Below, in pieces: positions 1 to 64,000 of a stretch of DNA of 64,000 bases (the first letter of the stretch is position 1; every line of letters begins with the position of its first letter). Source of the stretch: a virus; IMG/VR virus record IMGVR_UViG_3300035696_000005, positions 32,001-96,000 of that record. The stretch is one strand, 5' to 3'. The notes below the pieces were generated by a model, which had not been told where the DNA came from, made no database searches, and saw nothing but the letters and a program-made list of their open reading frames with translations. A program made the position numbers and the translations under genes.

Positions 1-58
1 CACCTGACATTGCGTCTTCCTTTCTTAAAGTAGAGCAACCCTGCTCTACTACGTTAAG

Positions 59-220
59 CTACTCTGGATTCACGATTAAAACCAAAGTAGCACCAAGTAT
101 CACCGCAGCAACAATATCGAAGGGAATCCCCACGCTACCTGCTACGACGAGGATTGCAGCGCTTGCACCTAAAACTTTGTAAGCTTGCTTTCCTCTTTTG
201 GAGTGCTTTGAACCTGCCAT
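59..220 (-). CDS. Small membrane protein (53 aa)
   Basis: ATG at 220 after SD AAGGAGG (ORF track starts at TTG 241); basic N-terminus then long hydrophobic stretch. Confidence 0.65.
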   Translation of the reverse strand: MAGSKHSKRGKQAYKVLGASAAILVVAGSVGIPFDIVAAVILGATLVLIVNPE

Positions 221-242
221 AGTAAGCCCTCCTTCCGCCAAT

Positions 243-250
243 CTTATACC
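243..250 (-). promoter_or_regulatory. GGTATAAG -10-like box
   Basis: Same 8-mer lies upstream of - strand starts at 11090, 13634, 42984, 60856 and 63280. Confidence 0.5.
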
Positions 251-299
251 GAAGATTGAGAAGTTTGTTCCTAGAAAAAATGCTGCTATGATCTAATCT

Positions 300-1412
300 A
301 TGGCCATAGAGAAAAGTCCCTACGAGGGCACTTTCGATAACCTGAACGGTAGAGCAGCCTTAGGACGCGTAGTGAGTGTGGATGTCACAAATAGGAGATG
401 CCGAGTCAAAACCATCGGCTCTCAGGGTCCTAAGATGCCAGGAAAAAACCGTGCCACAGGAATGGGAACAGATGACCACGATGTTCCTGATGTTCAGTGG
501 ATCACGACCTCAGCGAGTGATGCCGGAGCAGAAGATACTTCTATCCCAGCCATTGGACAGATCGGCGTTCTTCTTTACATCAATTCAGAACCTTACTTGA
601 TTGGTTTCTTCCGCACCATGCAGCCAGCCCCACAAGACGTACCGGCGGGAACCGAAGAAGATGCCCTTGAAGCTCTGATCACCGAAGGGGATCGCATCCT
701 CACAACGATCGGTGGTAATAGTGTCATCCTTCGTTCGGGTGGATCTATTGAAATTAGAAGTACTGCTGTATGCCGTACGTTCTGGCTACCGACCAATCTC
801 ATGACATCCGTCTGCGGTGATTTCGAGCTCGATACTGACGGTGGTTACATCACCTGGGAGCGCACTCCACAAACAAACGACGAGATGCTTGAGTTCTTCA
901 TTCAAGACAATCTTGAGCCCGAGAATTGCATTGATCTTCAGTTAGGAACAACAGAGGCCGGAAACCTCGTTGATCTTAAGATTGGTGCAGTCGACATCGA
1001 TGATTTTACCTTCACCAACGTACAAGTTTCGCTCAGTATCGATCCCGACGGAAACGTCACTGTACAGGTAGGTAACGTATCCAGCGGGACACCGAATGCG
1101 TCTTTGACCATTGAGGCTGCAACAGGCAACACAACCTATAGCACCCAAGGTTCAATGACTATGAACGTGAAGCAAGATCTCACAGCAACCGTACAGGGTG
1201 ACGCGACTGTAACCGTCACTGGAGATATCAATGCTACGACCCAAGCTGATGCCAACGTGACGGCTTCTGGAACAGTGAACGTAAAAGGTGAGAAGATTCT
1301 GCTCAATGGAGAGCTCTCAGGAGTCACGACCGAAAATTCCCACTATGGGGTCGTCGATTTTATTACGGGTGTTCCAGTTGAACCAAGCATGACAACATTC
1401 TCGGACGTTTAA
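300..1412 (+). CDS. Baseplate central spike/hub protein (gpV/gp5-like)
   Basis: N-terminal OB-fold-like GRVVSVD..RCRV..DVQW..P.IGQ; C-terminal 8-residue beta-repeats (TATVQGDA/TVTVTGDI/NATTQADA); TGC-TATGAT box 7 nt before ATG. Confidence 0.75.
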   Translation: MAIEKSPYEGTFDNLNGRAALGRVVSVDVTNRRCRVKTIGSQGPKMPGKNRATGMGTDDHDVPDVQWITTSASDAGAEDTSIPAIGQIGVLLYINSEPYLIGFFRTMQPAPQDVPAGTEEDALEALITEGDRILTTIGGNSVILRSGGSIEIRSTAVCRTFWLPTNLMTSVCGDFELDTDGGYITWERTPQTNDEMLEFFIQDNLEPENCIDLQLGTTEAGNLVDLKIGAVDIDDFTFTNVQVSLSIDPDGNVTVQVGNVSSGTPNASLTIEAATGNTTYSTQGSMTMNVKQDLTATVQGDATVTVTGDINATTQADANVTASGTVNVKGEKILLNGELSGVTTENSHYGVVDFITGVPVEPSMTTFSDV

Positions 1413-2143
1413 TGCCTCCCGTTGGACTTGTATTAGGCGGAATGATTCAGACTGAAGTGGATGGGCTGATGGCTGCCATCCAGGGGACTAGTAAAATAAA
1501 GTTTCAAGGAGTACACCCACTTCTCCAAAAGAATCCTGCCTACTACATTCAGTTCTGCAATGCGATCGGACAAGGACTCATTAACGGAGGTCCTGTGATC
1601 GAATTCACAACCAACGATACCGGGCTTTCTGCCTCACCTCTTATCCCGGGAACAGGACTTGGAATTGGAATTTTTATCGATAAAGACTTCTTTCGAGAGA
1701 ATGCCTATACCAATGCCAGAAACGCAATCATCGAAAGATTCCAAAGAACCTACAACGATCCTTATCCGCCAGGACCCGACAACACAGGGCAATTCCTAGA
1801 TGCTATTTGTAACGGAGTAGCGACATCGGTTCATGATTACTACACTACAGCATGGACTCTTAACTCAGTTCATCCCCAAATCTATCAAGGGACAGGTCTA
1901 ATCACAGACGGACAATTTTCTGGAATTAGCTCGGGGGCTATCGCAAGTTCGATTCAGTCCTACCTTTCAGGCTTTCAAGGAGAATTCTATCCCGAACTCA
2001 TCCAAGCTATCGCGGATGCTTATGTTTTAACCATTACCACTATGGCCACAGGAACGGTTACAATAACAGGAACTTGTGTGCCCTCTATCAGCCAAGTCTG
2101 CGCTATCCCGTCGACTGGACACGGTACTGGCGTTGCATCTTGA
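1412..2143 (+). CDS. Probable virion (baseplate-associated) protein
   Basis: TAATG-coupled to spike gene; Gly/Thr-rich; no recognisable family. Confidence 0.6.
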   Translation: MPPVGLVLGGMIQTEVDGLMAAIQGTSKIKFQGVHPLLQKNPAYYIQFCNAIGQGLINGGPVIEFTTNDTGLSASPLIPGTGLGIGIFIDKDFFRENAYTNARNAIIERFQRTYNDPYPPGPDNTGQFLDAICNGVATSVHDYYTTAWTLNSVHPQIYQGTGLITDGQFSGISSGAIASSIQSYLSGFQGEFYPELIQAIADAYVLTITTMATGTVTITGTCVPSISQVCAIPSTGHGTGVAS

Positions 2144-2147
2144 TTGA

Positions 2148-2176
2148 TTCACAAGCCTTTAATTACGTTGTATTAT
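2148..2176 (+). promoter_or_regulatory. Sigma70-type promoter
   Basis: TTCACA-N17-TATTAT, followed by SD AAGGAG and ATG 2208. Confidence 0.55.
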
Positions 2177-2207
2177 GTAAAGGTTATTACCCCAAGGAGA
2201 ACTTGAC

Positions 2208-4796
2208 ATGGCGGGTCTAGAAAATCTATTTGCGGCAGAACCCACACTCCCAAACGTCCAGACGACCAAACTACCGGACGACCCTCAGCAGTGGGCAGAA
2301 GTCATTACGACTAGGCTTCGTGAGCAGTATCCAGAAGTTACTCGCCTCCCTCTTGTGGTTGAGTATCGGAAAAAGGACCCGCAAAGTGGTACCGCGATTG
2401 GTGCTATCCAGGTTTCCAGTGAAACTGGAAAGACTCTTTTCGTTCCGTTCATCATTAAAAAGTTCGAGCTCTACCCGCTTGATATTTGGATGGAGGCTCA
2501 GACTCAAAATGTTCACCCGCTAACGAACGATACGTTCAAAGAGCAGTTCTTTACTCGCGCTATTGCGGACGCTCTTGACCAGCGCCCTTTCGATGCCGCA
2601 GGTCAGTACTTCAACGACCCCTCTCTTTGGACCTCGAACTATCCTCCGCTCCAAGGTCGTTACTCTTACGCGTCCGGTGGTTATCAGATCCTGGATCAAA
2701 TCGAAGATACGATGACCCGCGAGCACTGGGACATCTTCAAGAAGTCCCTTGAGAAGCATGCTTACGCCTTGATGAACTACAAGAAGGGAACTAAAGGACA
2801 GTACGAGCTCATCTCAAAGCTTGCTCAGAAGAAAATCCCCGCTAAAAATAACACCAACGACTTTGCAACAAGCGCCGCAAAGCTGATCCCAGTGGGTGCT
2901 GCCAGCATCAAGCGCGAAGGCTACGATAAATACTCCGTCATCTCGATGGCAGATCAGCTCTTTGATCTCTCGGGTAGTGAGTATATGAACCGCGAAGACT
3001 GCGCACGCTTTCTTTCAAAGATCTACCCAAAGCCCTGGGAATTCCTGCATGAAGTAGACCAGGAAGGCGAGAAGCTGGTTGTTGTGAAGCCAGCACCTGA
3101 AAAAGGTGTGTTTCTTTACGACGACATGAGAGACAGACCTGAAGCGGCTAACGAGTTTGCTGTCTACGACGTGAAGAACCAAATGGGAATGCACATGCTG
3201 GGCGTTGTATTCCCTTATGTCGTTGGTTTCGACGGCAAAAAGAAAAATCAGAAGCTCTTTATCAGCTCTGAGAACTCAACGATGCAAGGAAATATCGCTG
3301 GTATTAAGCGTGAAAACAGCGACTATTTCCTAAAGCTCTTTCGCCACCCAAAAGCCTGCCGTGTGGGTCAGACCGGAACGTTTATCTTTATCGATGACGG
3401 TAAGGCAATCGCAACGGTTCCTGTGACCATTAAAGCCATCGAGGGGCATGGTCCAATTACAGCCATCACAATGGATGGCCAGAAGATCAAAATCAAACGC
3501 AGTTGGGGCGATGACAACGTCATGGAGCCTGCTTCTCCTGCGATGAAAAAGAAGCCAAACTTCCTTGATGCCCACGGCATGGTTGAAGTTCGCCCGAAGG
3601 AATACGTCATCCCTCGTCGCATGACCTGGTTTCCAATGGAGGGCTTCAGAGACGTGAGTTCCACTGCCGAAGAGTGGATGAATAAAGAAGCTGCGCTCCA
3701 CATGGAAATGGACCCAATGGTCGTTCGTTGGACCGGGATTGTTTATGATATCTCTGGCTCCGGAATGGATAAGGTTTCTCTTGATGAGCGCCAAACGAAG
3801 CTACTTCTTGCTACTCGTGGAGCAACCATTGAGAAAGTAGCCCAGATCATTAAGAAAGCCCGTGCTGCAGGTCGTGTGAAAGTTCACAATCTTCAGCCTC
3901 TTCGCAAAAAGGCTGACATTATCAAATATGCGGCAGACACCTACCAGTCGCTTGAGAAGATCTGTGCTGAACTTCGTTGCGATTTTGTCAAAGAGGCCGC
4001 AGAGATTGATGATGCAATGACGGTTGATGCTCTTTTGTCGCTTGGATTCATTAACCCTGAGAACCTCTCTAAGTTCGTTTCCTTCAAACCTGTATTTGAA
4101 AAGGTGATGGATTACCTGGCTGAGCTCACGCTTGCTTGCCGTTTGGGACTTAAGGATCTCAATGAGTCTGCTCTTGTTACTGTCTTGGGTCGCCTTGGCG
4201 AAGTCATTGAGGGACTAAAGAAAGTCGAGAACGGTCTTAAGAAGCCTGGGATTAAGACGGCTTCCGCTTCTTGCCCTGCTTGTAAAAAGAAGGGCTGCGA
4301 GTGCGGTGGTAAGTGCGATTGCTGCAAGGAGTTCGTCAAAGAGCACGAGAAGAAGTTCCATAAAGAGTCTGCCGTTAAGTCCCCGCATCTCTGGCCCAAA
4401 AGTCTGCGCCCTGCAAAGGGAAGTAAACTTCTCGATAAAGGCCACAAAGCCCTTACCGGAGCCGGTGCTGCCGCAGGTCTTTATACAGCGCTCAAGCCGC
4501 GCCACCACAAAGAAGCCGCCGCAAAGGATAAGACGCACGTGCCACCGGCGGGCATGAGCACCAGACCTACTCAAGAAGGCAATCCTTTCGCTGACGGTAT
4601 GGTAGACGGAGAGATGGAAGGGCATATGTATCTGGAGCGATGGAGAAATGATCCAAAGGCGATGCTGGCTTATCTTAACGGAAAAAGAACTGCCGAAATG
4701 AATAAAGCAACTACGGCGATGGGGGCGGGCTTTCAACCGCCCAACGGGCTGAAGCCGCAAAAACCTCAAGCTCCTGCTAAACCGGCTAAAAAATAA
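2208..4796 (+). CDS. Large virion/internal head protein, function unknown (862 aa)
   Basis: Long ORF with strong SD; C-terminal K-x-A/S sites (FVKEAA, IKTASA, HKESA, HKEAA), Cys cluster and Gly/Ala hydrophobic segment. Confidence 0.7.
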   Translation: MAGLENLFAAEPTLPNVQTTKLPDDPQQWAEVITTRLREQYPEVTRLPLVVEYRKKDPQSGTAIGAIQVSSETGKTLFVPFIIKKFELYPLDIWMEAQTQNVHPLTNDTFKEQFFTRAIADALDQRPFDAAGQYFNDPSLWTSNYPPLQGRYSYASGGYQILDQIEDTMTREHWDIFKKSLEKHAYALMNYKKGTKGQYELISKLAQKKIPAKNNTNDFATSAAKLIPVGAASIKREGYDKYSVISMADQLFDLSGSEYMNREDCARFLSKIYPKPWEFLHEVDQEGEKLVVVKPAPEKGVFLYDDMRDRPEAANEFAVYDVKNQMGMHMLGVVFPYVVGFDGKKKNQKLFISSENSTMQGNIAGIKRENSDYFLKLFRHPKACRVGQTGTFIFIDDGKAIATVPVTIKAIEGHGPITAITMDGQKIKIKRSWGDDNVMEPASPAMKKKPNFLDAHGMVEVRPKEYVIPRRMTWFPMEGFRDVSSTAEEWMNKEAALHMEMDPMVVRWTGIVYDISGSGMDKVSLDERQTKLLLATRGATIEKVAQIIKKARAAGRVKVHNLQPLRKKADIIKYAADTYQSLEKICAELRCDFVKEAAEIDDAMTVDALLSLGFINPENLSKFVSFKPVFEKVMDYLAELTLACRLGLKDLNESALVTVLGRLGEVIEGLKKVENGLKKPGIKTASASCPACKKKGCECGGKCDCCKEFVKEHEKKFHKESAVKSPHLWPKSLRPAKGSKLLDKGHKALTGAGAAAGLYTALKPRHHKEAAAKDKTHVPPAGMSTRPTQEGNPFADGMVDGEMEGHMYLERWRNDPKAMLAYLNGKRTAEMNKATTAMGAGFQPPNGLKPQKPQAPAKPAKK

Positions 4797-4798
4797 AT

Positions 4799-5212
4799 AT
4801 GGGACGATATAGTCCGACTCAAAAAGAAGCGAAAAAGCGCTACTACATTAAATTTAAAGATGACCCCGTTTTTAAGGAAAAAAGAAAACGGCTTTGCTAT
4901 GCACATAGCAAAACGCCAAAAGGGCGTTTAGCTAGAGCGCGAAGAGCGGCTATCAGAAGAGGATTCACGTGGGAGATATCTCTGGAAGTCTATGCGAAAC
5001 TGCTTGAAGGCTCCTGTCACTATTGTGGTGGCAAATTAAATCAAGCCGGGGGCGGGTTAGACAGGAAAGACTCCGCTATTGGGTATACAATAGAAAATGT
5101 TGTCCCGTGCTGTGGAAACTGCAACAAACTGAAAAATAATTTTCTTACAGAAGATGAAGCGGTTCAACTAATAGGACTTCTGAAGATTATACGCGGTGGG
5201 AGGGTTTGGTAA
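4799..5212 (+). CDS. HNH-type endonuclease
   Basis: CHYC..GLDRKDSAIGYTIENVVPCCGNCNKLK; AT-rich relative to flanks. Confidence 0.8.
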   Translation: MGRYSPTQKEAKKRYYIKFKDDPVFKEKRKRLCYAHSKTPKGRLARARRAAIRRGFTWEISLEVYAKLLEGSCHYCGGKLNQAGGGLDRKDSAIGYTIENVVPCCGNCNKLKNNFLTEDEAVQLIGLLKIIRGGRVW

Positions 5213-5442
5213 TGTTTGCAGCAGGTTTTACTAAAAAAGCTGGCGTTGTCTCTTCCCTAAAGCGCGCCGTCGGACTCAAGCCCAGCGCTCACTCTCATAT
5301 GTCGCGTCTTGCGGATAAGGCACTGGAGAAGATGAATCTCCCTACCAGCCTTGTGGGAAGCACTCAGGGAAAAGCGCGTACCGCTCGTGGCGTTCACCAG
5401 CTAGAACGCCTCCAACACTTCTATAAGAGCAAAATGGCTTAA
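5212..5442 (+). CDS. Small basic protein with F-x-x-G-F-x-K-x-A leader
   Basis: MFAAGFTKKAG; ATG overlaps the HNH stop (TAATG). Confidence 0.7.
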   Translation: MFAAGFTKKAGVVSSLKRAVGLKPSAHSHMSRLADKALEKMNLPTSLVGSTQGKARTARGVHQLERLQHFYKSKMA

Positions 5443-5478
5443 GTTGACTTATTCTAAAGGTCAATCAATACTCAAGGG

Positions 5479-6405
5479 ATGAACCTGCCTTTTGCTAAGG
5501 GCTTAATCTGGCTCTATTTAGAGCAGCAAACCGACGAATTCATTGAACAGCAGTTTGATGAGATTACTCTTCCTTTGCCCGATCCTGACATCCTAGCGGA
5601 ACATAAGGAAGCAGCAGCCGCTCTTCCTTTGTCTCCTGCGATCTTAAAGCGTTTAGGTCATAAGAAATTCGAACAAACGGACTATCAAATCTTTCAAAAA
5701 ATAGGCTATGGAGAAGCTTATCTAAAGACAACTTGTTCATGTGATAAAGAAACAGGTCTTCAAGATCTTTGGAATGAGGTTCACCGCCTGCTTCGCAATC
5801 CAGTGGCGCGCACTGCTGTGGATGTGGGAATTCTTTGCAAGTACAGGTTTGAGGATCTTGTTCCGATGGTTTCAGGGACATTCCACGAAGTTCTCACGGA
5901 AAAGGGTTTAGAGCTATATCAAAAATATTTTTTTGATGCCGCTTCGATGACTAAACTTGACTGGAGAGCTTATCTCCGTATTTGTGCGGGGATTCCATAC
6001 CTTTATCTACGCATCCACACAGCCCTCACAAAGCCCAAGAAAGAAGCGATGCACTTAGCGGGGCTTCCGGCTAAGGCGGCCTTCGCCGACTTCTTAAAAA
6101 CCGTTCTGGCGACTGCTGAGTATAAGTTTGAATACTACTCACGCCACAATAACCAATGCTCGGACAATCAGGCAAGAGCCTGGGCTAAGATTGGTTTTGA
6201 CGCTGGTGTTAAATACGAGAAGTTCTCCGCAAGCGATGTAACAGACTTCTCCAAAGCTGTTCAAACTGAGTTCGAAAGCTTCAATGCCGAGATCCCTACG
6301 ATCTCCACAGACATGCTCAGTGAGGTGAAGCCTCCTGAGACTGAGGTGGAGAGTAAATCCAAAGCGCCTCCGGTTCCAGTGCTGGCTCCAGACACGGAAG
6401 TTTGA
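5479..6405 (+). CDS. Hypothetical protein upstream of terminase (small-terminase candidate by position only)
   Basis: 308-aa ORF; TTGACT-N17-AATACT upstream; no diagnostic motif. Confidence 0.6.
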   Translation: MNLPFAKGLIWLYLEQQTDEFIEQQFDEITLPLPDPDILAEHKEAAAALPLSPAILKRLGHKKFEQTDYQIFQKIGYGEAYLKTTCSCDKETGLQDLWNEVHRLLRNPVARTAVDVGILCKYRFEDLVPMVSGTFHEVLTEKGLELYQKYFFDAASMTKLDWRAYLRICAGIPYLYLRIHTALTKPKKEAMHLAGLPAKAAFADFLKTVLATAEYKFEYYSRHNNQCSDNQARAWAKIGFDAGVKYEKFSASDVTDFSKAVQTEFESFNAEIPTISTDMLSEVKPPETEVESKSKAPPVPVLAPDTEV

Positions 6406-6824
6406 TTAGCCCGAGACTTGATTAAATTGGTCGCACAATTTATGTGTGGCGAGTGTGCGCAATGTGCAAGTCCGACTATCCTCGTCCACATAAAAACAGG
6501 CAGTGTGTGCACACATGTGCAACTTTCAACTTTGCGTCACACACACTCTTGACGCTCCTAGGTATGCGTCAGCTCAAATAAAAACAAGGATGCAAAGCGC
6601 AATGTGTTGAATGTGCACTCCTAAGCAATAAGCGACTCCATACAAACTATTTCTATTATACACACTGCATTACCTATGATTTTCTTTTCCTGTAAGGACC
6701 TTTGCGTATTAGCCCGCACATTCCCACGTTTCCACAGTCGCAGCGCATTACGAAAATCGTTTGAGTAAAGCGCTCTTCCAATTTTTAGTTATACAAAGTT
6801 GGCTCGGTGTATAACTGTAAGTAT
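6406..6824. repeat. Non-coding region with iterated ATGTGC/GCACA motifs and inverted repeats
   Basis: GCGCAATGTG at 6457 and 6597; ATGTGCA at 6462, 6515, 6611; palindrome TGTGTGCACACA 6504-6515; IRs at 6550-6571 and 6787-6816. Confidence 0.6.
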
Positions 6825-8564
6825 ATGACCGATGAGATCGATGAAGAGCTAGCCTACCTCCACAGCATCGGCTCTGACATCACCCAGATCAACAAGGATC
6901 TCTCTGATAGCGCAAGGCTCAGGAAGCTTGTGAATAGCGCAGCCGTCGCTAAGATTCAAACTCTTTGGGGAAAGAACGGGGAATCCAAGCAACTGATCCG
7001 TGCTTCAAAGAGTGCGTGGATTCACCAGATGATTCACCTGGATGGAAAGAAGTTTGACTTTACTGGGCGTAATTATCTGATTCAGATCTACAACATGACT
7101 CACCCCCATAAGCTTCTAATGACGGGTCGTCAGGTTGAGAAATCCACCATGCTTGCTAACGAGTTCATTATCAACTCAGTGGTGATCCCTTACTTTAAAA
7201 GTCTTTATGTCTCTCCCTCTCACGATCAGACGCGCCAGTTCAGTAACGGTAAGCTCAAGCCCTGGATTGAAGCGAGTCCCATTATCAGTAAGTACTTTCA
7301 AAACTCTGTGGTCTCAAAGCAGGTCTTTGAAAAAGGTTTTGCTAACGGCTCTATGGGTTTCCTCAGGTCCGCCTTTTTAAACGCCGACCGTTGTCGTGGT
7401 ATCTCAGCTGACCAGGTCTTTGTCGACGAGCTTCAAAACGTCATCATCTCAAACCTACCTGTTATTCTTGAAGCTTTGTCTCACTCAAGTTACGGATGGA
7501 AGATCTTTGCAGGCACACCTCTTACACTTGAGAATACGATTCAACAATACTGGGAACTAGGTTCTCAATGTGAGTGGCTAGTTCCTTGCGAGCACCACAC
7601 TCCGAGATTCTGGAACTTCCTAGATGAGAAGTGCATTGGTAAGACTGGTCCCATCTGTGGCAAGTGCGGAAAACCAATCAATCCAGCTAATGGTAGGTGG
7701 ATCGCTTTCAGTAGTAACCGTGACATCATGGGTTTTAGAATCGCTCAGATCATGGTTCCTTGGATCTATCAGCACGCGCATAAGTGGAAAGAGTTTTTAT
7801 GGAAGTTTGAGAACTACAGCCAAGGACAGTTCAAAAACGAGTGTCTCGGCATTAGCTACGACTCCGCTAGTAAGCCCATTACCCGTTCTGAACTCATAGC
7901 CTGCTGCTCTTCCAAGCACGAGTATTATTACAACCCAACCCCGTGGACTCATAAGGTCGAGATCTTTGCAGGTATCGATTGGGGTGAGGGTTCAGACGGC
8001 ACTGAGCGTGGCGTAAAGGGAAAGATCAAAAACGCTTCCTACACCGTGCTTACGCTTGGAATGTATATCGATCAGAAGCACTTTTATATTTTCCACTACA
8101 GACGCTTCACAGGTAAGGAAGCTCTTCCTGGAAACTGTGTGAACGAGATTATCAAGATCCTAAAGGCATTTCGCGTTCGTTGTATCGGGGTAGACTGGGG
8201 ACATGGTTGGGGTGTGAACGAGCGCCTGGAGGAAGCCTTTGGTATTGAGCGTGTCATTAAGTTTCAACACGTAGGTAACCAGCGTCAGCGTAAAAAATAC
8301 GATGAGATCGGTCACAAGTTTCAGCTGGCTCGTAACGAAGTCATGACCGACTTCTTTATGGACATCAAAGATCATAAGATCATCTGGCCTGATTGGGAGC
8401 TTGTAAAAGATTACCTCTGCGACTTTGAGCACATCTACGCTGAATTCAACGAGGCAACCCGGCAAATGCGATATGATCATAAGGCATCTGAGCCAGATGA
8501 TGCGTGTCATGCAACAATTTATTTAAAGGAATGCGCTGATAATTATTACGGTAAAATACGATAG
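6825..8564 (+). CDS. terL: Terminase large subunit (GpA-like with Zn-binding insert)
   Basis: Walker A GRQVEKST, Walker B VFVDE, coupling motif AGTP, C-x-H..CGKCGKP insert, nuclease AGIDWG and PDDACHA; ATG 6825 preferred over GTG 6807. Confidence 0.9.
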   Translation: MTDEIDEELAYLHSIGSDITQINKDLSDSARLRKLVNSAAVAKIQTLWGKNGESKQLIRASKSAWIHQMIHLDGKKFDFTGRNYLIQIYNMTHPHKLLMTGRQVEKSTMLANEFIINSVVIPYFKSLYVSPSHDQTRQFSNGKLKPWIEASPIISKYFQNSVVSKQVFEKGFANGSMGFLRSAFLNADRCRGISADQVFVDELQNVIISNLPVILEALSHSSYGWKIFAGTPLTLENTIQQYWELGSQCEWLVPCEHHTPRFWNFLDEKCIGKTGPICGKCGKPINPANGRWIAFSSNRDIMGFRIAQIMVPWIYQHAHKWKEFLWKFENYSQGQFKNECLGISYDSASKPITRSELIACCSSKHEYYYNPTPWTHKVEIFAGIDWGEGSDGTERGVKGKIKNASYTVLTLGMYIDQKHFYIFHYRRFTGKEALPGNCVNEIIKILKAFRVRCIGVDWGHGWGVNERLEEAFGIERVIKFQHVGNQRQRKKYDEIGHKFQLARNEVMTDFFMDIKDHKIIWPDWELVKDYLCDFEHIYAEFNEATRQMRYDHKASEPDDACHATIYLKECADNYYGKIR

Positions 8565-9124
8565 TTTTTAGCAAGTCGTTTGTCTATGTTTTGTTGTCGT
8601 CTTCTACTGATATATTTGGGAACGTTGCCGTTATTTTTTCTGGCGAATGTGTTTGTCTGGGTATGACAGTTCGGGCATAACCATCTTAAGTTGCGTACTC
8701 TATTATCGTTACAGACTCCGTTTATGTGATCTAGTTGGAGTGTCAGGGAATGGTTATTCCAGATTGGTTCTTGTCCGCATCGCTTGCACACATAGTCCAC
8801 AAGTTCTAACTTTTTGAATCGACTTACTAGAGTATTTTGGCACACTCTTGATTTTTCACAGAACACGACTTCTTTTGGAAACATTATTCTCGAAGCGTTC
8901 TTTTGAGCAGTTCTTTTGTATAAGCCCTCTGCAGTTAGAAAATGATTCGTTTTTAAATTCGCAGCCGCTATCATTTTAGCAACTACTTTAGCATTGTACC
9001 CACTGTACGAGCATGCCAGTTCGCGCATTACGTCATATACACATTGGGCTTTTTCCACCGCACTTTTTAGCTCAGCGGAAGTCACTGTACGTAATAGTTT
9101 ATGTCTTTTTGTCTTTAGTCTCAT
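8546..9124 (-). CDS. HNH homing endonuclease
   Basis: CKRCG..LQLDHINGVCNDNRVRNLRWLCPNCH; AT-rich; convergent with terL. Confidence 0.9.
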   Translation of the reverse strand: MRLKTKRHKLLRTVTSAELKSAVEKAQCVYDVMRELACSYSGYNAKVVAKMIAAANLKTNHFLTAEGLYKRTAQKNASRIMFPKEVVFCEKSRVCQNTLVSRFKKLELVDYVCKRCGQEPIWNNHSLTLQLDHINGVCNDNRVRNLRWLCPNCHTQTNTFARKNNGNVPKYISRRRQQNIDKRLAKNYRILP

Positions 9125-9175
9125 ATAGGCATAATATTACACAGATAATTTCGTGTCAAACAAAAGTTCGATAGC

Positions 9176-9201
9176 TAAAAAAGTGGGGCGTAGCGCCCCA
9201 C
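9176..9201 (-). terminator. Intrinsic terminator
   Basis: GTGGGGCG/CGCCCCAC stem followed by T-tract on - strand. Confidence 0.75.
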
Positions 9202-9203
9202 CT

Positions 9204-9551
9204 TCATTCCCACCCCACCACTTCCTTCTCCTCAGGAGTTAGAGTGATGTAGCGTTCTTTTTTGTAAGCTTCCTTCTCGTACGGAATCTCTCGATAAGCC
9301 TTATCGAAATCTTTGTAGCGAAGGTAGTTCTTTACATAATAATATGTGTAAAGAACAGTACTTTTGATAAGCCCATCTCGCTTCAGTTGCCTGATGTGGA
9401 TAAGCTCGTGCCTAACAGTAGTCTTTGGCACCTTGTCTTTATCTTCTTTAAACACTATGAATGGATAGAACACGAAGGCTTCGCACCGGAGAACTTCCGG
9501 AAGCCATCGCGCATCAAGCCACTTCTGACCGTAAATAACGATGAGCTTCAT
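9204..9551 (-). CDS. Small zincin-like metallopeptidase
   Basis: HELIHIRQ (HExxH) and downstream YEKEAY. Confidence 0.65.
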   Translation of the reverse strand: MKLIVIYGQKWLDARWLPEVLRCEAFVFYPFIVFKEDKDKVPKTTVRHELIHIRQLKRDGLIKSTVLYTYYYVKNYLRYKDFDKAYREIPYEKEAYKKERYITLTPEEKEVVGWE

Positions 9552-9568
9552 AAGCCCTCCTTGTGGTT

Positions 9569-9600
9569 AAAAAAAGACGGGTGGCCCAATGCCACCCGCC
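9569..9600 (-). terminator. Intrinsic terminator
   Basis: GGCGGGTGGC/GCCACCCGTC stem then T7. Confidence 0.8.
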
Positions 9601-9605
9601 AAGCA

Positions 9606-9881
9606 TTATGCCGTAACCATCTGGAGCTCCATTGCATTCTTTTTCGGAATGCTTACCGCTCGATGGTAACGGTCGTAAGGTACTCTGAACCTAACGGTCT
9701 TGGCACCTTTTGTAAGTAAGCACAGCCTTGAAAGACCATCCTTACCCCAGACTGCATGACAGGTATTACAAACATACTTGTCGTCTTTCTTACTGGCTAC
9801 GTCCGAAAAGAATTGCGGCTCTCCGCAACCCCAGCAATCTAGCGTAGTGATATCTTCTTTCTGTACTTCCATTCTCAACAT
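9606..9881 (-). CDS. Small Zn-ribbon protein
   Basis: CWGC..CNTC; ATG 9881 after GGAGGGGG. Confidence 0.65.
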   Translation of the reverse strand: MLRMEVQKEDITTLDCWGCGEPQFFSDVASKKDDKYVCNTCHAVWGKDGLSRLCLLTKGAKTVRFRVPYDRYHRAVSIPKKNAMELQMVTA

Positions 9882-9955
9882 GTCTTCCCCCTCCACAGGT
9901 GAATCGAAGTTGGGCGTGGGTATTGATCACGCCCAACTCCTCAGTCCTAGGAAAA

Positions 9956-10093
9956 CTAGGACATCTTTAAATACAAGGAACCTATGATCGCAAGAATCCC
10001 TGCGAGCATAAGTAGAAAGGCAACCCGGCGAGTGGTATTCTCGTTTGATTGCCTTTCAGCTAGAGCGAAAAATCCTGGAACATACTTGCCCAT
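9956..10093 (-). CDS. 45-aa membrane peptide (not in ORF track)
   Basis: MGKYVPGFFALAERQSNENTTRRVAFLLMLAGILAIIGSLYLKMS; SD GGAGGG. Confidence 0.6.
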   Translation of the reverse strand: MGKYVPGFFALAERQSNENTTRRVAFLLMLAGILAIIGSLYLKMS

Positions 10094-10107
10094 GGATTAT
10101 CCCTCCG

Positions 10108-10638
10108 TTAGTTCAGCGTTGCGCCGCTCTCGTGCTCATGATGAGCGTCGCCATCGGTGCGAAAGCCGTGCTCTTCATCTGTCGGAGTCGTAGCAACGAC
10201 CCGACGATAATGAGCAGCTTTCTCTCGCTCAGCCAGCGCACGCTCTTCAACCTCTTCCTCGTATCTTTCGACACGAGCACGAAGTTTTGCCCTGCGCTTG
10301 GCAAGCTGTGCGTCGAGATCTTCGATGATCCTGATCTCGTCTTCGATAGTTGAGCCCCCTGGAGCAGCGTTCGCCTTACGGTAAGCTCGGGTTTTTGCAG
10401 CCTTCTTACCAGGAGAAACTTTGTAGCTCCTCTTGGTCTCAGTCGCAGCTGCAACAGGCTTTCCATCCAGGTAACTGCGAACAGCAGTTTCCATGGCTTC
10501 CGGAATCGCCTGCTCTTTACGAAGAGCATTGTTGTAGAAGGTGGGTGTACTGTACCCAATCTTCTTCACGAAATTGACCGCAGAAAGACCTGAGTCTTTC
10601 TGAATCTTTTTCAGTTCATTTCCTGTCATCATAATCAT
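10108..10638 (-). CDS. Cro/HTH-type DNA-binding protein with coiled-coil tail
   Basis: LKKIQKDSGLSAVNFVKKIGYSTPTFYN resembles an Xre/Cro HTH; SD AAGGAG. Confidence 0.6.
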   Translation of the reverse strand: MIMMTGNELKKIQKDSGLSAVNFVKKIGYSTPTFYNNALRKEQAIPEAMETAVRSYLDGKPVAAATETKRSYKVSPGKKAAKTRAYRKANAAPGGSTIEDEIRIIEDLDAQLAKRRAKLRARVERYEEEVEERALAEREKAAHYRRVVATTPTDEEHGFRTDGDAHHEHESGATLN

Positions 10639-10675
10639 TCTCCTTAGCTAAGTGTTTGTTAATGATGATGTTGAT

Positions 10676-10749
10676 GACTCGTTGATACGAGTCAGTCTGC
10701 CCACTTGTCTTGTAATGGAGGAGCATACGACAAGGCAAGTAGGCAGGCT
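10676..10749. ncRNA. Candidate structured RNA (two hairpins)
   Basis: About 20-bp interrupted stem 10694-10749 capped by GGAGGAG (+)/CTCCTCC (-), preceded by GACTC/GAGTC hairpin. Confidence 0.3.
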
Positions 10750-10765
10750 GTCTAATACCAAAGGG

Positions 10766-10798
10766 GAAAATTGCGGTGGGCTGTGGGAGCCCACCGCA
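10766..10798 (-). terminator. Intrinsic terminator
   Basis: TGCGGTGGGCT/AGCCCACCGCA stem then ATTTT. Confidence 0.7.
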
Positions 10799-10831
10799 CT
10801 CAGGCTAATTACCGTAGTTGTAGCCCAAGAC

Positions 10832-10999
10832 TTAGTGCTTAACGGTTTTAGCCGTTGAGCGATTCTTTTTGGATTTCTTTTTGCTCGTGGTCTTTTCGGA
10901 TGTTCCGAAAATGCGCTTACCCAGTTTGTAAGCTCCCACAGTCAGAAGCGTGGTTCCAAGAATACCGCCGCCCCACTGAACATATTTGTTGTTAAGCAT
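10832..10999 (-). CDS. 55-aa membrane-anchored basic protein (not in ORF track)
   Basis: MLNNKYVQWGGGILGTTLLTVGAYKLGKR..KKKSKK; SD AAAGGAG. Confidence 0.65.
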   Translation of the reverse strand: MLNNKYVQWGGGILGTTLLTVGAYKLGKRIFGTSEKTTSKKKSKKNRSTAKTVKH

Positions 11000-11089
11000 T
11001 CACTTCTCCTTTGTTTGTGTTGTTAACAATCACCGCCTTTATCCGTCGATAAAAGCGCGAAGTAAATTTTCTTTTTTACTTCTAACTAA

Positions 11090-11118
11090 CTTATACCCTG
11101 ATTTTGGGTATTTTAGCC
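11090..11118 (-). promoter_or_regulatory. Phage promoter with palindromic spacer
   Basis: GGCTAA-AA-TACCC-N7-GGG-TATAAG; near-identical copies at 13634-13662 and 42984-43012. Confidence 0.65.
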
Positions 11119-11176
11119 TTTGGCTCAGGGAGCGCCCTAGATACCCCAATATGGGATACCTAGGGCACCGCCCGAA

Positions 11177-11407
11177 CTACCAGCCATAGTTTTTGCGATC
11201 CTCATCGATCTCCGCCATCAACTTCTTTTCCCTTTCTTCTTGGATCAGCGCATCCCAGACGTACTGAAGTGCAACTGCTCCGATAAGACTTGCCGCCATC
11301 GCGAACCAAACTACAAAGCTGTGCTTTTGGAATGCAATGTAAGCAAGCATGAGAGGAATGAATGGGGCAGAATCAACATAGTATTCGCGTATGGTGATCT
11401 TCCTCAT
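11177..11407 (-). CDS. Hypothetical membrane protein
   Basis: Two hydrophobic segments; ATGA coupling. Confidence 0.65.
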   Translation of the reverse strand: MRKITIREYYVDSAPFIPLMLAYIAFQKHSFVVWFAMAASLIGAVALQYVWDALIQEEREKKLMAEIDEDRKNYGW

Positions 11408-11595
11408 GACTTTCTCTTTTTCTTTGAGGATTTCTTCTTTGAGGAAGGCTTCCTTTCGTTTCCCCCAAATTCAAAGATATAGCTCGGTCTGCTATTATTA
11501 CCGGTTGCTGCTTCAACTATATCGACTACACAACCAGTCAGAATGAGCGTACCGAACAACGATTTCCATGGGTTATCGAAGATTTGCTTTAACAT
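11404..11595 (-). CDS. Small membrane/basic-tail protein
   Basis: Hydrophobic N-half, KKKSSKKKRKS tail. Confidence 0.6.
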   Translation of the reverse strand: MLKQIFDNPWKSLFGTLILTGCVVDIVEAATGNNSRPSYIFEFGGNERKPSSKKKSSKKKRKS

Positions 11596-11877
11596 TTACT
11601 TTGACCTCCTATCAGCTTCTTTGCTTATGTTTTCGATTGCGACAACAACCACGTCTACCTTGCAGTTTAGAGCGTTCAGGAGTTCCTGAAGATCCATTCT
11701 TTCCGGTAGTCTCTTTTGAACATGACATTCAGAAAGCGCGGCCATTAAATCAACCGCACTTCCTTGAAGATCATTAATAGCCCGCAGCAAGAGTGCTGTG
11801 TCTGCCGCAGCGCTATCAATCAAATCCTCATTGAGCCTAAAAGCATGTAACTGTTCTTTCGAGGGATTTCTTTCCAT
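11596..11877 (-). CDS. Hypothetical protein
   Basis: SD AAAGGAG; helical. Confidence 0.65.
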   Translation of the reverse strand: MERNPSKEQLHAFRLNEDLIDSAAADTALLLRAINDLQGSAVDLMAALSECHVQKRLPERMDLQELLNALNCKVDVVVVAIENISKEADRRSK

Positions 11878-11896
11878 GTGTCTCTCCTTTCACAAA

Positions 11897-11925
11897 GTGC
11901 CCCCACGAGACTGGCGTGGGGGCAC
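11897..11925 (-). terminator. 11-bp hairpin (weak terminator or processing site)
   Basis: GTGCCCCCACG/CGTGGGGGCAC with only TTTG after. Confidence 0.5.
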
Positions 11926-11983
11926 CCAATAACTGCTCTATAGACGTCCTAGGAACGCCACCAAACTACAGAGCAGTAGCTTA

Positions 11984-12712
11984 TTATTGAACGTTAATCG
12001 TAACCGGCAGCGTAAGTGCTGCAGGCATGTTAGCGTTCGTGTAGGTCGCGACTTCCGGATAGGTTGCCGTAGTTCCGCTACCACCAATGGTTGCACATCC
12101 CTGCCCATCTCCCAGGTAGGAGTAGAAAGTATGTGAACCACCCGTAGTAGACGTCACCTTATAAAAGACACCCGTATTGTGGAAAACGGTATTTACAGCC
12201 ATCGTGTTCACTGCGAAGGGAGTTCCCGAGCAGTTCACCGATGTGAAATACAGGCTTCCAGAATTCGGCTGACCGTTATAAGCGTAGCCTACAGCAACAC
12301 CGTTGGTAGCATCCCACACAGTGTAGCCGGTCGAAGCAGTGGCAATACCTCCCATGAGGTAGGTGCCTACTTGCGAACCGTTACCGTTGGTCAAAATCCA
12401 CATGGTTGCCGCAGTTCCTTGAGGACCTTGGGGACCCTGAGGACCAGTAGCACCCGTAGCTCCTGTAGCTCCGGCTGCGCCTTTGAATGCACTCAATGAT
12501 GATGCCGGAGCGCTAACGGTCATTCCGTTATCGCAGGTCATCGTCAAGTTTCCACTACCATCAGTGGAGGTTGTGCAATTCGTAGCACCACTTGCGGTAC
12601 CATTGTTTACGTTCGCTGTGACAGAACCACTTCCGCTTCCACTACCGCCGTCACAAGCGGTTAGGGTAATCATAGCCAAGGACACGACACCAATCAGCAT
12701 AGCGTTCTTCAT
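11984..12712 (-). CDS. Lipoprotein with collagen-like repeat
   Basis: Signal peptide with lipobox LTAC; (G-x-y)n GAAGATGATGATGPQGPQGPQG; Thr/Gly-rich beta C-domain. Confidence 0.8.
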   Translation of the reverse strand: MKNAMLIGVVSLAMITLTACDGGSGSGSGSVTANVNNGTASGATNCTTSTDGSGNLTMTCDNGMTVSAPASSLSAFKGAAGATGATGATGPQGPQGPQGTAATMWILTNGNGSQVGTYLMGGIATASTGYTVWDATNGVAVGYAYNGQPNSGSLYFTSVNCSGTPFAVNTMAVNTVFHNTGVFYKVTSTTGGSHTFYSYLGDGQGCATIGGSGTTATYPEVATYTNANMPAALTLPVTINVQ

Positions 12713-12789
12713 ATGGGTCTCCTTTGTTTGTGGTTATTCGATAGCAACTCACCCTTTTGGATGGATGGTGCTTCTGCACACGTGCAGCG

Positions 12790-13227
12790 TTATCTGACGA
12801 CGATCCGAAGCAGTACAAGCTTTCGCCCGCACCACTTCAGATCCTTCGTTACCTTTATGAATTCACGAAGCGTAGAATATCCAGGACGGAACATATACCA
12901 CCATTTGAGATGTCTCTCGATCTGCTCTCCGCTTTCGCGCAAAACAGCAATGGCTGCATCTTCTACACTACTCATGTCAGGCACAAACTCTTCATCAAAC
13001 ATATCCTGATCACTCCCAAACTTGCCTGCAATTTGGGTTGCAAAATCCACGGTCGATTTCCTTTTCGCTTTCTCACGAACGATAGCGATGAGTTGAAGTC
13101 TAACTCTTCTTACCCACAGCTGCCGCTCGTTTACTAGTCTTTGCTGGTAGAGTTCCCAGCTCGACTCTCCTGACTGTCTTTGTAATGACACTCTGGTCTC
13201 CTTTCTCGATCCGGTTGATCGCCTCAC
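12790..13227 (-). CDS. Hypothetical protein (true start uncertain)
   Basis: C-terminal two thirds look protein-like; 5' part overlaps upstream gene. Confidence 0.45.
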   Translation of the reverse strand: MRRSTGSRKETRVSLQRQSGESSWELYQQRLVNERQLWVRRVRLQLIAIVREKAKRKSTVDFATQIAGKFGSDQDMFDEEFVPDMSSVEDAAIAVLRESGEQIERHLKWWYMFRPGYSTLREFIKVTKDLKWCGRKLVLLRIVVR

Positions 13228-13480
13228 CGAGACGACTATCTAGATCTCCTAGAGCCCTGATGTGGTAGTCTGCCTCAAGAAAGAGCCGTTCAAGCAGTTC
13301 GGGATAGTTTCTGTTTTCGAAGTTACCTGGCTCAAGCTTTCTTACGAAAGATAAGAGCGCAGAGTAATCCTTCCTCAGTTTTTCAAAACCCCTTCTGACT
13401 GTACGGATTCCATCTTTTCTGACTGACTCCACGATGCGGAGTTCTCTTGGGTCAATTAGCACGGGTTTAGGCTGTGCCAT
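13100..13480 (-). CDS. Hypothetical protein
   Basis: SD AAAGGAG; helical. Confidence 0.7.
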   Translation of the reverse strand: MAQPKPVLIDPRELRIVESVRKDGIRTVRRGFEKLRKDYSALLSFVRKLEPGNFENRNYPELLERLFLEADYHIRALGDLDSRLGEAINRIEKGDQSVITKTVRRVELGTLPAKTSKRAAAVGKKS

Positions 13481-13633
13481 GGCCTCTCCTTTCCAATACC
13501 TAAAGACTTCCCAAAACCTAAGACCTAGCCTTCACTCAAACTACAAGTTCGGGCCAGGTCCTAAGTCACTCTTGAGAAGTATGGAAATACAGTTAGAAAT
13601 GAACCATGCAGTAGCTAATTCATTCCTAGCCAT

Positions 13634-13662
13634 CTTATACCCCGAAAAAGGGTATTTTTGCC
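13634..13662 (-). promoter_or_regulatory. Phage promoter with palindromic spacer
   Basis: GGCAAA-AA-TACCC-N7-GGG-TATAAG. Confidence 0.65.
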
Positions 13663-13689
13663 TATCTGGGAGGGGGGTCTAAAAAGGGG

Positions 13690-13905
13690 CTATTTTAGTG
13701 GTTTTGGGATCTTGGTTCCGCGCTGGAAACCGCTGACGTTAAAGTCACGTTTGACGAGTTCTGGCTCAAGGGAGGCGTAAGGCTTACCAAGCTCTACCTG
13801 CCTGCGAAGACCGGCTTTGATCTTGGCTTCTTGAGCAGCAGCACCGGCAGCCTGAGGTTTAACCCAAGAAAGCGCTTTTGAGATGAGTCCGGATTTAAAT
13901 GCCAT
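13690..13905 (-). CDS. Small basic protein with leader-like N-terminus
   Basis: MAFKSGLISKA, sharing MAFKSG with 36853 gene; TAAACT 6 nt before ATG. Confidence 0.6.
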   Translation of the reverse strand: MAFKSGLISKALSWVKPQAAGAAAQEAKIKAGLRRQVELGKPYASLEPELVKRDFNVSGFQRGTKIPKPLK

Positions 13906-13927
13906 GAGAGTAGTTTACCCAATAAGT

Positions 13928-13961
13928 AAAAAAAGTACTAGCCCCAACCGGGGCTAGTACT
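13928..13961 (-). terminator. Intrinsic terminator
   Basis: AGTACTAGCCC/GGGCTAGTACT stem then T7. Confidence 0.8.
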
Positions 13962-14235
13962 AGTTGAGCCAGGACTTTCTACGACCGTCAGTAGCAGTGG
14001 GTTCTTCCTGAGCCACGGGCTCAGGCGCGGCTTCAGTTGTCATCTTGTGCGCAATGAGCCGGATGCGCTGATGCTCGGTAGCAAGATCATGTTTCAGTTC
14101 TTGTACCTCTTTGAGTAGCTGTTCTAACTCGGCGTTAGCCCTAAGTTGAACTTGGTAGGCTTTCTTGCCTACCACTGAGTAGTAGATACTGACAATCGAC
14201 GAAAGTCCCAGAATCAATGTAAGGAACGTTTGCAT
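13960..14235 (-). CDS. Membrane-anchored coiled-coil protein
   Basis: N-terminal TM helix then heptad-like stretch. Confidence 0.65.
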   Translation of the reverse strand: MQTFLTLILGLSSIVSIYYSVVGKKAYQVQLRANAELEQLLKEVQELKHDLATEHQRIRLIAHKMTTEAAPEPVAQEEPTATDGRRKSWLN

Positions 14236-14239
14236 CTCT

Positions 14240-14512
14240 TTAGTTTAGCACAGCTCTCGGATTCTCGGAACGTAGCGGCAGGATCTTCTTTCCGGGGTCG
14301 TCTGAGGTAATGGTTGTATAGGCTTGACGCTCGGGCTCTTTCTCCGAATAGAAAGTCACGCTACGTGAGAATGGGAGCTCCGCCTCCTGATTATCCAGCG
14401 TATTGTTTTTAAGCTCATGCTCCAAGCGATCCGCAGCTTCTCTCAGAAGCTTAGGCGTGACTGGGATACGGATGGTTGATTTTGTGCTGAGGCTTTCGAG
14501 TGGTTTTTCCAT
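14240..14512 (-). CDS. Hypothetical protein
   Basis: SD AGGAG. Confidence 0.65.
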   Translation of the reverse strand: MEKPLESLSTKSTIRIPVTPKLLREAADRLEHELKNNTLDNQEAELPFSRSVTFYSEKEPERQAYTTITSDDPGKKILPLRSENPRAVLN

Positions 14513-14521
14513 TTGGGTCTC

Positions 14522-14800
14522 CTATAGTTTTATTTTGGCGAGTTCTTTCATTTCGTTCACGCATTCCTGTACCTGAGTCTCCAACCACTTAGCTCTTGCC
14601 AGAACGTCTTCATAAGTTGCCTTTCTATAAACATTTACGATGCTCGTTTTTCCGTTGGGTGTTTCGATAAACCACAAAACAAGATCTGGGAAGAATGGAT
14701 CGCTTTCCTGATAGGGTTCCTTTTCAAGACGGAAAACCACATCGTGGTTGGTAAATGTGCTCACCAAGTAATCGCCTACTTTGAAATCAGGTTTACTCAT
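14522..14800 (-). CDS. Hypothetical protein
   Basis: SD GAGGTGGGG; ATGA coupling. Confidence 0.65.
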
Positions 14801-15072
14801 TTCCTCCCCACCTCCTCGTTACACACTTCAACCGCAAATCTGAGCGCCATCGCAGCAACCTGGATGGCTTCTTTTCGCATGGCTACAATGTCTCTCTTCT
14901 TTTGATTGAGTTTCACGTGATCCCAAAGTTCATCGACTTCTTCAAGTAAAACTCCATATCCTTCGTGAGCAGAATTCATGGAGGGCCATTTCTCCATTGT
15001 TTCATGCGCTTCTTTGTAGGCTGCGGAAGTAGCGTTACCTAGTTCGTCTTTTGGCCAATCCGTCCATGCCAT
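14797..15072 (-). CDS. MazG-like nucleotide pyrophosphohydrolase
   Basis: [26 protein letters not shown] all-alpha NTP-PPase pattern. Confidence 0.7.
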
Positions 15073-15082
15073 TGTTTTTCTC

Positions 15083-15544
15083 CTAAGTTTTGTTTAGTTT
15101 TTTTATTACCTTCTTGGGCCAATTAAGCGGCCACTGATACGGGAATTTGTGCATTCCCCTATCAAGCCATTCTTGGATTGCGTCTTCGACTTTCCATCCA
15201 GATACTGCAATCCTAAATAGACAGCAGACTAACCCAGTGCGGTCAACTCCGTGCGTACAATGAACGTAGACAGCTCCGCCTCTATCGAGCTCAGTAGTAA
15301 TCGTATGCAGGATGTGGAAGAGGTAATCCCACGTGGGGAATCTGAAATCTCCAATCGGAAGGTGCGCAACCGCAATCCCTTCGTCATGAAGTTGCATATC
15401 CTCAGTAAACGAGATCTCATCCCACGCTGTTTGAAGATCGATGCAAAGCGTGATTCCAAATTTCTTGAGTTCATTTACATCGGTTGGGTGTGGACCTCGG
15501 TAAAGTCTTTCAGATACTGGTATAATCATTGGTCCGAACTCCAT
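15083..15544 (-). CDS. Dual-specificity/tyrosine protein phosphatase
   Basis: P-loop [11 protein letters not shown] (HCxxGxxR); LYRGPHP. Confidence 0.85.
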
Positions 15545-15729
15545 CTCTTATCACAGAATGTGCAGTGATGGTCGGTCCAGTACCGGTCTGCACTGGGATC
15601 GTAGTTTCCTGTATTGCTTCGGTTTACCGATACAATCACATCTTTTGGATGAGAACAATTCTTTTGAATGTTAATGAGTTTAAGTTCAAGCTGTGTGATC
15701 TGCTCCTTAATCTCTTGTACGATTGTCAT
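15526..15729 (-). CDS. Small Cys/His protein
   Basis: CSHP..CTFC. Confidence 0.6.
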   Translation of the reverse strand: MTIVQEIKEQITQLELKLINIQKNCSHPKDVIVSVNRSNTGNYDPSADRYWTDHHCTFCDKRWSSDQ

Positions 15730-15953
15730 ATTCTCGTCCTATGTTTCCTATCCCACTCTTCGCAGGCTTTTTTGTGGGCTTCGATTTCCTCTTCTCTACA
15801 ACACTGGGGATCTGGGGAGAAGTCGTGTGGATTCTCTGGTCTGAAAAACCCGTATCCAAACTGCTCCTCCCCCTCCTCGTCGATGTAGACGTAGCTGCCA
15901 ATTCCCCAGCCGTTGCCGCAAACGTGAACATGGATCTTATTTTCATCTGTCAT
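15726..15953 (-). CDS. Hypothetical protein
   Basis: Coupled to pol stop; acidic/Cys-containing. Confidence 0.6.
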   Translation of the reverse strand: MTDENKIHVHVCGNGWGIGSYVYIDEEGEEQFGYGFFRPENPHDFSPDPQCCREEEIEAHKKACEEWDRKHRTRI

Positions 15954-15954
15954 A

Positions 15955-17829
15955 TTATTTCGTCCAATAAGGAACTAGGTGCCCTTCCACAGTGACAGGC
16001 ACTCGGCTACAATAGCGCTGCCCGCATTCAATCATGATCTTCTTTTGAAGTTCATGAACTTCTTGTGCGTCTTTCTTTGCTGCATCAAGGACTGTCTCGT
16101 CATAGACCGAGTTGTAGAATCTGACATCATAGTTTCTCCGTTTGAACTCCCTTCTCATCTCTGCCATGGAAACTTTGGTCCATTCCACGTTGGTGGACTG
16201 GATATCAAAGTTGGCCGACTCACGCTCAATTGCAGCCCACTGCATTTTGACTTTCTCATGCGCAAGCTGGTTGATCTTGGTTTCTTCCTGGATACTGAGA
16301 TCCTTGTTTAGATTCTTCTTACCCAAAAACTCAAGTTTGACTGCAGCCTGAGCCTTATAGAAGTTAGGAGCAGTCCAACGTCTTTTTCTTCCAATGACGT
16401 TGATCATCTCCAGGTTCTTTCTCCCAAGCTTCTTATTGGCATCAAGATACTTGATCGCAACTTTGAAGGTCTCTTTGTAGCGCCTGAAGAGTTCCTGGCA
16501 TTCCTCTAGCGTAACCTTATGACCTTCAGCATTGAGCTTGGCATAAAGCTTAGCCGGTCCCATTCCGTAAGCCAGACCGAAATTAAGCGTCTTCGTAGGT
16601 GTACGGATGGGGTCGTCTTTGAGCACCTCTCGGTTAAATAGCATCGAAGCCACATAACAGTGGAAGTCGACACCTCGATTGAAACCCTCAACCATCAATG
16701 GATCACCTGAGCGATCAGCAAGAATCCTGAGCTCAGCTCCTGAAAAATCCACGGTTGAAATCAATCTTCCGAAATCAGTTACGAATGCATGGCGGAAGCG
16801 TTTTTCTCTAGGGACGTTCAAGATGTTGGGCTTAGGACAGGTGGGTCGTCCCGTATCAGTTCCCAGTTGGTCAATCCTAGGATGAATTCTTCCCGTGGTG
16901 GGATGAATTGCATCCAAGTAAGGCTGTCCATAAGTGCCAAGTGCCTTTTGTGCTTCTCGGTAGTAATCAAGCGCTTTGATTACCGGAAGGTGCCCAATCT
17001 TCTTTCGAGTCGCGTCGTTCGTATCGGAGATCTTGGCTCCGTCAACTTTGATTCCCATTCTCTGGAGTCCATAAAGGATCGTTGGTTGGGAAGCATAGTT
17101 GATATCCAAATTGCCGAATAGGTCGCGATCAAAGAAGGGCTCAAAAAACGTCCCTAGATTGGATTCAGCCTCCTTCATCTTTTTGTAGTTGTCATCCATG
17201 ATCTTTCGCCAGGCGGGTTCGTCGATCTTAAGACCGTGAAAGTAAATATCGGCGAAAGCAGGGATCACGTTATTTTCGATTTCCCAAGCCTTGGTAATCC
17301 CTTGAGCTATGATCTCTTTATTCATAGCATCGTGGAGAGGAAATAGATCGCTTGTATCTTCAGCAGCGTATTGAAGCTGATCCAAGGTGAACTCACCCTT
17401 GTGTCCGATAAAGCTCTTTTGGAGACTCTTATCTCTTTCCTTACCCAGGTACTTTTTGGTTATGGCTTCCAAACTGAAACCGTCCCATTGAACACCAGCA
17501 CCTAAAAGCTTTTCGCCTAGATGTAGACACTTCAATCCTTCGACTTCAATTCCACATGTTCCTTTGACCATGGAATAATCGAAAAAGAGATAGACACCGA
17601 TCTTAGCGATGTCCTCGCGCTCAAGGGGTTCTTTCAAAGCGAGAAGACATCTCACATCTTGGGTATCAATCAGATAGGTCTTTTCTCGGGTTGAGATCGA
17701 AACAAGGACAACCTTGTCTGTATGCGGATCAAGGCCCGTGGTTTCCGTATCGAATGCGATCTCAGGTTCGACGAGGAGTTGCTTTGCTAGTCTTTCGACC
17801 TCGCTTGGGGTTCTCAGGTAAAGATACAT
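15955..17829 (-). CDS. Family A DNA polymerase (3'-5' exonuclease + polymerase, no 5' nuclease)
   Basis: ExoI FDTETTG, ExoIII YAAED, motif A DFSGAELR, motif B RTPTKTLNFGLAYG, motif C VYDE; ATG 17829 after AGGAG. Confidence 0.95.
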   Translation of the reverse strand: MYLYLRTPSEVERLAKQLLVEPEIAFDTETTGLDPHTDKVVLVSISTREKTYLIDTQDVRCLLALKEPLEREDIAKIGVYLFFDYSMVKGTCGIEVEGLKCLHLGEKLLGAGVQWDGFSLEAITKKYLGKERDKSLQKSFIGHKGEFTLDQLQYAAEDTSDLFPLHDAMNKEIIAQGITKAWEIENNVIPAFADIYFHGLKIDEPAWRKIMDDNYKKMKEAESNLGTFFEPFFDRDLFGNLDINYASQPTILYGLQRMGIKVDGAKISDTNDATRKKIGHLPVIKALDYYREAQKALGTYGQPYLDAIHPTTGRIHPRIDQLGTDTGRPTCPKPNILNVPREKRFRHAFVTDFGRLISTVDFSGAELRILADRSGDPLMVEGFNRGVDFHCYVASMLFNREVLKDDPIRTPTKTLNFGLAYGMGPAKLYAKLNAEGHKVTLEECQELFRRYKETFKVAIKYLDANKKLGRKNLEMINVIGRKRRWTAPNFYKAQAAVKLEFLGKKNLNKDLSIQEETKINQLAHEKVKMQWAAIERESANFDIQSTNVEWTKVSMAEMRREFKRRNYDVRFYNSVYDETVLDAAKKDAQEVHELQKKIMIECGQRYCSRVPVTVEGHLVPYWTK

Positions 17830-17974
17830 TTTGGATCTCCTCGGATTCACGGACGGTTGGAACATCGCGCCATTCAAAATCGGCAGCGTTCGATCCTCTG
17901 ATTCTATATTGAAGAACCTTCCAAAGCTTGCCTGGAGGCGTGTGTTCAGGCACGTAATATCTGAGCTCGATCAT
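17762..17974 (-). CDS. Hypothetical protein
   Basis: SD TAGGAG; overlaps pol start. Confidence 0.55.
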   Translation of the reverse strand: MIELRYYVPEHTPPGKLWKVLQYRIRGSNAADFEWRDVPTVRESEEIQNVSLPENPKRGRKTSKATPRRT

Positions 17975-18041
17975 TGTGATTCTCCTAAGTTTTAGTATCC
18001 ACTCCGTTTGAGCGCAGGTGTTAATACAGAACTTGCATGAG

Positions 18042-18305
18042 TTATTTCCATATCGCTATGTTGTCATAACGTTCATCTTGATAGTCACAGGTCGATGAAT
18101 CTATAATTTTTTCAATTTGAGTCCAGCCGGGTTCGCCATCGGACCAAAGGACCTCAGTAATACTTCTACCTTCAAGTGCCGTGATTTTCCGAATAAGCAT
18201 GTCTGGAACACTTTTGCCTGTACAAACTCCGCCAGCTACAGTGTATTGAATAATGTAACGAATTTTTTCAAGGAACCAGTCGAGATCTGCTTGGTTTTTA
18301 GCCAT
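18042..18305 (-). CDS. Hypothetical protein
   Basis: ATG 18305 (MAKNQADLD) after TAGGA. Confidence 0.6.
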   Translation of the reverse strand: MAKNQADLDWFLEKIRYIIQYTVAGGVCTGKSVPDMLIRKITALEGRSITEVLWSDGEPGWTQIEKIIDSSTCDYQDERYDNIAIWK

Positions 18306-18315
18306 AGTGATTTTC

Positions 18316-18495
18316 CTAAGCTTTAATGTTGAGAATTTCGCCTTTTGGGCTGAACTCGATTGTAAAATGAGATTCGTCAAAGTGCAGATCGATATAAATT
18401 CTATCCCCACAGTCGCTTTCATCTAGATCCACTCTTGTAAGCAGTTTGCTAAAGACGCTGCGAGTCTTGTCGAGATCTGTTTGTTTCTTTGCCAT
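18316..18495 (-). CDS. 59-aa hypothetical protein (not in ORF track)
   Basis: MAKKQTDLDKTRSVFSKLL..; SD AAGGAGGG. Confidence 0.6.
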   Translation of the reverse strand: MAKKQTDLDKTRSVFSKLLTRVDLDESDCGDRIYIDLHFDESHFTIEFSPKGEILNIKA

Positions 18496-18532
18496 GATAA
18501 CCCTCCTTGCAAATCTTATAACGGAGAATCAG

Positions 18533-19057
18533 TCAGTTTCGTGCGTACAAAGAGCCTGCTCTACGCAGGGTGCCAACATAGAAACCTTCGGTGGCGTAGT
18601 AAACAGGATTACTGATACCGAAGTTGGCGAGTTGGTGGATGGGAAGCTCGGAAGGAGTGAAGACGATAATCTTTCCAAACTCTTTGATCACTCTCCAGGC
18701 GTGAGAAAGAAACTCAGAACGAATAGCAGGATCTGAAGCGCACACAATAAGAAGATCTGCGCTGCCAGAATCAAAACCACTAAGATCGCGAGCCATCCCA
18801 GCTCCACGACAAATCTTAGGATTTTGGTCCTCAAAGTCGACTGCATCAGAAAACTCTTTTTCGCGCTTATCTGAGGATAAGGTGCTGGGCACAATGATGG
18901 TCGCCTCTAAAGCATACCCTGGAAATAGTCCCGCAAGTTCAGAAAGGTGGCTTCCGCCTACAATAATTGTATGCAGTCTTTTGGGAGGTTCAGTAAAAGG
19001 CTCAGCACTCTTTATGAACTTCGGAATTGATGCGGCTTTTGCAATCGCCTCGAACAT
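18533..19057 (-). CDS. Rossmann/methyltransferase-like fold protein, degenerate
   Basis: DLSGFDSGSADLLIVC..AWRVIKEFGKIIV resembles class-I MTase motifs II-V; weak motif I. Confidence 0.4.
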   Translation of the reverse strand: MFEAIAKAASIPKFIKSAEPFTEPPKRLHTIIVGGSHLSELAGLFPGYALEATIIVPSTLSSDKREKEFSDAVDFEDQNPKICRGAGMARDLSGFDSGSADLLIVCASDPAIRSEFLSHAWRVIKEFGKIIVFTPSELPIHQLANFGISNPVYYATEGFYVGTLRRAGSLYARN

Positions 19058-19078
19058 GACTTAAGTGTAGCACAAAGC

Positions 19079-19507
19079 TTAAGGTGAGATGATACTTCTG
19101 ATGAAAAGATCAGTGAACTTAGGCTCGTACCTAATCCAGATGATCTTTTTTGGATTGAAATCCGTATCAATAATTGGCATGCCACCCGTATCTGTGTAGC
19201 GAATGTAGCCCAGAGCTCGAAGCTTAGTGAGCCCTCCTGCAACTGTATTTGGGTGAAAACCACATTGCTCGAAACCCCAGATAATGTTACCAAGCATCCC
19301 TTCAGCAACAAAGCCCGCTTTCTTAAAACATTTGTTGAGTTCGATAAAGACCATACAGGCCGCACTTCCATCTCCCACGTCAGCAGGGATATGGGTTAAA
19401 CCATGATAAGGTGTTAGAATGACTTTTAGTGGCTCCTGGGTCGGGTCTTGCAAAATCGATGAAGGGAGGTAAAACTCCTGCATTGCTTTTTTAGGCTTTT
19501 GTTCCAT
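19079..19507 (-). CDS. Hypothetical protein (possible winged helix)
   Basis: TVAGGLTKLRALGYIRY pattern. Confidence 0.55.
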   Translation of the reverse strand: MEQKPKKAMQEFYLPSSILQDPTQEPLKVILTPYHGLTHIPADVGDGSAACMVFIELNKCFKKAGFVAEGMLGNIIWGFEQCGFHPNTVAGGLTKLRALGYIRYTDTGGMPIIDTDFNPKKIIWIRYEPKFTDLFIRSIISP

Positions 19508-19536
19508 AGTGAGTTCCCGATCAAAGAATACTGTAC

Positions 19537-19565
19537 TTGTCGCCCTAAGCCAAGTAGCTTAGAAT
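19537..19565 (+). promoter_or_regulatory. Sigma70-type promoter at start of head block
   Basis: TTGTCG-N17-TAGAAT, 9 nt before ATG 19575. Confidence 0.55.
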
Positions 19566-19574
19566 GGGAAGAAC

Positions 19575-19907
19575 ATGTTTATCCATGGATTTCAAAAACT
19601 TGCAGTCGCCGTCGTAACGCTTAGCCCTGAAAAGTACTACGAAATCGTTCGTGAGAAGGACCCTTATGTTGGGGCTCTTACAGGTGCGGCAGCAGGAGCT
19701 GCAGCTGGCGGTGCTAAGGGCGCTAAGGGTAAGAAAGCAAAGGCTGCCTTAGTTGGAGCGGGCATTGGTGCTGCAACTGGCGCAGCCACTGGCGGACTTG
19801 TTAGCAAAGGCTTAAAACACTATCAAGCACGCCGTGTTGAAAGATTGGCTCGTGAGCTAAGGCTGAGGGCAACTCCTGCACGATTTAGTTCCCACGACAA
19901 GGATTAG
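19575..19907 (+). CDS. Leader-bearing Gly-zipper protein
   Basis: MFIHGFQKLA; GALTGAAAGAAAGG and GAGIGAATGAATGG. Confidence 0.75.
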   Translation: MFIHGFQKLAVAVVTLSPEKYYEIVREKDPYVGALTGAAAGAAAGGAKGAKGKKAKAALVGAGIGAATGAATGGLVSKGLKHYQARRVERLARELRLRATPARFSSHDKD

Positions 19908-19913
19908 TCTCCA

Positions 19914-19942
19914 TAGCGTGACTTGCAAGCGTTTGATATGAT
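19914..19942 (+). promoter_or_regulatory. Candidate promoter TAGCGT-N17-TATGAT
   Basis: Same TAGCGT-N17 spacing before TATAAT at 56477-56505. Confidence 0.35.
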
Positions 19943-19966
19943 TGGACTGAAAGGGAGACTTCTATC

Positions 19967-20842
19967 GTGGCTGAGTATCGAGATAAGGAAACATTAAACA
20001 CTTTTGCCAAAATTGCCGCAGATGAATATCTAGGCAGTAACAAAACTTCTCTTAACACGACGCTTAAGAAAATCGCCTCTCAAGAACACCTCACTCCCTT
20101 CCAAATTGAATACGTCGCATCAGAAGCCAACAAGGCTGTTTGGGGGAAACTCTTTTCTATGGATAAACAAGCAAGTTACGATTTCCCTCTGGCTGATTCT
20201 AAAGAGGTCCTAAAAGATCTGCAGGTAAGTAATTCACCAGGCGAGGTAAAGACTGCGGATCTAGACTACCTGAGTCCTCCGGTTTCCACCAAGATTGCTT
20301 CTTTTGATCCTCTCAAAGCTATGGGCTTTGTTGAGGAGAATATTGAAAAGAGCGCATCAGCTCGCAAGGAAGTTAAGAGACAACTCCAATACCGTCTTGA
20401 GAAAGTCTCGCATGCCAAAGAAGAACTAGAGCGTGAGCTTTACGTTGCGAACACGAAGATCGAGGAGCTTGAAACAAGTTTTGTAAAGACAGCTCGAAAC
20501 ATGATTCTGGAATATCCTTTTGAGCAGCGCGGTGAAGCGATGGATAAGATTGCCGAGTTTCTTCGTGCCTCAAGTGAAAAGCCCGACCAAAACCGAATGC
20601 TCATCAAAAAGCTCGCACACGTGATGAAGAGGCAGGGGCTTGTTAAAGAGGCCGACCTGAAAGCTCCCGAGCAGTACATCAGTGATAAACTTCCTTGCCG
20701 TGTTGTAAACGGACGACATCAACTCTCCGTTCTCGTGAAAACCATCATGGATCAATACGACTGGAGAGATACGCTTTTCCATCGCTATGAAATCGTAGAT
20801 AGCAGTCTGCCTACGATTAAGGAGAAGATCCGTGAGCTTTAG
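19967..20842 (+). CDS. Head core/internal protein
   Basis: Multiple hydrophobic-x-K-x-A sites (FAKIAA, LKKIAS, MDKQAS, IEKSAS); coiled coil; in head block. Confidence 0.65.
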   Translation: MAEYRDKETLNTFAKIAADEYLGSNKTSLNTTLKKIASQEHLTPFQIEYVASEANKAVWGKLFSMDKQASYDFPLADSKEVLKDLQVSNSPGEVKTADLDYLSPPVSTKIASFDPLKAMGFVEENIEKSASARKEVKRQLQYRLEKVSHAKEELERELYVANTKIEELETSFVKTARNMILEYPFEQRGEAMDKIAEFLRASSEKPDQNRMLIKKLAHVMKRQGLVKEADLKAPEQYISDKLPCRVVNGRHQLSVLVKTIMDQYDWRDTLFHRYEIVDSSLPTIKEKIREL

Positions 20843-21050
20843 AGATGGCTTCGATAAAACAGCAGGCATTGTCAGTGTAATTGGCAAAGGTGCCAAAATG
20901 CTTGGCAAGGGACTTACTCGCGCTGCAAGTGGCAACATCTCTAAGCCTCTGGGTCTAATGGATTATGCTGCTGCAGGTCTAACGGCTGCGGGTGCTGCAG
21001 GACAAGCAAAAGATATGTCTCAGCAGATGAGACAGGCTGCCATGAGGTAA
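20832..21050 (+). CDS. Leader-bearing small amphipathic protein
   Basis: MSFRDGFDKTAG; AAAGLTAAGAAG. Confidence 0.7.
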   Translation: MSFRDGFDKTAGIVSVIGKGAKMLGKGLTRAASGNISKPLGLMDYAAAGLTAAGAAGQAKDMSQQMRQAAMR

Positions 21051-21053
21051 AGG

Positions 21054-22337
21054 ATGAAGAAGCTTGATTTCTCCTTCGATTCCTTGCAAAAGAACCAAGG
21101 ATTTACGAAGGGATTCATGGACAAGCTTTCTGAGGATCTGAGACATCTAGAGAAGGTGTCGGCAGCTCCTGGCACTTTATCTCAAACCTTAAAGTTCATG
21201 CTTCCTCATCTCGGTATGGCTCTAGGTGCTGCGGCTCTAACTGGCACTTATGGTTATTTTGCAGCCAAGAAGAAATATGAAGAGCACGCGGATAAACTCA
21301 AAAATAGTTTTGATGCCCTTTTGCTCACCAATAAGGACTTCAATAAAAATCCGAGTCAGTTTGTTCAAAGATTTTCCGAGCTCTCGCTAATATCTCCGAC
21401 GGTAGCTGCTAACCCAACGCTTGCTCAAAAGATCATCACACCTCGACTCGACAAAGGTTTTGATCTAGATGATGTGCACCGCCTGTCGTCGATTGAATAT
21501 CACTCAACTGTCACACCTAAACCCATGGAACCAGCGTCTTCTGCTCACGCACATGCTGCGGCTACACTAGGACGCGCTGCTGAGATCATGTATCCGATTC
21601 TCATCACGCAGCGGCTGGTTGCTCCGGTTGCAAAAGAAGTTCACCAAACCAAAGAGAAAGTACAAACGTTACCCACGGTAGCGGACATTCCGGCACCCAA
21701 GGTAATTGTTAACAAAGACGCTCTCGAAGCCATTAGGAAGAAACTTGGAGGATCTGTGCTAGGACATAAAAAAGAAGGATCGGATGATCAGCAATGGGTC
21801 AGCGATGAGTGTCTAGGCAAGATGCTAGCAGATCGCTATTGTATGTTTAAGACGGCAGGTATCGTGCCAAAGGCCGTATCAAACGTTCTCAAATCAAGTG
21901 GCAACGCCATGCACGACTACGTGAAGATCATGGCTCTTCCTTTAGCTATCGGTGGCGGTATCAAACTGGTCAGTGACATTATGAAGAGGAAGGCTGATGC
22001 ACAGACAGAACGCCAGGCAGACCAGGTCTTTTCGGGACTAAAACGCACGAACTCTTACGTTCAAGAAAACCCAGAACTTGCTGCTCAGGCATTTGATACG
22101 CTCCGCTCATTTGCTCCGGCTTTAGCTGCAAAACCATTGGTTGCAAAAACTTTCGTTGAGCACGTAATCACATCCGATGGACGCATTCCTCCGGATACTG
22201 CAAATATGCTCGCTTCGACGCAACAGCTTGTGAATCGCCTCAATGAAGCTACTGGTGGCGGGTTTGTTGAAGGGCTCAAGAGTCCGATGTCTCTTTTCAA
22301 GCACACCATCTCTTCTAAGAAGGGCGAAAAAGAGTAA
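21054..22337 (+). CDS. Internal head protein with two paralogous domains
   Basis: Repeated F..L...N.....NP....Q.F..L....P..AA.P..A unit, each preceded by LEKVSA / MFKTAG and a hydrophobic segment. Confidence 0.7.
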   Translation: MKKLDFSFDSLQKNQGFTKGFMDKLSEDLRHLEKVSAAPGTLSQTLKFMLPHLGMALGAAALTGTYGYFAAKKKYEEHADKLKNSFDALLLTNKDFNKNPSQFVQRFSELSLISPTVAANPTLAQKIITPRLDKGFDLDDVHRLSSIEYHSTVTPKPMEPASSAHAHAAATLGRAAEIMYPILITQRLVAPVAKEVHQTKEKVQTLPTVADIPAPKVIVNKDALEAIRKKLGGSVLGHKKEGSDDQQWVSDECLGKMLADRYCMFKTAGIVPKAVSNVLKSSGNAMHDYVKIMALPLAIGGGIKLVSDIMKRKADAQTERQADQVFSGLKRTNSYVQENPELAAQAFDTLRSFAPALAAKPLVAKTFVEHVITSDGRIPPDTANMLASTQQLVNRLNEATGGGFVEGLKSPMSLFKHTISSKKGEKE

Positions 22338-22339
22338 TT

Positions 22340-24277
22340 GTGGACAAGCGATTGATTCTTCCTCAGAACATCGGGGATAGAAGGGACGTCTACTTCGTCA
22401 AAGAAGATAGGCAGTTTCTGCGCAAGCACGCATCAAGCTACCACCCGAAGATTGCTGAATATATCGAGAAGGCAAAGCCCATCCCGAACCTGATTCAGGT
22501 TCTGCTCACAGCCCTTGGCGCTTACGAGTTCTGGGGACAGAATGTAAACGGGGATCGCTTTAGGGTTCCTGCTCTCACTCACGAAGGCAGCGATTACGGC
22601 TACCAAACGTTTACTTCTAACGCTAACTATTTCACCCATCACGTGAATAAAGATCCAGCACTCGCTAAAGGGCAAGTGCTTCATGCTGTGTGGAACGAGG
22701 CTGGTAAGCGCGTTGAGCTTATCGTGGGAATTAATCCATCTCTTGATCCAGAAGGTGCCGCAATGGTGGATCGTGGAGATGATGTTACGTTCTCCATGGG
22801 AGCCAAAGTCCCCTTTGACGTTTGTTCAATCTGCCATCACAGAGCGAAAACTCGCGCCGAATACTGCGACTGCCTTCGCTATATGATGAATCAGATTGAT
22901 CCGATGTCCAACCAGCTGGTTGGAGCAGACAACCTCTTTCCTAAATTTTTCGATATTAGCCGCGTTTTGATTCCAGCCGATAAAACAGCCCATATGTGGA
23001 CGAAGGTGGCTTCTGCTCTCAATCCGTACAGAGCGCTTGGAAGTGCTCAACTTGCTGAACTTCCTGCGGGCACGCTCAATAACCCGGAATATCTTCTCAA
23101 GAAAGTAGCCGAGCAGCAGGAATTCGCTCGTGAGAAGCTAGGCACACAGAAGATCTCCGCAGTGAGTAAAAACGCCACGATCACAAAGCGGGTCGAGTTC
23201 ACGGCTTCTCCCAAGCTCGTCTCGCGGCTTCAGGAATCTGTCCCAACATCAAAAGCGCTACTTCAAGAAACATCCCCATCTCTTTCAGAAAAATCTTTTG
23301 AGGAGATGGCTAAGAATCATGTATCGCTTCAACAGCTTCTTTCGACAATGGCTGTTTTGGGGATGGAGCCCACACTAGAGGAGTCTGGCCATATCTTAAA
23401 GGCATTCGGTGCTGTGCCCGAACACCTCTCCTTGGGTCCTACACATTTTCATGAAGGCGTTTCCCGTAGGCTTCTTCCTTTGGTTTCCGAGCGCTCTTTT
23501 GCTCGTCCGGTACTTACAAGAAGGATCGTTGGATTAGCAAATAAACTGGATGCCGGAGATGCGGAGACAGTTAAAAAAGCTGAGGCAATCCAAGACATTA
23601 TGTTAAGAAAACCTCAAGACAAAGGAATGCACCCCGGCTATCTTGCGGGTCTAGCTGCAGCACTTTATGCACTCTTTGGTCCTCACGCTACTGGGTTGGC
23701 ACAGGGGATTGGTAAGGCAATGGCGGATTACCCGTACATCCTTCTTCCACTAGGAATGGGGGCTTTGGCTGGGTATAAAGTTCTTTCAACTCCGACGCAG
23801 ACTGGTTTTTATAATGTTGACGATTCTTTAGCCGGTCTCTACAATAAGAGCTACCAGAGTCGTTTTGCGGAAATGCAAGCGCGACCTGTTACGGTTATCA
23901 AAACCGGGGCTGCAAAAGCCGACCCAGAGTTGGCGAAAAAAATCTTCTATGGAGTTCCTGCGATCTATCTTGGATCGAAGGTTCTAAAAGCACGTGAAGA
24001 AAGTCATCCTGAAAAGCAGCCCGGTACAATTTCACATCTCATTGCTTCAAACCCAGAACTTCTCTCAGTTGGACTCATTGGTGAGCACCTTGCCGGACGA
24101 CCAGTTAGTCAAAGGGTTGGGAAGGCAATCGAGTCCGGAAAACGAATTATCAAATCAGCATCAATCCGAGATCTAGAATTTTTAGAGGCTGTTCCTGAAT
24201 CAGAAAGAGAACTGATTTGGGATGTCGCCATCCTTGATGCTGCAGATCGCATTAACAAGAAAGTGTTAGGAGGATGA
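22340..24277 (+). CDS. Prohead maturation protease (HK97/assemblin-like Ser protease with Zn finger) plus long C-terminal extension
   Basis: NVNGDRF, HHVNKDP, FSMGA, CSICHH..YCDCL, FFDISRVLIPAD; position ahead of scaffold and capsid genes. Confidence 0.85.
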   Translation: MDKRLILPQNIGDRRDVYFVKEDRQFLRKHASSYHPKIAEYIEKAKPIPNLIQVLLTALGAYEFWGQNVNGDRFRVPALTHEGSDYGYQTFTSNANYFTHHVNKDPALAKGQVLHAVWNEAGKRVELIVGINPSLDPEGAAMVDRGDDVTFSMGAKVPFDVCSICHHRAKTRAEYCDCLRYMMNQIDPMSNQLVGADNLFPKFFDISRVLIPADKTAHMWTKVASALNPYRALGSAQLAELPAGTLNNPEYLLKKVAEQQEFAREKLGTQKISAVSKNATITKRVEFTASPKLVSRLQESVPTSKALLQETSPSLSEKSFEEMAKNHVSLQQLLSTMAVLGMEPTLEESGHILKAFGAVPEHLSLGPTHFHEGVSRRLLPLVSERSFARPVLTRRIVGLANKLDAGDAETVKKAEAIQDIMLRKPQDKGMHPGYLAGLAAALYALFGPHATGLAQGIGKAMADYPYILLPLGMGALAGYKVLSTPTQTGFYNVDDSLAGLYNKSYQSRFAEMQARPVTVIKTGAAKADPELAKKIFYGVPAIYLGSKVLKAREESHPEKQPGTISHLIASNPELLSVGLIGEHLAGRPVSQRVGKAIESGKRIIKSASIRDLEFLEAVPESERELIWDVAILDAADRINKKVLGG

Positions 24278-24280
24278 GCA

Positions 24281-24907
24281 ATGGCTACACTACAGGAATT
24301 AATGGCTGAGGTTCTTGGAGAGACCAATCAGGGTCAGGAAAAGACAGCTTCGGCATCCAAGGTTTCTTCGACAGCTGAAGTCGATCAAATGTTGGAAAAT
24401 TTGGGACTCCAAGGTGCAGAATCTGTCAAAACAGCGTCTGCTGCTGCGGAAAAGAAAAATGGAGGAAACATGAGCCTTTCTGATATCTACGAACAAATCA
24501 TGGGCGGAATCGCTCCGGAAGCTGGTCAGGAAAAGACTGCCGCTGCTGGCGACGGTGCTACTCAGACTACTGAAGGTGATGAGCAATCGACCGCATTCGG
24601 CGAACTTGTCGCTGAATACTTTGCTGAGATCGCTGAGCCTTACTACGAAAAAGTTGCTTCTGATCTTGAAACGGAAGCTGGCAAAGGCGAAACCCCGCTT
24701 CAACACGTTCAGACTGGTGGCTCAATGACCACTGCTCTTGGCAAGCCTGCTGAGCCTCGCCTTGAACAGAACCACAGCGCTTCTAGCGGTGCTGCTATCC
24801 ATGCTGCTGTTCAAAACAGCACTCCTTACGCTCTTCGTGAAGCTGCTCTGAAGAAGACGATTCTGAAGCGTATGGCTGCGGCTCCGGTTGGCAACATCGT
24901 TGACTAA
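24281..24907 (+). CDS. Scaffold/core protein
   Basis: Acidic, Ala-rich; GQEKTA twice, VKTASA, YEKVAS. Confidence 0.65.
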   Translation: MATLQELMAEVLGETNQGQEKTASASKVSSTAEVDQMLENLGLQGAESVKTASAAAEKKNGGNMSLSDIYEQIMGGIAPEAGQEKTAAAGDGATQTTEGDEQSTAFGELVAEYFAEIAEPYYEKVASDLETEAGKGETPLQHVQTGGSMTTALGKPAEPRLEQNHSASSGAAIHAAVQNSTPYALREAALKKTILKRMAAAPVGNIVD

Positions 24908-24935
24908 TTCAAAGAGTGAATGAAGGAGATTCCTA

Positions 24936-25715
24936 ATGGAAAAGAACATTTTTGACGAAATTGAAAAAATGACGGACGCTGAGAAGCAAGCGCTTCTCAA
25001 CACCCAATTCCCGGAAGAGCTTGAGAAAGAAGCTGCTGCTGAACTCGATACTTCTCTTCTTGCTGACGCTCTTTACAGCTACGGCTGGCTTCAAGCTCAA
25101 CGCGCTCTTGCAGACGTTGATGGTCTCGACAAAGTCGCTGCCGATGACCTCAAGGCTCATGAGCAAGCTGAAGAAGAGGTTGCTGAACAGATTGAGGCTT
25201 GCCTTCAGTCCCTCGGCACTCACGTAAATGAAGACGATGCTGAACTTCATAAAGAAGCTCAGGTCTGCGCTGCTTTGATCTTTGACGGCTTCAGTGACTG
25301 CATTGAACAGGGCTGCATGGATAAGGAAGCTGCTTCGGCTATGGCTGCTAAAGCTGGCAAGATGGCTATGAAAGGTCTTCACAAAATGAAGGCTGCTGGC
25401 AAGAAAGTCGGCAAGAAAGCCCTTGGACTGGCCAAAAAGCATGGTGGTAAGGCTGCACTTTTTGGTGGCGGTGCTGCTGCTGCAAAACTCCATTCCGCTA
25501 TGAGCAAAGAGTCTGGCGCTCTTACTCCGGAACAACTTGTTGAGATTGCTTCTGATGTCGCTCTTGAAAAGCAAGCTACCATTACTGTCATTGAAGATGG
25601 CATCAATAAGCTTGCTGCTAAGGGGGCTCACAAAGGTAAGAAGCTCAAGGACATGATGAAGAGTTCTAAGTCGAGCGCTTCGTCTGCTTCGTCTAAGTCG
25701 AGCAAGTCGAGCTAA
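24936..25715 (+). CDS. Scaffold/core protein
   Basis: LEKEAA, LDKVAA, LHKEAQ, MDKEAA, LEKQAT, INKLAA; Ser/Lys tail. Confidence 0.65.
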   Translation: MEKNIFDEIEKMTDAEKQALLNTQFPEELEKEAAAELDTSLLADALYSYGWLQAQRALADVDGLDKVAADDLKAHEQAEEEVAEQIEACLQSLGTHVNEDDAELHKEAQVCAALIFDGFSDCIEQGCMDKEAASAMAAKAGKMAMKGLHKMKAAGKKVGKKALGLAKKHGGKAALFGGGAAAAKLHSAMSKESGALTPEQLVEIASDVALEKQATITVIEDGINKLAAKGAHKGKKLKDMMKSSKSSASSASSKSSKSS

Positions 25716-25728
25716 GGAGTAATCAACT

Positions 25729-26211
25729 GTGCGTGTGAAGCCTCTACAAGAATTGCTGGATCAGGCAGATGCTCTCTGCAAAGGTACAGCCTTGTCTAAA
25801 GTAGCTTCCGCTCAAGAGTCTGAGGTTTCAGCTCTAGCGAATTTACTCGTTGGAGCTGAAACCGATGTCAAAGTTGATTACGATCCAGAAGCTTTTAAGC
25901 AGACTGAGATCGATAAGATTGCGGAGAGTTTAAACCGCGTTCAGACTGCATCTGAAATCGACGTGGTGCTGAAGTTGGCTGATTTTGAGAAGAAAGCCCA
26001 GGCAGAGGGATACACTCAAGAGCAGATCAATGAAGCCTTCTCGAAGATTGCTGCAGAGAAGATCGCTAAAAACATTCCGCTTTTGGCTGCAATGGGATTC
26101 GTTGGTTTCACGGGTGAGGATAAAAACTCTCCCACCAAGAAACCCGATAAGAAGAAGTCGCAGCGTCAGCTTCTCGGTCGTCTGGATCTTACAAAGAGCA
26201 TGGGGTATTAA
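25729..26211 (+). CDS. Scaffold/core protein
   Basis: LSKVAS, FEKKAQ, FSKIAA. Confidence 0.6.
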   Translation: MRVKPLQELLDQADALCKGTALSKVASAQESEVSALANLLVGAETDVKVDYDPEAFKQTEIDKIAESLNRVQTASEIDVVLKLADFEKKAQAEGYTQEQINEAFSKIAAEKIAKNIPLLAAMGFVGFTGEDKNSPTKKPDKKKSQRQLLGRLDLTKSMGY

Positions 26212-26213
26212 GC

Positions 26214-26570
26214 ATGGAAACAAAAGTGATCAGCCCCGCACAAATTAAGCTAGCTGGTGAGATGCTCAAGAAAGAGCACTCTGAGAGACTCAGACTTGAG
26301 AAAGTCGCTGCGGATTTCGAAAAGAAAGCCAAGGCAGAGAAGCTGGCATTTAGGGAAGTTGAACTAGGTATTACCGAACCCTATAAGAATTTCGATGAGT
26401 TCCAAAAGAAGGTTGCTTCTCTTTTGGATGACGACCTCGAAGTTTTGGAAAAGGCTCTTGATCGGGGCTATGGGTCTTCCCGACGTGTGGGCGAGCTCGC
26501 AGATGCGGGTGGAAAAGTAAACAATCCCTTCGAACACTTTGTTCGTACGGGTGAACTTGTAACTGAGTAA
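26214..26570 (+). CDS. Scaffold-like coiled-coil protein
   Basis: LEKVAA, FEKKAK, QKKVAS; two genes ahead of MCP. Confidence 0.6.
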   Translation: METKVISPAQIKLAGEMLKKEHSERLRLEKVAADFEKKAKAEKLAFREVELGITEPYKNFDEFQKKVASLLDDDLEVLEKALDRGYGSSRRVGELADAGGKVNNPFEHFVRTGELVTE

Positions 26571-26581
26571 GGAGAGAAATC

Positions 26582-27052
26582 ATGGCACTACCAGAAATTG
26601 TTGCACCGATTAGTGTAGATCTAAGACAGTCGGACAACCGAATTGATATTATCAAGGGCATCGAGCACCTTAAGGTGAAGGACGAGGTTATGTCTACCGC
26701 AGTTTCGAGCGGTGGAACGACTGCTGGCGACTGGCTCGTTAAGCAGGCTGGCGGACTCGCTTATCCTACTAGCACTGCTGTTCCTAACACGTTCCCTGTG
26801 TGGGTTGGCAATGACCAGTATGATGCTCAAGCAACCGGCAATGCCACCATTCTTCTTGGCGGCGGTTTCGTTTACCGCACCATTAAGTACGTCACCGGAT
26901 CTTACGTTGAAGGCCAAAACCTCACCGTTAAGAATCTTGGATCGGGTGAAAAAGTTCCGTCGGCGGCTGGCGGATCTGATCCGATTCTGGCTCGTGTTTA
27001 TACGGCTCCTGACTCCACTGGGGTCATGGAAATTTTGGTACTCGACCGCTAA
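26582..27052 (+). CDS. Capsid decoration/cement protein
   Basis: 156-aa beta-rich protein directly upstream of MCP. Confidence 0.6.
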   Translation: MALPEIVAPISVDLRQSDNRIDIIKGIEHLKVKDEVMSTAVSSGGTTAGDWLVKQAGGLAYPTSTAVPNTFPVWVGNDQYDAQATGNATILLGGGFVYRTIKYVTGSYVEGQNLTVKNLGSGEKVPSAAGGSDPILARVYTAPDSTGVMEILVLDR

Positions 27053-27099
27053 TTGCGGCTGAGTATGTGAGTTAGCTAACCCAAGGAGGAGGAAGCTAC

Positions 27100-28068
27100 A
27101 TGTCATTTAGTGAAGAGGCAGTCACATTTAATAACCTGTTTGTCGAGAGAATGGACACTCAAGATGGACAGGTTAAGACGGCTCAGGCAGGTCAAGCTTA
27201 TGTCCGGTCGTTCTTGCGTGAACACTCGTTCAGCCGCAAGATTCTACCGCCAGAAAGCGTTACCCGCGCTGATCTAACCCGTTCTACGCGCCACGATACT
27301 CTCATCAAGATCGTGGACTTTGAACATCCTTCCACTGCTGCTGCGGTTAACTTCCGCTCGGCTGGTCGTGAGCGTTACTTGCAGGGAACTCGCTATGCGG
27401 TTCCGTTCTTTAAGGTTGAGAGCGATCTCTTCGTTAAGAACGAAGCTGAATTGCTAGCCTACGAGTATCCAATCACGAAGGTGATCGAAGAGAACTCAAT
27501 CAAGGACATCATGTTTGTCGAGGACTCGACCTTTATTTCGGCTTCTGCTGGCGCTGTCAGCACGTCGGGTAAGTTCATTGCCTCTTCGGATACGTCGGTC
27601 TCTCGCACGAACTTGAACAAGCTGTTCAAGATGCTCGACAATGATAAGCTCCAGTCGATGGTTGTTCTGATGACCAACGTCGACTTCGACGACTGGCACG
27701 TTCAGCCTGCGACTGACGTCGGTTCTCCGTTGGCTACTGAGCTCACGATTAACGGCTACAAGTATGAGACAATCATGCGTCGCCGTGTGATCGTTACCAA
27801 TAAAGTGGATTTGCTCGCTCCGGGCTCCATTTATTGCTACACCGATCCTCAGTTCCTCGGAAACTTCTTCATCCTGAACGACGTCAAGTTCTGGATTAAG
27901 AAGGAAGCCGATAAGGTCTTCTGGAAGACCTGGGAATATGTTGGCGTGGGCATCGCTAACCTTCGCTCGATCGCTCAGATTACTCTGAACGTTCCTGCAA
28001 TCCCTGGCCCAGGCTACTCTGGAACCTTTGGTCCGAACTTGTTCGCACCTGGTTATCCGGTCGCCTAA
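27100..28068 (+). CDS. Major capsid protein (HK97 fold)
   Basis: 322 aa; LRE.SFSRKILPP, KIVDFE, ELLAY.YPITKVIEENSIKDI pattern; strong SD and strong terminator; follows protease-scaffold-decoration. Confidence 0.85.
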   Translation: MSFSEEAVTFNNLFVERMDTQDGQVKTAQAGQAYVRSFLREHSFSRKILPPESVTRADLTRSTRHDTLIKIVDFEHPSTAAAVNFRSAGRERYLQGTRYAVPFFKVESDLFVKNEAELLAYEYPITKVIEENSIKDIMFVEDSTFISASAGAVSTSGKFIASSDTSVSRTNLNKLFKMLDNDKLQSMVVLMTNVDFDDWHVQPATDVGSPLATELTINGYKYETIMRRRVIVTNKVDLLAPGSIYCYTDPQFLGNFFILNDVKFWIKKEADKVFWKTWEYVGVGIANLRSIAQITLNVPAIPGPGYSGTFGPNLFAPGYPVA

Positions 28069-28090
28069 GGATAGGCTGTTTAGCATTGAG

Positions 28091-28130
28091 AACCCCTGGG
28101 ATCTTCGGGTCCTGGGGGTTTTCTTTTGTT
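28091..28130 (+). terminator. Intrinsic terminator after MCP
   Basis: 13-bp stem with cUUCGg tetraloop then TTCTTTTGTT. Confidence 0.9.
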
Positions 28131-28177
28131 GTTCACGTTAATTTATTGTGGTAACTTTTTCCTAGAAGGAGACACAA

Positions 28178-28747
28178 ATGTCGCAAAAGATTCGGATTTA
28201 TAACATCACCTCTTTTCTAAAATTCCCCGGTTTCGGTATCGATTTCGATGGGCACTACCTGGCACCCAATCCCGATAGACCCTTGATTGTCGAAGTCGCT
28301 GTTGTCCCACAGATCCTCGAAGATTGGCAGGCTAGACGCTGGATTAAGATTCAGGCAGCTGATGACAAAACCCCTGTCACCAAAGAAAGCGAAGCTGCTG
28401 TCACACCGGGTACCCAGGTAAACGAAGTTGCCAGTGTACAGGTTGACGCACTTAATGATGAGTTGGATGAAGATATCTTTAACTTCGATACAGCTAAAGA
28501 AGCCTCGCTTACAGCTGACTCCACTCCAGGTCCTGCTCCCATGCAAAGCATTCGTCAAATGCAGACCGAAGAAGAGCTTGTCAGGTCTCGTGTTAAGGTG
28601 AGCCTAGGCACTTCGGACAAGCCTGGAATGGCAGATTCCGTATCTCCTATCCCGGGAGATCGTCCACGATCTGTCGATAATTCCGAGGCTTTTACCGTGC
28701 GCGCCCCTCGCCACACTGGCCCCGGAGCCGTGGTCAAGAGTTCTTAA
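28178..28747 (+). CDS. Hypothetical head-associated protein
   Basis: SD AAGGAG; acidic, Pro-rich C-half. Confidence 0.65.
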   Translation: MSQKIRIYNITSFLKFPGFGIDFDGHYLAPNPDRPLIVEVAVVPQILEDWQARRWIKIQAADDKTPVTKESEAAVTPGTQVNEVASVQVDALNDELDEDIFNFDTAKEASLTADSTPGPAPMQSIRQMQTEEELVRSRVKVSLGTSDKPGMADSVSPIPGDRPRSVDNSEAFTVRAPRHTGPGAVVKSS

Positions 28748-28765
28748 AGCGTGTAAGATGGGGGT

Positions 28766-29236
28766 ATGCAGTTAACCACCATCGACAAGCACAGGCTCGA
28801 CAAAGCACGTGAATATCTCAGGTTATTCCTTATGGACACGGAGGAGCTTAATAGGCTCCTCCGTCGTAAGGAAATCGATGACAAAAGACTCGACCTAGCG
28901 ATCCAGCTCACAATCAGCGATTGGAATACAACCACCCCGCTGATTGCTAACGTAACAATCGGAAATTTTCCAAGCTTTTATCTTCTCATCCATGGTGCAG
29001 CTATCCAGTGTTTGAAGATGGCTGGGCTCTACCAGAGTCGCAACGAACTTACTTACAATTCAGGTGGTAGCTCTTTTATTCGCGCTAACAAAACTGCCTA
29101 CTATCAGTCTTGGATTCAGAACTTCGCTACTGAATATGAAACCAAGAAACTCAACATGAAGATTCAGCAAAACGTTCAAGGTGGTTACGGGGCTGGTTTT
29201 CACAGCGAGTACTCACTCATTGGATATGACTGGTGA
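28766..29236 (+). CDS. Head-tail adaptor (neck 1)
   Basis: 156 aa helical, two genes after MCP; LIHGAAIQCL..RNELTYNSGG. Confidence 0.6.
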   Translation: MQLTTIDKHRLDKAREYLRLFLMDTEELNRLLRRKEIDDKRLDLAIQLTISDWNTTTPLIANVTIGNFPSFYLLIHGAAIQCLKMAGLYQSRNELTYNSGGSSFIRANKTAYYQSWIQNFATEYETKKLNMKIQQNVQGGYGAGFHSEYSLIGYDW

Positions 29237-29239
29237 TCC

Positions 29240-29443
29240 ATGTTTTGCGATGGCTTTAAGAAAGTTGCATTTCAGGCTCCCAAGGCAGCTTCTAAAAGCC
29301 GCTATAACGTGCCTAAACGCCTCTCTAAGCCGCTTGCTGTGCAGGTGACGGGCAAAGCCCTAAGCAAGAATCCTTTTGCGGCGGGGGCAGATGGACAAGC
29401 GGTTGGAGCCATGTACGGTGGCAATACGCATGCGGGGTGGTAA
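29240..29443 (+). CDS. Leader-bearing small basic protein
   Basis: MFCDGFKKVAF. Confidence 0.7.
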   Translation: MFCDGFKKVAFQAPKAASKSRYNVPKRLSKPLAVQVTGKALSKNPFAAGADGQAVGAMYGGNTHAGW

Positions 29444-29599
29444 ATGGGCTTTACCAAAGGCTTTGAAAAGATAGCTGGTAAAAAAGAGAAGGAAAAAGAG
29501 AAACCGAAAGTCGAAGTTAAAAAGACTAGTCCTATCCGCCTACCTTCCAAGTACTATACCGGCATTATGGTCGATACGAACGACCCTCAGGACGGATAA
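29444..29599 (+). CDS. Leader-bearing 51-aa protein (not in ORF track)
   Basis: MGFTKGFEKIAGKKEKEKEKPK..; ATG directly after upstream TAA, stop overlaps the ligase ATG. Confidence 0.75.
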   Translation: MGFTKGFEKIAGKKEKEKEKPKVEVKKTSPIRLPSKYYTGIMVDTNDPQDG

Positions 29600-30789
29600 T
29601 GAGCTTTACTTCCGGATTTTCCAAGCATGCTGAATCTCTTGCCCCGAAGACCCATTACGGGACAAGGAGTATTCATAAGCTTGATCCGGAACATCCTGGT
29701 GAGGCTTGGTCTGCGAAAATTGACGGAGCCCATACCATCATCAAGTTTAAAGCAGGCAAGCTTCCTGATCTCTTCTCTCACCGTCAATCTAAACGAACTG
29801 GCGGGAAGATTGATTACACCGCTAAGCTTCCCAATATCAAACGAAAGGTCAACTTCGATGGGCAATTCAGGGGAGAAACGTATGCTGTCGACCCTTCTGG
29901 CAAAGCAGTTGAGCCTGAAGTCGTTACTTCTATCCTTAATCGTGGTGTTGATAACTCTCTACGCTTTCAAAAAGAGCACAGGTTAAAAACAAGAGTTGCT
30001 CTGATTAACGTCGACAAGTATCTGGGGAAAAGCTTACACAACGCTACCTTCGAAGAAAAAAGAAACGTCATGGAGCAAGTGGCTAAAATGAACCCAGATT
30101 TCACTTTACCTGCTTTGGCAACAACACCCAAGGCAAAGCTTAAGCTTAAAGAGCATGTTCTCTCTGGTGAACACCCACAATCCAGAGAGGGACTGATCGT
30201 ACACAGACTGGGTGAGGCTGGCTCGCCTTTTGCGAAAGCAAAGATCTTCAAAGAACATGACGTTTATGTAAGAGACATCTTCAAAGAAGAGAGCACAACA
30301 GGACGTAAACCCATGGCTGGTGGCTTTTATTATTCCTGGACACCTGATGGAGAAATTAAAGGTCGTGTCGGCAGCGGGTTTGACCATGCTGAAAAAGAAG
30401 ACATGCTCAAAAATCCAAACCGCTATATTGGTCTTGTGGCTCGCGTTCAGGCCACCAACGTTTCTAAGAATAAAGTTCTCTTGAAGCCCTCTTTCAAACA
30501 CTGGCACGTTGAGAAGAATATTGGACTAGAGAAGGCAGCCACCATCTTCGCCAAGCAATCGATCATCATCGACAAGACCCATGAACCCGATCGAGATAAG
30601 GCCAAGGAAGTTGCTCGTGGTTTTGCTGACAAGATTTACACCTCTCGTGGCACTAAAACTCAGTGGCGTTTTAGGCAAAGACCCCCGGGATTGTTCATCC
30701 CCGGAAGCTTTAGACATGCTAAAATTAAACCAGGCGTTTCAATCATCTATGGACAAATTGATGAGAAAAGGAAACGTAAGACTTCGTAA
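29599..30789 (+). CDS. ATP-dependent DNA ligase with leader and fused C-terminal domain
   Basis: MSFTSGFSKHA; motif I KIDG, III RGETY, IV EGLIV, V KAK, OB-fold GRVGSGF and LKPSF. Confidence 0.85.
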   Translation: MSFTSGFSKHAESLAPKTHYGTRSIHKLDPEHPGEAWSAKIDGAHTIIKFKAGKLPDLFSHRQSKRTGGKIDYTAKLPNIKRKVNFDGQFRGETYAVDPSGKAVEPEVVTSILNRGVDNSLRFQKEHRLKTRVALINVDKYLGKSLHNATFEEKRNVMEQVAKMNPDFTLPALATTPKAKLKLKEHVLSGEHPQSREGLIVHRLGEAGSPFAKAKIFKEHDVYVRDIFKEESTTGRKPMAGGFYYSWTPDGEIKGRVGSGFDHAEKEDMLKNPNRYIGLVARVQATNVSKNKVLLKPSFKHWHVEKNIGLEKAATIFAKQSIIIDKTHEPDRDKAKEVARGFADKIYTSRGTKTQWRFRQRPPGLFIPGSFRHAKIKPGVSIIYGQIDEKRKRKTS

Positions 30790-30867
30790 TTTCTGGTTTA
30801 ATTTGTGTTGCGCTTAGTCTAATTTCTTACTGTTAAAATAAGACATCCACCACAGCTTGGAGGTCTT

Positions 30868-31059
30868 ATGGCGACAAAACGAAAGCCGATCCTTAGAGAG
30901 TACATGCGGGACAGCTTCGAGGAGTTCGCTGAGATCCTCTGTGAAGAGATCTACCGTAAGAACCCTAAGCAGCATAAAATGGTGAAAGAGATCAAAGACG
31001 CAATGAAGCGCGTCATAGAAGAAGAGTTTGGAGAAGACCCCGGTGGGATCATTGATTGA
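30868..31059 (+). CDS. Small helical protein
   Basis: SD GGAGG; TGT-TAAAAT box upstream. Confidence 0.6.
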   Translation: MATKRKPILREYMRDSFEEFAEILCEEIYRKNPKQHKMVKEIKDAMKRVIEEEFGEDPGGIID

Positions 31060-32014
31060 TGACGTAAATGATTTAGAATTTCCCATCGATAAGAAGACGT
31101 TTCCGCTTAACTTCAAACTCATCGATGTTATCCCTCTTTCGAGAGATCCTGGTAAGGTTCTGATCCGTTGGGAGATTGAGCAGACTAATCTTAATCTAGC
31201 TGACTTTGAATTCTACATCGACCGTGGGGATACGCCTGACCAGATTCCAGCGTTCCAACACGTTACGATCGATGGAAAAATTTGGCGCGATCATCCGTCA
31301 ATAACAACACACTCTGTGAACATGTCTCAGATCGGCGGACCTATTAGTGCGCTCGATTTCTACGAGTTCACGGATTATGCGCTTCACATCAAGAATCTAT
31401 ATAAGACTTACTACTATCGTGTTCGCATCAGAAGGATCTCTACCCAAGAAGAACTTGGAAGTGCTCCGATTACTTGGAAGGGTGACCTGGACTTAGAAGC
31501 ACTTTACGTAATCGATGAACATAACTTCATGTTAGATGACACCACAGGAGTTCCTGCGCTCATCTACAAGAGGAGAAGGAGCGGGGTTCTTTGTACTCAG
31601 TGTTTTGATGTGATTCAAAAAAAGAGGCTCGCTTCTCGCTGTCTGTACTGTTTTGGAACCAACTGGGAAGGTGGCTTTTATCAGCCCATTGACGCCTTTG
31701 TAGACATGAGCCCTCACCCGAAACAGGAACTCATCAGAGAATGGGGTGAAACTCAGCCCACTGAGACAGATATTCTTTTTACCAATTATCCGCTTCTTAG
31801 CCCAGGCGATATCGTTCGAGAGATTATGCAGAATAGGATGTGGCGGGTAACCCGAATCAGACCCACAGAAAAACTTCGCGTTCCGATGCTTCAATTTCTT
31901 CGCCTGATTGAAATCAACCCAGGTGATATTGAGTATAAGATTCCGATCGATCAGCACTTCATTGAGACAAAGATCCGCCAGTTTGAAGAATACAAAAAAC
32001 GTAGGGAATTTTAA
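31028..32014 (+). CDS. Head closure/neck protein
   Basis: N-terminal FN3-like part (YYYRVR); RRRSGVLCTQC..CLYCFGT.WEGGF and GDIVRE..RMWRV; start uncertain. Confidence 0.65.
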   Translation: MEKTPVGSLIDDVNDLEFPIDKKTFPLNFKLIDVIPLSRDPGKVLIRWEIEQTNLNLADFEFYIDRGDTPDQIPAFQHVTIDGKIWRDHPSITTHSVNMSQIGGPISALDFYEFTDYALHIKNLYKTYYYRVRIRRISTQEELGSAPITWKGDLDLEALYVIDEHNFMLDDTTGVPALIYKRRRSGVLCTQCFDVIQKKRLASRCLYCFGTNWEGGFYQPIDAFVDMSPHPKQELIREWGETQPTETDILFTNYPLLSPGDIVREIMQNRMWRVTRIRPTEKLRVPMLQFLRLIEINPGDIEYKIPIDQHFIETKIRQFEEYKKRREF

Positions 32015-32706
32015 TGTTCGTAAACGGCTTCACCAAAACAGCCCAAGTCAAAGTCATCAAAACACTTGGCAAAGGTGGAGAGGGAATCGCTCATCTTGTG
32101 AGACATCCAAAACACGGGTTAGTTGTGAGAAAGACTTACAACATCACGGGAAAGCTTTTTTCGAAGCCTTTGTTTGAAAAGAAGCTTGAGATCTTGCGTA
32201 AAGTAAAAAGCCCGCTTTTAGCTAAGTTCTACGGTCAGGAAGGTAATAAGCCCATTACCTACCATGAATACGTCCGCTTCAATAAAAAGCGTGCTTATCC
32301 CACTGTTGCTCGCGAAAAAGCAGTTAGACTCCTTAACAGGCAGGTAAGAGAAGCAACTGGCGTGGGAATCAAAGACCTGGCTAGCGACAACTTTGTTAAA
32401 GACAAACAGGGCAACTACAAGGCAATCGATTTCCTGATCGATGGTCCTTTGAGTCGCACTTCTCGCAGAGGCCAGCTAAGACATGTCGGAAAAGGCATCT
32501 ACGAGAAAGCAATGAAGGCTGGTCTTGGTAAGAAGCAAGCGGTTAACCTAAAGCGTTCTGCCATCATGAAGATGAGGGGTCTTTTTGATCAAAGCGCGAT
32601 CAAACATAAATCGCGCCGTGAGATTATGAGGAATGCACTCCTACCTAGGCATGAGCGTGATAAACTCGTTGAGAGGGCAACAAGACCCGGGGTAAATCAT
32701 GTTTAG
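32014..32706 (+). CDS. Minimal protein kinase-like enzyme with leader
   Basis: MFVNGFTKTA; Gly loop GKGGEG, VVRK, catalytic loop KDLASDN, DF(L). Confidence 0.8.
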   Translation: MFVNGFTKTAQVKVIKTLGKGGEGIAHLVRHPKHGLVVRKTYNITGKLFSKPLFEKKLEILRKVKSPLLAKFYGQEGNKPITYHEYVRFNKKRAYPTVAREKAVRLLNRQVREATGVGIKDLASDNFVKDKQGNYKAIDFLIDGPLSRTSRRGQLRHVGKGIYEKAMKAGLGKKQAVNLKRSAIMKMRGLFDQSAIKHKSRREIMRNALLPRHERDKLVERATRPGVNHV

Positions 32707-32896
32707 AGTCGGCTTCGAAAAAAGAGCGATGATTGGCCAAGGACCGGGCCAACGCCAAGTCAACCCAATTACTGCCCAGGATGCCTTAGGTGCTTCGAAA
32801 GCCGCGCCCTTTTCTAAGCCCATTTCCCGATTCGCTAGCGGGCATCACCCGCGTTTAGGGCTAAAAGCGATGTCAAAGGTGCGTCGTGGCGCTTAG
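32699..32896 (+). CDS. Leader-bearing small basic protein
   Basis: MFRVGFEKRAM. Confidence 0.7.
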   Translation: MFRVGFEKRAMIGQGPGQRQVNPITAQDALGASKAAPFSKPISRFASGHHPRLGLKAMSKVRRGA

Positions 32897-33197
32897 CGTA
32901 ACATTATCACCACTTGTGAGTCTTTTTGATGAGAAGAACCCAGTTCAGAAGGAACTGCTCAAAGAGCACGTCGTGGATAACTTCAAACAGACTAACCTCA
33001 TCGGGGTACCTGACGCATTGGTTAGGATTAACTTTAACCCAGAAGAGGGGGATGATATACTCATCCACAGGATAGACCCGGAAAACGCTCTCGGCTATTC
33101 CGTCCACGCGAGCGAAGAGGACTATTTCAATCATCTATCGCAAAGCCTTTACGAACCAACCGAAGAAGATATTTTGGGAGGTTTGAATGACTACTGA
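32886..33197 (+). CDS. Hypothetical acidic protein
   Basis: GTG start overlapping upstream gene; in neck/tail block. Confidence 0.55.
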   Translation: MALSVTLSPLVSLFDEKNPVQKELLKEHVVDNFKQTNLIGVPDALVRINFNPEEGDDILIHRIDPENALGYSVHASEEDYFNHLSQSLYEPTEEDILGGLNDY

Positions 33198-33807
33198 GCG
33201 GGACAGTCGTTTTCCAAACAGGCGTTATCCTAATACGCTGCTTTTCTTGGAGAACTCCTTCTTGGCGTTCTTCCAGGCTGTGTTTAGTACCTTTCCCCCA
33301 GGGGAAGATCCCAAGCTTTTTCATTACGATGATAATCCGGAAACCACCGAGATCTTCATCGAAGGGCAAAACACAGACAACCTAACGACCGTAGATGTAA
33401 GGCCCAAGATTGTCGTATCTCGTGGGCCTGTAGGTTGGAACAAGACGCATATTGGAAACTTCGTTGGATCAAAGAACCTTTCCAGAGAAAGACAGCGCTA
33501 CGCCAGCATTTATAGCGCTACGGTGGGCGTGAGCTGCTTTTCTAGGGAAGATCTTGAGGCTGATCATCTAGCACAGCTCTGCTTTGATATGGTCGAAGCC
33601 TTCCAGTTCCAACTCCATAAGATCGGTTACCTCTCAGTCAATTCCGTACAGATTGGCCAGAGGGGGCTGATTAAGCAAGACGCAAGGCCCGATCTAAGCG
33701 TCACTCCAGTTCTTCTGAAGGTGCAAGTCACCAAGGAATGGATGACAAAGATTGTTGACCCTGTGCAACTGAGAGAAATTTTTGTACAATTTATTATCAA
33801 ACCGTAA
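33187..33807 (+). CDS. Tail terminator/completion protein
   Basis: About 200 aa directly before sheath; RPKIVVSRG. Confidence 0.6.
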   Translation: MTTERDSRFPNRRYPNTLLFLENSFLAFFQAVFSTFPPGEDPKLFHYDDNPETTEIFIEGQNTDNLTTVDVRPKIVVSRGPVGWNKTHIGNFVGSKNLSRERQRYASIYSATVGVSCFSREDLEADHLAQLCFDMVEAFQFQLHKIGYLSVNSVQIGQRGLIKQDARPDLSVTPVLLKVQVTKEWMTKIVDPVQLREIFVQFIIKP

Positions 33808-33826
33808 GGTGGTCTTGGAGGTATAA

Positions 33827-35746
33827 ATGGCGTATCGTCAGCCCGGAGTAACAGTTACGCAGGAATTTGTGAGTGCTCTTCCAGCACTTGCGGTATTCTC
33901 GCTCCCTAACGTCATTGTCGGTCCAGTGTTTTATGTTGCATCTCAAGCTTCAGCAGGTCCTGGAACCTACACGGGCGCGCCAGCAACACTCAGCTATCCC
34001 GGGCAGCCTCTTGGAAGCTACGTTGACACTAGGGCATATGATCCAACCGATCTAATTTCATATCCAGTTCAGATTAATTTCAAAAACACGATCGTTCAGC
34101 TCTTCATGTCGACCACTGGTTCGGTCATTAGCCCAAACTTCAATACGTTTGTGGACCTCACTGGCTCACCGTTCACGGGTGTTGTTGCGGGTGACATGAT
34201 TGTAATCACATCGGGAGCTGATGCTGGAACGTACACAATCCGAAGCGTAACTGATGCCAATCACGTACAAACGAACGAAACATTCCCAAGTGCACTGACC
34301 GGGATTAGTTACTATGTTCAGAGAAACATCGGTCTTTTGAATATCCCAACTAGCACAGTTGGCGTGGTTATTACTCAAGCAAGCGTTACTCTTCCAACAG
34401 GACTTACCACAACGGTTGCTCCGTTTGGCTCGGTCATGATCCTTCTTGCCGAGGTTCTGATCACTTATCGCGCTCAGATGATTAATCGCTCAAACGATAT
34501 CTACGAGTACGCGAACGTCACGGCGCTTGAGGCTGACTTCGGTGCAGCTCAGATTCTTCCACAAAACCCGGCAGTCTTTGGAGCCTTCCTTGCGCTCAAC
34601 AACGCAGTCACTCCAACAAATATTCTGGGACTAGACGCCAACTACCTCTCAAACGAGCTTCTCTCTTACGATGACGCATTCGTGATTTTGTCCATGAACG
34701 ACATCTATGCGATTAGCGTAATGACTCAGAATACGGCGGTACACACAGCACTCAAGACGCACGTTGACGGCTACTCTCAACCGAACGAGAAGCTTGAGCG
34801 CGTGGGTATCATCAACCGCCAACTTGTTACAACTGCGATGGTCGATGGTCCTTTCACTAATGGCTCGACGGATGCAACAGGGTTTTTACTGACCTCAACT
34901 GGGGCTACGTTTATCACCGATGGTGTTGTTCCGGGTGATTTCGTTCAGGTGACGTCTCCTACGTTGTATGCTGGTAGCTACGAAGTCGGTGCTGTATTGT
35001 CACAGACTGTGCTTCAGCTTGTGACTGAGATTGCTCCCACGCTCTCCTCGCTGCACTTCTACACCTATCAGGAGCTTCAGAACAGCGAGCAGGCTGCTAC
35101 GATTGCTGCTTATGCAACGAGCTTTGGTGACAGCCGCATGGTCCTTACTTGGCCGGATATTGTCAGTATCCCTGTTGGAAACACGATCCAACAACTTCCT
35201 GGCTACTTTCTGAACTGCGCAGTCGGAGCCTTGACGACAGGTCTTCCAACACAGCAAGGTCTTACGAACCTCTCGGTTGCCGTGTACTCTGGTGTTGTTC
35301 ACAGCACAAAGTACTTCAGTAACGATGACCTCAACACGATTGCCGATGGCGGCGTGATGATCTTCGTTCAAGATATCTTGAACCAGACTCCTCTGTATAT
35401 CCGCCATCAGTTGACGACCAACAGAACCTCGGTTCTCTTTCAGGAATACTCTGTTACAAAGAACGTCGACTTCATTGCGAAGTTTATTCGTAACAACCAC
35501 AAGCAGTTCATTGGTCAGTACAACATTGTCGAGCAAACCTTTGATGACCTTAAGACCAATGCAAAAGGCATCATTAACTACTTGGTTGAAGGAACGAAGC
35601 TTCCTAGAATCGGTGGAGTTCTTGTAAGTGGTCAACTTACGAGTATCGAACAGAACCCAGATGAGCTGGATGGAATCCTTGAAACATGGACGATCACCGT
35701 TCCAGTACCGCTCAACTATCTGGACATCACCCTCGTTATTTCTTAA
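33827..35746 (+). CDS. Contractile tail sheath protein
   Basis: MAYRQPGVTVTQE; C-terminal SVTKNVDFIAK..FIGQYNI..VPVPLNYLDITL. Confidence 0.9.
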   Translation: MAYRQPGVTVTQEFVSALPALAVFSLPNVIVGPVFYVASQASAGPGTYTGAPATLSYPGQPLGSYVDTRAYDPTDLISYPVQINFKNTIVQLFMSTTGSVISPNFNTFVDLTGSPFTGVVAGDMIVITSGADAGTYTIRSVTDANHVQTNETFPSALTGISYYVQRNIGLLNIPTSTVGVVITQASVTLPTGLTTTVAPFGSVMILLAEVLITYRAQMINRSNDIYEYANVTALEADFGAAQILPQNPAVFGAFLALNNAVTPTNILGLDANYLSNELLSYDDAFVILSMNDIYAISVMTQNTAVHTALKTHVDGYSQPNEKLERVGIINRQLVTTAMVDGPFTNGSTDATGFLLTSTGATFITDGVVPGDFVQVTSPTLYAGSYEVGAVLSQTVLQLVTEIAPTLSSLHFYTYQELQNSEQAATIAAYATSFGDSRMVLTWPDIVSIPVGNTIQQLPGYFLNCAVGALTTGLPTQQGLTNLSVAVYSGVVHSTKYFSNDDLNTIADGGVMIFVQDILNQTPLYIRHQLTTNRTSVLFQEYSVTKNVDFIAKFIRNNHKQFIGQYNIVEQTFDDLKTNAKGIINYLVEGTKLPRIGGVLVSGQLTSIEQNPDELDGILETWTITVPVPLNYLDITLVIS

Positions 35747-35757
35747 GGAGAATCTAA

Positions 35758-36102
35758 ATGGCTTTCGGTAAGGGATTTAAAAAGTCGACGGGATCTAAAG
35801 GGGTTGCTCTTAATCTAGCCACTTTGGGAATACCGAAGAAGGCAAGCGCGATGGGTGGTTTTCAGAAAGCAGCTAAAGTGCTTACAACGAAGGAAAGAAA
35901 AGAGCTTCCGAGTAGCGAACTCGCTAACCCCAAGAAAGAGGGAGAAGAGTCTGGCTCTTACCCGATCCCGGATAAGGCTCATGCTAGGAACGCCCTGGCT
36001 CGCGTTTCTCAGTTCGGAAGCCCTGCGATGAAGAAAAAAGTTCGAGCTAAAGTACACAAAGAGTTTCCGGAAATCGGAAAGTCGTCTGACAAGAGCTCGT
36101 AA
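35758..36102 (+). CDS. Leader-bearing protein with DUF6582-like domain
   Basis: MAFGKGFKKST and internal MGGFQKAA; LTTKERKELPSSE..YPIPDKAHARNALARV. Confidence 0.65.
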   Translation: MAFGKGFKKSTGSKGVALNLATLGIPKKASAMGGFQKAAKVLTTKERKELPSSELANPKKEGEESGSYPIPDKAHARNALARVSQFGSPAMKKKVRAKVHKEFPEIGKSSDKSS

Positions 36103-36122
36103 GTAATTAGGAGGATCGCTCA

Positions 36123-36842
36123 ATGGCGGTAACAGATTTTTCAAACTGGGACTTCAGCAATCTGCACGTCCAACAAGAATTGACTCACGGTCAGTTCGTA
36201 TCCGCTGAAACGAGCTTGGTCGCATCCGGCCTTCCTCAAGTAGGTGGGTCAAGTGCTTACAGTGAAGTTCCTGTGGCAAGTGTGGGTACGGTCTATCCGA
36301 TCGGACTGATTGAGAACGCAGGCATTAGCCAAAGTAAGCAGATCCAAAAGATCTTCGAAGTTGGCTCTAGCCGTTCTTACTTCATCCCTGGTCGCGTGAT
36401 TGGTTCTGTGAGCCTTGGACGTATCTTCTATTATGGCCCATCACTCCTGCGCGTTTTGTATGCTTATTACTACAACACCGCAAACGGAATCAATATCGGT
36501 ACTGCAGATCAGGCGGCTACGATTACCCTAGAGGATGGCAGCCAAGCGGTTAGTCCTCTTGCCCGTCTTTTGAACGCGGGCGGAACTAGCTTTCACCAGG
36601 TTCGTATGGACCCAGGTGAAGACTACTTCTTCATTAACCTTGCCTCCGATCTCTTCAACCAAGCAACGGGTCTTGCATTCTACTTCAAGGATGCAAACTT
36701 CAACTCGGTTGGCGCTTTCTATCTTGAGTGGGTTTACATGCAAGGTCACCAGTTCTCGATTTCTTCTGGGTCCGTTCTTGTCATGGAAGGTGCTTCTGCT
36801 CAGTACGATCGTATCGTTCCGATTAAGCTTCTGAACGCTTAA
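36123..36842 (+). CDS. Tail tube protein
   Basis: After sheath; YPIGLIENAGISQSKQIQKIFEVGSSRSYFIPGR. Confidence 0.8.
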   Translation: MAVTDFSNWDFSNLHVQQELTHGQFVSAETSLVASGLPQVGGSSAYSEVPVASVGTVYPIGLIENAGISQSKQIQKIFEVGSSRSYFIPGRVIGSVSLGRIFYYGPSLLRVLYAYYYNTANGINIGTADQAATITLEDGSQAVSPLARLLNAGGTSFHQVRMDPGEDYFFINLASDLFNQATGLAFYFKDANFNSVGAFYLEWVYMQGHQFSISSGSVLVMEGASAQYDRIVPIKLLNA

Positions 36843-36852
36843 GGAGATTCAC

Positions 36853-37251
36853 GTGGCTTTTAAAAGTGGATTTGAAAAAGTCGCGGACTTCTTTAGTCAG
36901 ACAGCCCAGCTTGCAGCGAAGGCTGCGAAGCCTGCAGCATCAAAGCCAGGTGCAGCTATGAAATCCTTCAAAGCCCTGGCTGGATCTTCTCCAGACGTGA
37001 AGCGTGGTCCTGCTCTGAAGACTCCTGCTTCTAGCCACGATACGTTCATGAAGCAAACTAAAAGCCTGGCTTCAAAAGCGCCTGCCGCTAAACCTGCGGC
37101 AGCAGCTCCAGCGGCGGCAGCATCACATGCAGCCCCAGTGGTTGAAAAGCCCGCCCCAGGTAAACTTGGTCTAAGGCACGTTGTTGGGGCTGGGGTAGGC
37201 GGGGCTCTTGCCGGTCGTATGCTTAGCGGAAACAACCAGCAGCAGAGGTAA
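36853..37251 (+). CDS. Leader-bearing Ala/Lys-rich protein with C-terminal Gly zipper
   Basis: MAFKSGFEKVA; VVGAGVGGALAG. Confidence 0.75.
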   Translation: MAFKSGFEKVADFFSQTAQLAAKAAKPAASKPGAAMKSFKALAGSSPDVKRGPALKTPASSHDTFMKQTKSLASKAPAAKPAAAAPAAAASHAAPVVEKPAPGKLGLRHVVGAGVGGALAGRMLSGNNQQQR

Positions 37252-37254
37252 TTC

Positions 37255-37653
37255 ATGGCATTCGCAAAGGGGATTCAAAAATTAGCCGAGAAAAAACCCA
37301 GTGTTGAAACAATGAAACACAAGGGTGGACCCATCAAGACAGAAGGCAAAAAGCACCCGAAAGAAACAGGGCTCATGGAAGATGAGGGTGTGACCAAGCC
37401 CCGTGAAGTGAAGTCTCTTGCGGATCGTCTTAGAGCAAAAGATTCCAGCATGGATGACGAAAAGGCTTACCGCATTGCCTGGGATATTTACGAAAAGCAC
37501 ACTTCTGAGGGTAAGAAATACAAACCCATCCACGGGAAGCACCATAAGCCGTCAGACATTGAAGGCGAAAGGAAAAAGAAAAGTCCTTTTCATCCTCATG
37601 TTAAAGTAGGGTTTATCCATGGGCTTCAGCGCAGGCTTTCAAAAGATAGCTAA
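37255..37653 (+). CDS. Leader-bearing Lys/His-rich protein
   Basis: MAFAKGIQKLA. Confidence 0.7.
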   Translation: MAFAKGIQKLAEKKPSVETMKHKGGPIKTEGKKHPKETGLMEDEGVTKPREVKSLADRLRAKDSSMDDEKAYRIAWDIYEKHTSEGKKYKPIHGKHHKPSDIEGERKKKSPFHPHVKVGFIHGLQRRLSKDS

Positions 37654-38059
37654 CGAACATCACCACGCAGGAATGCTATCGCTCATGGTGCATCCTGGAG
37701 CGTCTGCAGTCTATTCCCACATGAAGGCTCCCAAGCACAAACAAAAGGAGCCAGAGAAGAATTACCTTAAGCACAGGCTTCATACGATGAAGGGTTGGGC
37801 TATTGGAGGCGCTGCGGGCGGCACTGCCGGAGCGGGGCTCGGACATGCCGCTGAAAGAGCCTACGCTCATGCCAGAGGAAAGCCAAAAATTAAGCTTAGG
37901 ATTCGGCTTCCAAAAACTCTGGCTAAGTCTATGGGTGAAAAGTCTGTACCGTTCTTTCTTGTTCCTGCCGCTATGGGCTCAATCGTCGGCAGCAACATAG
38001 GTCAGTACTACGGCTCAAGAAAAGGACACGAAGAAGTTACGGGGAGGAAAGCGAGATGA
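37619..38059 (+). CDS. Leader-bearing Gly-zipper protein
   Basis: MGFSAGFQKIA; GWAIGGAAGGTAGAGLG; AMGSIVGSNIG. Confidence 0.75.
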   Translation: MGFSAGFQKIANEHHHAGMLSLMVHPGASAVYSHMKAPKHKQKEPEKNYLKHRLHTMKGWAIGGAAGGTAGAGLGHAAERAYAHARGKPKIKLRIRLPKTLAKSMGEKSVPFFLVPAAMGSIVGSNIGQYYGSRKGHEEVTGRKAR

Positions 38060-38952
38060 GTTTTTCTCTGGGCTTCCTAAAAAAAGCCGACTCAGAAGAA
38101 GAGCATCCCGCAAGAAAAGCCTTTGGCATCGGCACTGGTTTGGGCGCTGCTGCCAATATCGCACACAATACTTACCTTGATCGAAAAGAAAAAAGAGTTC
38201 CACACGCTAGAACTGTCCACAAGTTTAGACGGAATCTAAAGCCTGGTGACATCATTCTGAGTGGTTCTACAGCAAGACACGCTGACGGGATCGCAGGAGA
38301 GGATCTCCCAAAGGTAGTTCAAAAACTACTCACTCGGTATAAGATCCCGTTAGATAAGACTCTCATCAATAACAGCACACTTCTTACCTCTGTAGGTGCT
38401 GGAGGCAAGTATCATGCTTCAGTTTATCTCGGTAAGAACAGGGTTGGCGAAATGTCCACAGACATGGGAGCGACTACAAGCTCTCTGAAAGAGCTTCTTG
38501 AGGGACAGAACGCAACTGCTTATCGCTTTACGGGCGCTGGGAAACGAGAGACCGGAAGCGCTGTGAGCTTTGCTAAACGCATGGCTAAAAAACATCACCC
38601 TTACAAGAGCGAACTCGGATCTGCGGCCATTGCCCTTGGAAACATAGCAACTCCTTTTGGATCTAAAGTATGCAGGAAAACTAAGAGCGGCATGGTTTGC
38701 AGTACCCTTCCTATACGTGCTTATCATAAGCGTCAATTTCCTAAAGGCGAGTGGACTTATCCCGGTGACATCAGAAAAGCAAAAGGACTGCATCCTGTTG
38801 TCAGGCGAGAATCCGTTAAGCTTCCGTTTGTATTACGTGCTAGAACCACTGCTGGGCAGGCTCTTAAAGGCGTTAAGTGGGGGCTGGGGGCTGCGGGGTT
38901 AGCAGCCGCTCACCACTATCTCAAGAATCGTCTGAAGCCTTCTGAGCGGTAA
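38056..38952 (+). CDS. Permuted NlpC/P60 (YiiX/YebB-like) cysteine hydrolase with leader
   Basis: MSFSLGFLKKA; LKPGDIIL, YHASVYLG (His), PY, VCSTL (Cys), YPGDI. Confidence 0.8.
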   Translation: MSFSLGFLKKADSEEEHPARKAFGIGTGLGAAANIAHNTYLDRKEKRVPHARTVHKFRRNLKPGDIILSGSTARHADGIAGEDLPKVVQKLLTRYKIPLDKTLINNSTLLTSVGAGGKYHASVYLGKNRVGEMSTDMGATTSSLKELLEGQNATAYRFTGAGKRETGSAVSFAKRMAKKHHPYKSELGSAAIALGNIATPFGSKVCRKTKSGMVCSTLPIRAYHKRQFPKGEWTYPGDIRKAKGLHPVVRRESVKLPFVLRARTTAGQALKGVKWGLGAAGLAAAHHYLKNRLKPSER

Positions 38953-39688
38953 GATTACCGATCTGTCTTTTGGCATTCTCCCTAATGAAGCGTTCCTTAT
39001 CTAGGTGCTTTTCTTTTCTGTCTGAATCGTAGACGCAAGTTCCCTGTGGGATAAAGAGCATTGGGATGGGCTCTTCCATGTTGAGATAATTATTATCGTA
39101 GCCGTAGATCCAAATCTTCTGCTGCATATAAACGGGAAGGGCTTTAAGCCCTTCGGAATAAGAGTGCAAGATGATCTCAGCTGGCATCCCGTGGCGGTGG
39201 AGGAACTCGTCGTTTACCGGTGTTTCTCCTGAGATAAAGATTTCAGATTCATCTAGGCTGAGTCCGTAGCTAGGTTGGATAGATAAGTGGTTTCTAATGA
39301 ATGTCACAGTTTCAGTAAGGTGTTCCTCATTGATTGTGATCTTGGTGGATGCTCTCATCTCAAAATGATTCTTTAGCTTCTTTACCAAACCAGATTCAGA
39401 GAGCCTCTTTTCCACTTGGCTTAAGAGATCGGACGGTGCTACAAGGTAAGGCTTTTTACTACTTCGCAGCGCAACTTCTTCCAAGCCAGCTACTTCGCTG
39501 GAAAGTGAGTTGAGAGGAATCCACATATCAATCTGATCGATACTCAGATTGATTGTCTCAAGCTTTGCGGGGATATTGAACCCGCAACCAATAATGACGT
39601 TACTATTCTCGGATTGAACCAAGAAAGATGAGGTGACAAGAGGGTGTCTGCAGTAGGGACTGCCAGTCCCAATAGCCCTAATCTTCAT
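38921..39688 (-). CDS. Metallo-beta-lactamase-fold protein (Apyc1/RNase Z-like) with lost metal ligands
   Basis: MKIRAIGTGS, VIIGCG, IDQIDMWI, VAGLEEVA, LKALP..QQKIWIYGY; HxHxDH replaced by LNSLSSEV. Confidence 0.75.
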   Translation of the reverse strand: MKIRAIGTGSPYCRHPLVTSSFLVQSENSNVIIGCGFNIPAKLETINLSIDQIDMWIPLNSLSSEVAGLEEVALRSSKKPYLVAPSDLLSQVEKRLSESGLVKKLKNHFEMRASTKITINEEHLTETVTFIRNHLSIQPSYGLSLDESEIFISGETPVNDEFLHRHGMPAEIILHSYSEGLKALPVYMQQKIWIYGYDNNYLNMEEPIPMLFIPQGTCVYDSDRKEKHLDKERFIRENAKRQIGNLTAQKASDDS

Positions 39689-39906
39689 GATTCCTTATGA
39701 CAGCCTTCTTTTGGATGAGCGCTGATTCGAACCCATCCCCAGATATTGTACTCCCAGTCTGTTCGCTCATATCGCTCGACAACGTAAATCTTTTCAAGCC
39801 ATCTAACCATTCCGTCTGAGCATTTTGTAGGCAGCCACGCAACTGCAGCTCTGCCCCTGGTTTGCCCTTCCTTTGGACGACTGCTTTCTTTATATCTCCA
39901 CTTCAC
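39685..39906 (-). CDS. Hypothetical protein
   Basis: Trp-rich; ATGA coupled. Confidence 0.6.
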   Translation of the reverse strand: MKWRYKESSRPKEGQTRGRAAVAWLPTKCSDGMVRWLEKIYVVERYERTDWEYNIWGWVRISAHPKEGCHKES

Positions 39907-40415
39907 GACCGCACCTCCATGATCACCTTCTCAACACCTTGAAAAAGGGCTGGGATGCCCTCCTCTTCGAGCTTCTTGATATCGAGCGCCCAAGCCTGCT
40001 CCCAATCTTTAATGACAGCTGATATCACTTTCATCTGCCAATCTTTTCTGGGTAAGAACAGGTCGACTTGAACCGTTTGAGGCACGTAATCATGAAGAAT
40101 CTTTACGAGTTCCCAAAGGGCTCGCTCTACATCTGCCTGCGACTTGAGATTCTTTTGCGGATGGGTTGGCGTGATGTGGATAGCGTAGTTGGCTTGATAG
40201 GTCCCGTACTCAACACAGAGAACTTTGTTCTCCACCTTCCTCATAGCAGCATCAGCTTCGACCTTCTGCTCATCAAGATCCTTAAGAGGAGCCTCTTGAA
40301 TGATTCCTGCTGCCTGAAGAGTGCTAAAAAAAGAATCCGCATGCTCCTGAGAAGAAAGTGAATATTCCTCAGATTGATTGTCTGCTTCAAAGAAAAACTT
40401 AGGTTTGTCGGTCAT
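39903..40415 (-). CDS. Hypothetical protein
   Basis: ATG 40415 after GGGAG. Confidence 0.7.
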   Translation of the reverse strand: MTDKPKFFFEADNQSEEYSLSSQEHADSFFSTLQAAGIIQEAPLKDLDEQKVEADAAMRKVENKVLCVEYGTYQANYAIHITPTHPQKNLKSQADVERALWELVKILHDYVPQTVQVDLFLPRKDWQMKVISAVIKDWEQAWALDIKKLEEEGIPALFQGVEKVIMEVRS

Positions 40416-40866
40416 CGATACATCTCCCAAAAAAATCGGTTACAACCCAGCCACTCGACTGTCTAGTAAATCCGGTAGTGCTTCTTAGAAATTTCACCTG
40501 CTGAAGAGTGATGTTGGTATCAGGAATATTGTCGATCATGCCCCACTTACTGAACGGAACAGCGACAGCGATATCTGGAAATCCAATTAGGACAATGCTA
40601 TGTCCGCCTGATTTCTGGACCTTGTAAAGGAACTCTGCTTGAATTGGGGTGAGCTCGTGAGCAAGAACTTTAGAGGAATCTCTTACTGGAGGAGCCTTAA
40701 CGAACTTAGCTTCAACAGCGTAGAACTTACCTTCATAGACAGCACTGAAGTCGGGGAGTCCGCAACGGAACATATCGTTGTTAGTCCAGATCGTTGCGCG
40801 CTCACCATAACATCTAGAGAGGGCTTTTTTGAATTCCCTTTTGAAGTCGCTTTCATTTGTCGCCAT
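40399..40866 (-). CDS. PD-(D/E)XK nuclease, Holliday-junction resolvase/VRR-NUC-like
   Basis: ESDFKREF..GLPDF..YAVEAK..LTPIQ. Confidence 0.75.
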   Translation of the reverse strand: MATNESDFKREFKKALSRCYGERATIWTNNDMFRCGLPDFSAVYEGKFYAVEAKFVKAPPVRDSSKVLAHELTPIQAEFLYKVQKSGGHSIVLIGFPDIAVAVPFSKWGMIDNIPDTNITLQQVKFLRSTTGFTRQSSGWVVTDFFGRCIDDRQT

Positions 40867-40993
40867 CGTCTTCATCCTGATTTTTACTCGGTCCAAAAAT
40901 GAGGTAATCAAGAGCCACGATTACTAACCCGACCAGACACAAATTGCAGACCAGATCAGCAATCTGTCCAACCTGGCTAGCCTGATCATCCAC
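40853..40993 (-). CDS. 46-aa membrane peptide (not in ORF track)
   Basis: GTG start; IADLVCNLCLVGLVIVALDYLIFG then acidic tail. Confidence 0.45.
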   Translation of the reverse strand: MDDQASQVGQIADLVCNLCLVGLVIVALDYLIFGPSKNQDEDDGDK

Positions 40994-40996
40994 AAA

Positions 40997-41308
40997 TTAC
41001 TCCTTCTCGATGTAGTAGGCTCTCACTCTAACTTTCTCGATACCACTGACGTCATCCACCCGAAGATAACCATGAACGATCACGCGGTCTCCACGCTGAA
41101 CATCCTTCATGCACTTATCCACGTTCTTACCCAAAGCTTCGATAGTTAAAAAATTGTCGTGCTGGGCAGGACGCCCATCGGCAAGGTGATACTTCTCAAC
41201 AACTTTCATGTCGAAAAGGCAGATTCGTTTATTGTTTCGAGTGGTCACAACCGTTGGGTTGTTATCAATAGTACCGCTGATGATCGCAATATTCGTGTCA
41301 CGAGCCAT
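40997..41308 (-). CDS. ssb: Single-stranded DNA-binding protein (OB fold, no acidic tail)
   Basis: NIAIISGTIDNNP..RGDRVIVHGYL. Confidence 0.8.
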   Translation of the reverse strand: MARDTNIAIISGTIDNNPTVVTTRNNKRICLFDMKVVEKYHLADGRPAQHDNFLTIEALGKNVDKCMKDVQRGDRVIVHGYLRVDDVSGIEKVRVRAYYIEKE

Positions 41309-41355
41309 AGGTTGTGGATCTCCGGGAGGGGATGAGCCCCCTCCCGGATAGTCTA

Positions 41356-42699
41356 TTACTGAATGTGCCGATGCGTCAACATCATCGTACGGCGCTTGGT
41401 CAGCTCATAGGCAAGCGCCCTGCTACCGATGTGATGAGGACAGTCTGTGGCTGGACAGATCGCTCTCGGGCACTTGGTCTCATTAGGCTTCCTATGATTG
41501 ACTGCGGCATACATGCACTTCTGGCATACAAACGCATTGAAGGGTGGATGAGCTGCAAGATATGCACTGCAGTCGCCCCTCCAATCGTGCCCGTGAAAGT
41601 CAGTGTCTTCCACAGGCACTGGCTGACCACACGAACAATCAGGATGAAAGAGCGCCTGAGCGTTTACATACTTCGTACAATGAAGCGTGGTCTTACAACT
41701 CTCACATGTTCCTGGAGGATTGTTCTCCTCCACGATCAGATGCTCTCGTGTGTAGATATCCCAACCATCCACGATCACTTCTCCGCCACTCTCTGGGATA
41801 ACTACCATCTTTTGAGTTTTCTCATCCCACCTAAGAAGCTTCATATAGACGGGATGATACTCAGACAAGAAGCGAAGTGAATAGGGGCTCTTAAACCACA
41901 TCAGAGCCGAAAGCGTTACTGCACACCAGAAAAGCGAGTCCAGCTGCCTTGCTGAATCGAGATTGAAGATCTCTTCATCAGTTAGGACATGACTACTTTC
42001 AAGCGAGCAATAATACGTGAAAAGCCATTGCTCCATCTCTGCCATCAGAGCACCATAGTCACCGTAGAGGATTGTAGACATCTTTTCCATAATGTCGCTT
42101 AAGGTGATCGGCTCTCTTTTGGTGCTATGAAGAACGGTCTGCCCAGCTAAAACCGCTTTGATACTGGGATGACCTAAGAACTCGCAACAGGCTTTATAGT
42201 GCGGAAAATCGTAGCTTCGACTCACGCCGAAGCATTCCAAATTACTTGGAGAAAGAACTGCACCATCTTTCTTGAATCGATAAGTAAACTTCAGTTGATT
42301 GCAAGACTGCTGCACAGCGGACCCGAAGAGAAGAAAGTAAAACTCGCCGAAGTCTAGCCACCTCATCACCCGAAATAAAACCTCTTCGATGGACGAGTAC
42401 TTGGAAGGAACGACCCCAAAAGACTTCACAGCATCCTGAACATAGATCAATAACCCTTTAGGAAGGGGTGCTGATTCCAGAGGACCTGCGATGCTCTTTT
42501 CAATGACGGAGTCTAGATAGGGAGAGGAGTCGCTGATAAACCTCTCCCCGGGCTTATGAAGCTCAGAATCATCCACACGCCAGAGCTTCTGCGTGTAGTT
42601 GGCTGGCTTTTGAGAGCTACTGAAGTAATCTCTCTTTTCTTGGATCTGCTGTGCAAACATGAGGAACTCCTTAAACGGCAAAACTGAACAGTCGATCAA
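41356..42699 (-). CDS. Hypothetical 447-aa protein with Cys-rich C-terminus
   Basis: Long ORF; more than 10 Cys/His in last 110 aa. Confidence 0.75.
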   Translation of the reverse strand: MIDCSVLPFKEFLMFAQQIQEKRDYFSSSQKPANYTQKLWRVDDSELHKPGERFISDSSPYLDSVIEKSIAGPLESAPLPKGLLIYVQDAVKSFGVVPSKYSSIEEVLFRVMRWLDFGEFYFLLFGSAVQQSCNQLKFTYRFKKDGAVLSPSNLECFGVSRSYDFPHYKACCEFLGHPSIKAVLAGQTVLHSTKREPITLSDIMEKMSTILYGDYGALMAEMEQWLFTYYCSLESSHVLTDEEIFNLDSARQLDSLFWCAVTLSALMWFKSPYSLRFLSEYHPVYMKLLRWDEKTQKMVVIPESGGEVIVDGWDIYTREHLIVEENNPPGTCESCKTTLHCTKYVNAQALFHPDCSCGQPVPVEDTDFHGHDWRGDCSAYLAAHPPFNAFVCQKCMYAAVNHRKPNETKCPRAICPATDCPHHIGSRALAYELTKRRTMMLTHRHIQ

Positions 42700-42961
42700 T
42701 GAAGGACTTCTCCCTCACTGTCTGTGCCAGTTCAATCTCGTCTTCTTCAAAGGGATCACGAACCGAATCGCAAGCGGTGCAGTTATGAAAATATTCACCA
42801 GCGCCTTGGTGGTATGCCTTCATGGGCATCTCACACCTCGGACAAAGGCGAACCTTCAAAAGTCCCACCTGCGTTGTCGGGTTACTCCGTTCGCTAGCGT
42901 TATCGATCGGGGTAAGCGTACTTCCAGTACTGCTGACGGTATTCGTGTTCGTTGTTGACAT
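42671..42961 (-). CDS. Zn-ribbon protein
   Basis: CPRC..CTAC; SD GAGGAGG. Confidence 0.7.
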   Translation of the reverse strand: MSTTNTNTVSSTGSTLTPIDNASERSNPTTQVGLLKVRLCPRCEMPMKAYHQGAGEYFHNCTACDSVRDPFEEDEIELAQTVREKSFIDRLFSFAV

Positions 42962-42983
42962 TGTTAATGTCCTCCTCGAACAC

Positions 42984-43012
42984 CTTATACCTAATTTAAG
43001 GGTAATTTTGCT
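42984..43012 (-). promoter_or_regulatory. Phage promoter with palindromic spacer
   Basis: AGCAAA-AT-TACCC-N7-AGG-TATAAG. Confidence 0.6.
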
Positions 43013-43017
43013 TTAGC

Positions 43018-43494
43018 TTAGCCGGAAGCTTTGTCGACCATCTTCCGCTTCTTTACACCAGCAGGAAGCTTCTCTTCAACGGCGACGGCTACCGGTGCGG
43101 CTTCGACTTTAGGAGCGTGTGTCTGCGGATTGCCGGAAATAGGCTGGATCTCACAATCAACAATCGCAATATCCGGGGCACCATGCTCATCTTTGGAGCT
43201 CTTGTAATGCACCTTGAAGGAATGGTTTTTAGCCACATGGAACTTATCGGTCGCTACGTCGGTGTAGCCAACATTAGCCGTGCCGGTAATCCAAGCTTCA
43301 TAGCTATCAGGGGTACCTTGGTGTGAGGAGAATGACCCAACCTTAATGGACTTCTTCAGCACCCAGAAGATCTTTTCTTTGGTATTGGTTGCCTTAACTG
43401 CGCGCTCAACAGCAAACGGTGCGGCCTCCTCTGCCGTGTAAAGAATCGGAGTTCCTCTTTGCGGTCCTTTTTTAATTACGTTTTTGATCAGCAT
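43018..43494 (-). CDS. Hypothetical protein
   Basis: SD AAGGAG; highly-expressed-type codons. Confidence 0.75.
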   Translation of the reverse strand: MLIKNVIKKGPQRGTPILYTAEEAAPFAVERAVKATNTKEKIFWVLKKSIKVGSFSSHQGTPDSYEAWITGTANVGYTDVATDKFHVAKNHSFKVHYKSSKDEHGAPDIAIVDCEIQPISGNPQTHAPKVEAAPVAVAVEEKLPAGVKKRKMVDKASG

Positions 43495-43504
43495 TTCATT
43501 CTCC

Positions 43505-43921
43505 TTATTTGGGACTGAACTTATTGGACTTCTTGAGTTCTTCTTTCATGGCTTTGGTTCTAACTTCAGAGGCTGACTTTTCTTTAGCGTCTACATGTCT
43601 TTGGTAATCTTTGGTATAGACTGACTTCGCCTTATCGTTTCCCATCTTCTGAAGATCTTTGGTTGTCCTATTTCCAACGGTATGCTCATGCTGCTCACGG
43701 GTAGCTGAGCGGTGAAACTTCTTACCGTCGCCAAGGTCGTATTTGAATCCAACGCGACCGTTCTGATCGTACTTAATTTTGAAATAGCCCGGAAGAGCGA
43801 CACGGTACTCAGCCTTACCGCCGCAGCAAGGGCAGGGCACTTCTTTAGGCTTCTCGCTATATTTGAAGATGTGCTCAACTAGCTCGTCACAAGTTGTGCA
43901 GACGAATTCATATAGAGGCAT
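43505..43921 (-). CDS. FmdB-family Zn-ribbon protein
   Basis: MPLYEFVCTTC..CPCCGG. Confidence 0.8.
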   Translation of the reverse strand: MPLYEFVCTTCDELVEHIFKYSEKPKEVPCPCCGGKAEYRVALPGYFKIKYDQNGRVGFKYDLGDGKKFHRSATREQHEHTVGNRTTKDLQKMGNDKAKSVYTKDYQRHVDAKEKSASEVRTKAMKEELKKSNKFSPK

Positions 43922-44114
43922 GGATCTTGTTCCCAATATCAGGAAGAATCAGATTGCCAGGAGCTTTGGCAATTAATTTCACCTGCTCAAGCAGGTAGCC
44001 ATGAGGAAGCGTGGTGGTCTTAAGGATTTCAGCCGCATCTGTAGCAACCACGTACCAAAATAGATTTTCATCGTGTGGGTCTTTTGGGGTGAGGACGAGT
44101 TCGTAAAGGCGCAT
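43908..44114 (-). CDS. Hypothetical protein
   Basis: SD TAGGAG. Confidence 0.6.
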   Translation of the reverse strand: MRLYELVLTPKDPHDENLFWYVVATDAAEILKTTTLPHGYLLEQVKLIAKAPGNLILPDIGNKIHASI

Positions 44115-44168
44115 TGTGAATCTCCTAGGAAAATCCTACCCGAAATACACCCATGATACAATAGAGTT

Positions 44169-44408
44169 ATGGCCGAATCTTATGGACCGATCGCGCATCA
44201 GAGGATCAATCAGGATACCTCTATTAAGTTAGCGAACGGTGAGTCTAAAACACTCAGGCAAGGCACCTTTGTCAAAGCTATCCATAAAAGATACATGCCA
44301 GTTAACCATCCCCTTGAAGAGTATGACGACAGCTTTTACGTGGCTGTCTTTTCACCTTATGGACTCGGGCTTGTGGTTCGCTATGCAGTGGATTGGAACG
44401 TATTCTGA
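44169..44408 (+). CDS. Hypothetical protein (isolated + strand gene)
   Basis: TACAAT box 7 nt before ATG. Confidence 0.55.
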   Translation: MAESYGPIAHQRINQDTSIKLANGESKTLRQGTFVKAIHKRYMPVNHPLEEYDDSFYVAVFSPYGLGLVVRYAVDWNVF

Positions 44409-44413
44409 TATCT

Positions 44414-44446
44414 AAAAAATGGGGGCTGTGCGTAGTATCAGCCCCC
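44414..44446 (-). terminator. Intrinsic terminator between convergent genes
   Basis: GGGGGCTG/CAGCCCCC stem, T6 on - strand. Confidence 0.7.
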
Positions 44447-44457
44447 ACTCTCAAAAC

Positions 44458-44631
44458 TTACTTCTTCTTCGCTTTTTTAGCGACTTTCTTCTTGGTCGCA
44501 GCTTTTTTCTTGGTTGCCATTTTGTTTCTCCTTTCTTTACACTTCGGGCACGACTCTTTGTAGTAATACCAGGTTCCAGGAGTACCGTTGTAGAGATAAT
44601 CCTTCCTGTGCTCAATACAAAGATCTGTCAT
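44458..44631 (-). CDS. 57-aa Zn-binding protein with nested 20-aa Lys-rich peptide (44458-44520)
   Basis: MTDLCIEH..CPKC..MATKKKAATKKKVAKKAKKK; ATGA coupling at 44631 and internal SD AAAGGAG before ATG 44520. Confidence 0.65.
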   Translation of the reverse strand: MTDLCIEHRKDYLYNGTPGTWYYYKESCPKCKERRNKMATKKKAATKKKVAKKAKKK

Positions 44632-45950
44632 ATTTTGTGTCCCCCAAACCGTGTATCGCGATCCTTCACAATAAACGCCCTGAGTTCGTCAATGAGTTCG
44701 GGCTTATTCAGTTTGAACAGTGCTTTAAGTTTCTCCCCACGCCATTCTTTGAATGCATTGGGATCAACCCCGTGTTTTTTCAGAATGGCATCAAGACCCA
44801 CATCATCCATTCCCTGAACTTCCGGATGCCTCGGAGCGCTTTCTCTGATCTTTCTATCTGTCGCAACCCAATCGACTTTCTCATCACTTGGCTTGAACCC
44901 GTACCAAAGCCCCTCAATCGCAACCCCGCTATCCGGACACAGATTCTCAATTGACTCTTTAAGCTTCCTGTTCAGAAGATCATAAAGAGATCCTGTAACT
45001 TTAAGCTGCTTTGCGATTCTTACCATGTCGTCGACCGACGATACGTTGAGGCTGATTTCACCGCGTGCATTCTGCTCTTGGATCCTTCGGTTCTCAGGGC
45101 AGAGCTGAACCATGTGACAGTAATCACAATGAGAGCCCGGAAGAGCCGGATAGTCACTGAAGTTCTCGATCGCCATGACACGAAGCCTGATCTCTTCTTC
45201 AACCTCAGCCAGATCCTCGTCGCTCCAATAAACCGGTGGAGCATAGAAGTTTAGTCTGGGCTGCGCGTAATGAATCACCGTTCTTACGTGATAACCCGGG
45301 TAATGGATTGCCGCCATCCAAGCGTAGCAACCCATCTGGAAAGTATGGTCGCTATTGTGGTTAGCACTTGGGGTGCTCTTATGATCCACCACCGTGATGA
45401 TTCGGTTGTGATGATCAATGGAGATCTGATCATATTTGGCGGTGAAAAAGATACCGTATCTGTGCTCGGTTGTGTAAACCGGCATATCATCGGCAACGGG
45501 CACTTTCACATATTGAAAGCTTGGAGCCACATCATCAATGAAAGTTTCTTCTTCGTAGAGACTCACAGCAAGCGTGATCTCGCAGCGGGTTGTTTCGTTC
45601 AGGTATGGACTTGGGTTGCCCGCGTAGGCTGCAGCTGATTCTTTGATGAGTTTGATTTGCTCATAAGAGGCTGGAAACTTTCCAACCGCCTCTTCAACCC
45701 AGCGATCCAAGAGTTGAGGTGTGATTACAGTTTTCTGAACATGCGCTTCAGAAATTCTTTGAAGAACTTCATGAATCGCGCTCCCACGAGCGGAAGCCAG
45801 TGTATCAGAAACAATGCTATCGCGCAGGACATACTTACTTTGAAAGCGAGAAGGACAGCGGGCCACAATAAGTCGAGAGGCAGAATAAGGGCCATATTTT
45901 AATCTCACATGATGGTAGCCAGATGGAGCAGCATTGAGTGCTGGACGCAT
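44628..45950 (-). CDS. PD-(D/E)XK exonuclease (RecB/Cas4-like)
   Basis: YSASRL..CP, GSAIHEVL, AKYDQI..VVDHKS, QMGCYA, CDYC..LCP. Confidence 0.85.
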   Translation of the reverse strand: MRPALNAAPSGYHHVRLKYGPYSASRLIVARCPSRFQSKYVLRDSIVSDTLASARGSAIHEVLQRISEAHVQKTVITPQLLDRWVEEAVGKFPASYEQIKLIKESAAAYAGNPSPYLNETTRCEITLAVSLYEEETFIDDVAPSFQYVKVPVADDMPVYTTEHRYGIFFTAKYDQISIDHHNRIITVVDHKSTPSANHNSDHTFQMGCYAWMAAIHYPGYHVRTVIHYAQPRLNFYAPPVYWSDEDLAEVEEEIRLRVMAIENFSDYPALPGSHCDYCHMVQLCPENRRIQEQNARGEISLNVSSVDDMVRIAKQLKVTGSLYDLLNRKLKESIENLCPDSGVAIEGLWYGFKPSDEKVDWVATDRKIRESAPRHPEVQGMDDVGLDAILKKHGVDPNAFKEWRGEKLKALFKLNKPELIDELRAFIVKDRDTRFGGHKI

Positions 45951-45999
45951 AGTGATTCTCCTTAAAATGAGAAGGGTGGGATTACCCCACCCTTACAAA

Positions 46000-46200
46000 C
46001 TACAGATCAAATAAATCGCCGCCGTCGTCATCCTCGTCATACTCAGGCAGTGGTGTTGCGTAATCGTCATCACCATCGTCTTCGTAGATTTCAGTTCCAC
46101 CGAGAAGATCGTCTAGACCTTCATCGGATTGATTCATAATACCTTGGGCGATGTCTTCAGGGTTTCGCTCCCGTCCATCCCCCGGACCTAGATGTTGCAT
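46000..46200 (-). CDS. Small acidic protein
   Basis: ATG 46200 after AGGAGGAG; Asp/Glu-rich. Confidence 0.6.
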   Translation of the reverse strand: MQHLGPGDGRERNPEDIAQGIMNQSDEGLDDLLGGTEIYEDDGDDDYATPLPEYDEDDDGGDLFDL

Positions 46201-46777
46201 AGGCAAACTCCTCCTTGAGTGTTCTGCACTCTTCACTAAAAACATCTAGTATTTTTTGTCTCCCGTCAATGCCTAAGGCACTCAGGAGAAGGAGGTCGTT
46301 CTCGCCTACAGTACTCATCAGAAGATGACTCAACGCAGCCCTAACCTTGCTCTTTAGGTTATCCTCAAGAGCAGTGGTAAGCTTCGATAGTTCAGGGAAC
46401 TTGGCAGTAGACTCAGTATCGGCAACAGCGATCTCAGGCGGTGTGAAGATTGGAGCGTCTCCGGTAGGCGGAAACGCCGGAACTTCATCAGTCTCGTCAG
46501 GCTCCAATGCAGCCATAAGAGCCGCATCGATCGTGTCTCCTGCTTTCTTAAGCTGCTCTTGGGTAACCGGGCTATTGCAGTGGATTGTGGGCTCCAGATC
46601 TGAAACCTGAAGTGATTTCCTGCCAGTGCCCTCCGCGTAGACGAAGCGGAAGTTAGCCCCAAAGCTATGAAAGTCTTCCCAGTCCTTGAAGCTATCATTG
46701 AAGGCTTTTACAATGTCTTCCAGGTCAGCCTTAGCCAGATCCCTTTCTGCTTCTTGTACAAATTGTTTGTGATCCAT
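46157..46777 (-). CDS. Hypothetical acidic protein
   Basis: SD TAGGAG. Confidence 0.7.
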   Translation of the reverse strand: MDHKQFVQEAERDLAKADLEDIVKAFNDSFKDWEDFHSFGANFRFVYAEGTGRKSLQVSDLEPTIHCNSPVTQEQLKKAGDTIDAALMAALEPDETDEVPAFPPTGDAPIFTPPEIAVADTESTAKFPELSKLTTALEDNLKSKVRAALSHLLMSTVGENDLLLLSALGIDGRQKILDVFSEECRTLKEEFAYATSRSGGWTGAKP

Positions 46778-46845
46778 CGTGATTCTCCTAAAAAGTGGAG
46801 CACACCCCTTAGCACGGGGTGTGCTCCTTCCGCGTCACACGGAGG

Positions 46846-47961
46846 TCAAAACAGTGTTCCGCCTGCAGCTGCTGCTGCGTTAACCGGCTTATGATCCACT
46901 TGAGGCGGTGTCATTTTGTCAGTGACAGGATCTGTTGCTGCCTTCTCCTTTTTGGCTTTAGCGATCCGACTATTCACATAGGTGACGATGCCTTCAACAG
47001 TCGGAGGATTCACATTTCTGGCAAGCTTGATCCGGTTCTCCTCGGTATTGGGGACGCCGGTCATTGCCGAAAGCTGATCCAGAAGCTTCACAACGGTTTC
47101 GTTGTTTGCCCGGGCAAGAACTTCGCCTTCGATCTTATCTTGTTCGTCAGGACTCGGAAGCGATGCTCTTTGAGGAGCCGCCTCGATTTGAGCTGCCTCA
47201 TCGCTACCGATTTCATACTCAGTGCTGATTGCACCCGAGCGAAGCCCCATGAGAGCGCTCCAGTTCTCAATTGAGATCTTTCCTTGAAACTTCTTTTCAT
47301 ACGTTTCGAAAGGAATGTGCTCCAGATGGATGACTGCCTGATCTCGATTAAACTTCTTCATCTTCTCCAGGTCAGCGAAAGACACCGGGATTTCTTTCTT
47401 GTAGAGCCTAAAGATTTCGCCCTGTAGGCGACCCATGCTTGCCCTCACAGCGCCTTGAATGGCGGAATAGACGTTCATGATGGCAAGAAGGGAGGTGTTA
47501 TCGAGTTGAAACACCGGACCCAGAGAATACTGTGGGATGATCATATCAAGAAAGAAATGCTCGCCACACTTACCTTCCAGATATTGCGGGCAGCTCTTAT
47601 AAAGACAGGAGCGCTCGCGTGCTTTTGGGAACGCTGGGTGAGGTGTATTCTTCACACCGGGAGCGTCGTTAAACGACATGTAGGCTGCAGTGGGAGCCTT
47701 TCCTTTTTCGTGGGTGGAGACGCACATGAGTTCATTCTTACTGTACCAGCGAAGATCATCTCGGAAGAAGTCTTGGTAGCGGTTCGAAAGAACCGTGAAG
47801 TAGATCTCGGTTGGTTTTTCACCCAACACCGGAATGAGCTGAGGGGCATCATGAAGAAGGAAGTGCGGCGTATTAATCATCTTGCCACCTTCTTCGCGCT
47901 TTCCTGCTCTGATTTTGCCAGCCCTACGAACAATAATTTTATCAGTCAAACCTGCGATCAT
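46846..47961 (-). CDS. Gp3-like recombination (annealing/directionality-factor family) protein
   Basis: GKIRAGKR..PHFLL..GEKPTEI..CLYKSCPQY..C..LDMIIP..FQLDNTS. Confidence 0.6.
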   Translation of the reverse strand: MIAGLTDKIIVRRAGKIRAGKREEGGKMINTPHFLLHDAPQLIPVLGEKPTEIYFTVLSNRYQDFFRDDLRWYSKNELMCVSTHEKGKAPTAAYMSFNDAPGVKNTPHPAFPKARERSCLYKSCPQYLEGKCGEHFFLDMIIPQYSLGPVFQLDNTSLLAIMNVYSAIQGAVRASMGRLQGEIFRLYKKEIPVSFADLEKMKKFNRDQAVIHLEHIPFETYEKKFQGKISIENWSALMGLRSGAISTEYEIGSDEAAQIEAAPQRASLPSPDEQDKIEGEVLARANNETVVKLLDQLSAMTGVPNTEENRIKLARNVNPPTVEGIVTYVNSRIAKAKKEKAATDPVTDKMTPPQVDHKPVNAAAAAGGTLF

Positions 47962-48011
47962 GTGAATCTCCTTATTCTTAGCTTATAACTTAAAACGCTA
48001 TGAGTTTTCCA

Positions 48012-48323
48012 TTACTCTTTGACTTGGATGTTGACCTTGCCGAGCGATCCTTCGACTTGCCTAAAATCCAAATCCATATCATCGATTGCAATGTCGGGTT
48101 GAAACGATCCTTTCATTACAACTTTAGCGGACATAAGTCCCAACTTATCTCTCCAGCGACGAGCGTAGTCGATTCCGCCGCCCGACCATACGTACATTTC
48201 ACATCCGAATCCTTCAAGAAGTTTGTAGAGCTGAACTACGTCATAGCGCGGGGTATCTTCGTTAACACCAACCTGATGAATGAGCGTGCCGTCGATATCA
48301 AACGCGACAGTAACACGAGCCAT
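48012..48323 (-). CDS. HAD-superfamily phosphatase-like protein
   Basis: FDIDGTL, VWSGGG, IAIDD. Confidence 0.8.
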   Translation of the reverse strand: MARVTVAFDIDGTLIHQVGVNEDTPRYDVVQLYKLLEGFGCEMYVWSGGGIDYARRWRDKLGLMSAKVVMKGSFQPDIAIDDMDLDFRQVEGSLGKVNIQVKE

Positions 48324-48426
48324 ATTGAATCTCCTTATTCAGTACTCTTTATGCCCACACAAATCACAAGTGCGAGGACCTACTTCAAAGTCTGCATCAG
48401 GATATGTGTGAATTCCCTTTTCGCAG

Positions 48427-48726
48427 TCAGACTTTTCCTTTTCCATTTTCAGCAGCCTCCAGTTCATCGATCTTTTCTCTGACCCCTTCCATTTGGGATC
48501 GTACAGTCAGTGTCGATCGAGATCCTTCTTTAAGCAAGCTTGCTTCTTTCTCTTTCAGCGTTTTGTAGGTTTCTCTGAGTTCCTTCAAAAGATCTGCGTT
48601 TGCAATGCCAAGTTTTTCCATGTTTGCTCCTTCTAACCATTTTGGATTGATTGCTGTGATGTCGCAACCTTCTTCCAGTGTGGCTGCTTCTCGAATCCAG
48701 CGATCTGTGGCTTTGAATTTAAACAT
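48427..48726 (-). CDS. Hypothetical coiled-coil protein (possible internal start 48621)
   Basis: Internal SD AAGGAG before MEKL. Confidence 0.6.
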   Translation of the reverse strand: MFKFKATDRWIREAATLEEGCDITAINPKWLEGANMEKLGIANADLLKELRETYKTLKEKEASLLKEGSRSTLTVRSQMEGVREKIDELEAAENGKGKV

Positions 48727-48728
48727 AG

Positions 48729-48950
48729 TTAATGCTTTGTGTCATTCTTGCTTGACATGATGTGAACCTCAACCTCGTCTGAAAGGATCGACTTCATAAG
48801 ACCGCCTAGAATCAAAATTGACTCTCCAAGCCTCGCCTGATTGTCTAGGATTGCCTTTAAAAGCTCTTTGTCGTCCTTCTCATAGCGTACCCCTTCGATG
48901 CTGTCATTGATCTGTTTTAGGATTCCCTGGAGCGTCTGATACAGGTCCAT
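48729..48950 (-). CDS. Hypothetical protein
   Basis: ATG 48950 reduces overlap with upstream gene. Confidence 0.55.
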   Translation of the reverse strand: MDLYQTLQGILKQINDSIEGVRYEKDDKELLKAILDNQARLGESILILGGLMKSILSDEVEVHIMSSKNDTKH

Positions 48951-49287
48951 GAGCCTTCTCCGTGCTAAGGGGCTCCCCCGGACGCATATCCTGGCTATAA
49001 GCGAGTAAGACACCGTCCTTTAGACCCTGCAGATAACAGTCCCATAGACCGGCCATCAGAAATACCTCTAGCGCAGTACGCGTAACCGGAGCTGCCTCCG
49101 CGTTCGTCTTCTCAATAATACCACGCGCCCGCTTAAGGGGATCAAAACCGCTGGTTAATTCTGCGCTGGTCATCTCTAAATGGCCTTCTTTGGAATACCT
49201 GAGCTTACAGACACGGCACAGATTAAAGCAGAAATGCCCTCCACGAACAATAGGCTCTAATTGACCCTGGCATTTGCGGCATCTCAT
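48904..49287 (-). CDS. Zn-ribbon-containing hypothetical protein
   Basis: CRKC..CRVC. Confidence 0.65.
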   Translation of the reverse strand: MRCRKCQGQLEPIVRGGHFCFNLCRVCKLRYSKEGHLEMTSAELTSGFDPLKRARGIIEKTNAEAAPVTRTALEVFLMAGLWDCYLQGLKDGVLLAYSQDMRPGEPLSTEKAHGPVSDAPGNPKTDQ

Positions 49288-49751
49288 TTTCTCACCGGTA
49301 TTTCTTTGATCGGGGTTTCGATTGGGTATGTGACTCCTTTAGCGAAGCTGGCGGGCTTGAATTCTTTTATCGCTTTCCTTAATGCAGCAAGCTTTGCACC
49401 TTCAAGTAGAGCCACACAAATAGCTTCAGCGAGGCTTTCGCGAGTAACACATACGTCCGTTTTATGGATAGACGTTCTTCCAATCTCTAATGTGAGTTTC
49501 ACGTCATAGCAGTAAGCATAATCAGAAGAAATATCCATGCAGCAGTACAGTGGTCCACGAACCATTTTAAAGAGATCGAGCGCCGCATGATCGCTAGTTG
49601 AGAAGAGAGGAAGGACTCGATTCTGCCCTAGTGGCAAGTTCTCACCAGGAGCCTTGCAGAAGATAAGTTTTTTCTCATTCCCCTCTTTATTGGCGGGAAG
49701 ATCACCCACGATCTTCCAACCCAAAACTTCGGTAGCGACAAGCTTGTCCAT
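49284..49751 (-). CDS. Phage ABA-sandwich-like domain protein
   Basis: DKLVATEVLGW..FSTSDHAA..ESLAEAICVALL; ATG 49751 preferred because the extension to 49958 overlaps another gene. Confidence 0.6.
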   Translation of the reverse strand: MDKLVATEVLGWKIVGDLPANKEGNEKKLIFCKAPGENLPLGQNRVLPLFSTSDHAALDLFKMVRGPLYCCMDISSDYAYCYDVKLTLEIGRTSIHKTDVCVTRESLAEAICVALLEGAKLAALRKAIKEFKPASFAKGVTYPIETPIKEIPVRK

Positions 49752-49764
49752 CTCTTGCCCTGGA

Positions 49765-50052
49765 CTAAGTTTGATCGATTGACCCCTCAGAACTATCTCT
49801 TTTTTCGTATCTGCCACATGCTGGCCAGTTGACTCGGTGATCGGAGCCTGCCCCACGAGTTTCACGCCTGAGCCTACATTTATAGTAACGTTTGCCCCTT
49901 TCTCGAAAATATAGGTTCTTGCAGTTTTTGCACGTTTCTTTTTTTGGGCCTTTGCCATAAATCCTCACACAAGGGTTTGCGATCTTTTTTTTAAGACGTT
50001 CCTTCTCCAGTTCCTTCTCTAGCCACAGCTGGTGCTGCTCGTCCAAATCCAT
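49765..50052 (-). CDS. Cys-rich small phage protein
   Basis: GPKKETCKNC..YYKC..DHRVNWPAC. Confidence 0.6.
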   Translation of the reverse strand: MDLDEQHQLWLEKELEKERLKKKIANPCVRIYGKGPKKETCKNCKNLYFRERGKRYYKCRLRRETRGAGSDHRVNWPACGRYEKRDSSEGSIDQT

Positions 50053-50272
50053 GACTCTTTCCTTTCACGGCCTGGTGATGAATAGTCCTGATCACATCAA
50101 GAACAGACTCGATCTCCTCAGGATCTTCACTCTCTGCTTGTATCACGTAGGTCTTATGAATCCCAGGACCGGCTGCGCGAACAATGAAGCCATTGTCTAC
50201 GTAAGCAACGGCAATTTCCTTAATCTCAACCGGACCCGTATGTACTTCTGGCATTCCCATTTCAGCATGCAT
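49991..50272 (-). CDS. Hypothetical protein
   Basis: IAVAYVDNGFIVR. Confidence 0.55.
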   Translation of the reverse strand: MHAEMGMPEVHTGPVEIKEIAVAYVDNGFIVRAAGPGIHKTYVIQAESEDPEEIESVLDVIRTIHHQAVKGKSHGFGRAAPAVAREGTGEGTS

Positions 50273-50747
50273 GAATAAGCCTCCAAACGATGTAATAATG
50301 GGTTAGGTGGTGGACCATTTGATCGATCCCAAGACTTCTCCAGAATTTCTTGTTACTTCTTACCTTTCTGGCCCACTCTTCAGGAGCCATTGAGTCTTTG
50401 TATTGGAAGTTGTGACTACAGAGGGACTTATACTTGCCCAACATCTTAGGGCTCGCCTTGATTCGATCCATTGTGAAGTGGGTGGCGAAGTCGAAGAGTG
50501 CAAGCCCAAATACCAAAAGTAAGTGTTTTGGACTAGTGTCCAGCAATGCGAAATAGATGCTGCAAATAAAGCCAGTAAAGCAAGCGTGCACTCCCGCATG
50601 CGCAGCGAGTGGCTTAACCCAGCCCTTTTCGTTGAACTTGCCAAGCATCCACGGAGTTTGAAGAGGGAAGTCGGCGAGATAGTGCTTTAGCTGGTAGATT
50701 GCTAGAAGTACAAACGTAAGTGTAATCCTATCCATTATTTCACCCAC
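50262..50747 (-). CDS. DUF3307-family membrane protein
   Basis: HYLADFPLQ, HAGVH, HFTMD, DQMVHH. Confidence 0.85.
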   Translation of the reverse strand: MGEIMDRITLTFVLLAIYQLKHYLADFPLQTPWMLGKFNEKGWVKPLAAHAGVHACFTGFICSIYFALLDTSPKHLLLVFGLALFDFATHFTMDRIKASPKMLGKYKSLCSHNFQYKDSMAPEEWARKVRSNKKFWRSLGIDQMVHHLTHYYIVWRLIHAC

Positions 50748-50977
50748 TCTGGTTTATGTTTCTCTTCCATGCGCCAATTAGCCACCCACTCAACAAAAAT
50801 TTCAGTTTCCTTGCAAAGCTGGTTAGCCGACCACCGACCCATCGCGTGACCGTTTACTTCGAGTGCGAAAGCCATTCCGGCGATAACCGCTGATACAGGA
50901 TTATAGGTATCCTCCCGAGCACACCTAAACGGAAGCGCGACGCGAACGAGTTCTATGAATTTTTCTTTATTGCTCAT
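50735..50977 (-). CDS. Hypothetical protein
   Basis: Coupled ORF. Confidence 0.55.
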   Translation of the reverse strand: MSNKEKFIELVRVALPFRCAREDTYNPVSAVIAGMAFALEVNGHAMGRWSANQLCKETEIFVEWVANWRMEEKHKPEWVK

Positions 50978-51207
50978 GATTTTCCTTTCGGTTTAAGAAC
51001 CGCCACCCCCATCTCTTTTAGGAACTTCTCACGTACGGCTGCATCAACTTTCTTCGCACCGTCTTTACGGTAGAAGTAAATCATATTTGCCATAAGCCTG
51101 AGATGGTTCGTTACTTCGAGACTTGCCTTAACTTCGGCATCAGTGAGGCGACAAAGTTCTTGGATATCTTCAAAGATCTCCAAAAATTCCTTGTAGCTGT
51201 CTTTCAT
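50974..51207 (-). CDS. Hypothetical protein
   Basis: ATG 51207 just after upstream stop. Confidence 0.55.
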   Translation of the reverse strand: MKDSYKEFLEIFEDIQELCRLTDAEVKASLEVTNHLRLMANMIYFYRKDGAKKVDAAVREKFLKEMGVAVLKPKGKS

Positions 51208-51208
51208 T

Positions 51209-51394
51209 TTAGTCTTCGATATAGAAACGTCCTGTCGGGTGCGGGTAAATGCGCTCGCCACTATCCAGGACGATTGCTTTGATTCCTCTTTTGTCCCACT
51301 CGATTTTTGTAATCGTGCGACCGCGTAGAACCTCGTTCCAGAACTCTTTGTTCAATGAGTAGGGTTTCCATTTTGTTCTATATTTAGAAGTCAT
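51209..51394 (-). CDS. Hypothetical protein
   Basis: Coupled ORF. Confidence 0.6.
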   Translation of the reverse strand: MTSKYRTKWKPYSLNKEFWNEVLRGRTITKIEWDKRGIKAIVLDSGERIYPHPTGRFYIED

Positions 51395-51952
51395 TTAGTT
51401 GTCCCCAGTAAACTCAGCCACACTTGCACGCGGCTTGTTTGGATTGAAGCCTTTGCCAGCCGATCTCAAATTCCCAGTCATTCCCCCAATATTGACCATT
51501 TGTTGAGCGGCTGATTGTGTTTGTTCGGGAGCGAGAGCTGCGTCCAGGAACGCATCAGCATTCCCGCCTGCATTCGGTGCCGTGTACTGAGGAGGCTGAA
51601 TTTCATCCTCAACTGTCTCAGCAGTTGATTTCACTTCTTCAGGTAGATCATCCTCAGAGAGATCGTGTGCATTTGGATCTTCCCCCTCCGCCTCCTCAAG
51701 AGCCTCTTCTCTTTCCTTATAAACGGTCGGTGGCTTTAGCGCGGTGGACTCCTGAGGTTCCCCGCCCAGGATCACTTCAGTACCGTCGAGTTCGGAAAGA
51801 ATCGATGCGATATTTTCTGAGAGCATGCGATCGAAGTAATCTGCAAATTCTTTTTCAAGCTGGTCCACAGTTGAGCCAGAGAGCATTGCTAGGGCACGAA
51901 GTTTCTTGAGGGTTTTATCTGAGAGCTGAAGGGTGAGGGTAGGCGAAGCCAT
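51395..51952 (-). CDS. Ribbon-helix-helix-like N-terminus with acidic tail
   Basis: LTLQLSDKTLKKLRALAMLSGSTVDQL. Confidence 0.55.
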   Translation of the reverse strand: MASPTLTLQLSDKTLKKLRALAMLSGSTVDQLEKEFADYFDRMLSENIASILSELDGTEVILGGEPQESTALKPPTVYKEREEALEEAEGEDPNAHDLSEDDLPEEVKSTAETVEDEIQPPQYTAPNAGGNADAFLDAALAPEQTQSAAQQMVNIGGMTGNLRSAGKGFNPNKPRASVAEFTGDN

Positions 51953-52011
51953 ATTGAGTCTCCTTACCCCTAGCCTATCAAAAGAATAGGCTAGGGGAAA
52001 GAAATTCCTAA

Positions 52012-52350
52012 TTAGAGCTTTTCCCAGTTGGCTTCAATAACGTCGGCGATGTGCTTAAACGGCGCACCAGCATCATTGAGCGCGGCGAGGTTGGTGTATA
52101 CTTTGCCTCTATAGGTTACTGGTTCCTCTAGCTCACCATCCTCAGTACCAATACCAGTCAGCTTCATTTTTTCATCATCCAGGACTTCCTCATCCCATGA
52201 ATGGAGCTCCATTCCCATCACTTCACAAAGAACGCCTAGACAGCAGAACTGATTACCGTCTTCATCGTGTTTCTTGAGGTAGCCGTCTCCTTGTCGGTAC
52301 TTATCGCTTCTTAGCGCCTTTACCCAGCTTTCCGCTATTTCTTTTCTCAT
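52012..52350 (-). CDS. Conserved phage hypothetical protein
   Basis: WVKALRS..Y.QG..YL..CCLGVLCE..LND..F..IAD. Confidence 0.75.
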   Translation of the reverse strand: MRKEIAESWVKALRSDKYRQGDGYLKKHDEDGNQFCCLGVLCEVMGMELHSWDEEVLDDEKMKLTGIGTEDGELEEPVTYRGKVYTNLAALNDAGAPFKHIADVIEANWEKL

Positions 52351-52570
52351 CGTGTTTCCTTTCCATAAGCTTGAGGTGGTAAGTGATTCTAAGTTTAATA
52401 TCTTCTTCTATTAGGCAATGTCCTCCGTCGCCATAGTCACATTCTTTGCACGGTTGCTTCCAGTGATCCCATAGAAGCGAAACCAACGCATGAAGGTAGA
52501 TATAGTCTTTAAGACGTTTAAGTACTTGAATTCCTTTTGTCTCGCACGAGTCGAATAAGCCCATTCTCAA
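52301..52570 (-). CDS. Hypothetical protein
   Basis: CKEC..HC; start uncertain. Confidence 0.45.
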   Translation of the reverse strand: MRMGLFDSCETKGIQVLKRLKDYIYLHALVSLLWDHWKQPCKECDYGDGGHCLIEEDIKLRITYHLKLMERKHDEKRNSGKLGKGAKKR

Positions 52571-53150
52571 TCCTCAGTTGCTGATAGCAGTCATATAGTG
52601 CATCGTGTGGTTTGCCGGGAGGCATCTCAATTTCCGGATACGACTCAAACGCCAGGTTGACGAGTTCGTTCCGATTCTCCATTCCAAGAACACACATGGC
52701 TAGACTGATACTTCCACTTTGCTCGTAGACCCTATAGTGATAATCCCCAGTCGGTATATCAACGCCGTTGACTGTTTCCCTATAGAACGGCCTGAGATAC
52801 TGCTGCTCTTCAAGAAATGGAATATCCATCATTGTGGCGTTCCAGCCCATAAAATAGACATAGGGCGGGCGCACTTTGCACTCTTTGAAGAACGCCAGCA
52901 TCTCTTGCCTGATTTCTTCTGCGGTGTTGGGAGCGACAGAGTTGCAGAGCTTGAAGAGTTCTACCATGTTCTCTTTAGCAAACTGTGACTCAGGCTGACA
53001 ACTTGTATGAAGAAACCTATTATAAAATTTCCCTGGTTTCCAAAATCCGTCTATAAAGTCAGCTTCAAGAAGAGCAATCTGTAGAATGTCGTCTCTTTTT
53101 TTATCTGTATTTACCGCTTCAATATCTAAAACGAAATGTTTTTCTCTCAT
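52518..53150 (-). CDS. DEDDh 3'-5' exonuclease (DnaQ-like)
   Basis: LDIEA, GWNA..DIPFL, HDALYD. Confidence 0.85.
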   Translation of the reverse strand: MREKHFVLDIEAVNTDKKRDDILQIALLEADFIDGFWKPGKFYNRFLHTSCQPESQFAKENMVELFKLCNSVAPNTAEEIRQEMLAFFKECKVRPPYVYFMGWNATMMDIPFLEEQQYLRPFYRETVNGVDIPTGDYHYRVYEQSGSISLAMCVLGMENRNELVNLAFESYPEIEMPPGKPHDALYDCYQQLRIENGLIRLVRDKRNSST

Positions 53151-53201
53151 CCTTGAGCTCCTTAAAGATGGGTGCCCGTGGTTAGCGGGCACCCAATTTG
53201 A

Positions 53202-53438
53202 TTACTTAGCGGGCTTAGCTTTAGGAGCCGGAGCTTTCGCCTGAGCCGCTTGCGGGCTAGGCGCAGGCTTAGGCCAACACGGCATGCCCCCATTCGAAGT
53301 ATAGCAAACAACCTCGGCTGTTTCGCATCGAGCAAATCCCAGACTATCATCCAGGTGAACGCAGTAGTCGTTCTTCTTTGCACTTGCACAGCCAGCTAAT
53401 ACCACAACAGCCAAAACTAACAGATATTTCAGTTTCAT
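53202..53438 (-). CDS. Small lipoprotein
   Basis: Lipobox LAGC; four further Cys; Pro/Ala/Lys tail. Confidence 0.75.
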   Translation of the reverse strand: MKLKYLLVLAVVVLAGCASAKKNDYCVHLDDSLGFARCETAEVVCYTSNGGMPCWPKPAPSPQAAQAKAPAPKAKPAK

Positions 53439-53450
53439 TCGTTTCTCCTT

Positions 53451-53897
53451 TTAGTCTTTGTACTGAATTCTAGGACAGATTTTCGACTTAGCCGCTACAG
53501 CATACTGAACTGCTACGGCTACTCCAGATAGCCCTTCACTGGAAGGTTTTGATTTAACATCACTGACATAGTCACCCAGCTTGTCGAGACCGAAGGCGAC
53601 ACCCCAGATAACTGCAACGAGTACCGCTATGGCAGCAAAAAGAAACAGTATAGCCTCCGCATTATGACTATGATTATGAAGCCACGACCAGAGAAGTCCT
53701 GGAATCAAACCGATCAGTACGACGACCGTAGCAAAGATGCCAACAGAGAAGATGAGAAACCACGGCACGTACCAAACCCAGCTCCAGAAGTATCCACAGA
53801 TGGACCCTGGATCGGGCTTTCTCACACCAAAGAAGTCTCTGGCTGTTTCATAGAGTCGGTAATGCCAGCTTTTCCGACTAATCACGAGATTATCCAT
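53451..53897 (-). CDS. Membrane protein
   Basis: ATG 53897 after GGAG; WHYRLY..CGYFW and two TM helices. Confidence 0.7.
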   Translation of the reverse strand: MDNLVISRKSWHYRLYETARDFFGVRKPDPGSICGYFWSWVWYVPWFLIFSVGIFATVVVLIGLIPGLLWSWLHNHSHNAEAILFLFAAIAVLVAVIWGVAFGLDKLGDYVSDVKSKPSSEGLSGVAVAVQYAVAAKSKICPRIQYKD

Positions 53898-54213
53898 CGA
53901 GAACACTCCCGCCCTTTGGGGGCTTGCTGACTGATTGGTATGCAGGCTGTGGCTGGGGTGTGACTTGTGCTGGCTGTGCCTGAGCCTGGCTTTGAGTTTG
54001 GTTCGCATTGGGTTTGTCCTTGAAAAGAACGATACTGTCACCATCGTTTGAAATCACATAGACGGCGCTCACAATCCCACCCATGAAGAAACCAAGGGCT
54101 GTCGCAGCACTCTTGGCTGTGATCTGACCGTCGCGTTTCAAGGCTTGCTTGATCATGTAATAAGCCGAGAAGCCACCACAGATCAGCCATGCAAATTCAA
54201 GAAAGTTCCACAT
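53890..54213 (-). CDS. Membrane protein
   Basis: Two TM helices, Gln/Pro tail. Confidence 0.65.
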   Translation of the reverse strand: MWNFLEFAWLICGGFSAYYMIKQALKRDGQITAKSAATALGFFMGGIVSAVYVISNDGDSIVLFKDKPNANQTQSQAQAQPAQVTPQPQPAYQSVSKPPKGGSVLDG

Positions 54214-54215
54214 AA

Positions 54216-54587
54216 CTATTTCTTCCTTCCTGCTTCAAGAATAGGAAGACCCGCTTCTGTTGGCAGATAGATGATCTGCGCATTGGGGTTTTCCTTGAGT
54301 CCTTCGATGTAAAGCCATCGAAGGTAAGCCTCATTGTTTTTCAGGGAATCGCCGATGATAGCATTGGCTTTTGCCACACCTTCGGCACGAGCAATCTCTG
54401 CTGATGCCAAGTGGGTTGCGGCCTGTTCTTTTGCAAGCGCCTCCTGAACAGCAACTTTGGTGTTGTACTCGGCCTTGGAGAGTTCAGCCTTACCATCCAT
54501 CTCGGATTCCCAAACATGGTAGGGAGGCCAGATGCCGCACCCACTGACGGATACAGACAGCAAAAGCAGTGCAATTAGCTTTTTCAT
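54216..54587 (-). CDS. Lipid-anchored SPFH/prohibitin-like coiled-coil protein
   Basis: Lipobox VSGC; EIARAEGVAKANAIIGDSL..YLRWL..IYLPTEAGLPILEA. Confidence 0.7.
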   Translation of the reverse strand: MKKLIALLLLSVSVSGCGIWPPYHVWESEMDGKAELSKAEYNTKVAVQEALAKEQAATHLASAEIARAEGVAKANAIIGDSLKNNEAYLRWLYIEGLKENPNAQIIYLPTEAGLPILEAGRKK

Positions 54588-54850
54588 CGTGTGCTTCCTC
54601 TTTCTTCGAGTTCATGGGTAACAGGCGGATCGACCAATTTGATCGAACAAGTGCTGTACTTACGACCAACGACTGCGTCGCAGATGCGAGCGTTAAAGCC
54701 AGTGTCGAGCTCTACCTTACAGAAGTTCTCGCACATAGTGCTTACGCGACAGCTGATGATTTTCTTCACCTGAACAATGTCGCAGCTCTTGCTTGATGGA
54801 TCGTGTGCGCAGCCAGAAAGTAATACCAGAAACAACCAATACTTTTTCAT
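54584..54850 (-). CDS. Small Cys-rich lipoprotein
   Basis: Lipobox LSGC. Confidence 0.7.
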   Translation of the reverse strand: MKKYWLFLVLLSGCAHDPSSKSCDIVQVKKIISCRVSTMCENFCKVELDTGFNARICDAVVGRKYSTCSIKLVDPPVTHELEERGSTR

Positions 54851-55111
54851 TCATCCTCTTCTTTCTTGTATCTCGGGACGGTTTGCTTTTCGGAGAAGCA
54901 TGGTAGCTCCTGCTTCAGGCATTGGATCAAAAAATATATCTTGAAACTCTCCTGCTCCGTGCGTTGCGTGTCCAAGAACGTACCACGGGTGACGAGCATC
55001 TCCACTCTGAGCAATACCCATCACAACAGCAAACTCTCCTCTACGAAACCACCCCGATGGGTGATCTTGGTTGAACTTAATCATATCTCCTGGAAGATAT
55101 CCTGCGGTCAT
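54851..55111 (-). CDS. Hypothetical protein (SH3-like beta barrel?)
   Basis: PGDMIKF..GEFAVV. Confidence 0.55.
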   Translation of the reverse strand: MTAGYLPGDMIKFNQDHPSGWFRRGEFAVVMGIAQSGDARHPWYVLGHATHGAGEFQDIFFDPMPEAGATMLLRKANRPEIQERRG

Positions 55112-55114
55112 TTC

Positions 55115-55378
55115 TTACCTCGGTGAAATCAAACAAACCCAACCACTAGCTTGCGGAAACTTCTCCCGACAAGCTTCGTAGTGAAGGTAATGCATGAGAG
55201 CCCAAAAGCCAATACCAATCGCCAAGGAAAGATAAAGCTTCTTTTTCCAGCGAGGCATTGGATGGTTTTTTCGTTTTGCTTTCTCAACGTAGGCAGCGAC
55301 ATGATCGAGCGCCTCTGGGGAGAGTGCGTGGATTGAAGCTTCGAGCTCCTTAAGAGCCATCTCTTTTTCTGTACTCAT
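55115..55378 (-). CDS. Membrane-anchored hypothetical protein
   Basis: Single TM helix near C-terminus. Confidence 0.6.
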   Translation of the reverse strand: MSTEKEMALKELEASIHALSPEALDHVAAYVEKAKRKNHPMPRWKKKLYLSLAIGIGFWALMHYLHYEACREKFPQASGWVCLISPR

Positions 55379-56058
55379 ACAATTCCTTTCACTTGATCAG
55401 TTGTGCAAGCCTGAACTTTCTCGGTAAAACCAGAAAGAAGAGCTAGCGCCATTCCTCCCCAGAAAACCCAGAAACTCAGGTGTGCTGAGGATTCAAAGTT
55501 TGCTCCTTGGATCTTAGCTCCTTCCATGACCATCTTAAGACCTACGATCAATACAAGAAGATAAGCACTTCGTTCAAGCTTCGGGAAAACCTCAATAGCT
55601 CGAATGAAGAGTCCGGATACAAATCGCATCATAGTGATGCCTAAAACGCCACCAGTGAAAACAACCCAAAACTTCTTACTCACAGCAACAGAAGCCAAGA
55701 TCGAGTCCATGGAAAAGGTGATGTCCGTGAGTTCCACGAACACCACCATCTTCCAGAACTTTCTAGAAAGTGCCTGCGCATCTGTCTTGGATTCATCCTC
55801 TTCGGGAGGACCGAAGAAGTGGTGCATTGCCATCCAAATCAAGTAACCGCCTCCCAGGAACTTCACCCAGTAAGAGCGCATCAAATAGGTTAGAAAGGCT
55901 AATGCAGTAAAGCGAAAACCATAGGCTCCGAAGATCCCGTAGGTTAACGCTTTCTTTTGTTGATTGTGAGGAAGGTGTTTCACCATGGCTGCAAGAGCCA
56001 GAGCATTATCAAAAGACAGGAGCCCTTCGAGAATGATCAAAAAACCAATAGCAACCAA
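55375..56058 (-). CDS. terC: TerC/Alx-family integral membrane protein
   Basis: LEGLLSFDNALAL, YGIFGAYGFR, VELTDITFSMDSI, LIVGLKM; TTG start with weak SD. Confidence 0.9.
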   Translation of the reverse strand: MVAIGFLIILEGLLSFDNALALAAMVKHLPHNQQKKALTYGIFGAYGFRFTALAFLTYLMRSYWVKFLGGGYLIWMAMHHFFGPPEEDESKTDAQALSRKFWKMVVFVELTDITFSMDSILASVAVSKKFWVVFTGGVLGITMMRFVSGLFIRAIEVFPKLERSAYLLVLIVGLKMVMEGAKIQGANFESSAHLSFWVFWGGMALALLSGFTEKVQACTTDQVKGIV

Positions 56059-56183
56059 GTCTTGAAGTGACCTACAACAAGCAGGACAACTCCGCTGAAA
56101 TCACCGAAGGCGCTCTTGAAGCCGAGTGCCATCTCGAAGCTCCGGACGCTCAGTAATCCGCTTCGTTTCATTTACGATGGGGC

Positions 56184-56218
56184 AAAGGGGCGGGCTCAGG
56201 CTTGCCCCTTTTTCTTTT
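56184..56218 (+). terminator. Intrinsic terminator antisense to terC leader
   Basis: AAAGGGGCGGGC/GCTTGCCCCTTT (G-U pairs valid on +) then TTCTTTT. Confidence 0.6.
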
Positions 56219-56476
56219 CCCTTTCCGCCATTTTCCCGATTTTAAATAGCCCTAAACCAAACTGGCATCGTCCGCTGTGCAAAAGAGAACTGTGTAATTA
56301 CATGGACTTAGGAAGCAACTCTGAAATTCAAGCGCGGTACATATAAACTAAATTAGCTGCACTGAGGCCAACAGTTAATGATTTGCCGCGCATTCTGAAT
56401 GTCCTTCACAATGACATATTAGTTGAATACGGCTGTACCTTGGATATGGCAGGTCGGAGAACGGCGTTTGGCGAAT

Positions 56477-56505
56477 TAGCGTAATCCACTGATTTCCGCT
56501 ATAAT
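56477..56505 (+). promoter_or_regulatory. Promoter for a probably leaderless gene
   Basis: TAGCGT-N17-TATAAT, ATG 6 nt after. Confidence 0.5.
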
Positions 56506-56511
56506 AGAAAT

Positions 56512-56745
56512 ATGTCGAACGAACGGCGTAAGCAACTCAAAGAGCTAAAAGAGAGTACAGGCGGCTACATGTCCGTAGATCGCCGCCAGGCACTTCGCCA
56601 GAATGCTGCTGACATTCAACGTCTAGTAAGACCCTTAGTTAGTCCCCAGCAACCCGCTCGCCCAGCCCCTCAGGCTGCAACTACACCGCCTACGACAACC
56701 CCTCCCCCAGCTTCCGGCACTGGCCCAGGCACAAGAAGGCAATAG
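56512..56745 (+). CDS. Small Pro/Thr-rich protein
   Basis: Perfect -10 upstream; isolated + strand ORF. Confidence 0.55.
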   Translation: MSNERRKQLKELKESTGGYMSVDRRQALRQNAADIQRLVRPLVSPQQPARPAPQAATTPPTTTPPPASGTGPGTRRQ

Positions 56746-57005
56746 CTTATTTCTCCAATATCGCTCACCCAAACGTTAGTCCTGTGGGGCGTACCAGGAT
56801 TTTTCGCTCTATTCCTTTTTCAAGTGGGGATGCAGGCGAGAAATCGAAATGGGTGGGACTTCGTTGCTCAAGCCGCCGCGTTTGCGATGCTTTGCTTCGC
56901 CGTTTCCCGAATTGAACAAATTCTTCTCAAGCACATTCTGTGTGAACACTTCTATGCTTCTTTGAAAGGTTTTTGGAATTCTACCTTTCCCTACGAAGGC
57001 TCAGC

Positions 57006-57635
57006 TCAATATTTTCTCGCATCAGTTACTGCGGTCAGGTTTTTCTTCCCGATCGATTCCACCGTCAAGGTGTCCACGATGTCATACTTCGCGCCTTCTT
57101 TTTCGAGATCGTCGTCGAGACGATTCAAGAAAGCAGTCGCTTTGTCGTCGTGTCCGACCTGCACGAAAGTGATGTTGAGCTCATCCGGATTCGTGAGGCG
57201 GTTGGCCGCGTTCACGATCACTTTGGCGACCTTAGCTTGGTCGTCCGGCTCACCATCGGTCACGACGAAGATGGCTTCGCCGTTTGCTTTGGTCTTGCCT
57301 GCGGCTTTGCGGACGAGGTAGTCGTCCAGCTCAGCTGCGAGGGCAAGGTGCAGCGCAGTGCTGCCACCCGGCTCGGTGGTCTTGAAGATCTGCTCGACTT
57401 TGTCCGCTTTCACGCCAGTGTAGCGAACGGGGGCAGTCGAGAAGACTTGGAAGAAGATGCCTTCCGGCGACAGCTCAGCGAGTTTCGAAGCAACGCCAAT
57501 GGACGTTTCTTCGACAGCGGCCCAGCGGCTTTGAGTGCCGGTAGAGCCCGCGTCAGCAGTTCGCATGCTTCCGCTACGATCGATGAGAAGAGCGTAGTCG
57601 CGATTCAAGAGTGCCGGGTTAAGTGCCATAGTCAT
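57006..57635 (-). CDS. von Willebrand factor A domain protein (TerY-like)
   Basis: MIDAS DRSGS, PGGST, VVTDGEP, VQVG; GC-rich (sampled lines 52-67%). Confidence 0.85.
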   Translation of the reverse strand: MTMALNPALLNRDYALLIDRSGSMRTADAGSTGTQSRWAAVEETSIGVASKLAELSPEGIFFQVFSTAPVRYTGVKADKVEQIFKTTEPGGSTALHLALAAELDDYLVRKAAGKTKANGEAIFVVTDGEPDDQAKVAKVIVNAANRLTNPDELNITFVQVGHDDKATAFLNRLDDDLEKEGAKYDIVDTLTVESIGKKNLTAVTDARKY

Positions 57636-57723
57636 TCTGATTCTCCTTTGATTGGTACTTCATTGATTAGCTAATCGAGTGGATAATCCACCCCTTTGTA
57701 GATGATCGATCACCTACAAAACT

Positions 57724-57951
57724 TTACGCAGCCGGAGGTAGATCCGGCTCTTCAGTCTTTTTGTCCTTCAGGTACTGAAGAAGCTTCTGGTAACACTCAA
57801 CTTCAGTGTCTGCAAGAAGCGATATCGGGCTCATTTTGAAATCAAGAAACTTAGGAATGCACTTCCCACTTTTTGTCCTCTCGATCTCAACATCCCGACC
57901 AGCAAGTCTACGAACCTGCCTTTTTAAAAACTCAAGATTGGGTTCCGCCAT
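57724..57951 (-). CDS. Hypothetical protein
   Basis: SD GAGG. Confidence 0.65.
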   Translation of the reverse strand: MAEPNLEFLKRQVRRLAGRDVEIERTKSGKCIPKFLDFKMSPISLLADTEVECYQKLLQYLKDKKTEEPDLPPAA

Positions 57952-58183
57952 CTTTTACCTCGCTAAGAACTTTCGCAAGAGCAAGAACATCCTTCGCTGA
58001 ATCGAAGTTCTCGGATACGAATTGTTTGAGTGTACTTGTATCTGTTTTGATGAGACTAGGTCCCCCATCGAAGGCGAAAGAGGTTCCATCTTCAAACAAA
58101 AAATAGAGGACACCGTTACTCTCATCTTTGCCGACCCAGGCAAGTTTATTGCCGATCAGCTTCCTCAGCTCACTTATATCCAT
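57932..58183 (-). CDS. Hypothetical protein
   Basis: SD AAGGAG. Confidence 0.65.
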   Translation of the reverse strand: MDISELRKLIGNKLAWVGKDESNGVLYFLFEDGTSFAFDGGPSLIKTDTSTLKQFVSENFDSAKDVLALAKVLSEVKDGGTQS

Positions 58184-58279
58184 TTATGGCTCCTTTTTGT
58201 TCGCATAAAGCGCGATCTGTGTCATCCAATGCACCACATTTCTGACACGATTTTGTGGTGAGCACAAGAAATAGGACGA

Positions 58280-59263
58280 CTAAGAAGACGACGTAGGTGT
58301 AGTTGCTTCCCGCTCTTCGCACGCTCTCAAAACCTCGCTGAACCGCACCGTGATGAGTTGCCTATCTGAGTGCTTGATGTACTCCTCATGAGTACTTGTG
58401 GCAATCTTCTGAATCCAGCCAAAGACATCGCCATGAAGATTATCCACATGGTGAACAAAGGCTGCCTCAGGAGTTGCCATGTCTACTGGGCTTCCGTAAG
58501 CAAGCTTACCGTGGTGGGCAAGAATCACATGACACATATGATCTCTGATCACTTCAGGTACGCCAAATTTGTTGCAGGTCTCAAAAACCAGCTGGCTCGT
58601 CATCGGGATGTGAGGAACTAATAGCCCCTGTACAGTCTTTTTGAACCCGGCTGATTGCTGGTACTCAAACATTTTACCGAAGTCGTGAAACAACACGCCA
58701 AACATGCAGAGATCTTTGTTAAGAGCATCTCTATAAAACGGAAGAGTAAAGAGCTTCTCGACGGTTTCACACATCTGAGAGGTATGCTCAAGAAGCCCTC
58801 CCACGAAAGCGTGGTGCATGTAGCTTGCTGCAGGGCTGATCCTAAAGCCTTCCTCAAAGCCTTGCTGGTGCATAAGATCAAACGCCACAGTCCTGAAGTA
58901 AGTGCTCTCAAAGCCTTCGATATAGCCGCAAACTTTAGCCCACATCTCCTCAACCGAGTAAGATGAAGTAACTGCGAAGTCTTCGTCATCGGTGCTCTCC
59001 CTAGGAGCGAGGCGTTCAATTTTGATCTGGGGTTTTCCTTCGTATTCACTCACACTTCCAGTAACGTGATAGATCGTATCTACGGCTGGAATAGAAGGTC
59101 CTAGATCCCACATGACAAAGACAACTGAACCGCTCTTATCGGAAAGTGTTCCCCTGGCGAACTGCGTATTTCTTTTAGTGACTCCTGTCTTAACTTCTTT
59201 AAACAGAAAGTCCGCTTGGATTTGCTGACCCATCTGAAGGTCTTTGACCATGAGTTTCGCCAT
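58280..59263 (-). CDS. yhaM: YhaM/Cbf1-like 3'-5' exoribonuclease (OB + HD)
   Basis: OB fold N-terminus; PAAS.MHHAFVGGLLEHT, LFHDFGK, H.ILAHHG, DNL. Confidence 0.9.
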   Translation of the reverse strand: MAKLMVKDLQMGQQIQADFLFKEVKTGVTKRNTQFARGTLSDKSGSVVFVMWDLGPSIPAVDTIYHVTGSVSEYEGKPQIKIERLAPRESTDDEDFAVTSSYSVEEMWAKVCGYIEGFESTYFRTVAFDLMHQQGFEEGFRISPAASYMHHAFVGGLLEHTSQMCETVEKLFTLPFYRDALNKDLCMFGVLFHDFGKMFEYQQSAGFKKTVQGLLVPHIPMTSQLVFETCNKFGVPEVIRDHMCHVILAHHGKLAYGSPVDMATPEAAFVHHVDNLHGDVFGWIQKIATSTHEEYIKHSDRQLITVRFSEVLRACEEREATTPTSSS

Positions 59264-59693
59264 CTTTTCCTTCTTCCTTTTGAATCTCTTTTTCGTACTC
59301 GTTTACGAGCTTCTTGATGTTCTCGAACGACGTAGCGAATACCTTTTCTTTATCAAGCTCAGGCAAGCCATGCAGAACGATTGCGATCTGTTGAGCCATC
59401 AAGTGAAACGTGACGTTTGCCACCATATTGCACTGGGCAATAGGTTGCACAGCTGCTGCCGGGTTGACCTCCTCACCTTTGAAGAAAAGAAGGTTCTGAA
59501 GCACAGTAGGAAGTGGTTGATACTGATTCTCACCCACCTTCTGGTAGAGATTTCTCAGCTCGCCTGCATCCTTCTGCGCTTCGTTCCAGGGAGTATAAAG
59601 GGGTTTAAAGTCAGCGAAAAAATCGTGAAGGCTCTCACCAAGGCTGGTGAGTAGTTTGGCCTCCGTCACTTGCAAGAACTGTTTTGGGTGCAT
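59199..59693 (-). CDS. Hypothetical protein
   Basis: SD AGGAG. Confidence 0.65.
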   Translation of the reverse strand: MHPKQFLQVTEAKLLTSLGESLHDFFADFKPLYTPWNEAQKDAGELRNLYQKVGENQYQPLPTVLQNLLFFKGEEVNPAAAVQPIAQCNMVANVTFHLMAQQIAIVLHGLPELDKEKVFATSFENIKKLVNEYEKEIQKEEGKDGETHGQRPSDGSANPSGLSV

Positions 59694-59988
59694 ATTGAGT
59701 CTCCTGGCCCAATTCTTTCATTGCTTCACGTAGTAAGTCAACGGAAACTAAGCTAAAGAACTCAACTTGTTCCTTTCCAGTAGTGGGTTTCGTCGTGTAG
59801 ATCATGAGTTCACCCGAGGCATGCTTGGCAATTCTCAAGTTAGGTCCAATCTGTTTACTTCGGGATTGCATCACAAACGAGTTAATTTCTTGACTCACCT
59901 GCTCCAGAGAAAGCTGGAGCTGCTGCTTTCTTTGTCTTAGGCTCTTCAGTTGGGAACGGGATTCTGATTCAAAGAAATCGGGTTGCAT
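59635..59988 (-). CDS. Hypothetical protein with coiled coil
   Basis: SD GGAGG. Confidence 0.6.
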   Translation of the reverse strand: MQPDFFESESRSQLKSLRQRKQQLQLSLEQVSQEINSFVMQSRSKQIGPNLRIAKHASGELMIYTTKPTTGKEQVEFFSLVSVDLLREAMKELGQETQYAPKTVLASDGGQTTHQPW

Positions 59989-59991
59989 AGG

Positions 59992-60240
59992 TTACCTCCG
60001 AGGGGCGTTACGAACAGCAACAATAATTGCGTTAATGCGTGTACGAAGCGGACTTGGGTTGGACCCACTACTGAACTTCCAAAGCTCTTTTTTGAACTTA
60101 TTCAGGCAATGCATACATGTGACATTGCTGATCTCTGCAGTACTCGGCGCAGTCGCAACATAACTGTTGCATGCAACATAGGACGCTAGGCTGTTGTCAA
60201 TCATCGCGGATAGTTTAAGATGGACCTTTGGTCTGGCCAT
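59992..60240 (-). CDS. Hypothetical protein
   Basis: VH..AC..VTCMHC. Confidence 0.6.
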   Translation of the reverse strand: MARPKVHLKLSAMIDNSLASYVACNSYVATAPSTAEISNVTCMHCLNKFKKELWKFSSGSNPSPLRTRINAIIVAVRNAPRR

Positions 60241-60415
60241 TTTGTGTCTCCTTTTGAATTAGTAACAAATACGATCTGAGTTTACATTCAAGGCAATTTG
60301 GGAACATTACGTCCTTATGCCTGTGTCTATACAACAAGTATTCGATTGCTTCTTCGGTTAGTTGCTTAATTTGATTCATAGAAGAAAGAGGTACCCCTGA
60401 GTCGGATTCGCTCAT
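60215..60415 (-). CDS. Hypothetical protein
   Basis: H.H..CLEC. Confidence 0.5.
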   Translation of the reverse strand: MSESDSGVPLSSMNQIKQLTEEAIEYLLYRHRHKDVMFPNCLECKLRSYLLLIQKETQNGQTKGPS

Positions 60416-60501
60416 AAAAATTGCCCGTGCCTTGTGACTAAGCTCTTCGAACGAAGAGCGAAGGTATCTTTTAGTGTATGAAGAAGTGAGTAACCCGTCA
60501 A

Positions 60502-60843
60502 TCAGTGCGACGACGAATTTTTTTCGTCTTTGTCTTTAAGAACTTCGATGAAGTTCTCTCGGCACTTTGCAAACAAATGCGCCATAGATTCAAAGATCTT
60601 TTCTAAGTAGCGCTCGTAATCGAACTGAGGGTTTTTTGCTGAGTGATAGGCCAGTTGTTTGACGAAGAGTGTAACAAGAGCCCCACCCATAATATCGAGC
60701 TCGACCGTTGATTTAAGCTTGTATTTTTTAATTTCATCGCTCTTAAAAAACTTATCAACTTCGGCTGCAACAAGTTTTTCAAGCTCACTTTGTACGAGGT
60801 CGGTGGGAAGCGCAGTATTCTTTTCTCTGACCCGAGCATTCAT
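60502..60843 (-). CDS. Hypothetical helical protein
   Basis: GGTATAAG box at 60856-60863 upstream. Confidence 0.65.
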   Translation of the reverse strand: MNARVREKNTALPTDLVQSELEKLVAAEVDKFFKSDEIKKYKLKSTVELDIMGGALVTLFVKQLAYHSAKNPQFDYERYLEKIFESMAHLFAKCRENFIEVLKDKDEKNSSSH

Positions 60844-60856
60844 CCCTGCTTATCCC

Positions 60857-61465
60857 TTATACCGACTGAGGCTTCTTTTGAGACTCATCAAATTTCTTCC
60901 ACACAGCTGCCATACCGCCTTGGTTATAGATTGGAAGAAGATTCTCGCACAAAAATCCATAGAGAAATTCTGAGTGTGGAATGTCTGGAAACTTAACCCA
61001 AAGATAGCCTGCATCAAGTCCGAGGCTCTTACTGAGTTCGGCTAGTTGTTTCCAAGGATGGCTAGGAGCCCAACTCCACTGCCAAGGCTGCCCAGAAGCA
61101 GCACTAGAAAACACAAGGTCAACAGCAGCCCCGTACTGATGAGCAGAGTGACCAGGAGGCGCATCAGTAACAACTTTAGAGCGGTCCACCACGTTACCGG
61201 TTTCGTCTCGTCCTTCGGCATAGAGTTCCTTCTGACGACCCATCGTCCGAAGACCCTCGAAAATTCTTACTTCCATTCCCTGTTCGTGAGCCTTCGTAAT
61301 TAATTGTCGCACGATGGCTGCAAACGGCGGATAAAGTTCGGTTAGTTTTTGCTCGTCTTCCAGGCAAAGGGTAAACGTCGGAGTGGCTTGAGGTAGCGGC
61401 TGAGGAGTGGGCTTTGGCCTGTAGGTAAAAAGAGAAAGGATGAGCCGGATTAACTTCTGAAGCAT
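60857..61465 (-). CDS. Endolysin, M15 (L-Ala-D-Glu/D-Ala-D-Ala) peptidase family
   Basis: EGLRT..RQKELYA.GR, SAHQYGAAVD, D.PH.E. Confidence 0.9.
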   Translation of the reverse strand: MLQKLIRLILSLFTYRPKPTPQPLPQATPTFTLCLEDEQKLTELYPPFAAIVRQLITKAHEQGMEVRIFEGLRTMGRQKELYAEGRDETGNVVDRSKVVTDAPPGHSAHQYGAAVDLVFSSAASGQPWQWSWAPSHPWKQLAELSKSLGLDAGYLWVKFPDIPHSEFLYGFLCENLLPIYNQGGMAAVWKKFDESQKKPQSV

Positions 61466-61619
61466 AGATACAGTATACATGAGTTTGTCAAATCAGAATA
61501 GCTAAAGAAAACGCTAGCTTGTAAGTCGCCCGGGCAATACTAACTGGTCACGTTAGCGTAAGCCCGGGCCAAGCCGCGAATTTTTACTCAGGAACCACCC
61601 CTTTCAGCAGCGGCACATC

Positions 61620-61856
61620 TTATTTCTTCGATGTCAGATACATGTAGTGCTTTCCGGGCTTGTATTCGATCATCACGGGCTGATCATTCTCAATGGCGGC
61701 ATAGCAACCATTGATGAAGTCATCACTTAGATAACCCTTCATTGCCCAGGTTTTCATGTGAAGCTGAATATCGGAAAGGGATCGTTTGTCTGTTCCCTGT
61801 GCGTGGTGAACGTTTGCAATCACCTTCACTTTTTCAAGTTTACCTAGTTCTGCCAC
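61620..61856 (-). CDS. Hypothetical protein
   Basis: GTG after GGAGG. Confidence 0.6.
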   Translation of the reverse strand: MAELGKLEKVKVIANVHHAQGTDKRSLSDIQLHMKTWAMKGYLSDDFINGCYAAIENDQPVMIEYKPGKHYMYLTSKK

Positions 61857-61864
61857 CTAACCTC

Positions 61865-62257
61865 CTAATTCCCGTGCGGCGCTGACTTCATCAAATTCGC
61901 AAAGTACTCGATGAGAAATACCTTCGGTGCAACATAGCACTTCAGTATGTCGAGTAGATTTGAAATGAAGAAGCCAGTCCCGACAGCCAGACTAATAATA
62001 CCCATCACGATAGAGCCGCCTTGCACTCCATCGTCCGGACTGTCCTTAGCGGCTTCCCTCCTAAAGATCCTAAAGCACCAAATGCTAAAAACCAGGAAGG
62101 CAACCCCGAAGAATAGCCAAACCATTGCCTCAGCAATGTTCCACTGAATGATTTGCTTCAGCACATCTGGAGCCTGATCCAATACGAAGTTTTTAGCGCT
62201 TCGCAAGGAATCCAGAGTGTCCTTGATGAATTGCTCCGTGAGTCCGTTTTTATCCAT
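61865..62257 (-). CDS. Two-TM membrane protein (holin candidate by position only)
   Basis: Two hydrophobic helices; APKVFLIEY; two genes upstream of endolysin. Confidence 0.55.
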   Translation of the reverse strand: MDKNGLTEQFIKDTLDSLRSAKNFVLDQAPDVLKQIIQWNIAEAMVWLFFGVAFLVFSIWCFRIFRREAAKDSPDDGVQGGSIVMGIISLAVGTGFFISNLLDILKCYVAPKVFLIEYFANLMKSAPHGN

Positions 62258-62687
62258 CGCTCTTCTCCTTGTGCCAATCGCCTCGCCCATAGATCTGTTG
62301 AGTGATCGGAAGCTTAGAGAAGCTCCGATGAGTCTCTAGCTTAAGGTCAACAAATTCCTTGAGGCGTTCATGCCAGCGCTGAAATTCTTCCAAAGTCTTG
62401 GGTGTTCCGTCTCTGAAAAAATGAAGCTGCAGCCTCTGGTACACAGAGAGCTTCTCGCAGTGACCGTATTTCTTGATGATCGCCTCAACTGCATGAATCT
62501 GTCCCAGCCCTTCGCGGCCCACCATCGGTACGGACAGCACTTGCTTGGCCACGCCAAAGTAAGTGTCGTCTGGAGCTTCGTTGGGCACCTTGGTGATCGT
62601 GATAGAAGCACCGCCCTCAGTCTTCTCACTCGTTACATTAAACTTAGAGGGGCCACCTTTTACTGCTTCGTCTTCAATAACACACAT
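62250..62687 (-). CDS. Hypothetical protein
   Basis: SD AAGGAG. Confidence 0.6.
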   Translation of the reverse strand: MCVIEDEAVKGGPSKFNVTSEKTEGGASITITKVPNEAPDDTYFGVAKQVLSVPMVGREGLGQIHAVEAIIKKYGHCEKLSVYQRLQLHFFRDGTPKTLEEFQRWHERLKEFVDLKLETHRSFSKLPITQQIYGRGDWHKEKSDG

Positions 62688-62704
62688 AAATAAATCTCCT
62701 TCTC

Positions 62705-62744
62705 AAAACAACTACGCCCGGAGGTCATAAACCGCCGGGCGTAG
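62705..62744 (-). terminator. Intrinsic terminator downstream of tmRNA
   Basis: CTACGCCCGG/CCGGGCGTAG stem then TTGTTTT. Confidence 0.75.
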
Positions 62745-62843
62745 GATTTGCTGCGCAGCCCCCCTTTTTACGGGGTGGTACCTGCTGCTACAGCTGAAGC
62801 GCTACCGGGGCAGATCAATGCCATGTCGATAACGCATCAAAAT

Positions 62844-63271
62844 TGGTGGAGCCGCAGGGGAGCCGCCCCCCTGGTCCAAAACTCTTCGCCTCAATTCATC
62901 TACATGCTTAGCTTGTTTTGCGGTCAAGCAACCGTAATTCAGGCCCGACCTGGTTAGAGGTCGATCCACCAGCCACCAAGTTTTTTACGAGGCAAGGTAG
63001 CTATCCTCGGAGCCGATTTATTTCCACCAACCGGCATGGCAGTTTGCTGGATTCTGTTGCTAGGTCCTCAGCACCCCGACTGCTTCATTAGCTTGTGCTA
63101 ATTAGGCAGCCATACGGACTTCGCGGGCAGCGTCGCGAGCTTGGCGAGCAGCAGCGAAATCCACGTGAATGACATTGTCATTTACATTTTGATCAATTTT
63201 TAAGGAGACCACTTGATCAACCTCCGCATGCAAACCGAGCCTCTCTAGTTCTGTCGAATCTAATCGGCCCC
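62844..63271 (-). ncRNA. ssrA: tmRNA (one-piece, 428 nt)
   Basis: 5' GGGGCCG pairs with 3' CGGCTCC-ACCA including G3-U70; GATTCGAC; GCATG/CATGT helix 2; pk1 GGAG/CTCC + TTGATCAA/TTGATCAA; tag ORF 63179-63102 ending MAA-stop. Confidence 0.95.
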
Positions 63272-63279
63272 ATACAGAA

Positions 63280-63287
63280 CTTATACC
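63280..63287 (-). promoter_or_regulatory. tmRNA promoter -10 (TGTGG-TATAAG)
   Basis: TATAAG ends 8 nt before the mature 5' end. Confidence 0.6.
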
Positions 63288-63778
63288 ACAGGTTCTGTTA
63301 AATCGCACTCAGGAATGGAAGGCGGAGTCCAGACAATCCAAGTCACCTTGGGGAAGTCTAAGAGCACGCCTTTCAGTGCTGTTTCCGTATGCTCCCACGG
63401 CACGTTAAATAGCCCTGAGTTAAAGCGGTTCGAATGAATCTCAATCGGGACATCAGTATCGAGGTAGGCTTTGAAAAGATCTTTCAAAGCCAGAATCGTA
63501 TTACCGATAATCGCCGGTCGCTCATCCAAACTCTTTGCAAATCCACCTGAAGTGATCAGGCAACCTACGTTCTCCGAAGTGAGAAACGTTGTGCCAGACA
63601 CCTTTGAATCGTGGTGTTCACAATAGTCTCTGTATTCTTTGTGGGACTTAGGAAACCGCTTCCTAAATTCTACAGCAATACCTGAACCCCATACCCCGTA
63701 TGAGTTGCAGGCATGCACCAGAATACTTCCTGTAGGAGCCTCAAAAAGGCTCCCTGTTTTGTGTCTTACTTGGGTCAT
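63281..63778 (-). CDS. Macrodomain (ADP-ribose binding/hydrolase)
   Basis: GSLFEA..LVHACN..G.WGSGIA.EF..RFP..SNRFNSGLFNVPW. Confidence 0.85.
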   Translation of the reverse strand: MTQVRHKTGSLFEAPTGSILVHACNSYGVWGSGIAVEFRKRFPKSHKEYRDYCEHHDSKVSGTTFLTSENVGCLITSGGFAKSLDERPAIIGNTILALKDLFKAYLDTDVPIEIHSNRFNSGLFNVPWEHTETALKGVLLDFPKVTWIVWTPPSIPECDLTEPVV

Positions 63779-63780
63779 AA

Positions 63781-63999
63781 TTAGCTCCTTTGCGATGCAA
63801 GGCGATTGCGAATGGTCTCGAAAGTCTCGATATTACACATCCCCCCATCGTTGAAGATAGGGCGCAGCAGATCGCCAGTCACTTCACAATCCAGAGTCAT
63901 TCCGTCTTTCCAGTGAACGTGGCCTTCGGAATCCCTCCAAACAGCGACTTTGCCTTTCTGAGACTTCTTGATTCCATTGTCCGTCTTGGGATCTTTGAA
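63781..63999 (-). CDS. nadV: C-terminal 72 aa of nicotinamide phosphoribosyltransferase-family protein (runs off window)
   Basis: FKDPKTDNGIKKSQKGKVAV..DLLRPIFNDG..FETIRNRL matches the NAMPT C-terminus. Confidence 0.75.
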   Translation of the reverse strand, partial: FKDPKTDNGIKKSQKGKVAVWRDSEGHVHWKDGMTLDCEVTGDLLRPIFNDGGMCNIETFETIRNRLASQRS

Positions 64000-64000
64000 G

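Follow-up and report, generated by a model that had tools for sequence, protein, structure and literature searches.

Why thirteen late proteins with unrelated bodies should all begin with the same short peptide is the question raised by a 64,000-nt stretch of DNA (the window) from the 182,359-bp genome of an uncultured peat phage. The initial annotation proposed that this N-terminal leader targets its proteins to the capsid, is removed by the prohead protease and leaves a cargo that is ejected with the DNA.

A common leader on unrelated late proteins

All 13 plus-strand ORFs described there do begin, at the start codons proposed for them, with M-(x)-F-x-x-G-[FI]-x-K-x-A (Table 1). The form F-x-x-G-F-x-K-x-A (G-I at 37255) is found in 12 of the 13, and the ORF at 35758, which had been put down as a variant, indeed ends its leader in K-S-T, while a canonical G-F-Q-K-A-A occurs at its residues 33-38, directly ahead of a phrog_16160 domain (residues 41-105). 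Translation starts at ATG in 11 ORFs and at GTG in two (20832 and 36853), and 5-12 nt ahead of most starts lies a G-rich stretch that resembles a Shine-Dalgarno sequence. The annotation placed the genes in translationally coupled cassettes; they are tightly packed, with spacing that runs from 35-nt overlaps to 11-nt gaps.

In a six-frame scan of the window, 13 of the 19 matches to F..G[FILMV].K fall at residue 2 or 3 of a plus-strand ORF. Searching the genome and its relatives against shuffled or control sequence, a check proposed with the annotation, reveals a strong excess: the strict DNA pattern has 11 matches in the window, all of them on the plus strand, where 100 shuffles average 0.04; it has 21 forward matches in the whole genome against none in reverse and none in the control; and five relatives have 11-15 leader copies apiece, the controls none. 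Whole-genome ORF analysis yields 22 N-terminal leaders and one internal copy, and all 22 of these ORFs belong to the late strand; the replication strand has none. The leader is absent from the minus-strand blocks that encode DNA polymerase and exonucleases; the annotation had noted its absence from early proteins. Each conserved residue is written with varying codons (TTT/TTC, all four GGN, AAA/AAG, all four GCN), meaning that it is the peptide and not the DNA that is conserved. A logo of 54 leaders from the clade has F at its first conserved position in 54 of 54, and its conservation ends abruptly after Ala.

Downstream of the leader the proteins are unrelated, again in agreement with the annotation: the bodies of the 54 form 40 clusters with no relation to one another, and no pair among the 22 proteins of this genome clusters by BLASTP. 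The ligase, kinase and NlpC/P60 identities stand as leads, resting respectively on a match to the PHROG DNA ligase family (2e-11, with the K-I-D-G motif and a weak OB-domain match), on a fold match, and on a C92/NlpC-P60-like amidase match (TM 0.55). The ORF at 19575 has orthologs in 8 relatives, and every one of them keeps the leader. The cargo set differs from relative to relative, and the relatives' syntenic 10 kb on either side of the capsid gene contain no homolog of six cargos, the ligase and the kinase among them. All 22 leader proteins have a pI of at least 9.48, as against 20-29% of other ORFs; because every natural cargo is so strongly basic, the proposal that any fused protein would be loaded was overstated.

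Table 1. Leader ORFs and head-module features of the window
Feature	Length (aa)	Coordinates	Strand	Remarks
Portal candidate	862	2208..4796	+	by size and position only
Leader ORF	76	5212..5442	+	MFAAGFTKKA; pI 11.2
Terminase large subunit		6807..8564	+	puts region in packaging and head module
Leader ORF	110	19575..19907	+	MFIHGFQKLA; Gly/Ala-rich; opens head operon
Scaffold-like protein	291	19967..20842	+	8 phi-x-K-x-A sites, 0.8 expected
Leader ORF	72	20832..21050	+	GTG start; SFRDGFDKTA
Protein with degenerate leader	427	21054..22337	+	N-terminal GFTKGFMDKL, then LEKVSA, then hydrophobic segment
Prohead protease	645	22340..24277	+	gp21/assemblin-fold domain at residues 32-225; long C-terminal extension
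Four acidic helical scaffold-like proteins	208, 259, 160, 118	24281..26570	+	conserved phi-x-K-x-A-[AS] islands
Major capsid protein	322	27100..28068	+	Q-V-K-T-A at residues 24-28
Leader ORF	67	29240..29443	+	MFCDGFKKVA
Leader ORF	51	29444..29599	+	MGFTKGFEKIA; Lys/Glu-rich
Leader + ATP-dependent ligase-like body	396	29599..30789	+	K-I-D-G motif I
Leader + Ser/Thr protein-kinase-like body	230	32014..32706	+	fold match from residue 9-10
Leader ORF	65	32699..32896	+	MFRVGFEKRA; pI 12
Variant leader ORF	114	35758..36102	+	MAFGKGFKKST
Leader ORF	132	36853..37251	+	GTG start; AFKSGFEKVA; Ala/Lys/Pro-rich
Leader ORF	132	37255..37653	+	MAFAKGIQKLA; Ile variant
Leader ORF	146	37619..38059	+	MGFSAGFQKIA; Gly-rich segments
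Leader + permuted papain-like body (YaeF/YiiX C92, NlpC/P60 superfamily)	298	38056..38952	+	lead only

The K-x-A motif in head proteins and in the protease

The second half of the leader, G-phi-x-K-x-A, is not specific to it, being abundant in acidic scaffold-like head proteins (pI 4.6-5.6); the novel element is the F-x-x-G-F leader. Per 1000 aa, phi-x-K-x-A occurs 14.7 times in the head module; tail proteins have 0.42 copies, the minus strand has 1.47, and the reversed motif reaches 3.6. Scaffold-like proteins hold 13, 8, 7 and 5 copies where composition shuffles give 1.6, 0.8, 1.3 and 0.7, and the 862-aa protein has 9 where 2.5 are expected, grouped within residues 491-597. The copies lie at conserved columns of head-protein orthologs that are 34-67% identical, and those of the 291-aa protein are kept in orthologs of 45-67% identity. 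A logo of 211 internal sites reads G/A, L/M/F, E/D/S, K, V/I/E/L, A, then A/S, with Ala invariant and followed by A or S in 44% of sites; it agrees with the G-F-x-K-[VTI]-A of the leader, and has no counterpart of the leader's first F. The major capsid protein shares a K-x-A at this position with most of the distant relatives, but it stands where a confidently predicted helix begins and not in a disordered stretch, which counts against reading it as a cut site.

The prohead protease matches the PHROG head maturation protease family, and its AF2 model (pLDDT 78.6), disordered over residues 1-31, with the fold at 36-225, superposes on T4 gp21 (5jbl; Z 10.1 over 129 aa, 2.9 A) and on the herpesvirus proteases of VZV (1vzv; Z 9.7), HCMV (7.0) and KSHV (6.2). 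Across 38 homologs H100, H101 and S152 are invariant, as are C162, C165 and C176; two motifs, L27-x-K29-x-A31-S and W220-x-K222-x-A224-S, are likewise invariant and flank the catalytic domain. The second of these (220-224) lies in the last predicted strand of the model, which again counts against a cut there. The proposed release by the protease gains comparative support from the common logo, the conserved columns and this gp21/assemblin-fold protease with the motif at its borders, and the cut might come after Lys instead of Ala.

Homologs of the protease number 570, from a very large and almost wholly uncultured phage group. The capsid protein is nearest to those of Vibrio phage D69, Salmonella phage Arash and Bacillus phage G, at 30-31% identity for D69 and Arash, whose head-module proteins are also full of the motif. 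The N-termini of cultured relatives are minimal (M-D-K-V-A and M-F-K-S-A-S, for example); the F-x-x-G-F extension is absent from D69 and Arash, and its targeting role is therefore without independent support. The Arash virion proteome names no cleavage sites, and we did not take it as a clean virion list, because its 116 proteins include ribonucleotide reductase and other enzymes. At 74 distant loci the N-terminal leaders are different and the K-x-A ending is the same, with the motif within residues 1-16 in 120 of 1279 ORFs and the reversed motif in 20. A sister clade has F-x-x-G-F as a separate block, three residues ahead of L-x-K-x-A. In Bxz1-type mycobacteriophages, which share the protease domain, we found no K-x-A enrichment, and this counts against the proposed role of the motif.

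Proposed role of the leader

As its second half matches the probable site of the head protease, the leader is most likely a tag of the kind that loads a protein into the head and is then clipped off, and we consider it rather probable that it is a T4-like capsid-targeting propeptide removed at K-x-A. G-F-x-K-x-A in the leader would be a single recognition site for the prohead protease that the phage itself encodes. The enzyme would act at further copies of this site when it fragments the scaffold and trims its own chain, and the N-terminal M-(x)-F-x-x would be an extension of the site. Late in infection, some 22 unrelated basic tagged proteins may be built into the prohead interior alongside the scaffold; the protease would then remove the tag, most likely after Ala and possibly after Lys, and the basic bodies would remain with the packaged DNA. 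With that DNA, some of the bodies at least may enter the host, among them the enzymes that resemble a ligase, a kinase and an amidase. We infer the cleavage from sequence; loading and ejection would have indirect support from the late-strand location and basic pI of the tagged proteins and from the analogy with T4.

Other explanations were weighed against the same data. Were the leader a processing site only, which keeps the cargo inactive until maturation or gives it a defined N-terminus, the proteins could reach the head by their positive charge, by DNA binding or by affinity for the acidic scaffold. The conserved leader core is indeed the general site logo, the minimal N-termini of the cultured relatives are too short to hold a separate address, and all cargos are basic where the scaffold proteins are acidic; however, the first F, invariant in all leaders, has no equivalent at internal sites, the sister clade keeps F-x-x-G-F as a block of its own, and equivalent N-terminal residues do the targeting in T4 (PMC9026906), so we judge this explanation unlikely. 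A tag for some purpose outside the capsid (membrane, secretion, the tail lumen, or recognition by a different late factor that might, for instance, modify the invariant Lys) appears very unlikely: several cargos do have Gly/Ala-rich, zipper-like segments and some leader genes adjoin tail-fibre-like genes outside the head module, but no hydrophobic core follows the tag, Glu is missing at +5 after G-F, and the tag motif is common specifically to head-assembly proteins. That the shared N-terminus arose by chance, or marks paralogs whose bodies have diverged beyond recognition, is scarcely credible with 0.04 matches expected by chance, three different enzyme folds among the bodies and conservation confined to the tag positions, with variable codons and x residues, even if homology is hard to judge for the many bodies that are low-complexity basic peptides.

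K-x-A could also be a binding motif, with a scaffold partner or the inner face of the HK97-fold shell as its docking place and the leader as an uncleaved, encapsulin-like anchor. Each scaffold protein carries many position-conserved copies, the predicted structures put several sites into helices or strands and not into linkers, and encapsulin loading peptides are likewise short motifs of Gly, hydrophobic residues and Lys. Against this stand the small residue after Ala, the conservation at alternate positions (phi, K, A), which would fit an extended substrate in the protease cleft, and the need of the scaffold to exit the head, for which sites every 10-60 residues would give small fragments. 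The protease fold, moreover, has an invariant copy precisely at either end, like the self-processing sites of T4 gp21 and herpesvirus assemblin (PMC9026906), and we hold docking without cleavage to be distinctly unlikely. Docking and cutting may both occur: we offer tentatively, and with low expectations, the idea that throughout the group of 570 protease homologs G-phi-x-K-x-A is a two-purpose code of anchor and release, which docks in the prohead both the scaffolds, through many copies, and the cargo, through a single copy strengthened by F-x-x, and is then cut. If so, a 9-residue peptide would be enough to load a chosen protein, and the phage would inject its naturally tagged proteins, the ligase, the kinase, the amidase and the small basic ones, as an arsenal.

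Comparison with known systems

Encapsulin cargo-loading peptides, which are short and portable, also place unrelated cargo inside an HK97-fold shell; they are usually C-terminal, remain uncleaved and bind the shell protein directly, whereas the leader is N-terminal. Herpesvirus assemblin (UL26-type) has a release and maturation site of consensus (V/L/I)-x-A|S. It shares the protease fold, with a catalytic domain bounded by its own site and then a long extension, and, if the cut here falls after Ala, both enzymes would have Ala before it and Ser or Ala after it; the register differs in that an invariant Lys stands two residues before Ala in the phage. To our knowledge, no leader-tagged cargo set occurs in herpesviruses. 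A type IV prepilin (class III) signal, in which G|F leads into some 20 hydrophobic residues with Glu at +5, was also considered and rejected: here G-F is followed by x-K-x-A and polar or basic sequence, and both the hydrophobic helix and that Glu are missing.

In phiKZ and SPN3US, many head and ejection proteins have propeptides that a gp21-type protease cuts at a short S/A/G-x-E motif (PMC9026906). These too are large phages with cleaved inner-body and ejection proteins, but their propeptides are long and variable, do not form one common tag and are cut after Glu.

T4, to whose lineage the present phage does not belong, offers the fullest comparison. Its capsid targeting sequence begins with the residues that do the targeting and then has L/I-x-E, where gp21 cuts, and its internal proteins are basic (PMC9026906). 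The two systems differ in sequence, with F-x-x-G-F-x-K-x-A here against MKTYQEFIAE, and in the site, phi-x-K-x-A against L/I-x-E; with no such similarity and no Glu before the cut, we reject membership in a homologous T4 family. They differ also in extent, from four proteins in T4 (IPI, IPII, IPIII and Alt) to 22 here, which include ligase-, kinase- and amidase-like proteins and whose packaging, cutting and ejection are putative. The likeness is one of layout: both have an N-terminal peptide of about ten residues on unrelated basic proteins that vary between relatives, removed by gp21 in T4; the proposed order, a targeting part and then the protease's own cut motif, is the same; a leader-type motif is present in scaffold or core proteins as well, which it serves to fragment in T4; and the protease has the gp21 fold with its own motif at its own ends. 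What the peat phage has of a T4-type system is one short N-terminal peptide on unrelated late proteins, a leader that ends in the motif marking its scaffold or core proteins and its protease, and a gp21/assemblin-fold prohead protease encoded within the head module.

A common leader on late proteins

The IMG/VR record of 182,359 bp is rated complete. In the window, its + strand blocks carry a baseplate hub/spike-like protein, an HNH endonuclease and the large terminase, as well as the head maturation protease, the major capsid protein and tail-like genes; DNA polymerase and exonucleases lie in minus-strand blocks. A megablast comparison of 20 kb of the window with GenBank phages gave no match, meaning that none is close at the DNA level.

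The initial annotation described a shared N-terminus on 13 ORFs, and all 13 do begin where it placed them, with M-(x)-F-x-x-G-[FI]-x-K-x-A. A six-frame scan for F..G[FILMV].K gave 19 matches, 13 of them at residue 2-3 of a + strand ORF, and a strict degenerate DNA pattern matches the window 11 times, always on the + strand, against 0.04 expected from shuffles. Genome-wide, this pattern yields 21 forward matches, none in reverse and none in the control, while ORF analysis counts 22 N-terminal leaders, of which one lies eight residues from its Met, and one internal copy. The leader is restricted to late genes. Codons differ between copies, as had been claimed, several being in use at every conserved residue, which indicates selection on the peptide. 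In a logo of 54 non-redundant leader proteins from the clade of close relatives, conservation ends abruptly at the Ala.

The internal copy, F-V-E-G-F-K-K-V-A, starts at residue 57 of a 135-aa protein, behind an N-terminal M-P-F-V-S-Q-A-Q-R-G-L-F-Y domain and directly after H-S-K-H-A; the next gene has a normal leader. The 135-aa protein may consist of two parts and be cut at each of the two motifs.

The tag is modular. BLASTP finds no two of the 22 bodies alike, in agreement with the initial annotation, and the 54 clade proteins (51-773 aa) make up 40 body clusters. The pI is at least 9.48 in all 22 leader proteins (median 10.3), a value reached by only 20-29% of other ORFs, and most of the 22 are small, with a high content of Gly, Ala, Lys or Pro. 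A 396-aa body, which contains a K-I-D-G motif, matches the PHROG DNA ligase family (2e-11). A 230-aa body aligns with Ser/Thr kinase models from residue 9-10 on (TM 0.52-0.58), with only marginal MEK1 N-lobe matches (E 0.025) among PDB sequences, and a 298-aa body resembles YaeF/YiiX C92 amidases (TM 0.55), which we treat as a lead only. PDB sequence searches with the ligase-like and amidase-like bodies and the protease returned no usable match, and Pfam gave no solid match for head proteins or cargos. The variant leader is followed at residues 33-38 by a canonical G-F-Q-K-A-A, directly before a conserved domain. Long Gly/Ala zipper-like segments occur in several leader proteins (see table) and could be membrane-active once released.

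Features of the phage genome, with counts of hydrophobic-x-K-x-A and expectations from composition-preserving shuffles (coordinates are those of the window unless prefixed G000, whole genome)
Feature	Coordinates	Strand	Observed	Expected
Late 2033-aa protein, then directly two leader proteins (outside window)	G000 22467-29475
375-aa protein upstream of window			13	1.6
862-aa portal candidate	2208-4796	+	9	2.5
HNH/endonuclease VII-like gene (PHROG 1e-15), near terminase, between portal candidate and first leader gene	4799-5212
Leader protein, zipper-like	19575-19907
291-aa protein	19967		8	0.8
Conserved 427-aa protein between second leader gene and protease	21054-22337
Prohead protease, 645 aa	22340-24277	+	5	1.3
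Acidic protein	24936		7	1.3
Acidic protein	25729		5	0.7
Variant leader	35758
Leader protein, zipper-like	37619-38059
Leader protein, zipper-like	38056-38952
135-aa protein with internal leader (outside window)	G000 166320-166727	+

The Lys-x-Ala site and the prohead protease

The pentad hydrophobic-x-K-x-A is strongly over-represented in a few proteins, listed in the table. Its density is 14.7 copies per 1000 aa in the head module, 0.42 in tail/baseplate proteins and 1.47 in minus-strand proteins; the reversed motif, taken as control, reaches 3.6 in the head module. When orthologs of 34-67% identity are aligned, the motifs hold conserved columns while their flanks drift. A logo built from 211 non-redundant internal sites (G/A, L/M/F, E/D/S, K, V/I/E/L, A, then A/S) is that of the leader's G-F-x-K-[VTI]-A. 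The leader thus amounts to a single copy of a site that is general to the head module, with F-x-x added on its N-terminal side. The N-terminus of the 427-aa protein resembles a degenerate leader and precedes a transmembrane-like segment; orthologs of this protein start M-S-K-L-R-K-Q-A or M-K-K-V-A. A portal identity for the 862-aa protein was not confirmed by BLASTP against a Bxz1-type portal (E 0.36).

A search of the metagenome protein collection with the first 250 residues of the protease gave 570 homologs at E below 1e-5. Inteins interrupt some of them, and homologs of 1000-1100 aa with intein/LAGLIDADG Pfam domains occur (P0011, P0021, P0087). Invariant positions in a 38-sequence alignment include H100, H101, N103, S152-M-G, D160, C162, C165 and C176. 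The C162/C165/C176 cluster, with a nearly invariant H178, has the look of a zinc-binding insert. The AlphaFold model (pLDDT 78.6) is closest to T4 gp21 (5jbl; Z 10.1, 129 residues, rmsd 2.9 A) in an exhaustive structure comparison, followed by the proteases of varicella-zoster virus (Z 9.7), HCMV (Z 7.0) and KSHV (Z 6.2); Foldseek returned weak herpes protease matches only, the best being the pseudorabies protease (E 0.065). Residues 1-31 are disordered in the model and the fold spans 36-225, so that two K-x-A motifs bracket the catalytic domain; L27, K29 and K222 are invariant, and A31 and A224 nearly so. Self-bracketing sites are likewise found in T4 gp21 and herpes assemblin. For gp21, a T4 review describes an N-terminal sequence in line with its own cleavage logo, and processing at the C-terminus (PMC9026906).

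Relatives and distant phages

In twelve viral contigs the encoded capsid protein is 77-90% identical to that of the window phage, and each contig has the same leader on several late ORFs. Five relatives, searched whole, gave 11-15 strict matches each, nearly all on one strand, and none in controls. Two leader genes at the start of the head operon are present in every relative; for the ligase, the kinase and several small cargos, no homolog lies in the relatives' syntenic 10 kb on either side of the capsid gene. The leader set is therefore partly core and partly variable. Among the 80 matches listed from a collection-wide leader scan, the matchable contigs with at least two were already known clade members, and the others appear to be chance singletons.

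By capsid protein, the closest cultured phages are Vibrio phages D69, D181 and D148 (31.5% identity), with Salmonella phage Arash at 30% and Bacillus phage G at 22%. The head-module proteins of D69 and Arash are full of the motif (nine copies in one 269-aa D69 protein); in the capsid proteins of these two phages, L-[TV]-K-E-A occurs near residue 25-30 and aligns with the Q-V-K-T-A of the window phage. The F-x-x-G-F block is absent from both, and basic D69 proteins start M-D-K-V-A, M-F-K-S-A-S or M-P-K-K-A-S. The last of these opens a 1527-aa D69 protein, which, like the 2033-aa protein, may be a giant virion or ejected protein.

A further 74, more distant viral loci have different leaders with the same terminal K-x-A site: MNHF-x-x-GF-x-DEL-x-K-x-A, W-N-S-F-F-R-E-M-E-K-V-A, M-I-P-L-N-G-F-E-K-D-A or plain M-N-K-E-A. 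The motif lies within residues 1-16 in 120 of 1279 + strand ORFs of these loci, compared with 20 for the reversed motif. F-x-x-G-F and L-x-K-x-A are separate blocks in the MNHF clade, which speaks for a separate role of the aromatic block. The capsid protein of one distant sub-branch (L026, L028, L031-L033, L055, L082) has Q-L-[ST]-E-A, a T4-type L-x-E↓A pattern, where most relatives have K-x-A; small proteins in these loci still begin with K-x-A leaders. The protease domain also occurs in Bxz1-type mycobacteriophages, which show no K-x-A enrichment despite sharing it; in Mycobacterium phage LinStu (gp97, locus L097) a 1286-aa protein, encoded just ahead of the capsid gene, starts with this domain.

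A probable capsid-targeting propeptide

A prepilin-type signal was rejected as a reading of the leader: it should have a hydrophobic helix after G-F and a Glu at +5, and both are missing. Common descent of the leader proteins was rejected as well, given that three different enzyme folds stand behind the leader and that only the tag positions are conserved. As to a part in Ubl conjugation, a 451-aa gene had no match in two complete leader-bearing relatives, a weak argument against it, from a search run with no positive control.

The best reading is a T4-like capsid-targeting propeptide, with the same layout and a different code, and we consider the full model moderately probable. The interpretation first offered stands in part: the tag, its late-gene restriction and modularity, the common site, and the fold of the protease together with its own sites are observed, while we infer that the leader is cleaved and that its cargo is localised to the head and ejected. 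We favour a cut after Ala over one after Lys, given the small residue that comes next and the fact that Ala also precedes the cut made by assemblin; a cut after Lys would match the T4 register. Two points weaken the propeptide reading. The capsid K-x-A falls in a predicted helix of the model, not in a disordered stretch, and proteomic N-termini are missing both from the Arash paper, which reports virion mass spectrometry and no cleavage data (PMC10585845), and from the phage G multi-omics paper.

If the propeptide reading holds, the T4 logic of an address label plus a cut site is not confined to T4-like phages and would be a recurring way of filling phage heads with proteins for delivery. It would also define how a large, unstudied branch of gp21/assemblin-fold proteases chooses its cleavage sites, allow a simple sequence rule to pick out, in hundreds of uncultured phages, the proteins that are probably internal or injected, and supply a very short candidate tag to package foreign proteins into capsids. 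The leader-tagged DNA ligase-like enzyme and protein kinase, if injected, could serve host takeover or genome repair before phage gene expression begins.

For packaging of T4 IPIII its first 10 residues suffice. Targeting by the capsid targeting sequence (CTS) of T4 maps to N-terminal residues and processing to the terminal L/I-x-E, and T4-related phages have varied basic proteins with CTS-like leaders (PMC9026906). The present set would be about five times larger than that of T4 and written in a Lys-x-Ala code. We place it as a T4 CTS-like system of a non-T4 lineage, with a Lys-x-Ala site, in which the F-x-x-G-F-x-K-x-A leader on 22 proteins is the particular feature.

Follow-up and report, generated by a model that had tools for sequence, protein, structure and literature searches.

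The window analysed here, a stretch of 64,000 nucleotides, carries on its + strand an ORF for a 230-aa protein in which a short leader and a basic helical tail flank a minimal kinase core. The gene is present in a single copy in the 182-kb genome. The parts of the ORF and the surrounding features are, by position in the window:

19967..26570, + strand: head-assembly block, proteins rich in φ-x-K-x-A, φ being hydrophobic (motif count)
22340..24277, + strand: putative prohead protease, 645 aa (PHROG 18299, head maturation protease, E 2.3e-5)
27100..28068, + strand: major capsid protein gene, upstream of the kinase gene (PHROG 2522, major head protein, E 2.4e-13)
28088-28123: strong terminator-like hairpin after the major capsid gene (terminator scan)
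32014..32706, + strand: whole ORF, 230 aa, with leader, minimal kinase core and basic helical tail
32014..32043, + strand: N-terminal leader MFVNGFTKTA, residues 1-10, ending hydrophobic-x-K-x-A; predicted capsid-targeting and protease-cleavage tag
32044..32445, + strand: kinase core, residues 11-144, 134 aa (profile against PDB, model, fold matches, invariant residues)
32446..32703, + strand: basic helical tail, residues 145-230, replacing the canonical C-lobe (activation segment, APE, αF to αI) (model, composition)
33827..35746, + strand: tail-sheath-like gene, downstream of the kinase gene (atlas structure search)

The kinase gene is translationally coupled to its neighbours, with its ATG overlapping the stop codon of the upstream ORF in a TAATG and its 3′ end overlapped by the next ORF, which starts at 32699, and no promoter or terminator of its own is evident, the terminator scan included. 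It lies within a late + strand operon that follows the capsid gene, in an arrangement that is syntenic in close relatives. The downstream boundary is set by the sheath-like gene, which in the atlas structure search has a TM by row of 0.85 to clusters where 92-98% of members carry Phage_sheath_1/1C. A preliminary description of this DNA had placed the kinase between neck and tail-terminator genes; the late operon and the interval between the capsid and sheath-like genes agree with this, but the 328-aa upstream neighbour resembles a neck protein only weakly (TM 0.39) and no tail terminator gene was identified. The motifs quoted in that description are all present (FVNGFTKTA at residues 2-10, GKGGEG at 19-24, VVRK at 37-40, KDLASDN at 120-126 and DF at 139-140), the core expected to span roughly 135 aa has 134, and the tail is indeed very basic, with 23 Lys and Arg among its 86 residues and a pI of 11.8.

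A protein kinase without a C-lobe

The relationship to protein kinases is evident from both sequence and structure. First, profile A2, which represents the broad family alignment, matches Chk1 and MEK1 in the PDB with an E of 7e-7, and the Gly-loop, the β3 Lys, the D..N loop and the DF motif are all in register; 397 PDB sequences are matched at E<=1, and the 60 of them listed are all protein kinases. Profile A1 likewise matches MEK1, at E 0.006. Next, structure prediction and a fold search, which the preliminary description had proposed as a check, found a kinase fold. The AlphaFold model of the 230-aa protein has a pLDDT of 86 and a pTM of 0.74, with the core mostly above 90, and gives at least 500 Foldseek matches at E<=0.001, all of the approximately 50 listed being protein kinases. 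VIA-align superimposes residues 9-144 on CDKL1 (Z 14.6, rmsd 3.1, 133 aligned) and PknE (Z 13.2). Since A2 matches Chk1 in register and the listed PDB and Foldseek matches are protein kinases throughout, the quoted motifs are not due to chance, and the designation as a minimal protein kinase is confirmed by the sequence profile, the fold and the invariant catalytic residues. In a fold search of BFVD the matches were mostly giant-virus and herpesvirus kinases, with no close phage model.

The elements of the core can be assigned as the Gly-loop G19-K-G-G-E23-G, strand β2 (24-31), the β3 Lys K40, helix αC (51-63), the last N-lobe strand (81-85), the hinge at E85, helix αE (98-115), the catalytic loop D121..N126 and the metal-binding D139-F. 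The features of the bilobal kinase fold, namely the N-lobe β-sheet, αC, the hinge and the catalytic and metal-binding loops, are thus present within residues 9-144 (VIA-align, Foldseek), to which the fold matches are always confined. The C-lobe is absent: the structural and profile alignments end at about residue 144-146, neither an activation segment with APE nor αF to αI was found in them, and almost no kinase structure aligns to the tail. The loss extends to the whole family.

The absent protein-substrate-binding lobe, together with stray weak Pfam matches of the relatives to APH (2), ABC1 (1) and WaaY (1), could point to a kinase of small molecules or of lipids or sugars, comparable to APH, Kdo/WaaP or choline kinase, whose target on entry could be a nucleotide signal or part of the envelope; the preliminary description had also considered such substrates. 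However, the best listed sequence and fold matches are of the Hanks type (Chk1, MEK1, CDKL1, PknE), no APH or choline-kinase entry is found among the matches listed, and comparable truncated kinases have been viewed by Iyer et al. as protein kinases rather than small-molecule kinases (PMC5512222). With protein kinases making up all of the nearest sequences and folds, a small-molecule substrate is the less likely one, and we consider it improbable.

The active site combines strict conservation with several departures from the canonical pattern. E23, K40, D121, N126 and D139 are invariant in 85 of 85 divergent relatives, where the mean column identity is 13%, which argues for an active enzyme; the spacing from the catalytic Asp to Asn is +5, and G19, G21 and G24 of the Gly-rich loop are found in 81, 84 and 72 of the 85 sequences, respectively. 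E23 sits directly before β2, and position 85 is Glu in 81 and Gln in 2 of the 85. The His and Arg of HRD are absent from the catalytic loop, the segment preceding the catalytic Asp (116-120) varies in length and has no conserved His among the 85 sequences, and a basic residue at D+2 is lacking in the subfamily of this kinase (DLASDN). The DFG motif reads DF-L and, as DF-L-P/I, is non-canonical. Finally, the column of Chk1 E55 and MEK1 E114 is occupied by K57 (80 Lys and 5 Arg in 85), and helix 51-63 has no conserved acidic residue in these sequences. With Lys or Arg in place of the canonical αC Glu, the usual Lys-Glu activation bridge cannot form, and for the same reason kinase activity is not certain.

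Such departures would also suit a packaged protein whose targets are phage components within the prohead or capsid, such as scaffold or internal proteins, or one that binds nucleotides in a structural role or as a pseudokinase, and not an injected effector: the αC Glu, HRD, the C-lobe and the substrate-binding elements are missing, and pseudokinases often retain the kinase fold. Pseudokinases usually lose at least one of the β3 Lys, the catalytic Asp, the Asn and the DFG Asp, however, and all four of these, as well as E23, are retained without exception here. ATP supply in a sealed capsid would be doubtful as well, and this reading appears quite unlikely.

The family escapes routine annotation. 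Pfam and PHROG scans of the 230-aa protein matched no family, and Pfam Pkinase (PF00069), which misses the protein itself, matched 3 of the 85 relatives weakly; in a search with the Pkinase HMM a relative scored 15.6 bits against a cut-off of 31.7. No RIO1 or Kdo match was found in Pfam. A viral contig scan with the single protein found nothing, and the broad alignment A2 is too divergent for pattern scanning; a sub-alignment scan and a metagenome scan found related loci. At 50% identity the family has 109 representatives, and the phage contigs that carry it are as long as 202 kb; the kinase has 8 close homologues at 56-65% identity, 7 of them full length. A tblastn search of 50,697 cultured-phage records with the kinase and one distant relative gave no match. 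The nearest terminase of a cultured phage, that of Salmonella phage Arash, is 29.5% identical, so no useful annotation can be transferred from it. The family occurs in uncultured phages only, on contigs that reach 150-200 kb. The source phage also encodes a DSPc phosphatase; a conserved kinase-phosphatase pair was considered and rejected, the phosphatase being found in 0 of 4 related kinase-bearing phages.

The N-terminal leader and the head-assembly proteins

The leader of the kinase is shared by other proteins of the phage. An N-terminus of the form G-φ-x-K-x-[AST] is present in 11 of the 117 ORFs of the window, compared with 0.38 on average and 4 at most in shuffles, and genome-wide about 21 ORFs carry the leader, nearly all on the + strand and in the structural block. 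The proteins that bear it are otherwise unrelated, one being ligase-like. All close homologues of the kinase conserve the leader, and 95 of 105 family representatives have φ-x-K-x-[ASG] within the first 35 residues; its form varies between phages and is common to neighbouring genes within each phage. The description of the kinase as leader-tagged therefore stands, on the statistics and on the conservation in relatives. In the model the leader has no secondary structure and a pLDDT of about 65.

The motif that ends the leader also recurs internally. Structural genes of the + strand contain 6.7 φ-x-K-x-A sites per 1000 aa versus 1.3 elsewhere, a 5-fold difference, with the sites concentrated in scaffold-like proteins, the protease and a large 862-aa protein; within the head-assembly block the proteins have 8, 5, 2, 7, 5 and 2 sites, 5 of them in the putative protease itself. 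None are found in the sheath, tube-region and baseplate proteins, and the predicted N-terminal site of the capsid protein, QVKTA, departs from the strict motif. The 645-aa protein is a putative prohead protease on one weak PHROG match, and Pfam has no match for it. The leader looks like a capsid-targeting and cleavage signal of the T4 type with a different motif. As several of the tagged genes lie among tail genes, the tag could also serve another assembly route.

The basicity of the kinase may be relevant here. The tail is modelled as helices 151-168, 173-197, 201-207 and 212-223 and is conserved in close homologues only, distant relatives having Pro-rich low-complexity tails instead. IPI-III of phage T4 are DNA-associated internal head proteins, and the 230-aa kinase, with a pI of 10.8, resembles them in its basic character.

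The scatter of the tagged genes among head, neck and tail genes and the weak protease call would also fit a late cytoplasmic kinase that stays out of the virion and has its targets in the infected cell late in the cycle, for example assembly factors, the timing of lysis or proteins of the host. In that case the N-terminus common to these proteins would have another purpose, such as chaperone recognition, co-translational assembly or a translation initiation context. This is unlikely, however: internal clusters of the five-residue leader end are specific to head-assembly proteins, a divergent family has kept the tag, which co-varies among the genes of each phage, and the strong basicity fits a DNA-bound cargo.

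A proposed model of delivery with the phage genome

The best explanation of the locus as a whole appears to be a constitutively active protein kinase without a C-lobe that would be carried as head cargo, injected and phosphorylate its substrates early, to which we would give a probability of about one half. In the course of events that we infer, the kinase would be synthesised late, together with the structural proteins, and its 10-residue leader would direct it into the assembling prohead as the T4 capsid-targeting sequence does. The prohead protease would cut after K-x-A, between A10 and Q11; the remaining 220 residues, a very basic enzyme, would lie on the packaged DNA and in the next infection would be ejected with the genome and phosphorylate host proteins, or possibly co-injected phage proteins, before any phage gene expression.

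That the kinase is virion-delivered, as the preliminary description proposed, is a reasonable inference: the leader is shared, its K-x-A end is enriched in head-assembly proteins, the operon is late and structural, and the protein is basic. The silencing of defence or host machinery is speculation, made by analogy with the T7 kinase. A bolder version, which we hold to be doubtful, is that this would be the first recognisable family of virion-delivered phage kinases with an activation logic of its own, in which E23 and K57 would replace the universal Lys-Glu switch in a constitutively active half-kinase. The enzyme might then use its basic tail to ride on the DNA and, within seconds of injection and prior to any phage transcription, phosphorylate proteins of host defence or proteins that bind nucleic acids, and the K-x-A leader code might be general to a large clade of uncultured phages with contigs of 150-200 kb.

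Known phage kinases such as T7 gp0.7 require transcription and translation first, and a capsid-carried kinase, if true, would act before any phage gene expression, at the point where the outcome hinges on restriction, abortive infection and signalling defences. Few kinase catalytic units that keep all phosphotransfer residues are as small as the core of about 134 residues, whose missing canonical Lys-Glu bridge is of interest to kinase enzymology. As the family is large, invisible to Pfam and PHROGs and restricted to uncultured phages, a model for it would improve phage annotation, and the leader, being short and transferable, would, if validated, offer a way to load capsids with proteins.

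Comparison with known systems

Minimal kinases of the RIO/Bud32 type and of the effector type (OspG, NleH) are likewise compact, at approximately 200-270 aa, with neither activation loop nor substrate-binding subdomains. A Glu in the Gly-loop is also a feature of RIO and Bud32, but RIO kinases retain the αC Glu, and Rio2 (Z 11.7, residues 8-144) ranks below many canonical kinases among the fold matches; OspG and NleH are absent from the fold matches listed.

T7K, the kinase T7 gp0.7, disarms host defences; T7K, the JSS1_004-type phage kinases and the present kinase are phage-encoded protein kinases with a non-canonical DFG, DPV in T7K (PMC13645617). Very early action is common to T7K and the JSS1_004-type kinases and, as proposed, to the kinase described here, and the C-terminal nucleic-acid-binding domain of T7K has a possible parallel in the very basic tail, whereas T7K is an early-transcribed, non-virion product. 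A direct kinship was rejected: hhalign of A2 to T7 gp0.7 gave a probability of 1.3% over 22 columns only, and there was no PHROG match.

The idea of an injected phage kinase without a C-lobe is not new, as truncated kinase domains of the Ser/Thr/Tyr superfamily were described in polyvalent proteins of phages and conjugative elements, for which injection along with the phage DNA was predicted (Iyer, Burroughs, Anand, de Souza, Aravind 2017, PMC5512222). Like that domain, Kinase-PolyVal (PF18762), the present family has lost the whole C-terminal subdomain and retains the ATP-binding and phosphotransfer residues, carries a conserved ATP-site Glu just ahead of strand 2 (E23, 85/85), and is phage-borne, adjoins virion genes and is predicted to be delivered with DNA. 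In what may be the corresponding columns, the last N-lobe strand conserves Glu (E85) rather than Gln, and a conserved His before the catalytic Asp is lacking. In contrast to that domain, the kinase stands alone with a short, cleavable-looking leader instead of being one domain within a giant polyvalent protein or a MuF or portal fusion. The PF18762 HMM has no match at E<=10 in the genome or in four related phage records; hmmscan of the 230-aa protein at E<=5 does not report it, and it is not common among the 85 relatives.

A parallel for the proposed route of delivery is phage T4, to which the source phage is unrelated. T4 packages and injects the ADP-ribosyltransferase Alt. The cargo with a T4 capsid-targeting sequence includes IPI, IPII and IPIII as well as Alt, and is trimmed by the prohead protease gp21 (reviews PMC3012670, PMC9958956). 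The motif here is φ-x-K-x-A versus L/I-x-E in T4, the predicted cargo is a kinase, and packaging and cleavage are predicted; both systems have a leader of about 10 residues common to unrelated late proteins. The motif at the leader end, here a candidate cleavage site, recurs many times in scaffold or core proteins, and the basic cargo of T4 includes host-modifying enzymes, a role that would fall to the kinase in the present phage.

The kinase gene, its fold and its catalytic residues

The window covers bases 32001-96000 of a 182,359-bp IMG/VR virus record, complete according to CheckV. The ORF and all the motifs cited in the preliminary description are present, with a major capsid gene on one side of the gene and a sheath-like gene on the other:

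27100-28068, major capsid gene, upstream of the kinase (PHROG 2522, E 2.4e-13)
32014-32706 (+), kinase ORF of 230 aa with FVNGFTKTA (residues 2-10), GKGGEG (19-24), VVRK (37-40), KDLASDN (120-126) and DF (139-140)
33827-35746, sheath-like gene, downstream of the kinase

The ATG of the kinase ORF overlaps the stop codon of the upstream 328-aa gene (TAATG) and the 3′ neighbour begins at 32699, within its last codons, so that the gene is translationally coupled in a long plus-strand late operon. The proposed location between neck and tail-terminator genes holds in broad outline, as a late operon of structural genes with head genes before and tail genes after the kinase, but less surely for the exact neighbours, since the 328-aa product resembles a neck protein only weakly (TM 0.39). 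Directly 3′ of the major capsid gene, a strong 16-bp GC-rich terminator hairpin with a T-run is found at 28088-28123 (+); such an attenuating terminator is usual after a highly expressed capsid gene and before the downstream late genes.

The protein matches no family in Pfam or PHROG, and when the single sequence is searched against the PDB, nothing but MEK1 and kinases related to it comes up (E ~0.03). With a profile of nine close homologues the MEK1 match, spanning residues 8-146, improves to E 0.006, and the A2 profile, built from 85 divergent relatives, reaches Chk1 at E 7e-7 with the Gly-loop, the β3 lysine, the D..N loop and the DF in register, the alignment stopping at DF. In total, 397 PDB sequences match A2 at E≤1; each of the 60 listed is a protein kinase. 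The AlphaFold2 model derived from A2 (pLDDT 86, pTM 0.74) gives at least 500 Foldseek matches in the PDB at E≤0.001, all of them protein kinases among the matches listed. Independently, VIA-align against 48,161 chains retrieved PknE (Z 13.2), BRAF (13.1), Rad53 (12.5) and Rio2 (11.7), and re-alignment of the Foldseek list gave CDKL1 (Z 14.6) and CDKL5 (Z 14.1). In nearly every listed row the fold alignments end by residue ~144 and therefore cover the N-lobe, αD/E, the catalytic loop and the DF strand; helices 146-223 have no match to a kinase C-lobe in these alignments. The profile and fold matches, with the C-lobe absent, bear out the designation as a minimal protein kinase, and we estimate the probability of a kinase fold at about 0.97. 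The tail, residues 145-230, contains 23 Lys or Arg in 86 residues (pI 11.8), and the entire protein has a pI of 10.8.

Mean column identity in the 85-sequence alignment is 13%. Invariant are E23 in the Gly-loop, the β3 lysine K40, the catalytic D121, N126 and the DFG aspartate D139, and nearly invariant are G19, G21, G35, K57, G74, E85 and K136. That precisely the residues for ATP, Mg and phosphotransfer are so conserved speaks for catalysis and against a pseudokinase, and the protein is probably an active enzyme. The K57 column, which HMMER aligns to the αC glutamate (Chk1 E55, MEK1 E114), is basic (Lys/Arg) in 85/85 sequences, and helix 51-63 has no conserved acidic residue among them; the invariant Gly-loop Glu and αC Lys may stand in for the Lys-Glu switch. 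The HRD His/Arg are absent, the DFG position reads DF-L, the DLASDN of this subfamily lacks a basic residue at D+2, and the activation segment, APE and αF to αI are missing. The substrate, for which a small molecule had also been considered, is more likely a protein, since protein kinases, not aminoglycoside or choline kinases, are closest to the present protein in both sequence and fold.

A shared leader and the head-gene motif

The motif G-Φ-x-K-x-[AST] (Φ, hydrophobic) is found near the N-terminus (residues 1-16) of 11 of the 117 window ORFs, whereas shuffled proteins average 0.38 such ORFs and never exceed 4, and the leader is kept in all close homologues of the kinase, which is thus rightly called leader-tagged. 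Two more small ORFs also carry the leader; genome-wide it is present on ~21 ORFs, nearly all on the plus strand at 18-71 kb of the record. Upstream of the window, in record numbering, a run of five small ORFs and another two, at 18200-19628 and 28568-29475, start with M-x-F-x-x-G-F-x-K-x-A, and two distant leader ORFs lie at 156183 and 166715. The tagged proteins are otherwise unrelated: one is ligase-like, another, the product of 38056-38952, matches no Pfam family, and the remainder are numerous small basic proteins. The ligase-like gene shares the operon of the kinase, and L008 and L009, two close relatives, have it with the leader preserved; its product would be a candidate packaged ligase:

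29599-30789 (+), ATP-dependent DNA-ligase-like protein (PHROG 114, E 2e-11; KIDG motif; Pfam ligase OB domain, E 0.001)

Among the family representatives, 95 of 105 have Φ-x-K-x-[ASG] in their first 35 residues, and in many a second VLKPS precedes the Gly-loop by ~11 residues, which equals the A10-to-G19 distance in the present protein. Within each phage the kinase and its neighbouring unrelated genes carry the same leader form, so that the tag co-varies within genomes, the pattern that a phage-specific recognition system would give:

F-x-x-G-F-x-K-x-A, the present phage
F-x-x-E-L-x-K-I-A, L002 (8639-10888) and L004
M-K-Y-F-K-K-x-A, L010 (3212-7314)
GLxKxA, L005 (9653-13737)

The five-residue end of the leader, Φ-x-K-x-A, is present at 58 sites in the 8,686 residues encoded by plus-strand structural genes, against 15 in 11,412 residues elsewhere, with none in sheath and baseplate proteins. 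Regions rich in it, 19967-26570 and 2208-4796 (+), encode head-assembly proteins and an 862-aa protein. The clusters are:

19967-20842, 8 sites
putative protease, 5 sites
24936-25715, 7 sites
25729-26211, 5 sites
862-aa protein, 9 sites

This statistical evidence makes Φ-x-K-x-A a candidate code for prohead-protease cleavage, with Ala at P1 and Lys at P3. The pattern is the one expected from T4, in which gp21 with its L/I-x-E sites shreds scaffold proteins and trims cargo leaders. The putative prohead protease of the present phage is assigned by PHROG 18299 (E 2.3e-5).

In the proposed mechanism, the kinase would be a late product that its leader directs to the prohead. Cleavage following A10 would remove the leader and leave the mature, basic enzyme on the DNA, with which it would be ejected in the next infection to phosphorylate proteins before phage transcription starts. 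Confidence drops along this chain from fold through activity to the later steps: packaging is slightly favoured, ejection and action on host proteins are put forward tentatively, and an anti-defence role seems unlikely. The observations of the preliminary description are confirmed, its interpretation in part supported.

A phosphatase gene adjoins the family-A DNA polymerase gene (15955-17877) in the replication block:

15083-15544 (-), dual-specificity phosphatase, DSPc (Pfam E 7.2e-12, 45.7 bits, above the cut-off)

The phosphatase could oppose the kinase in time; as a conserved partner it was rejected, since no DSPc turned up in the records of four related phages that carry the kinase (0/4). 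Elsewhere the window encodes a macro domain protein (63281-63778 (-), E 2.5e-6), a TerC-family membrane protein (55375-56058 (-), E 1e-52) and a product with a weak Apyc1-like metallo-beta-lactamase-fold match (38921-39688 (-), 27.7 bits, below the cut-off of 50).

The kinase family and known systems

An exhaustive search of 1.84 billion representatives gave 109 relatives at E≤0.001, of which 85 were used for A2. They come from metagenomes and viral contigs of up to 202 kb; none of the relatives matched has a precomputed Pfam domain, and one only, from a MAG, bears a source name, 'serine/threonine protein kinase'. Cultured phages in INPHARED encode no relative, BFVD holds no close model, and among cultured phages the closest terminase, from the orphan Salmonella phage Arash, has 29.5% identity. 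Most relatives are 200-400 aa long, with a further helical segment of ~35 residues between leader and core and a Pro-rich tail after the core; the extra segment is lost in the present protein and its close relatives, whose leader therefore abuts β1. Four longer homologues with an N-terminal leader (P0039, P0041, P0045 and P0084; 423-533 aa) look as if two tagged cargo genes had been fused, and could be polyproteins cut at internal sites; all except P0084 have a second leader-like copy, LEKIA/LQKLS, ~45-55 residues before the kinase core.

A functional precedent is the T7 kinase, a promiscuous anti-defence kinase (PMC13645617), which is, however, an early gene product and has no detectable relationship to the present one. 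The closest loading logic is that of the T4 capsid-targeting sequence (IPI-III, Alt), although the motif here is different and the phage unrelated. Iyer et al. 2017 (PMC5512222) described monophyletic kinases in polyvalent proteins of phages and conjugative elements, which have a Glu before strand 2 and an intact active site but no C-terminal subdomain at all, and predicted that these truncated kinases are injected with DNA. The present family shares the subdomain loss, the kept active site and that Glu with Kinase-PolyVal; it would work like it and may be a distant sister. It is not filed as a member, because the PF18762 model detects nothing in this genome and four related ones even at E≤10, the last N-lobe strand appears to have Glu instead of Gln, and the kinase stands alone behind a short leader. 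Tagged phage kinases without a C-lobe are an undescribed, sizeable family, which would combine truncated injected kinases with cargo loading of the capsid-targeting type.
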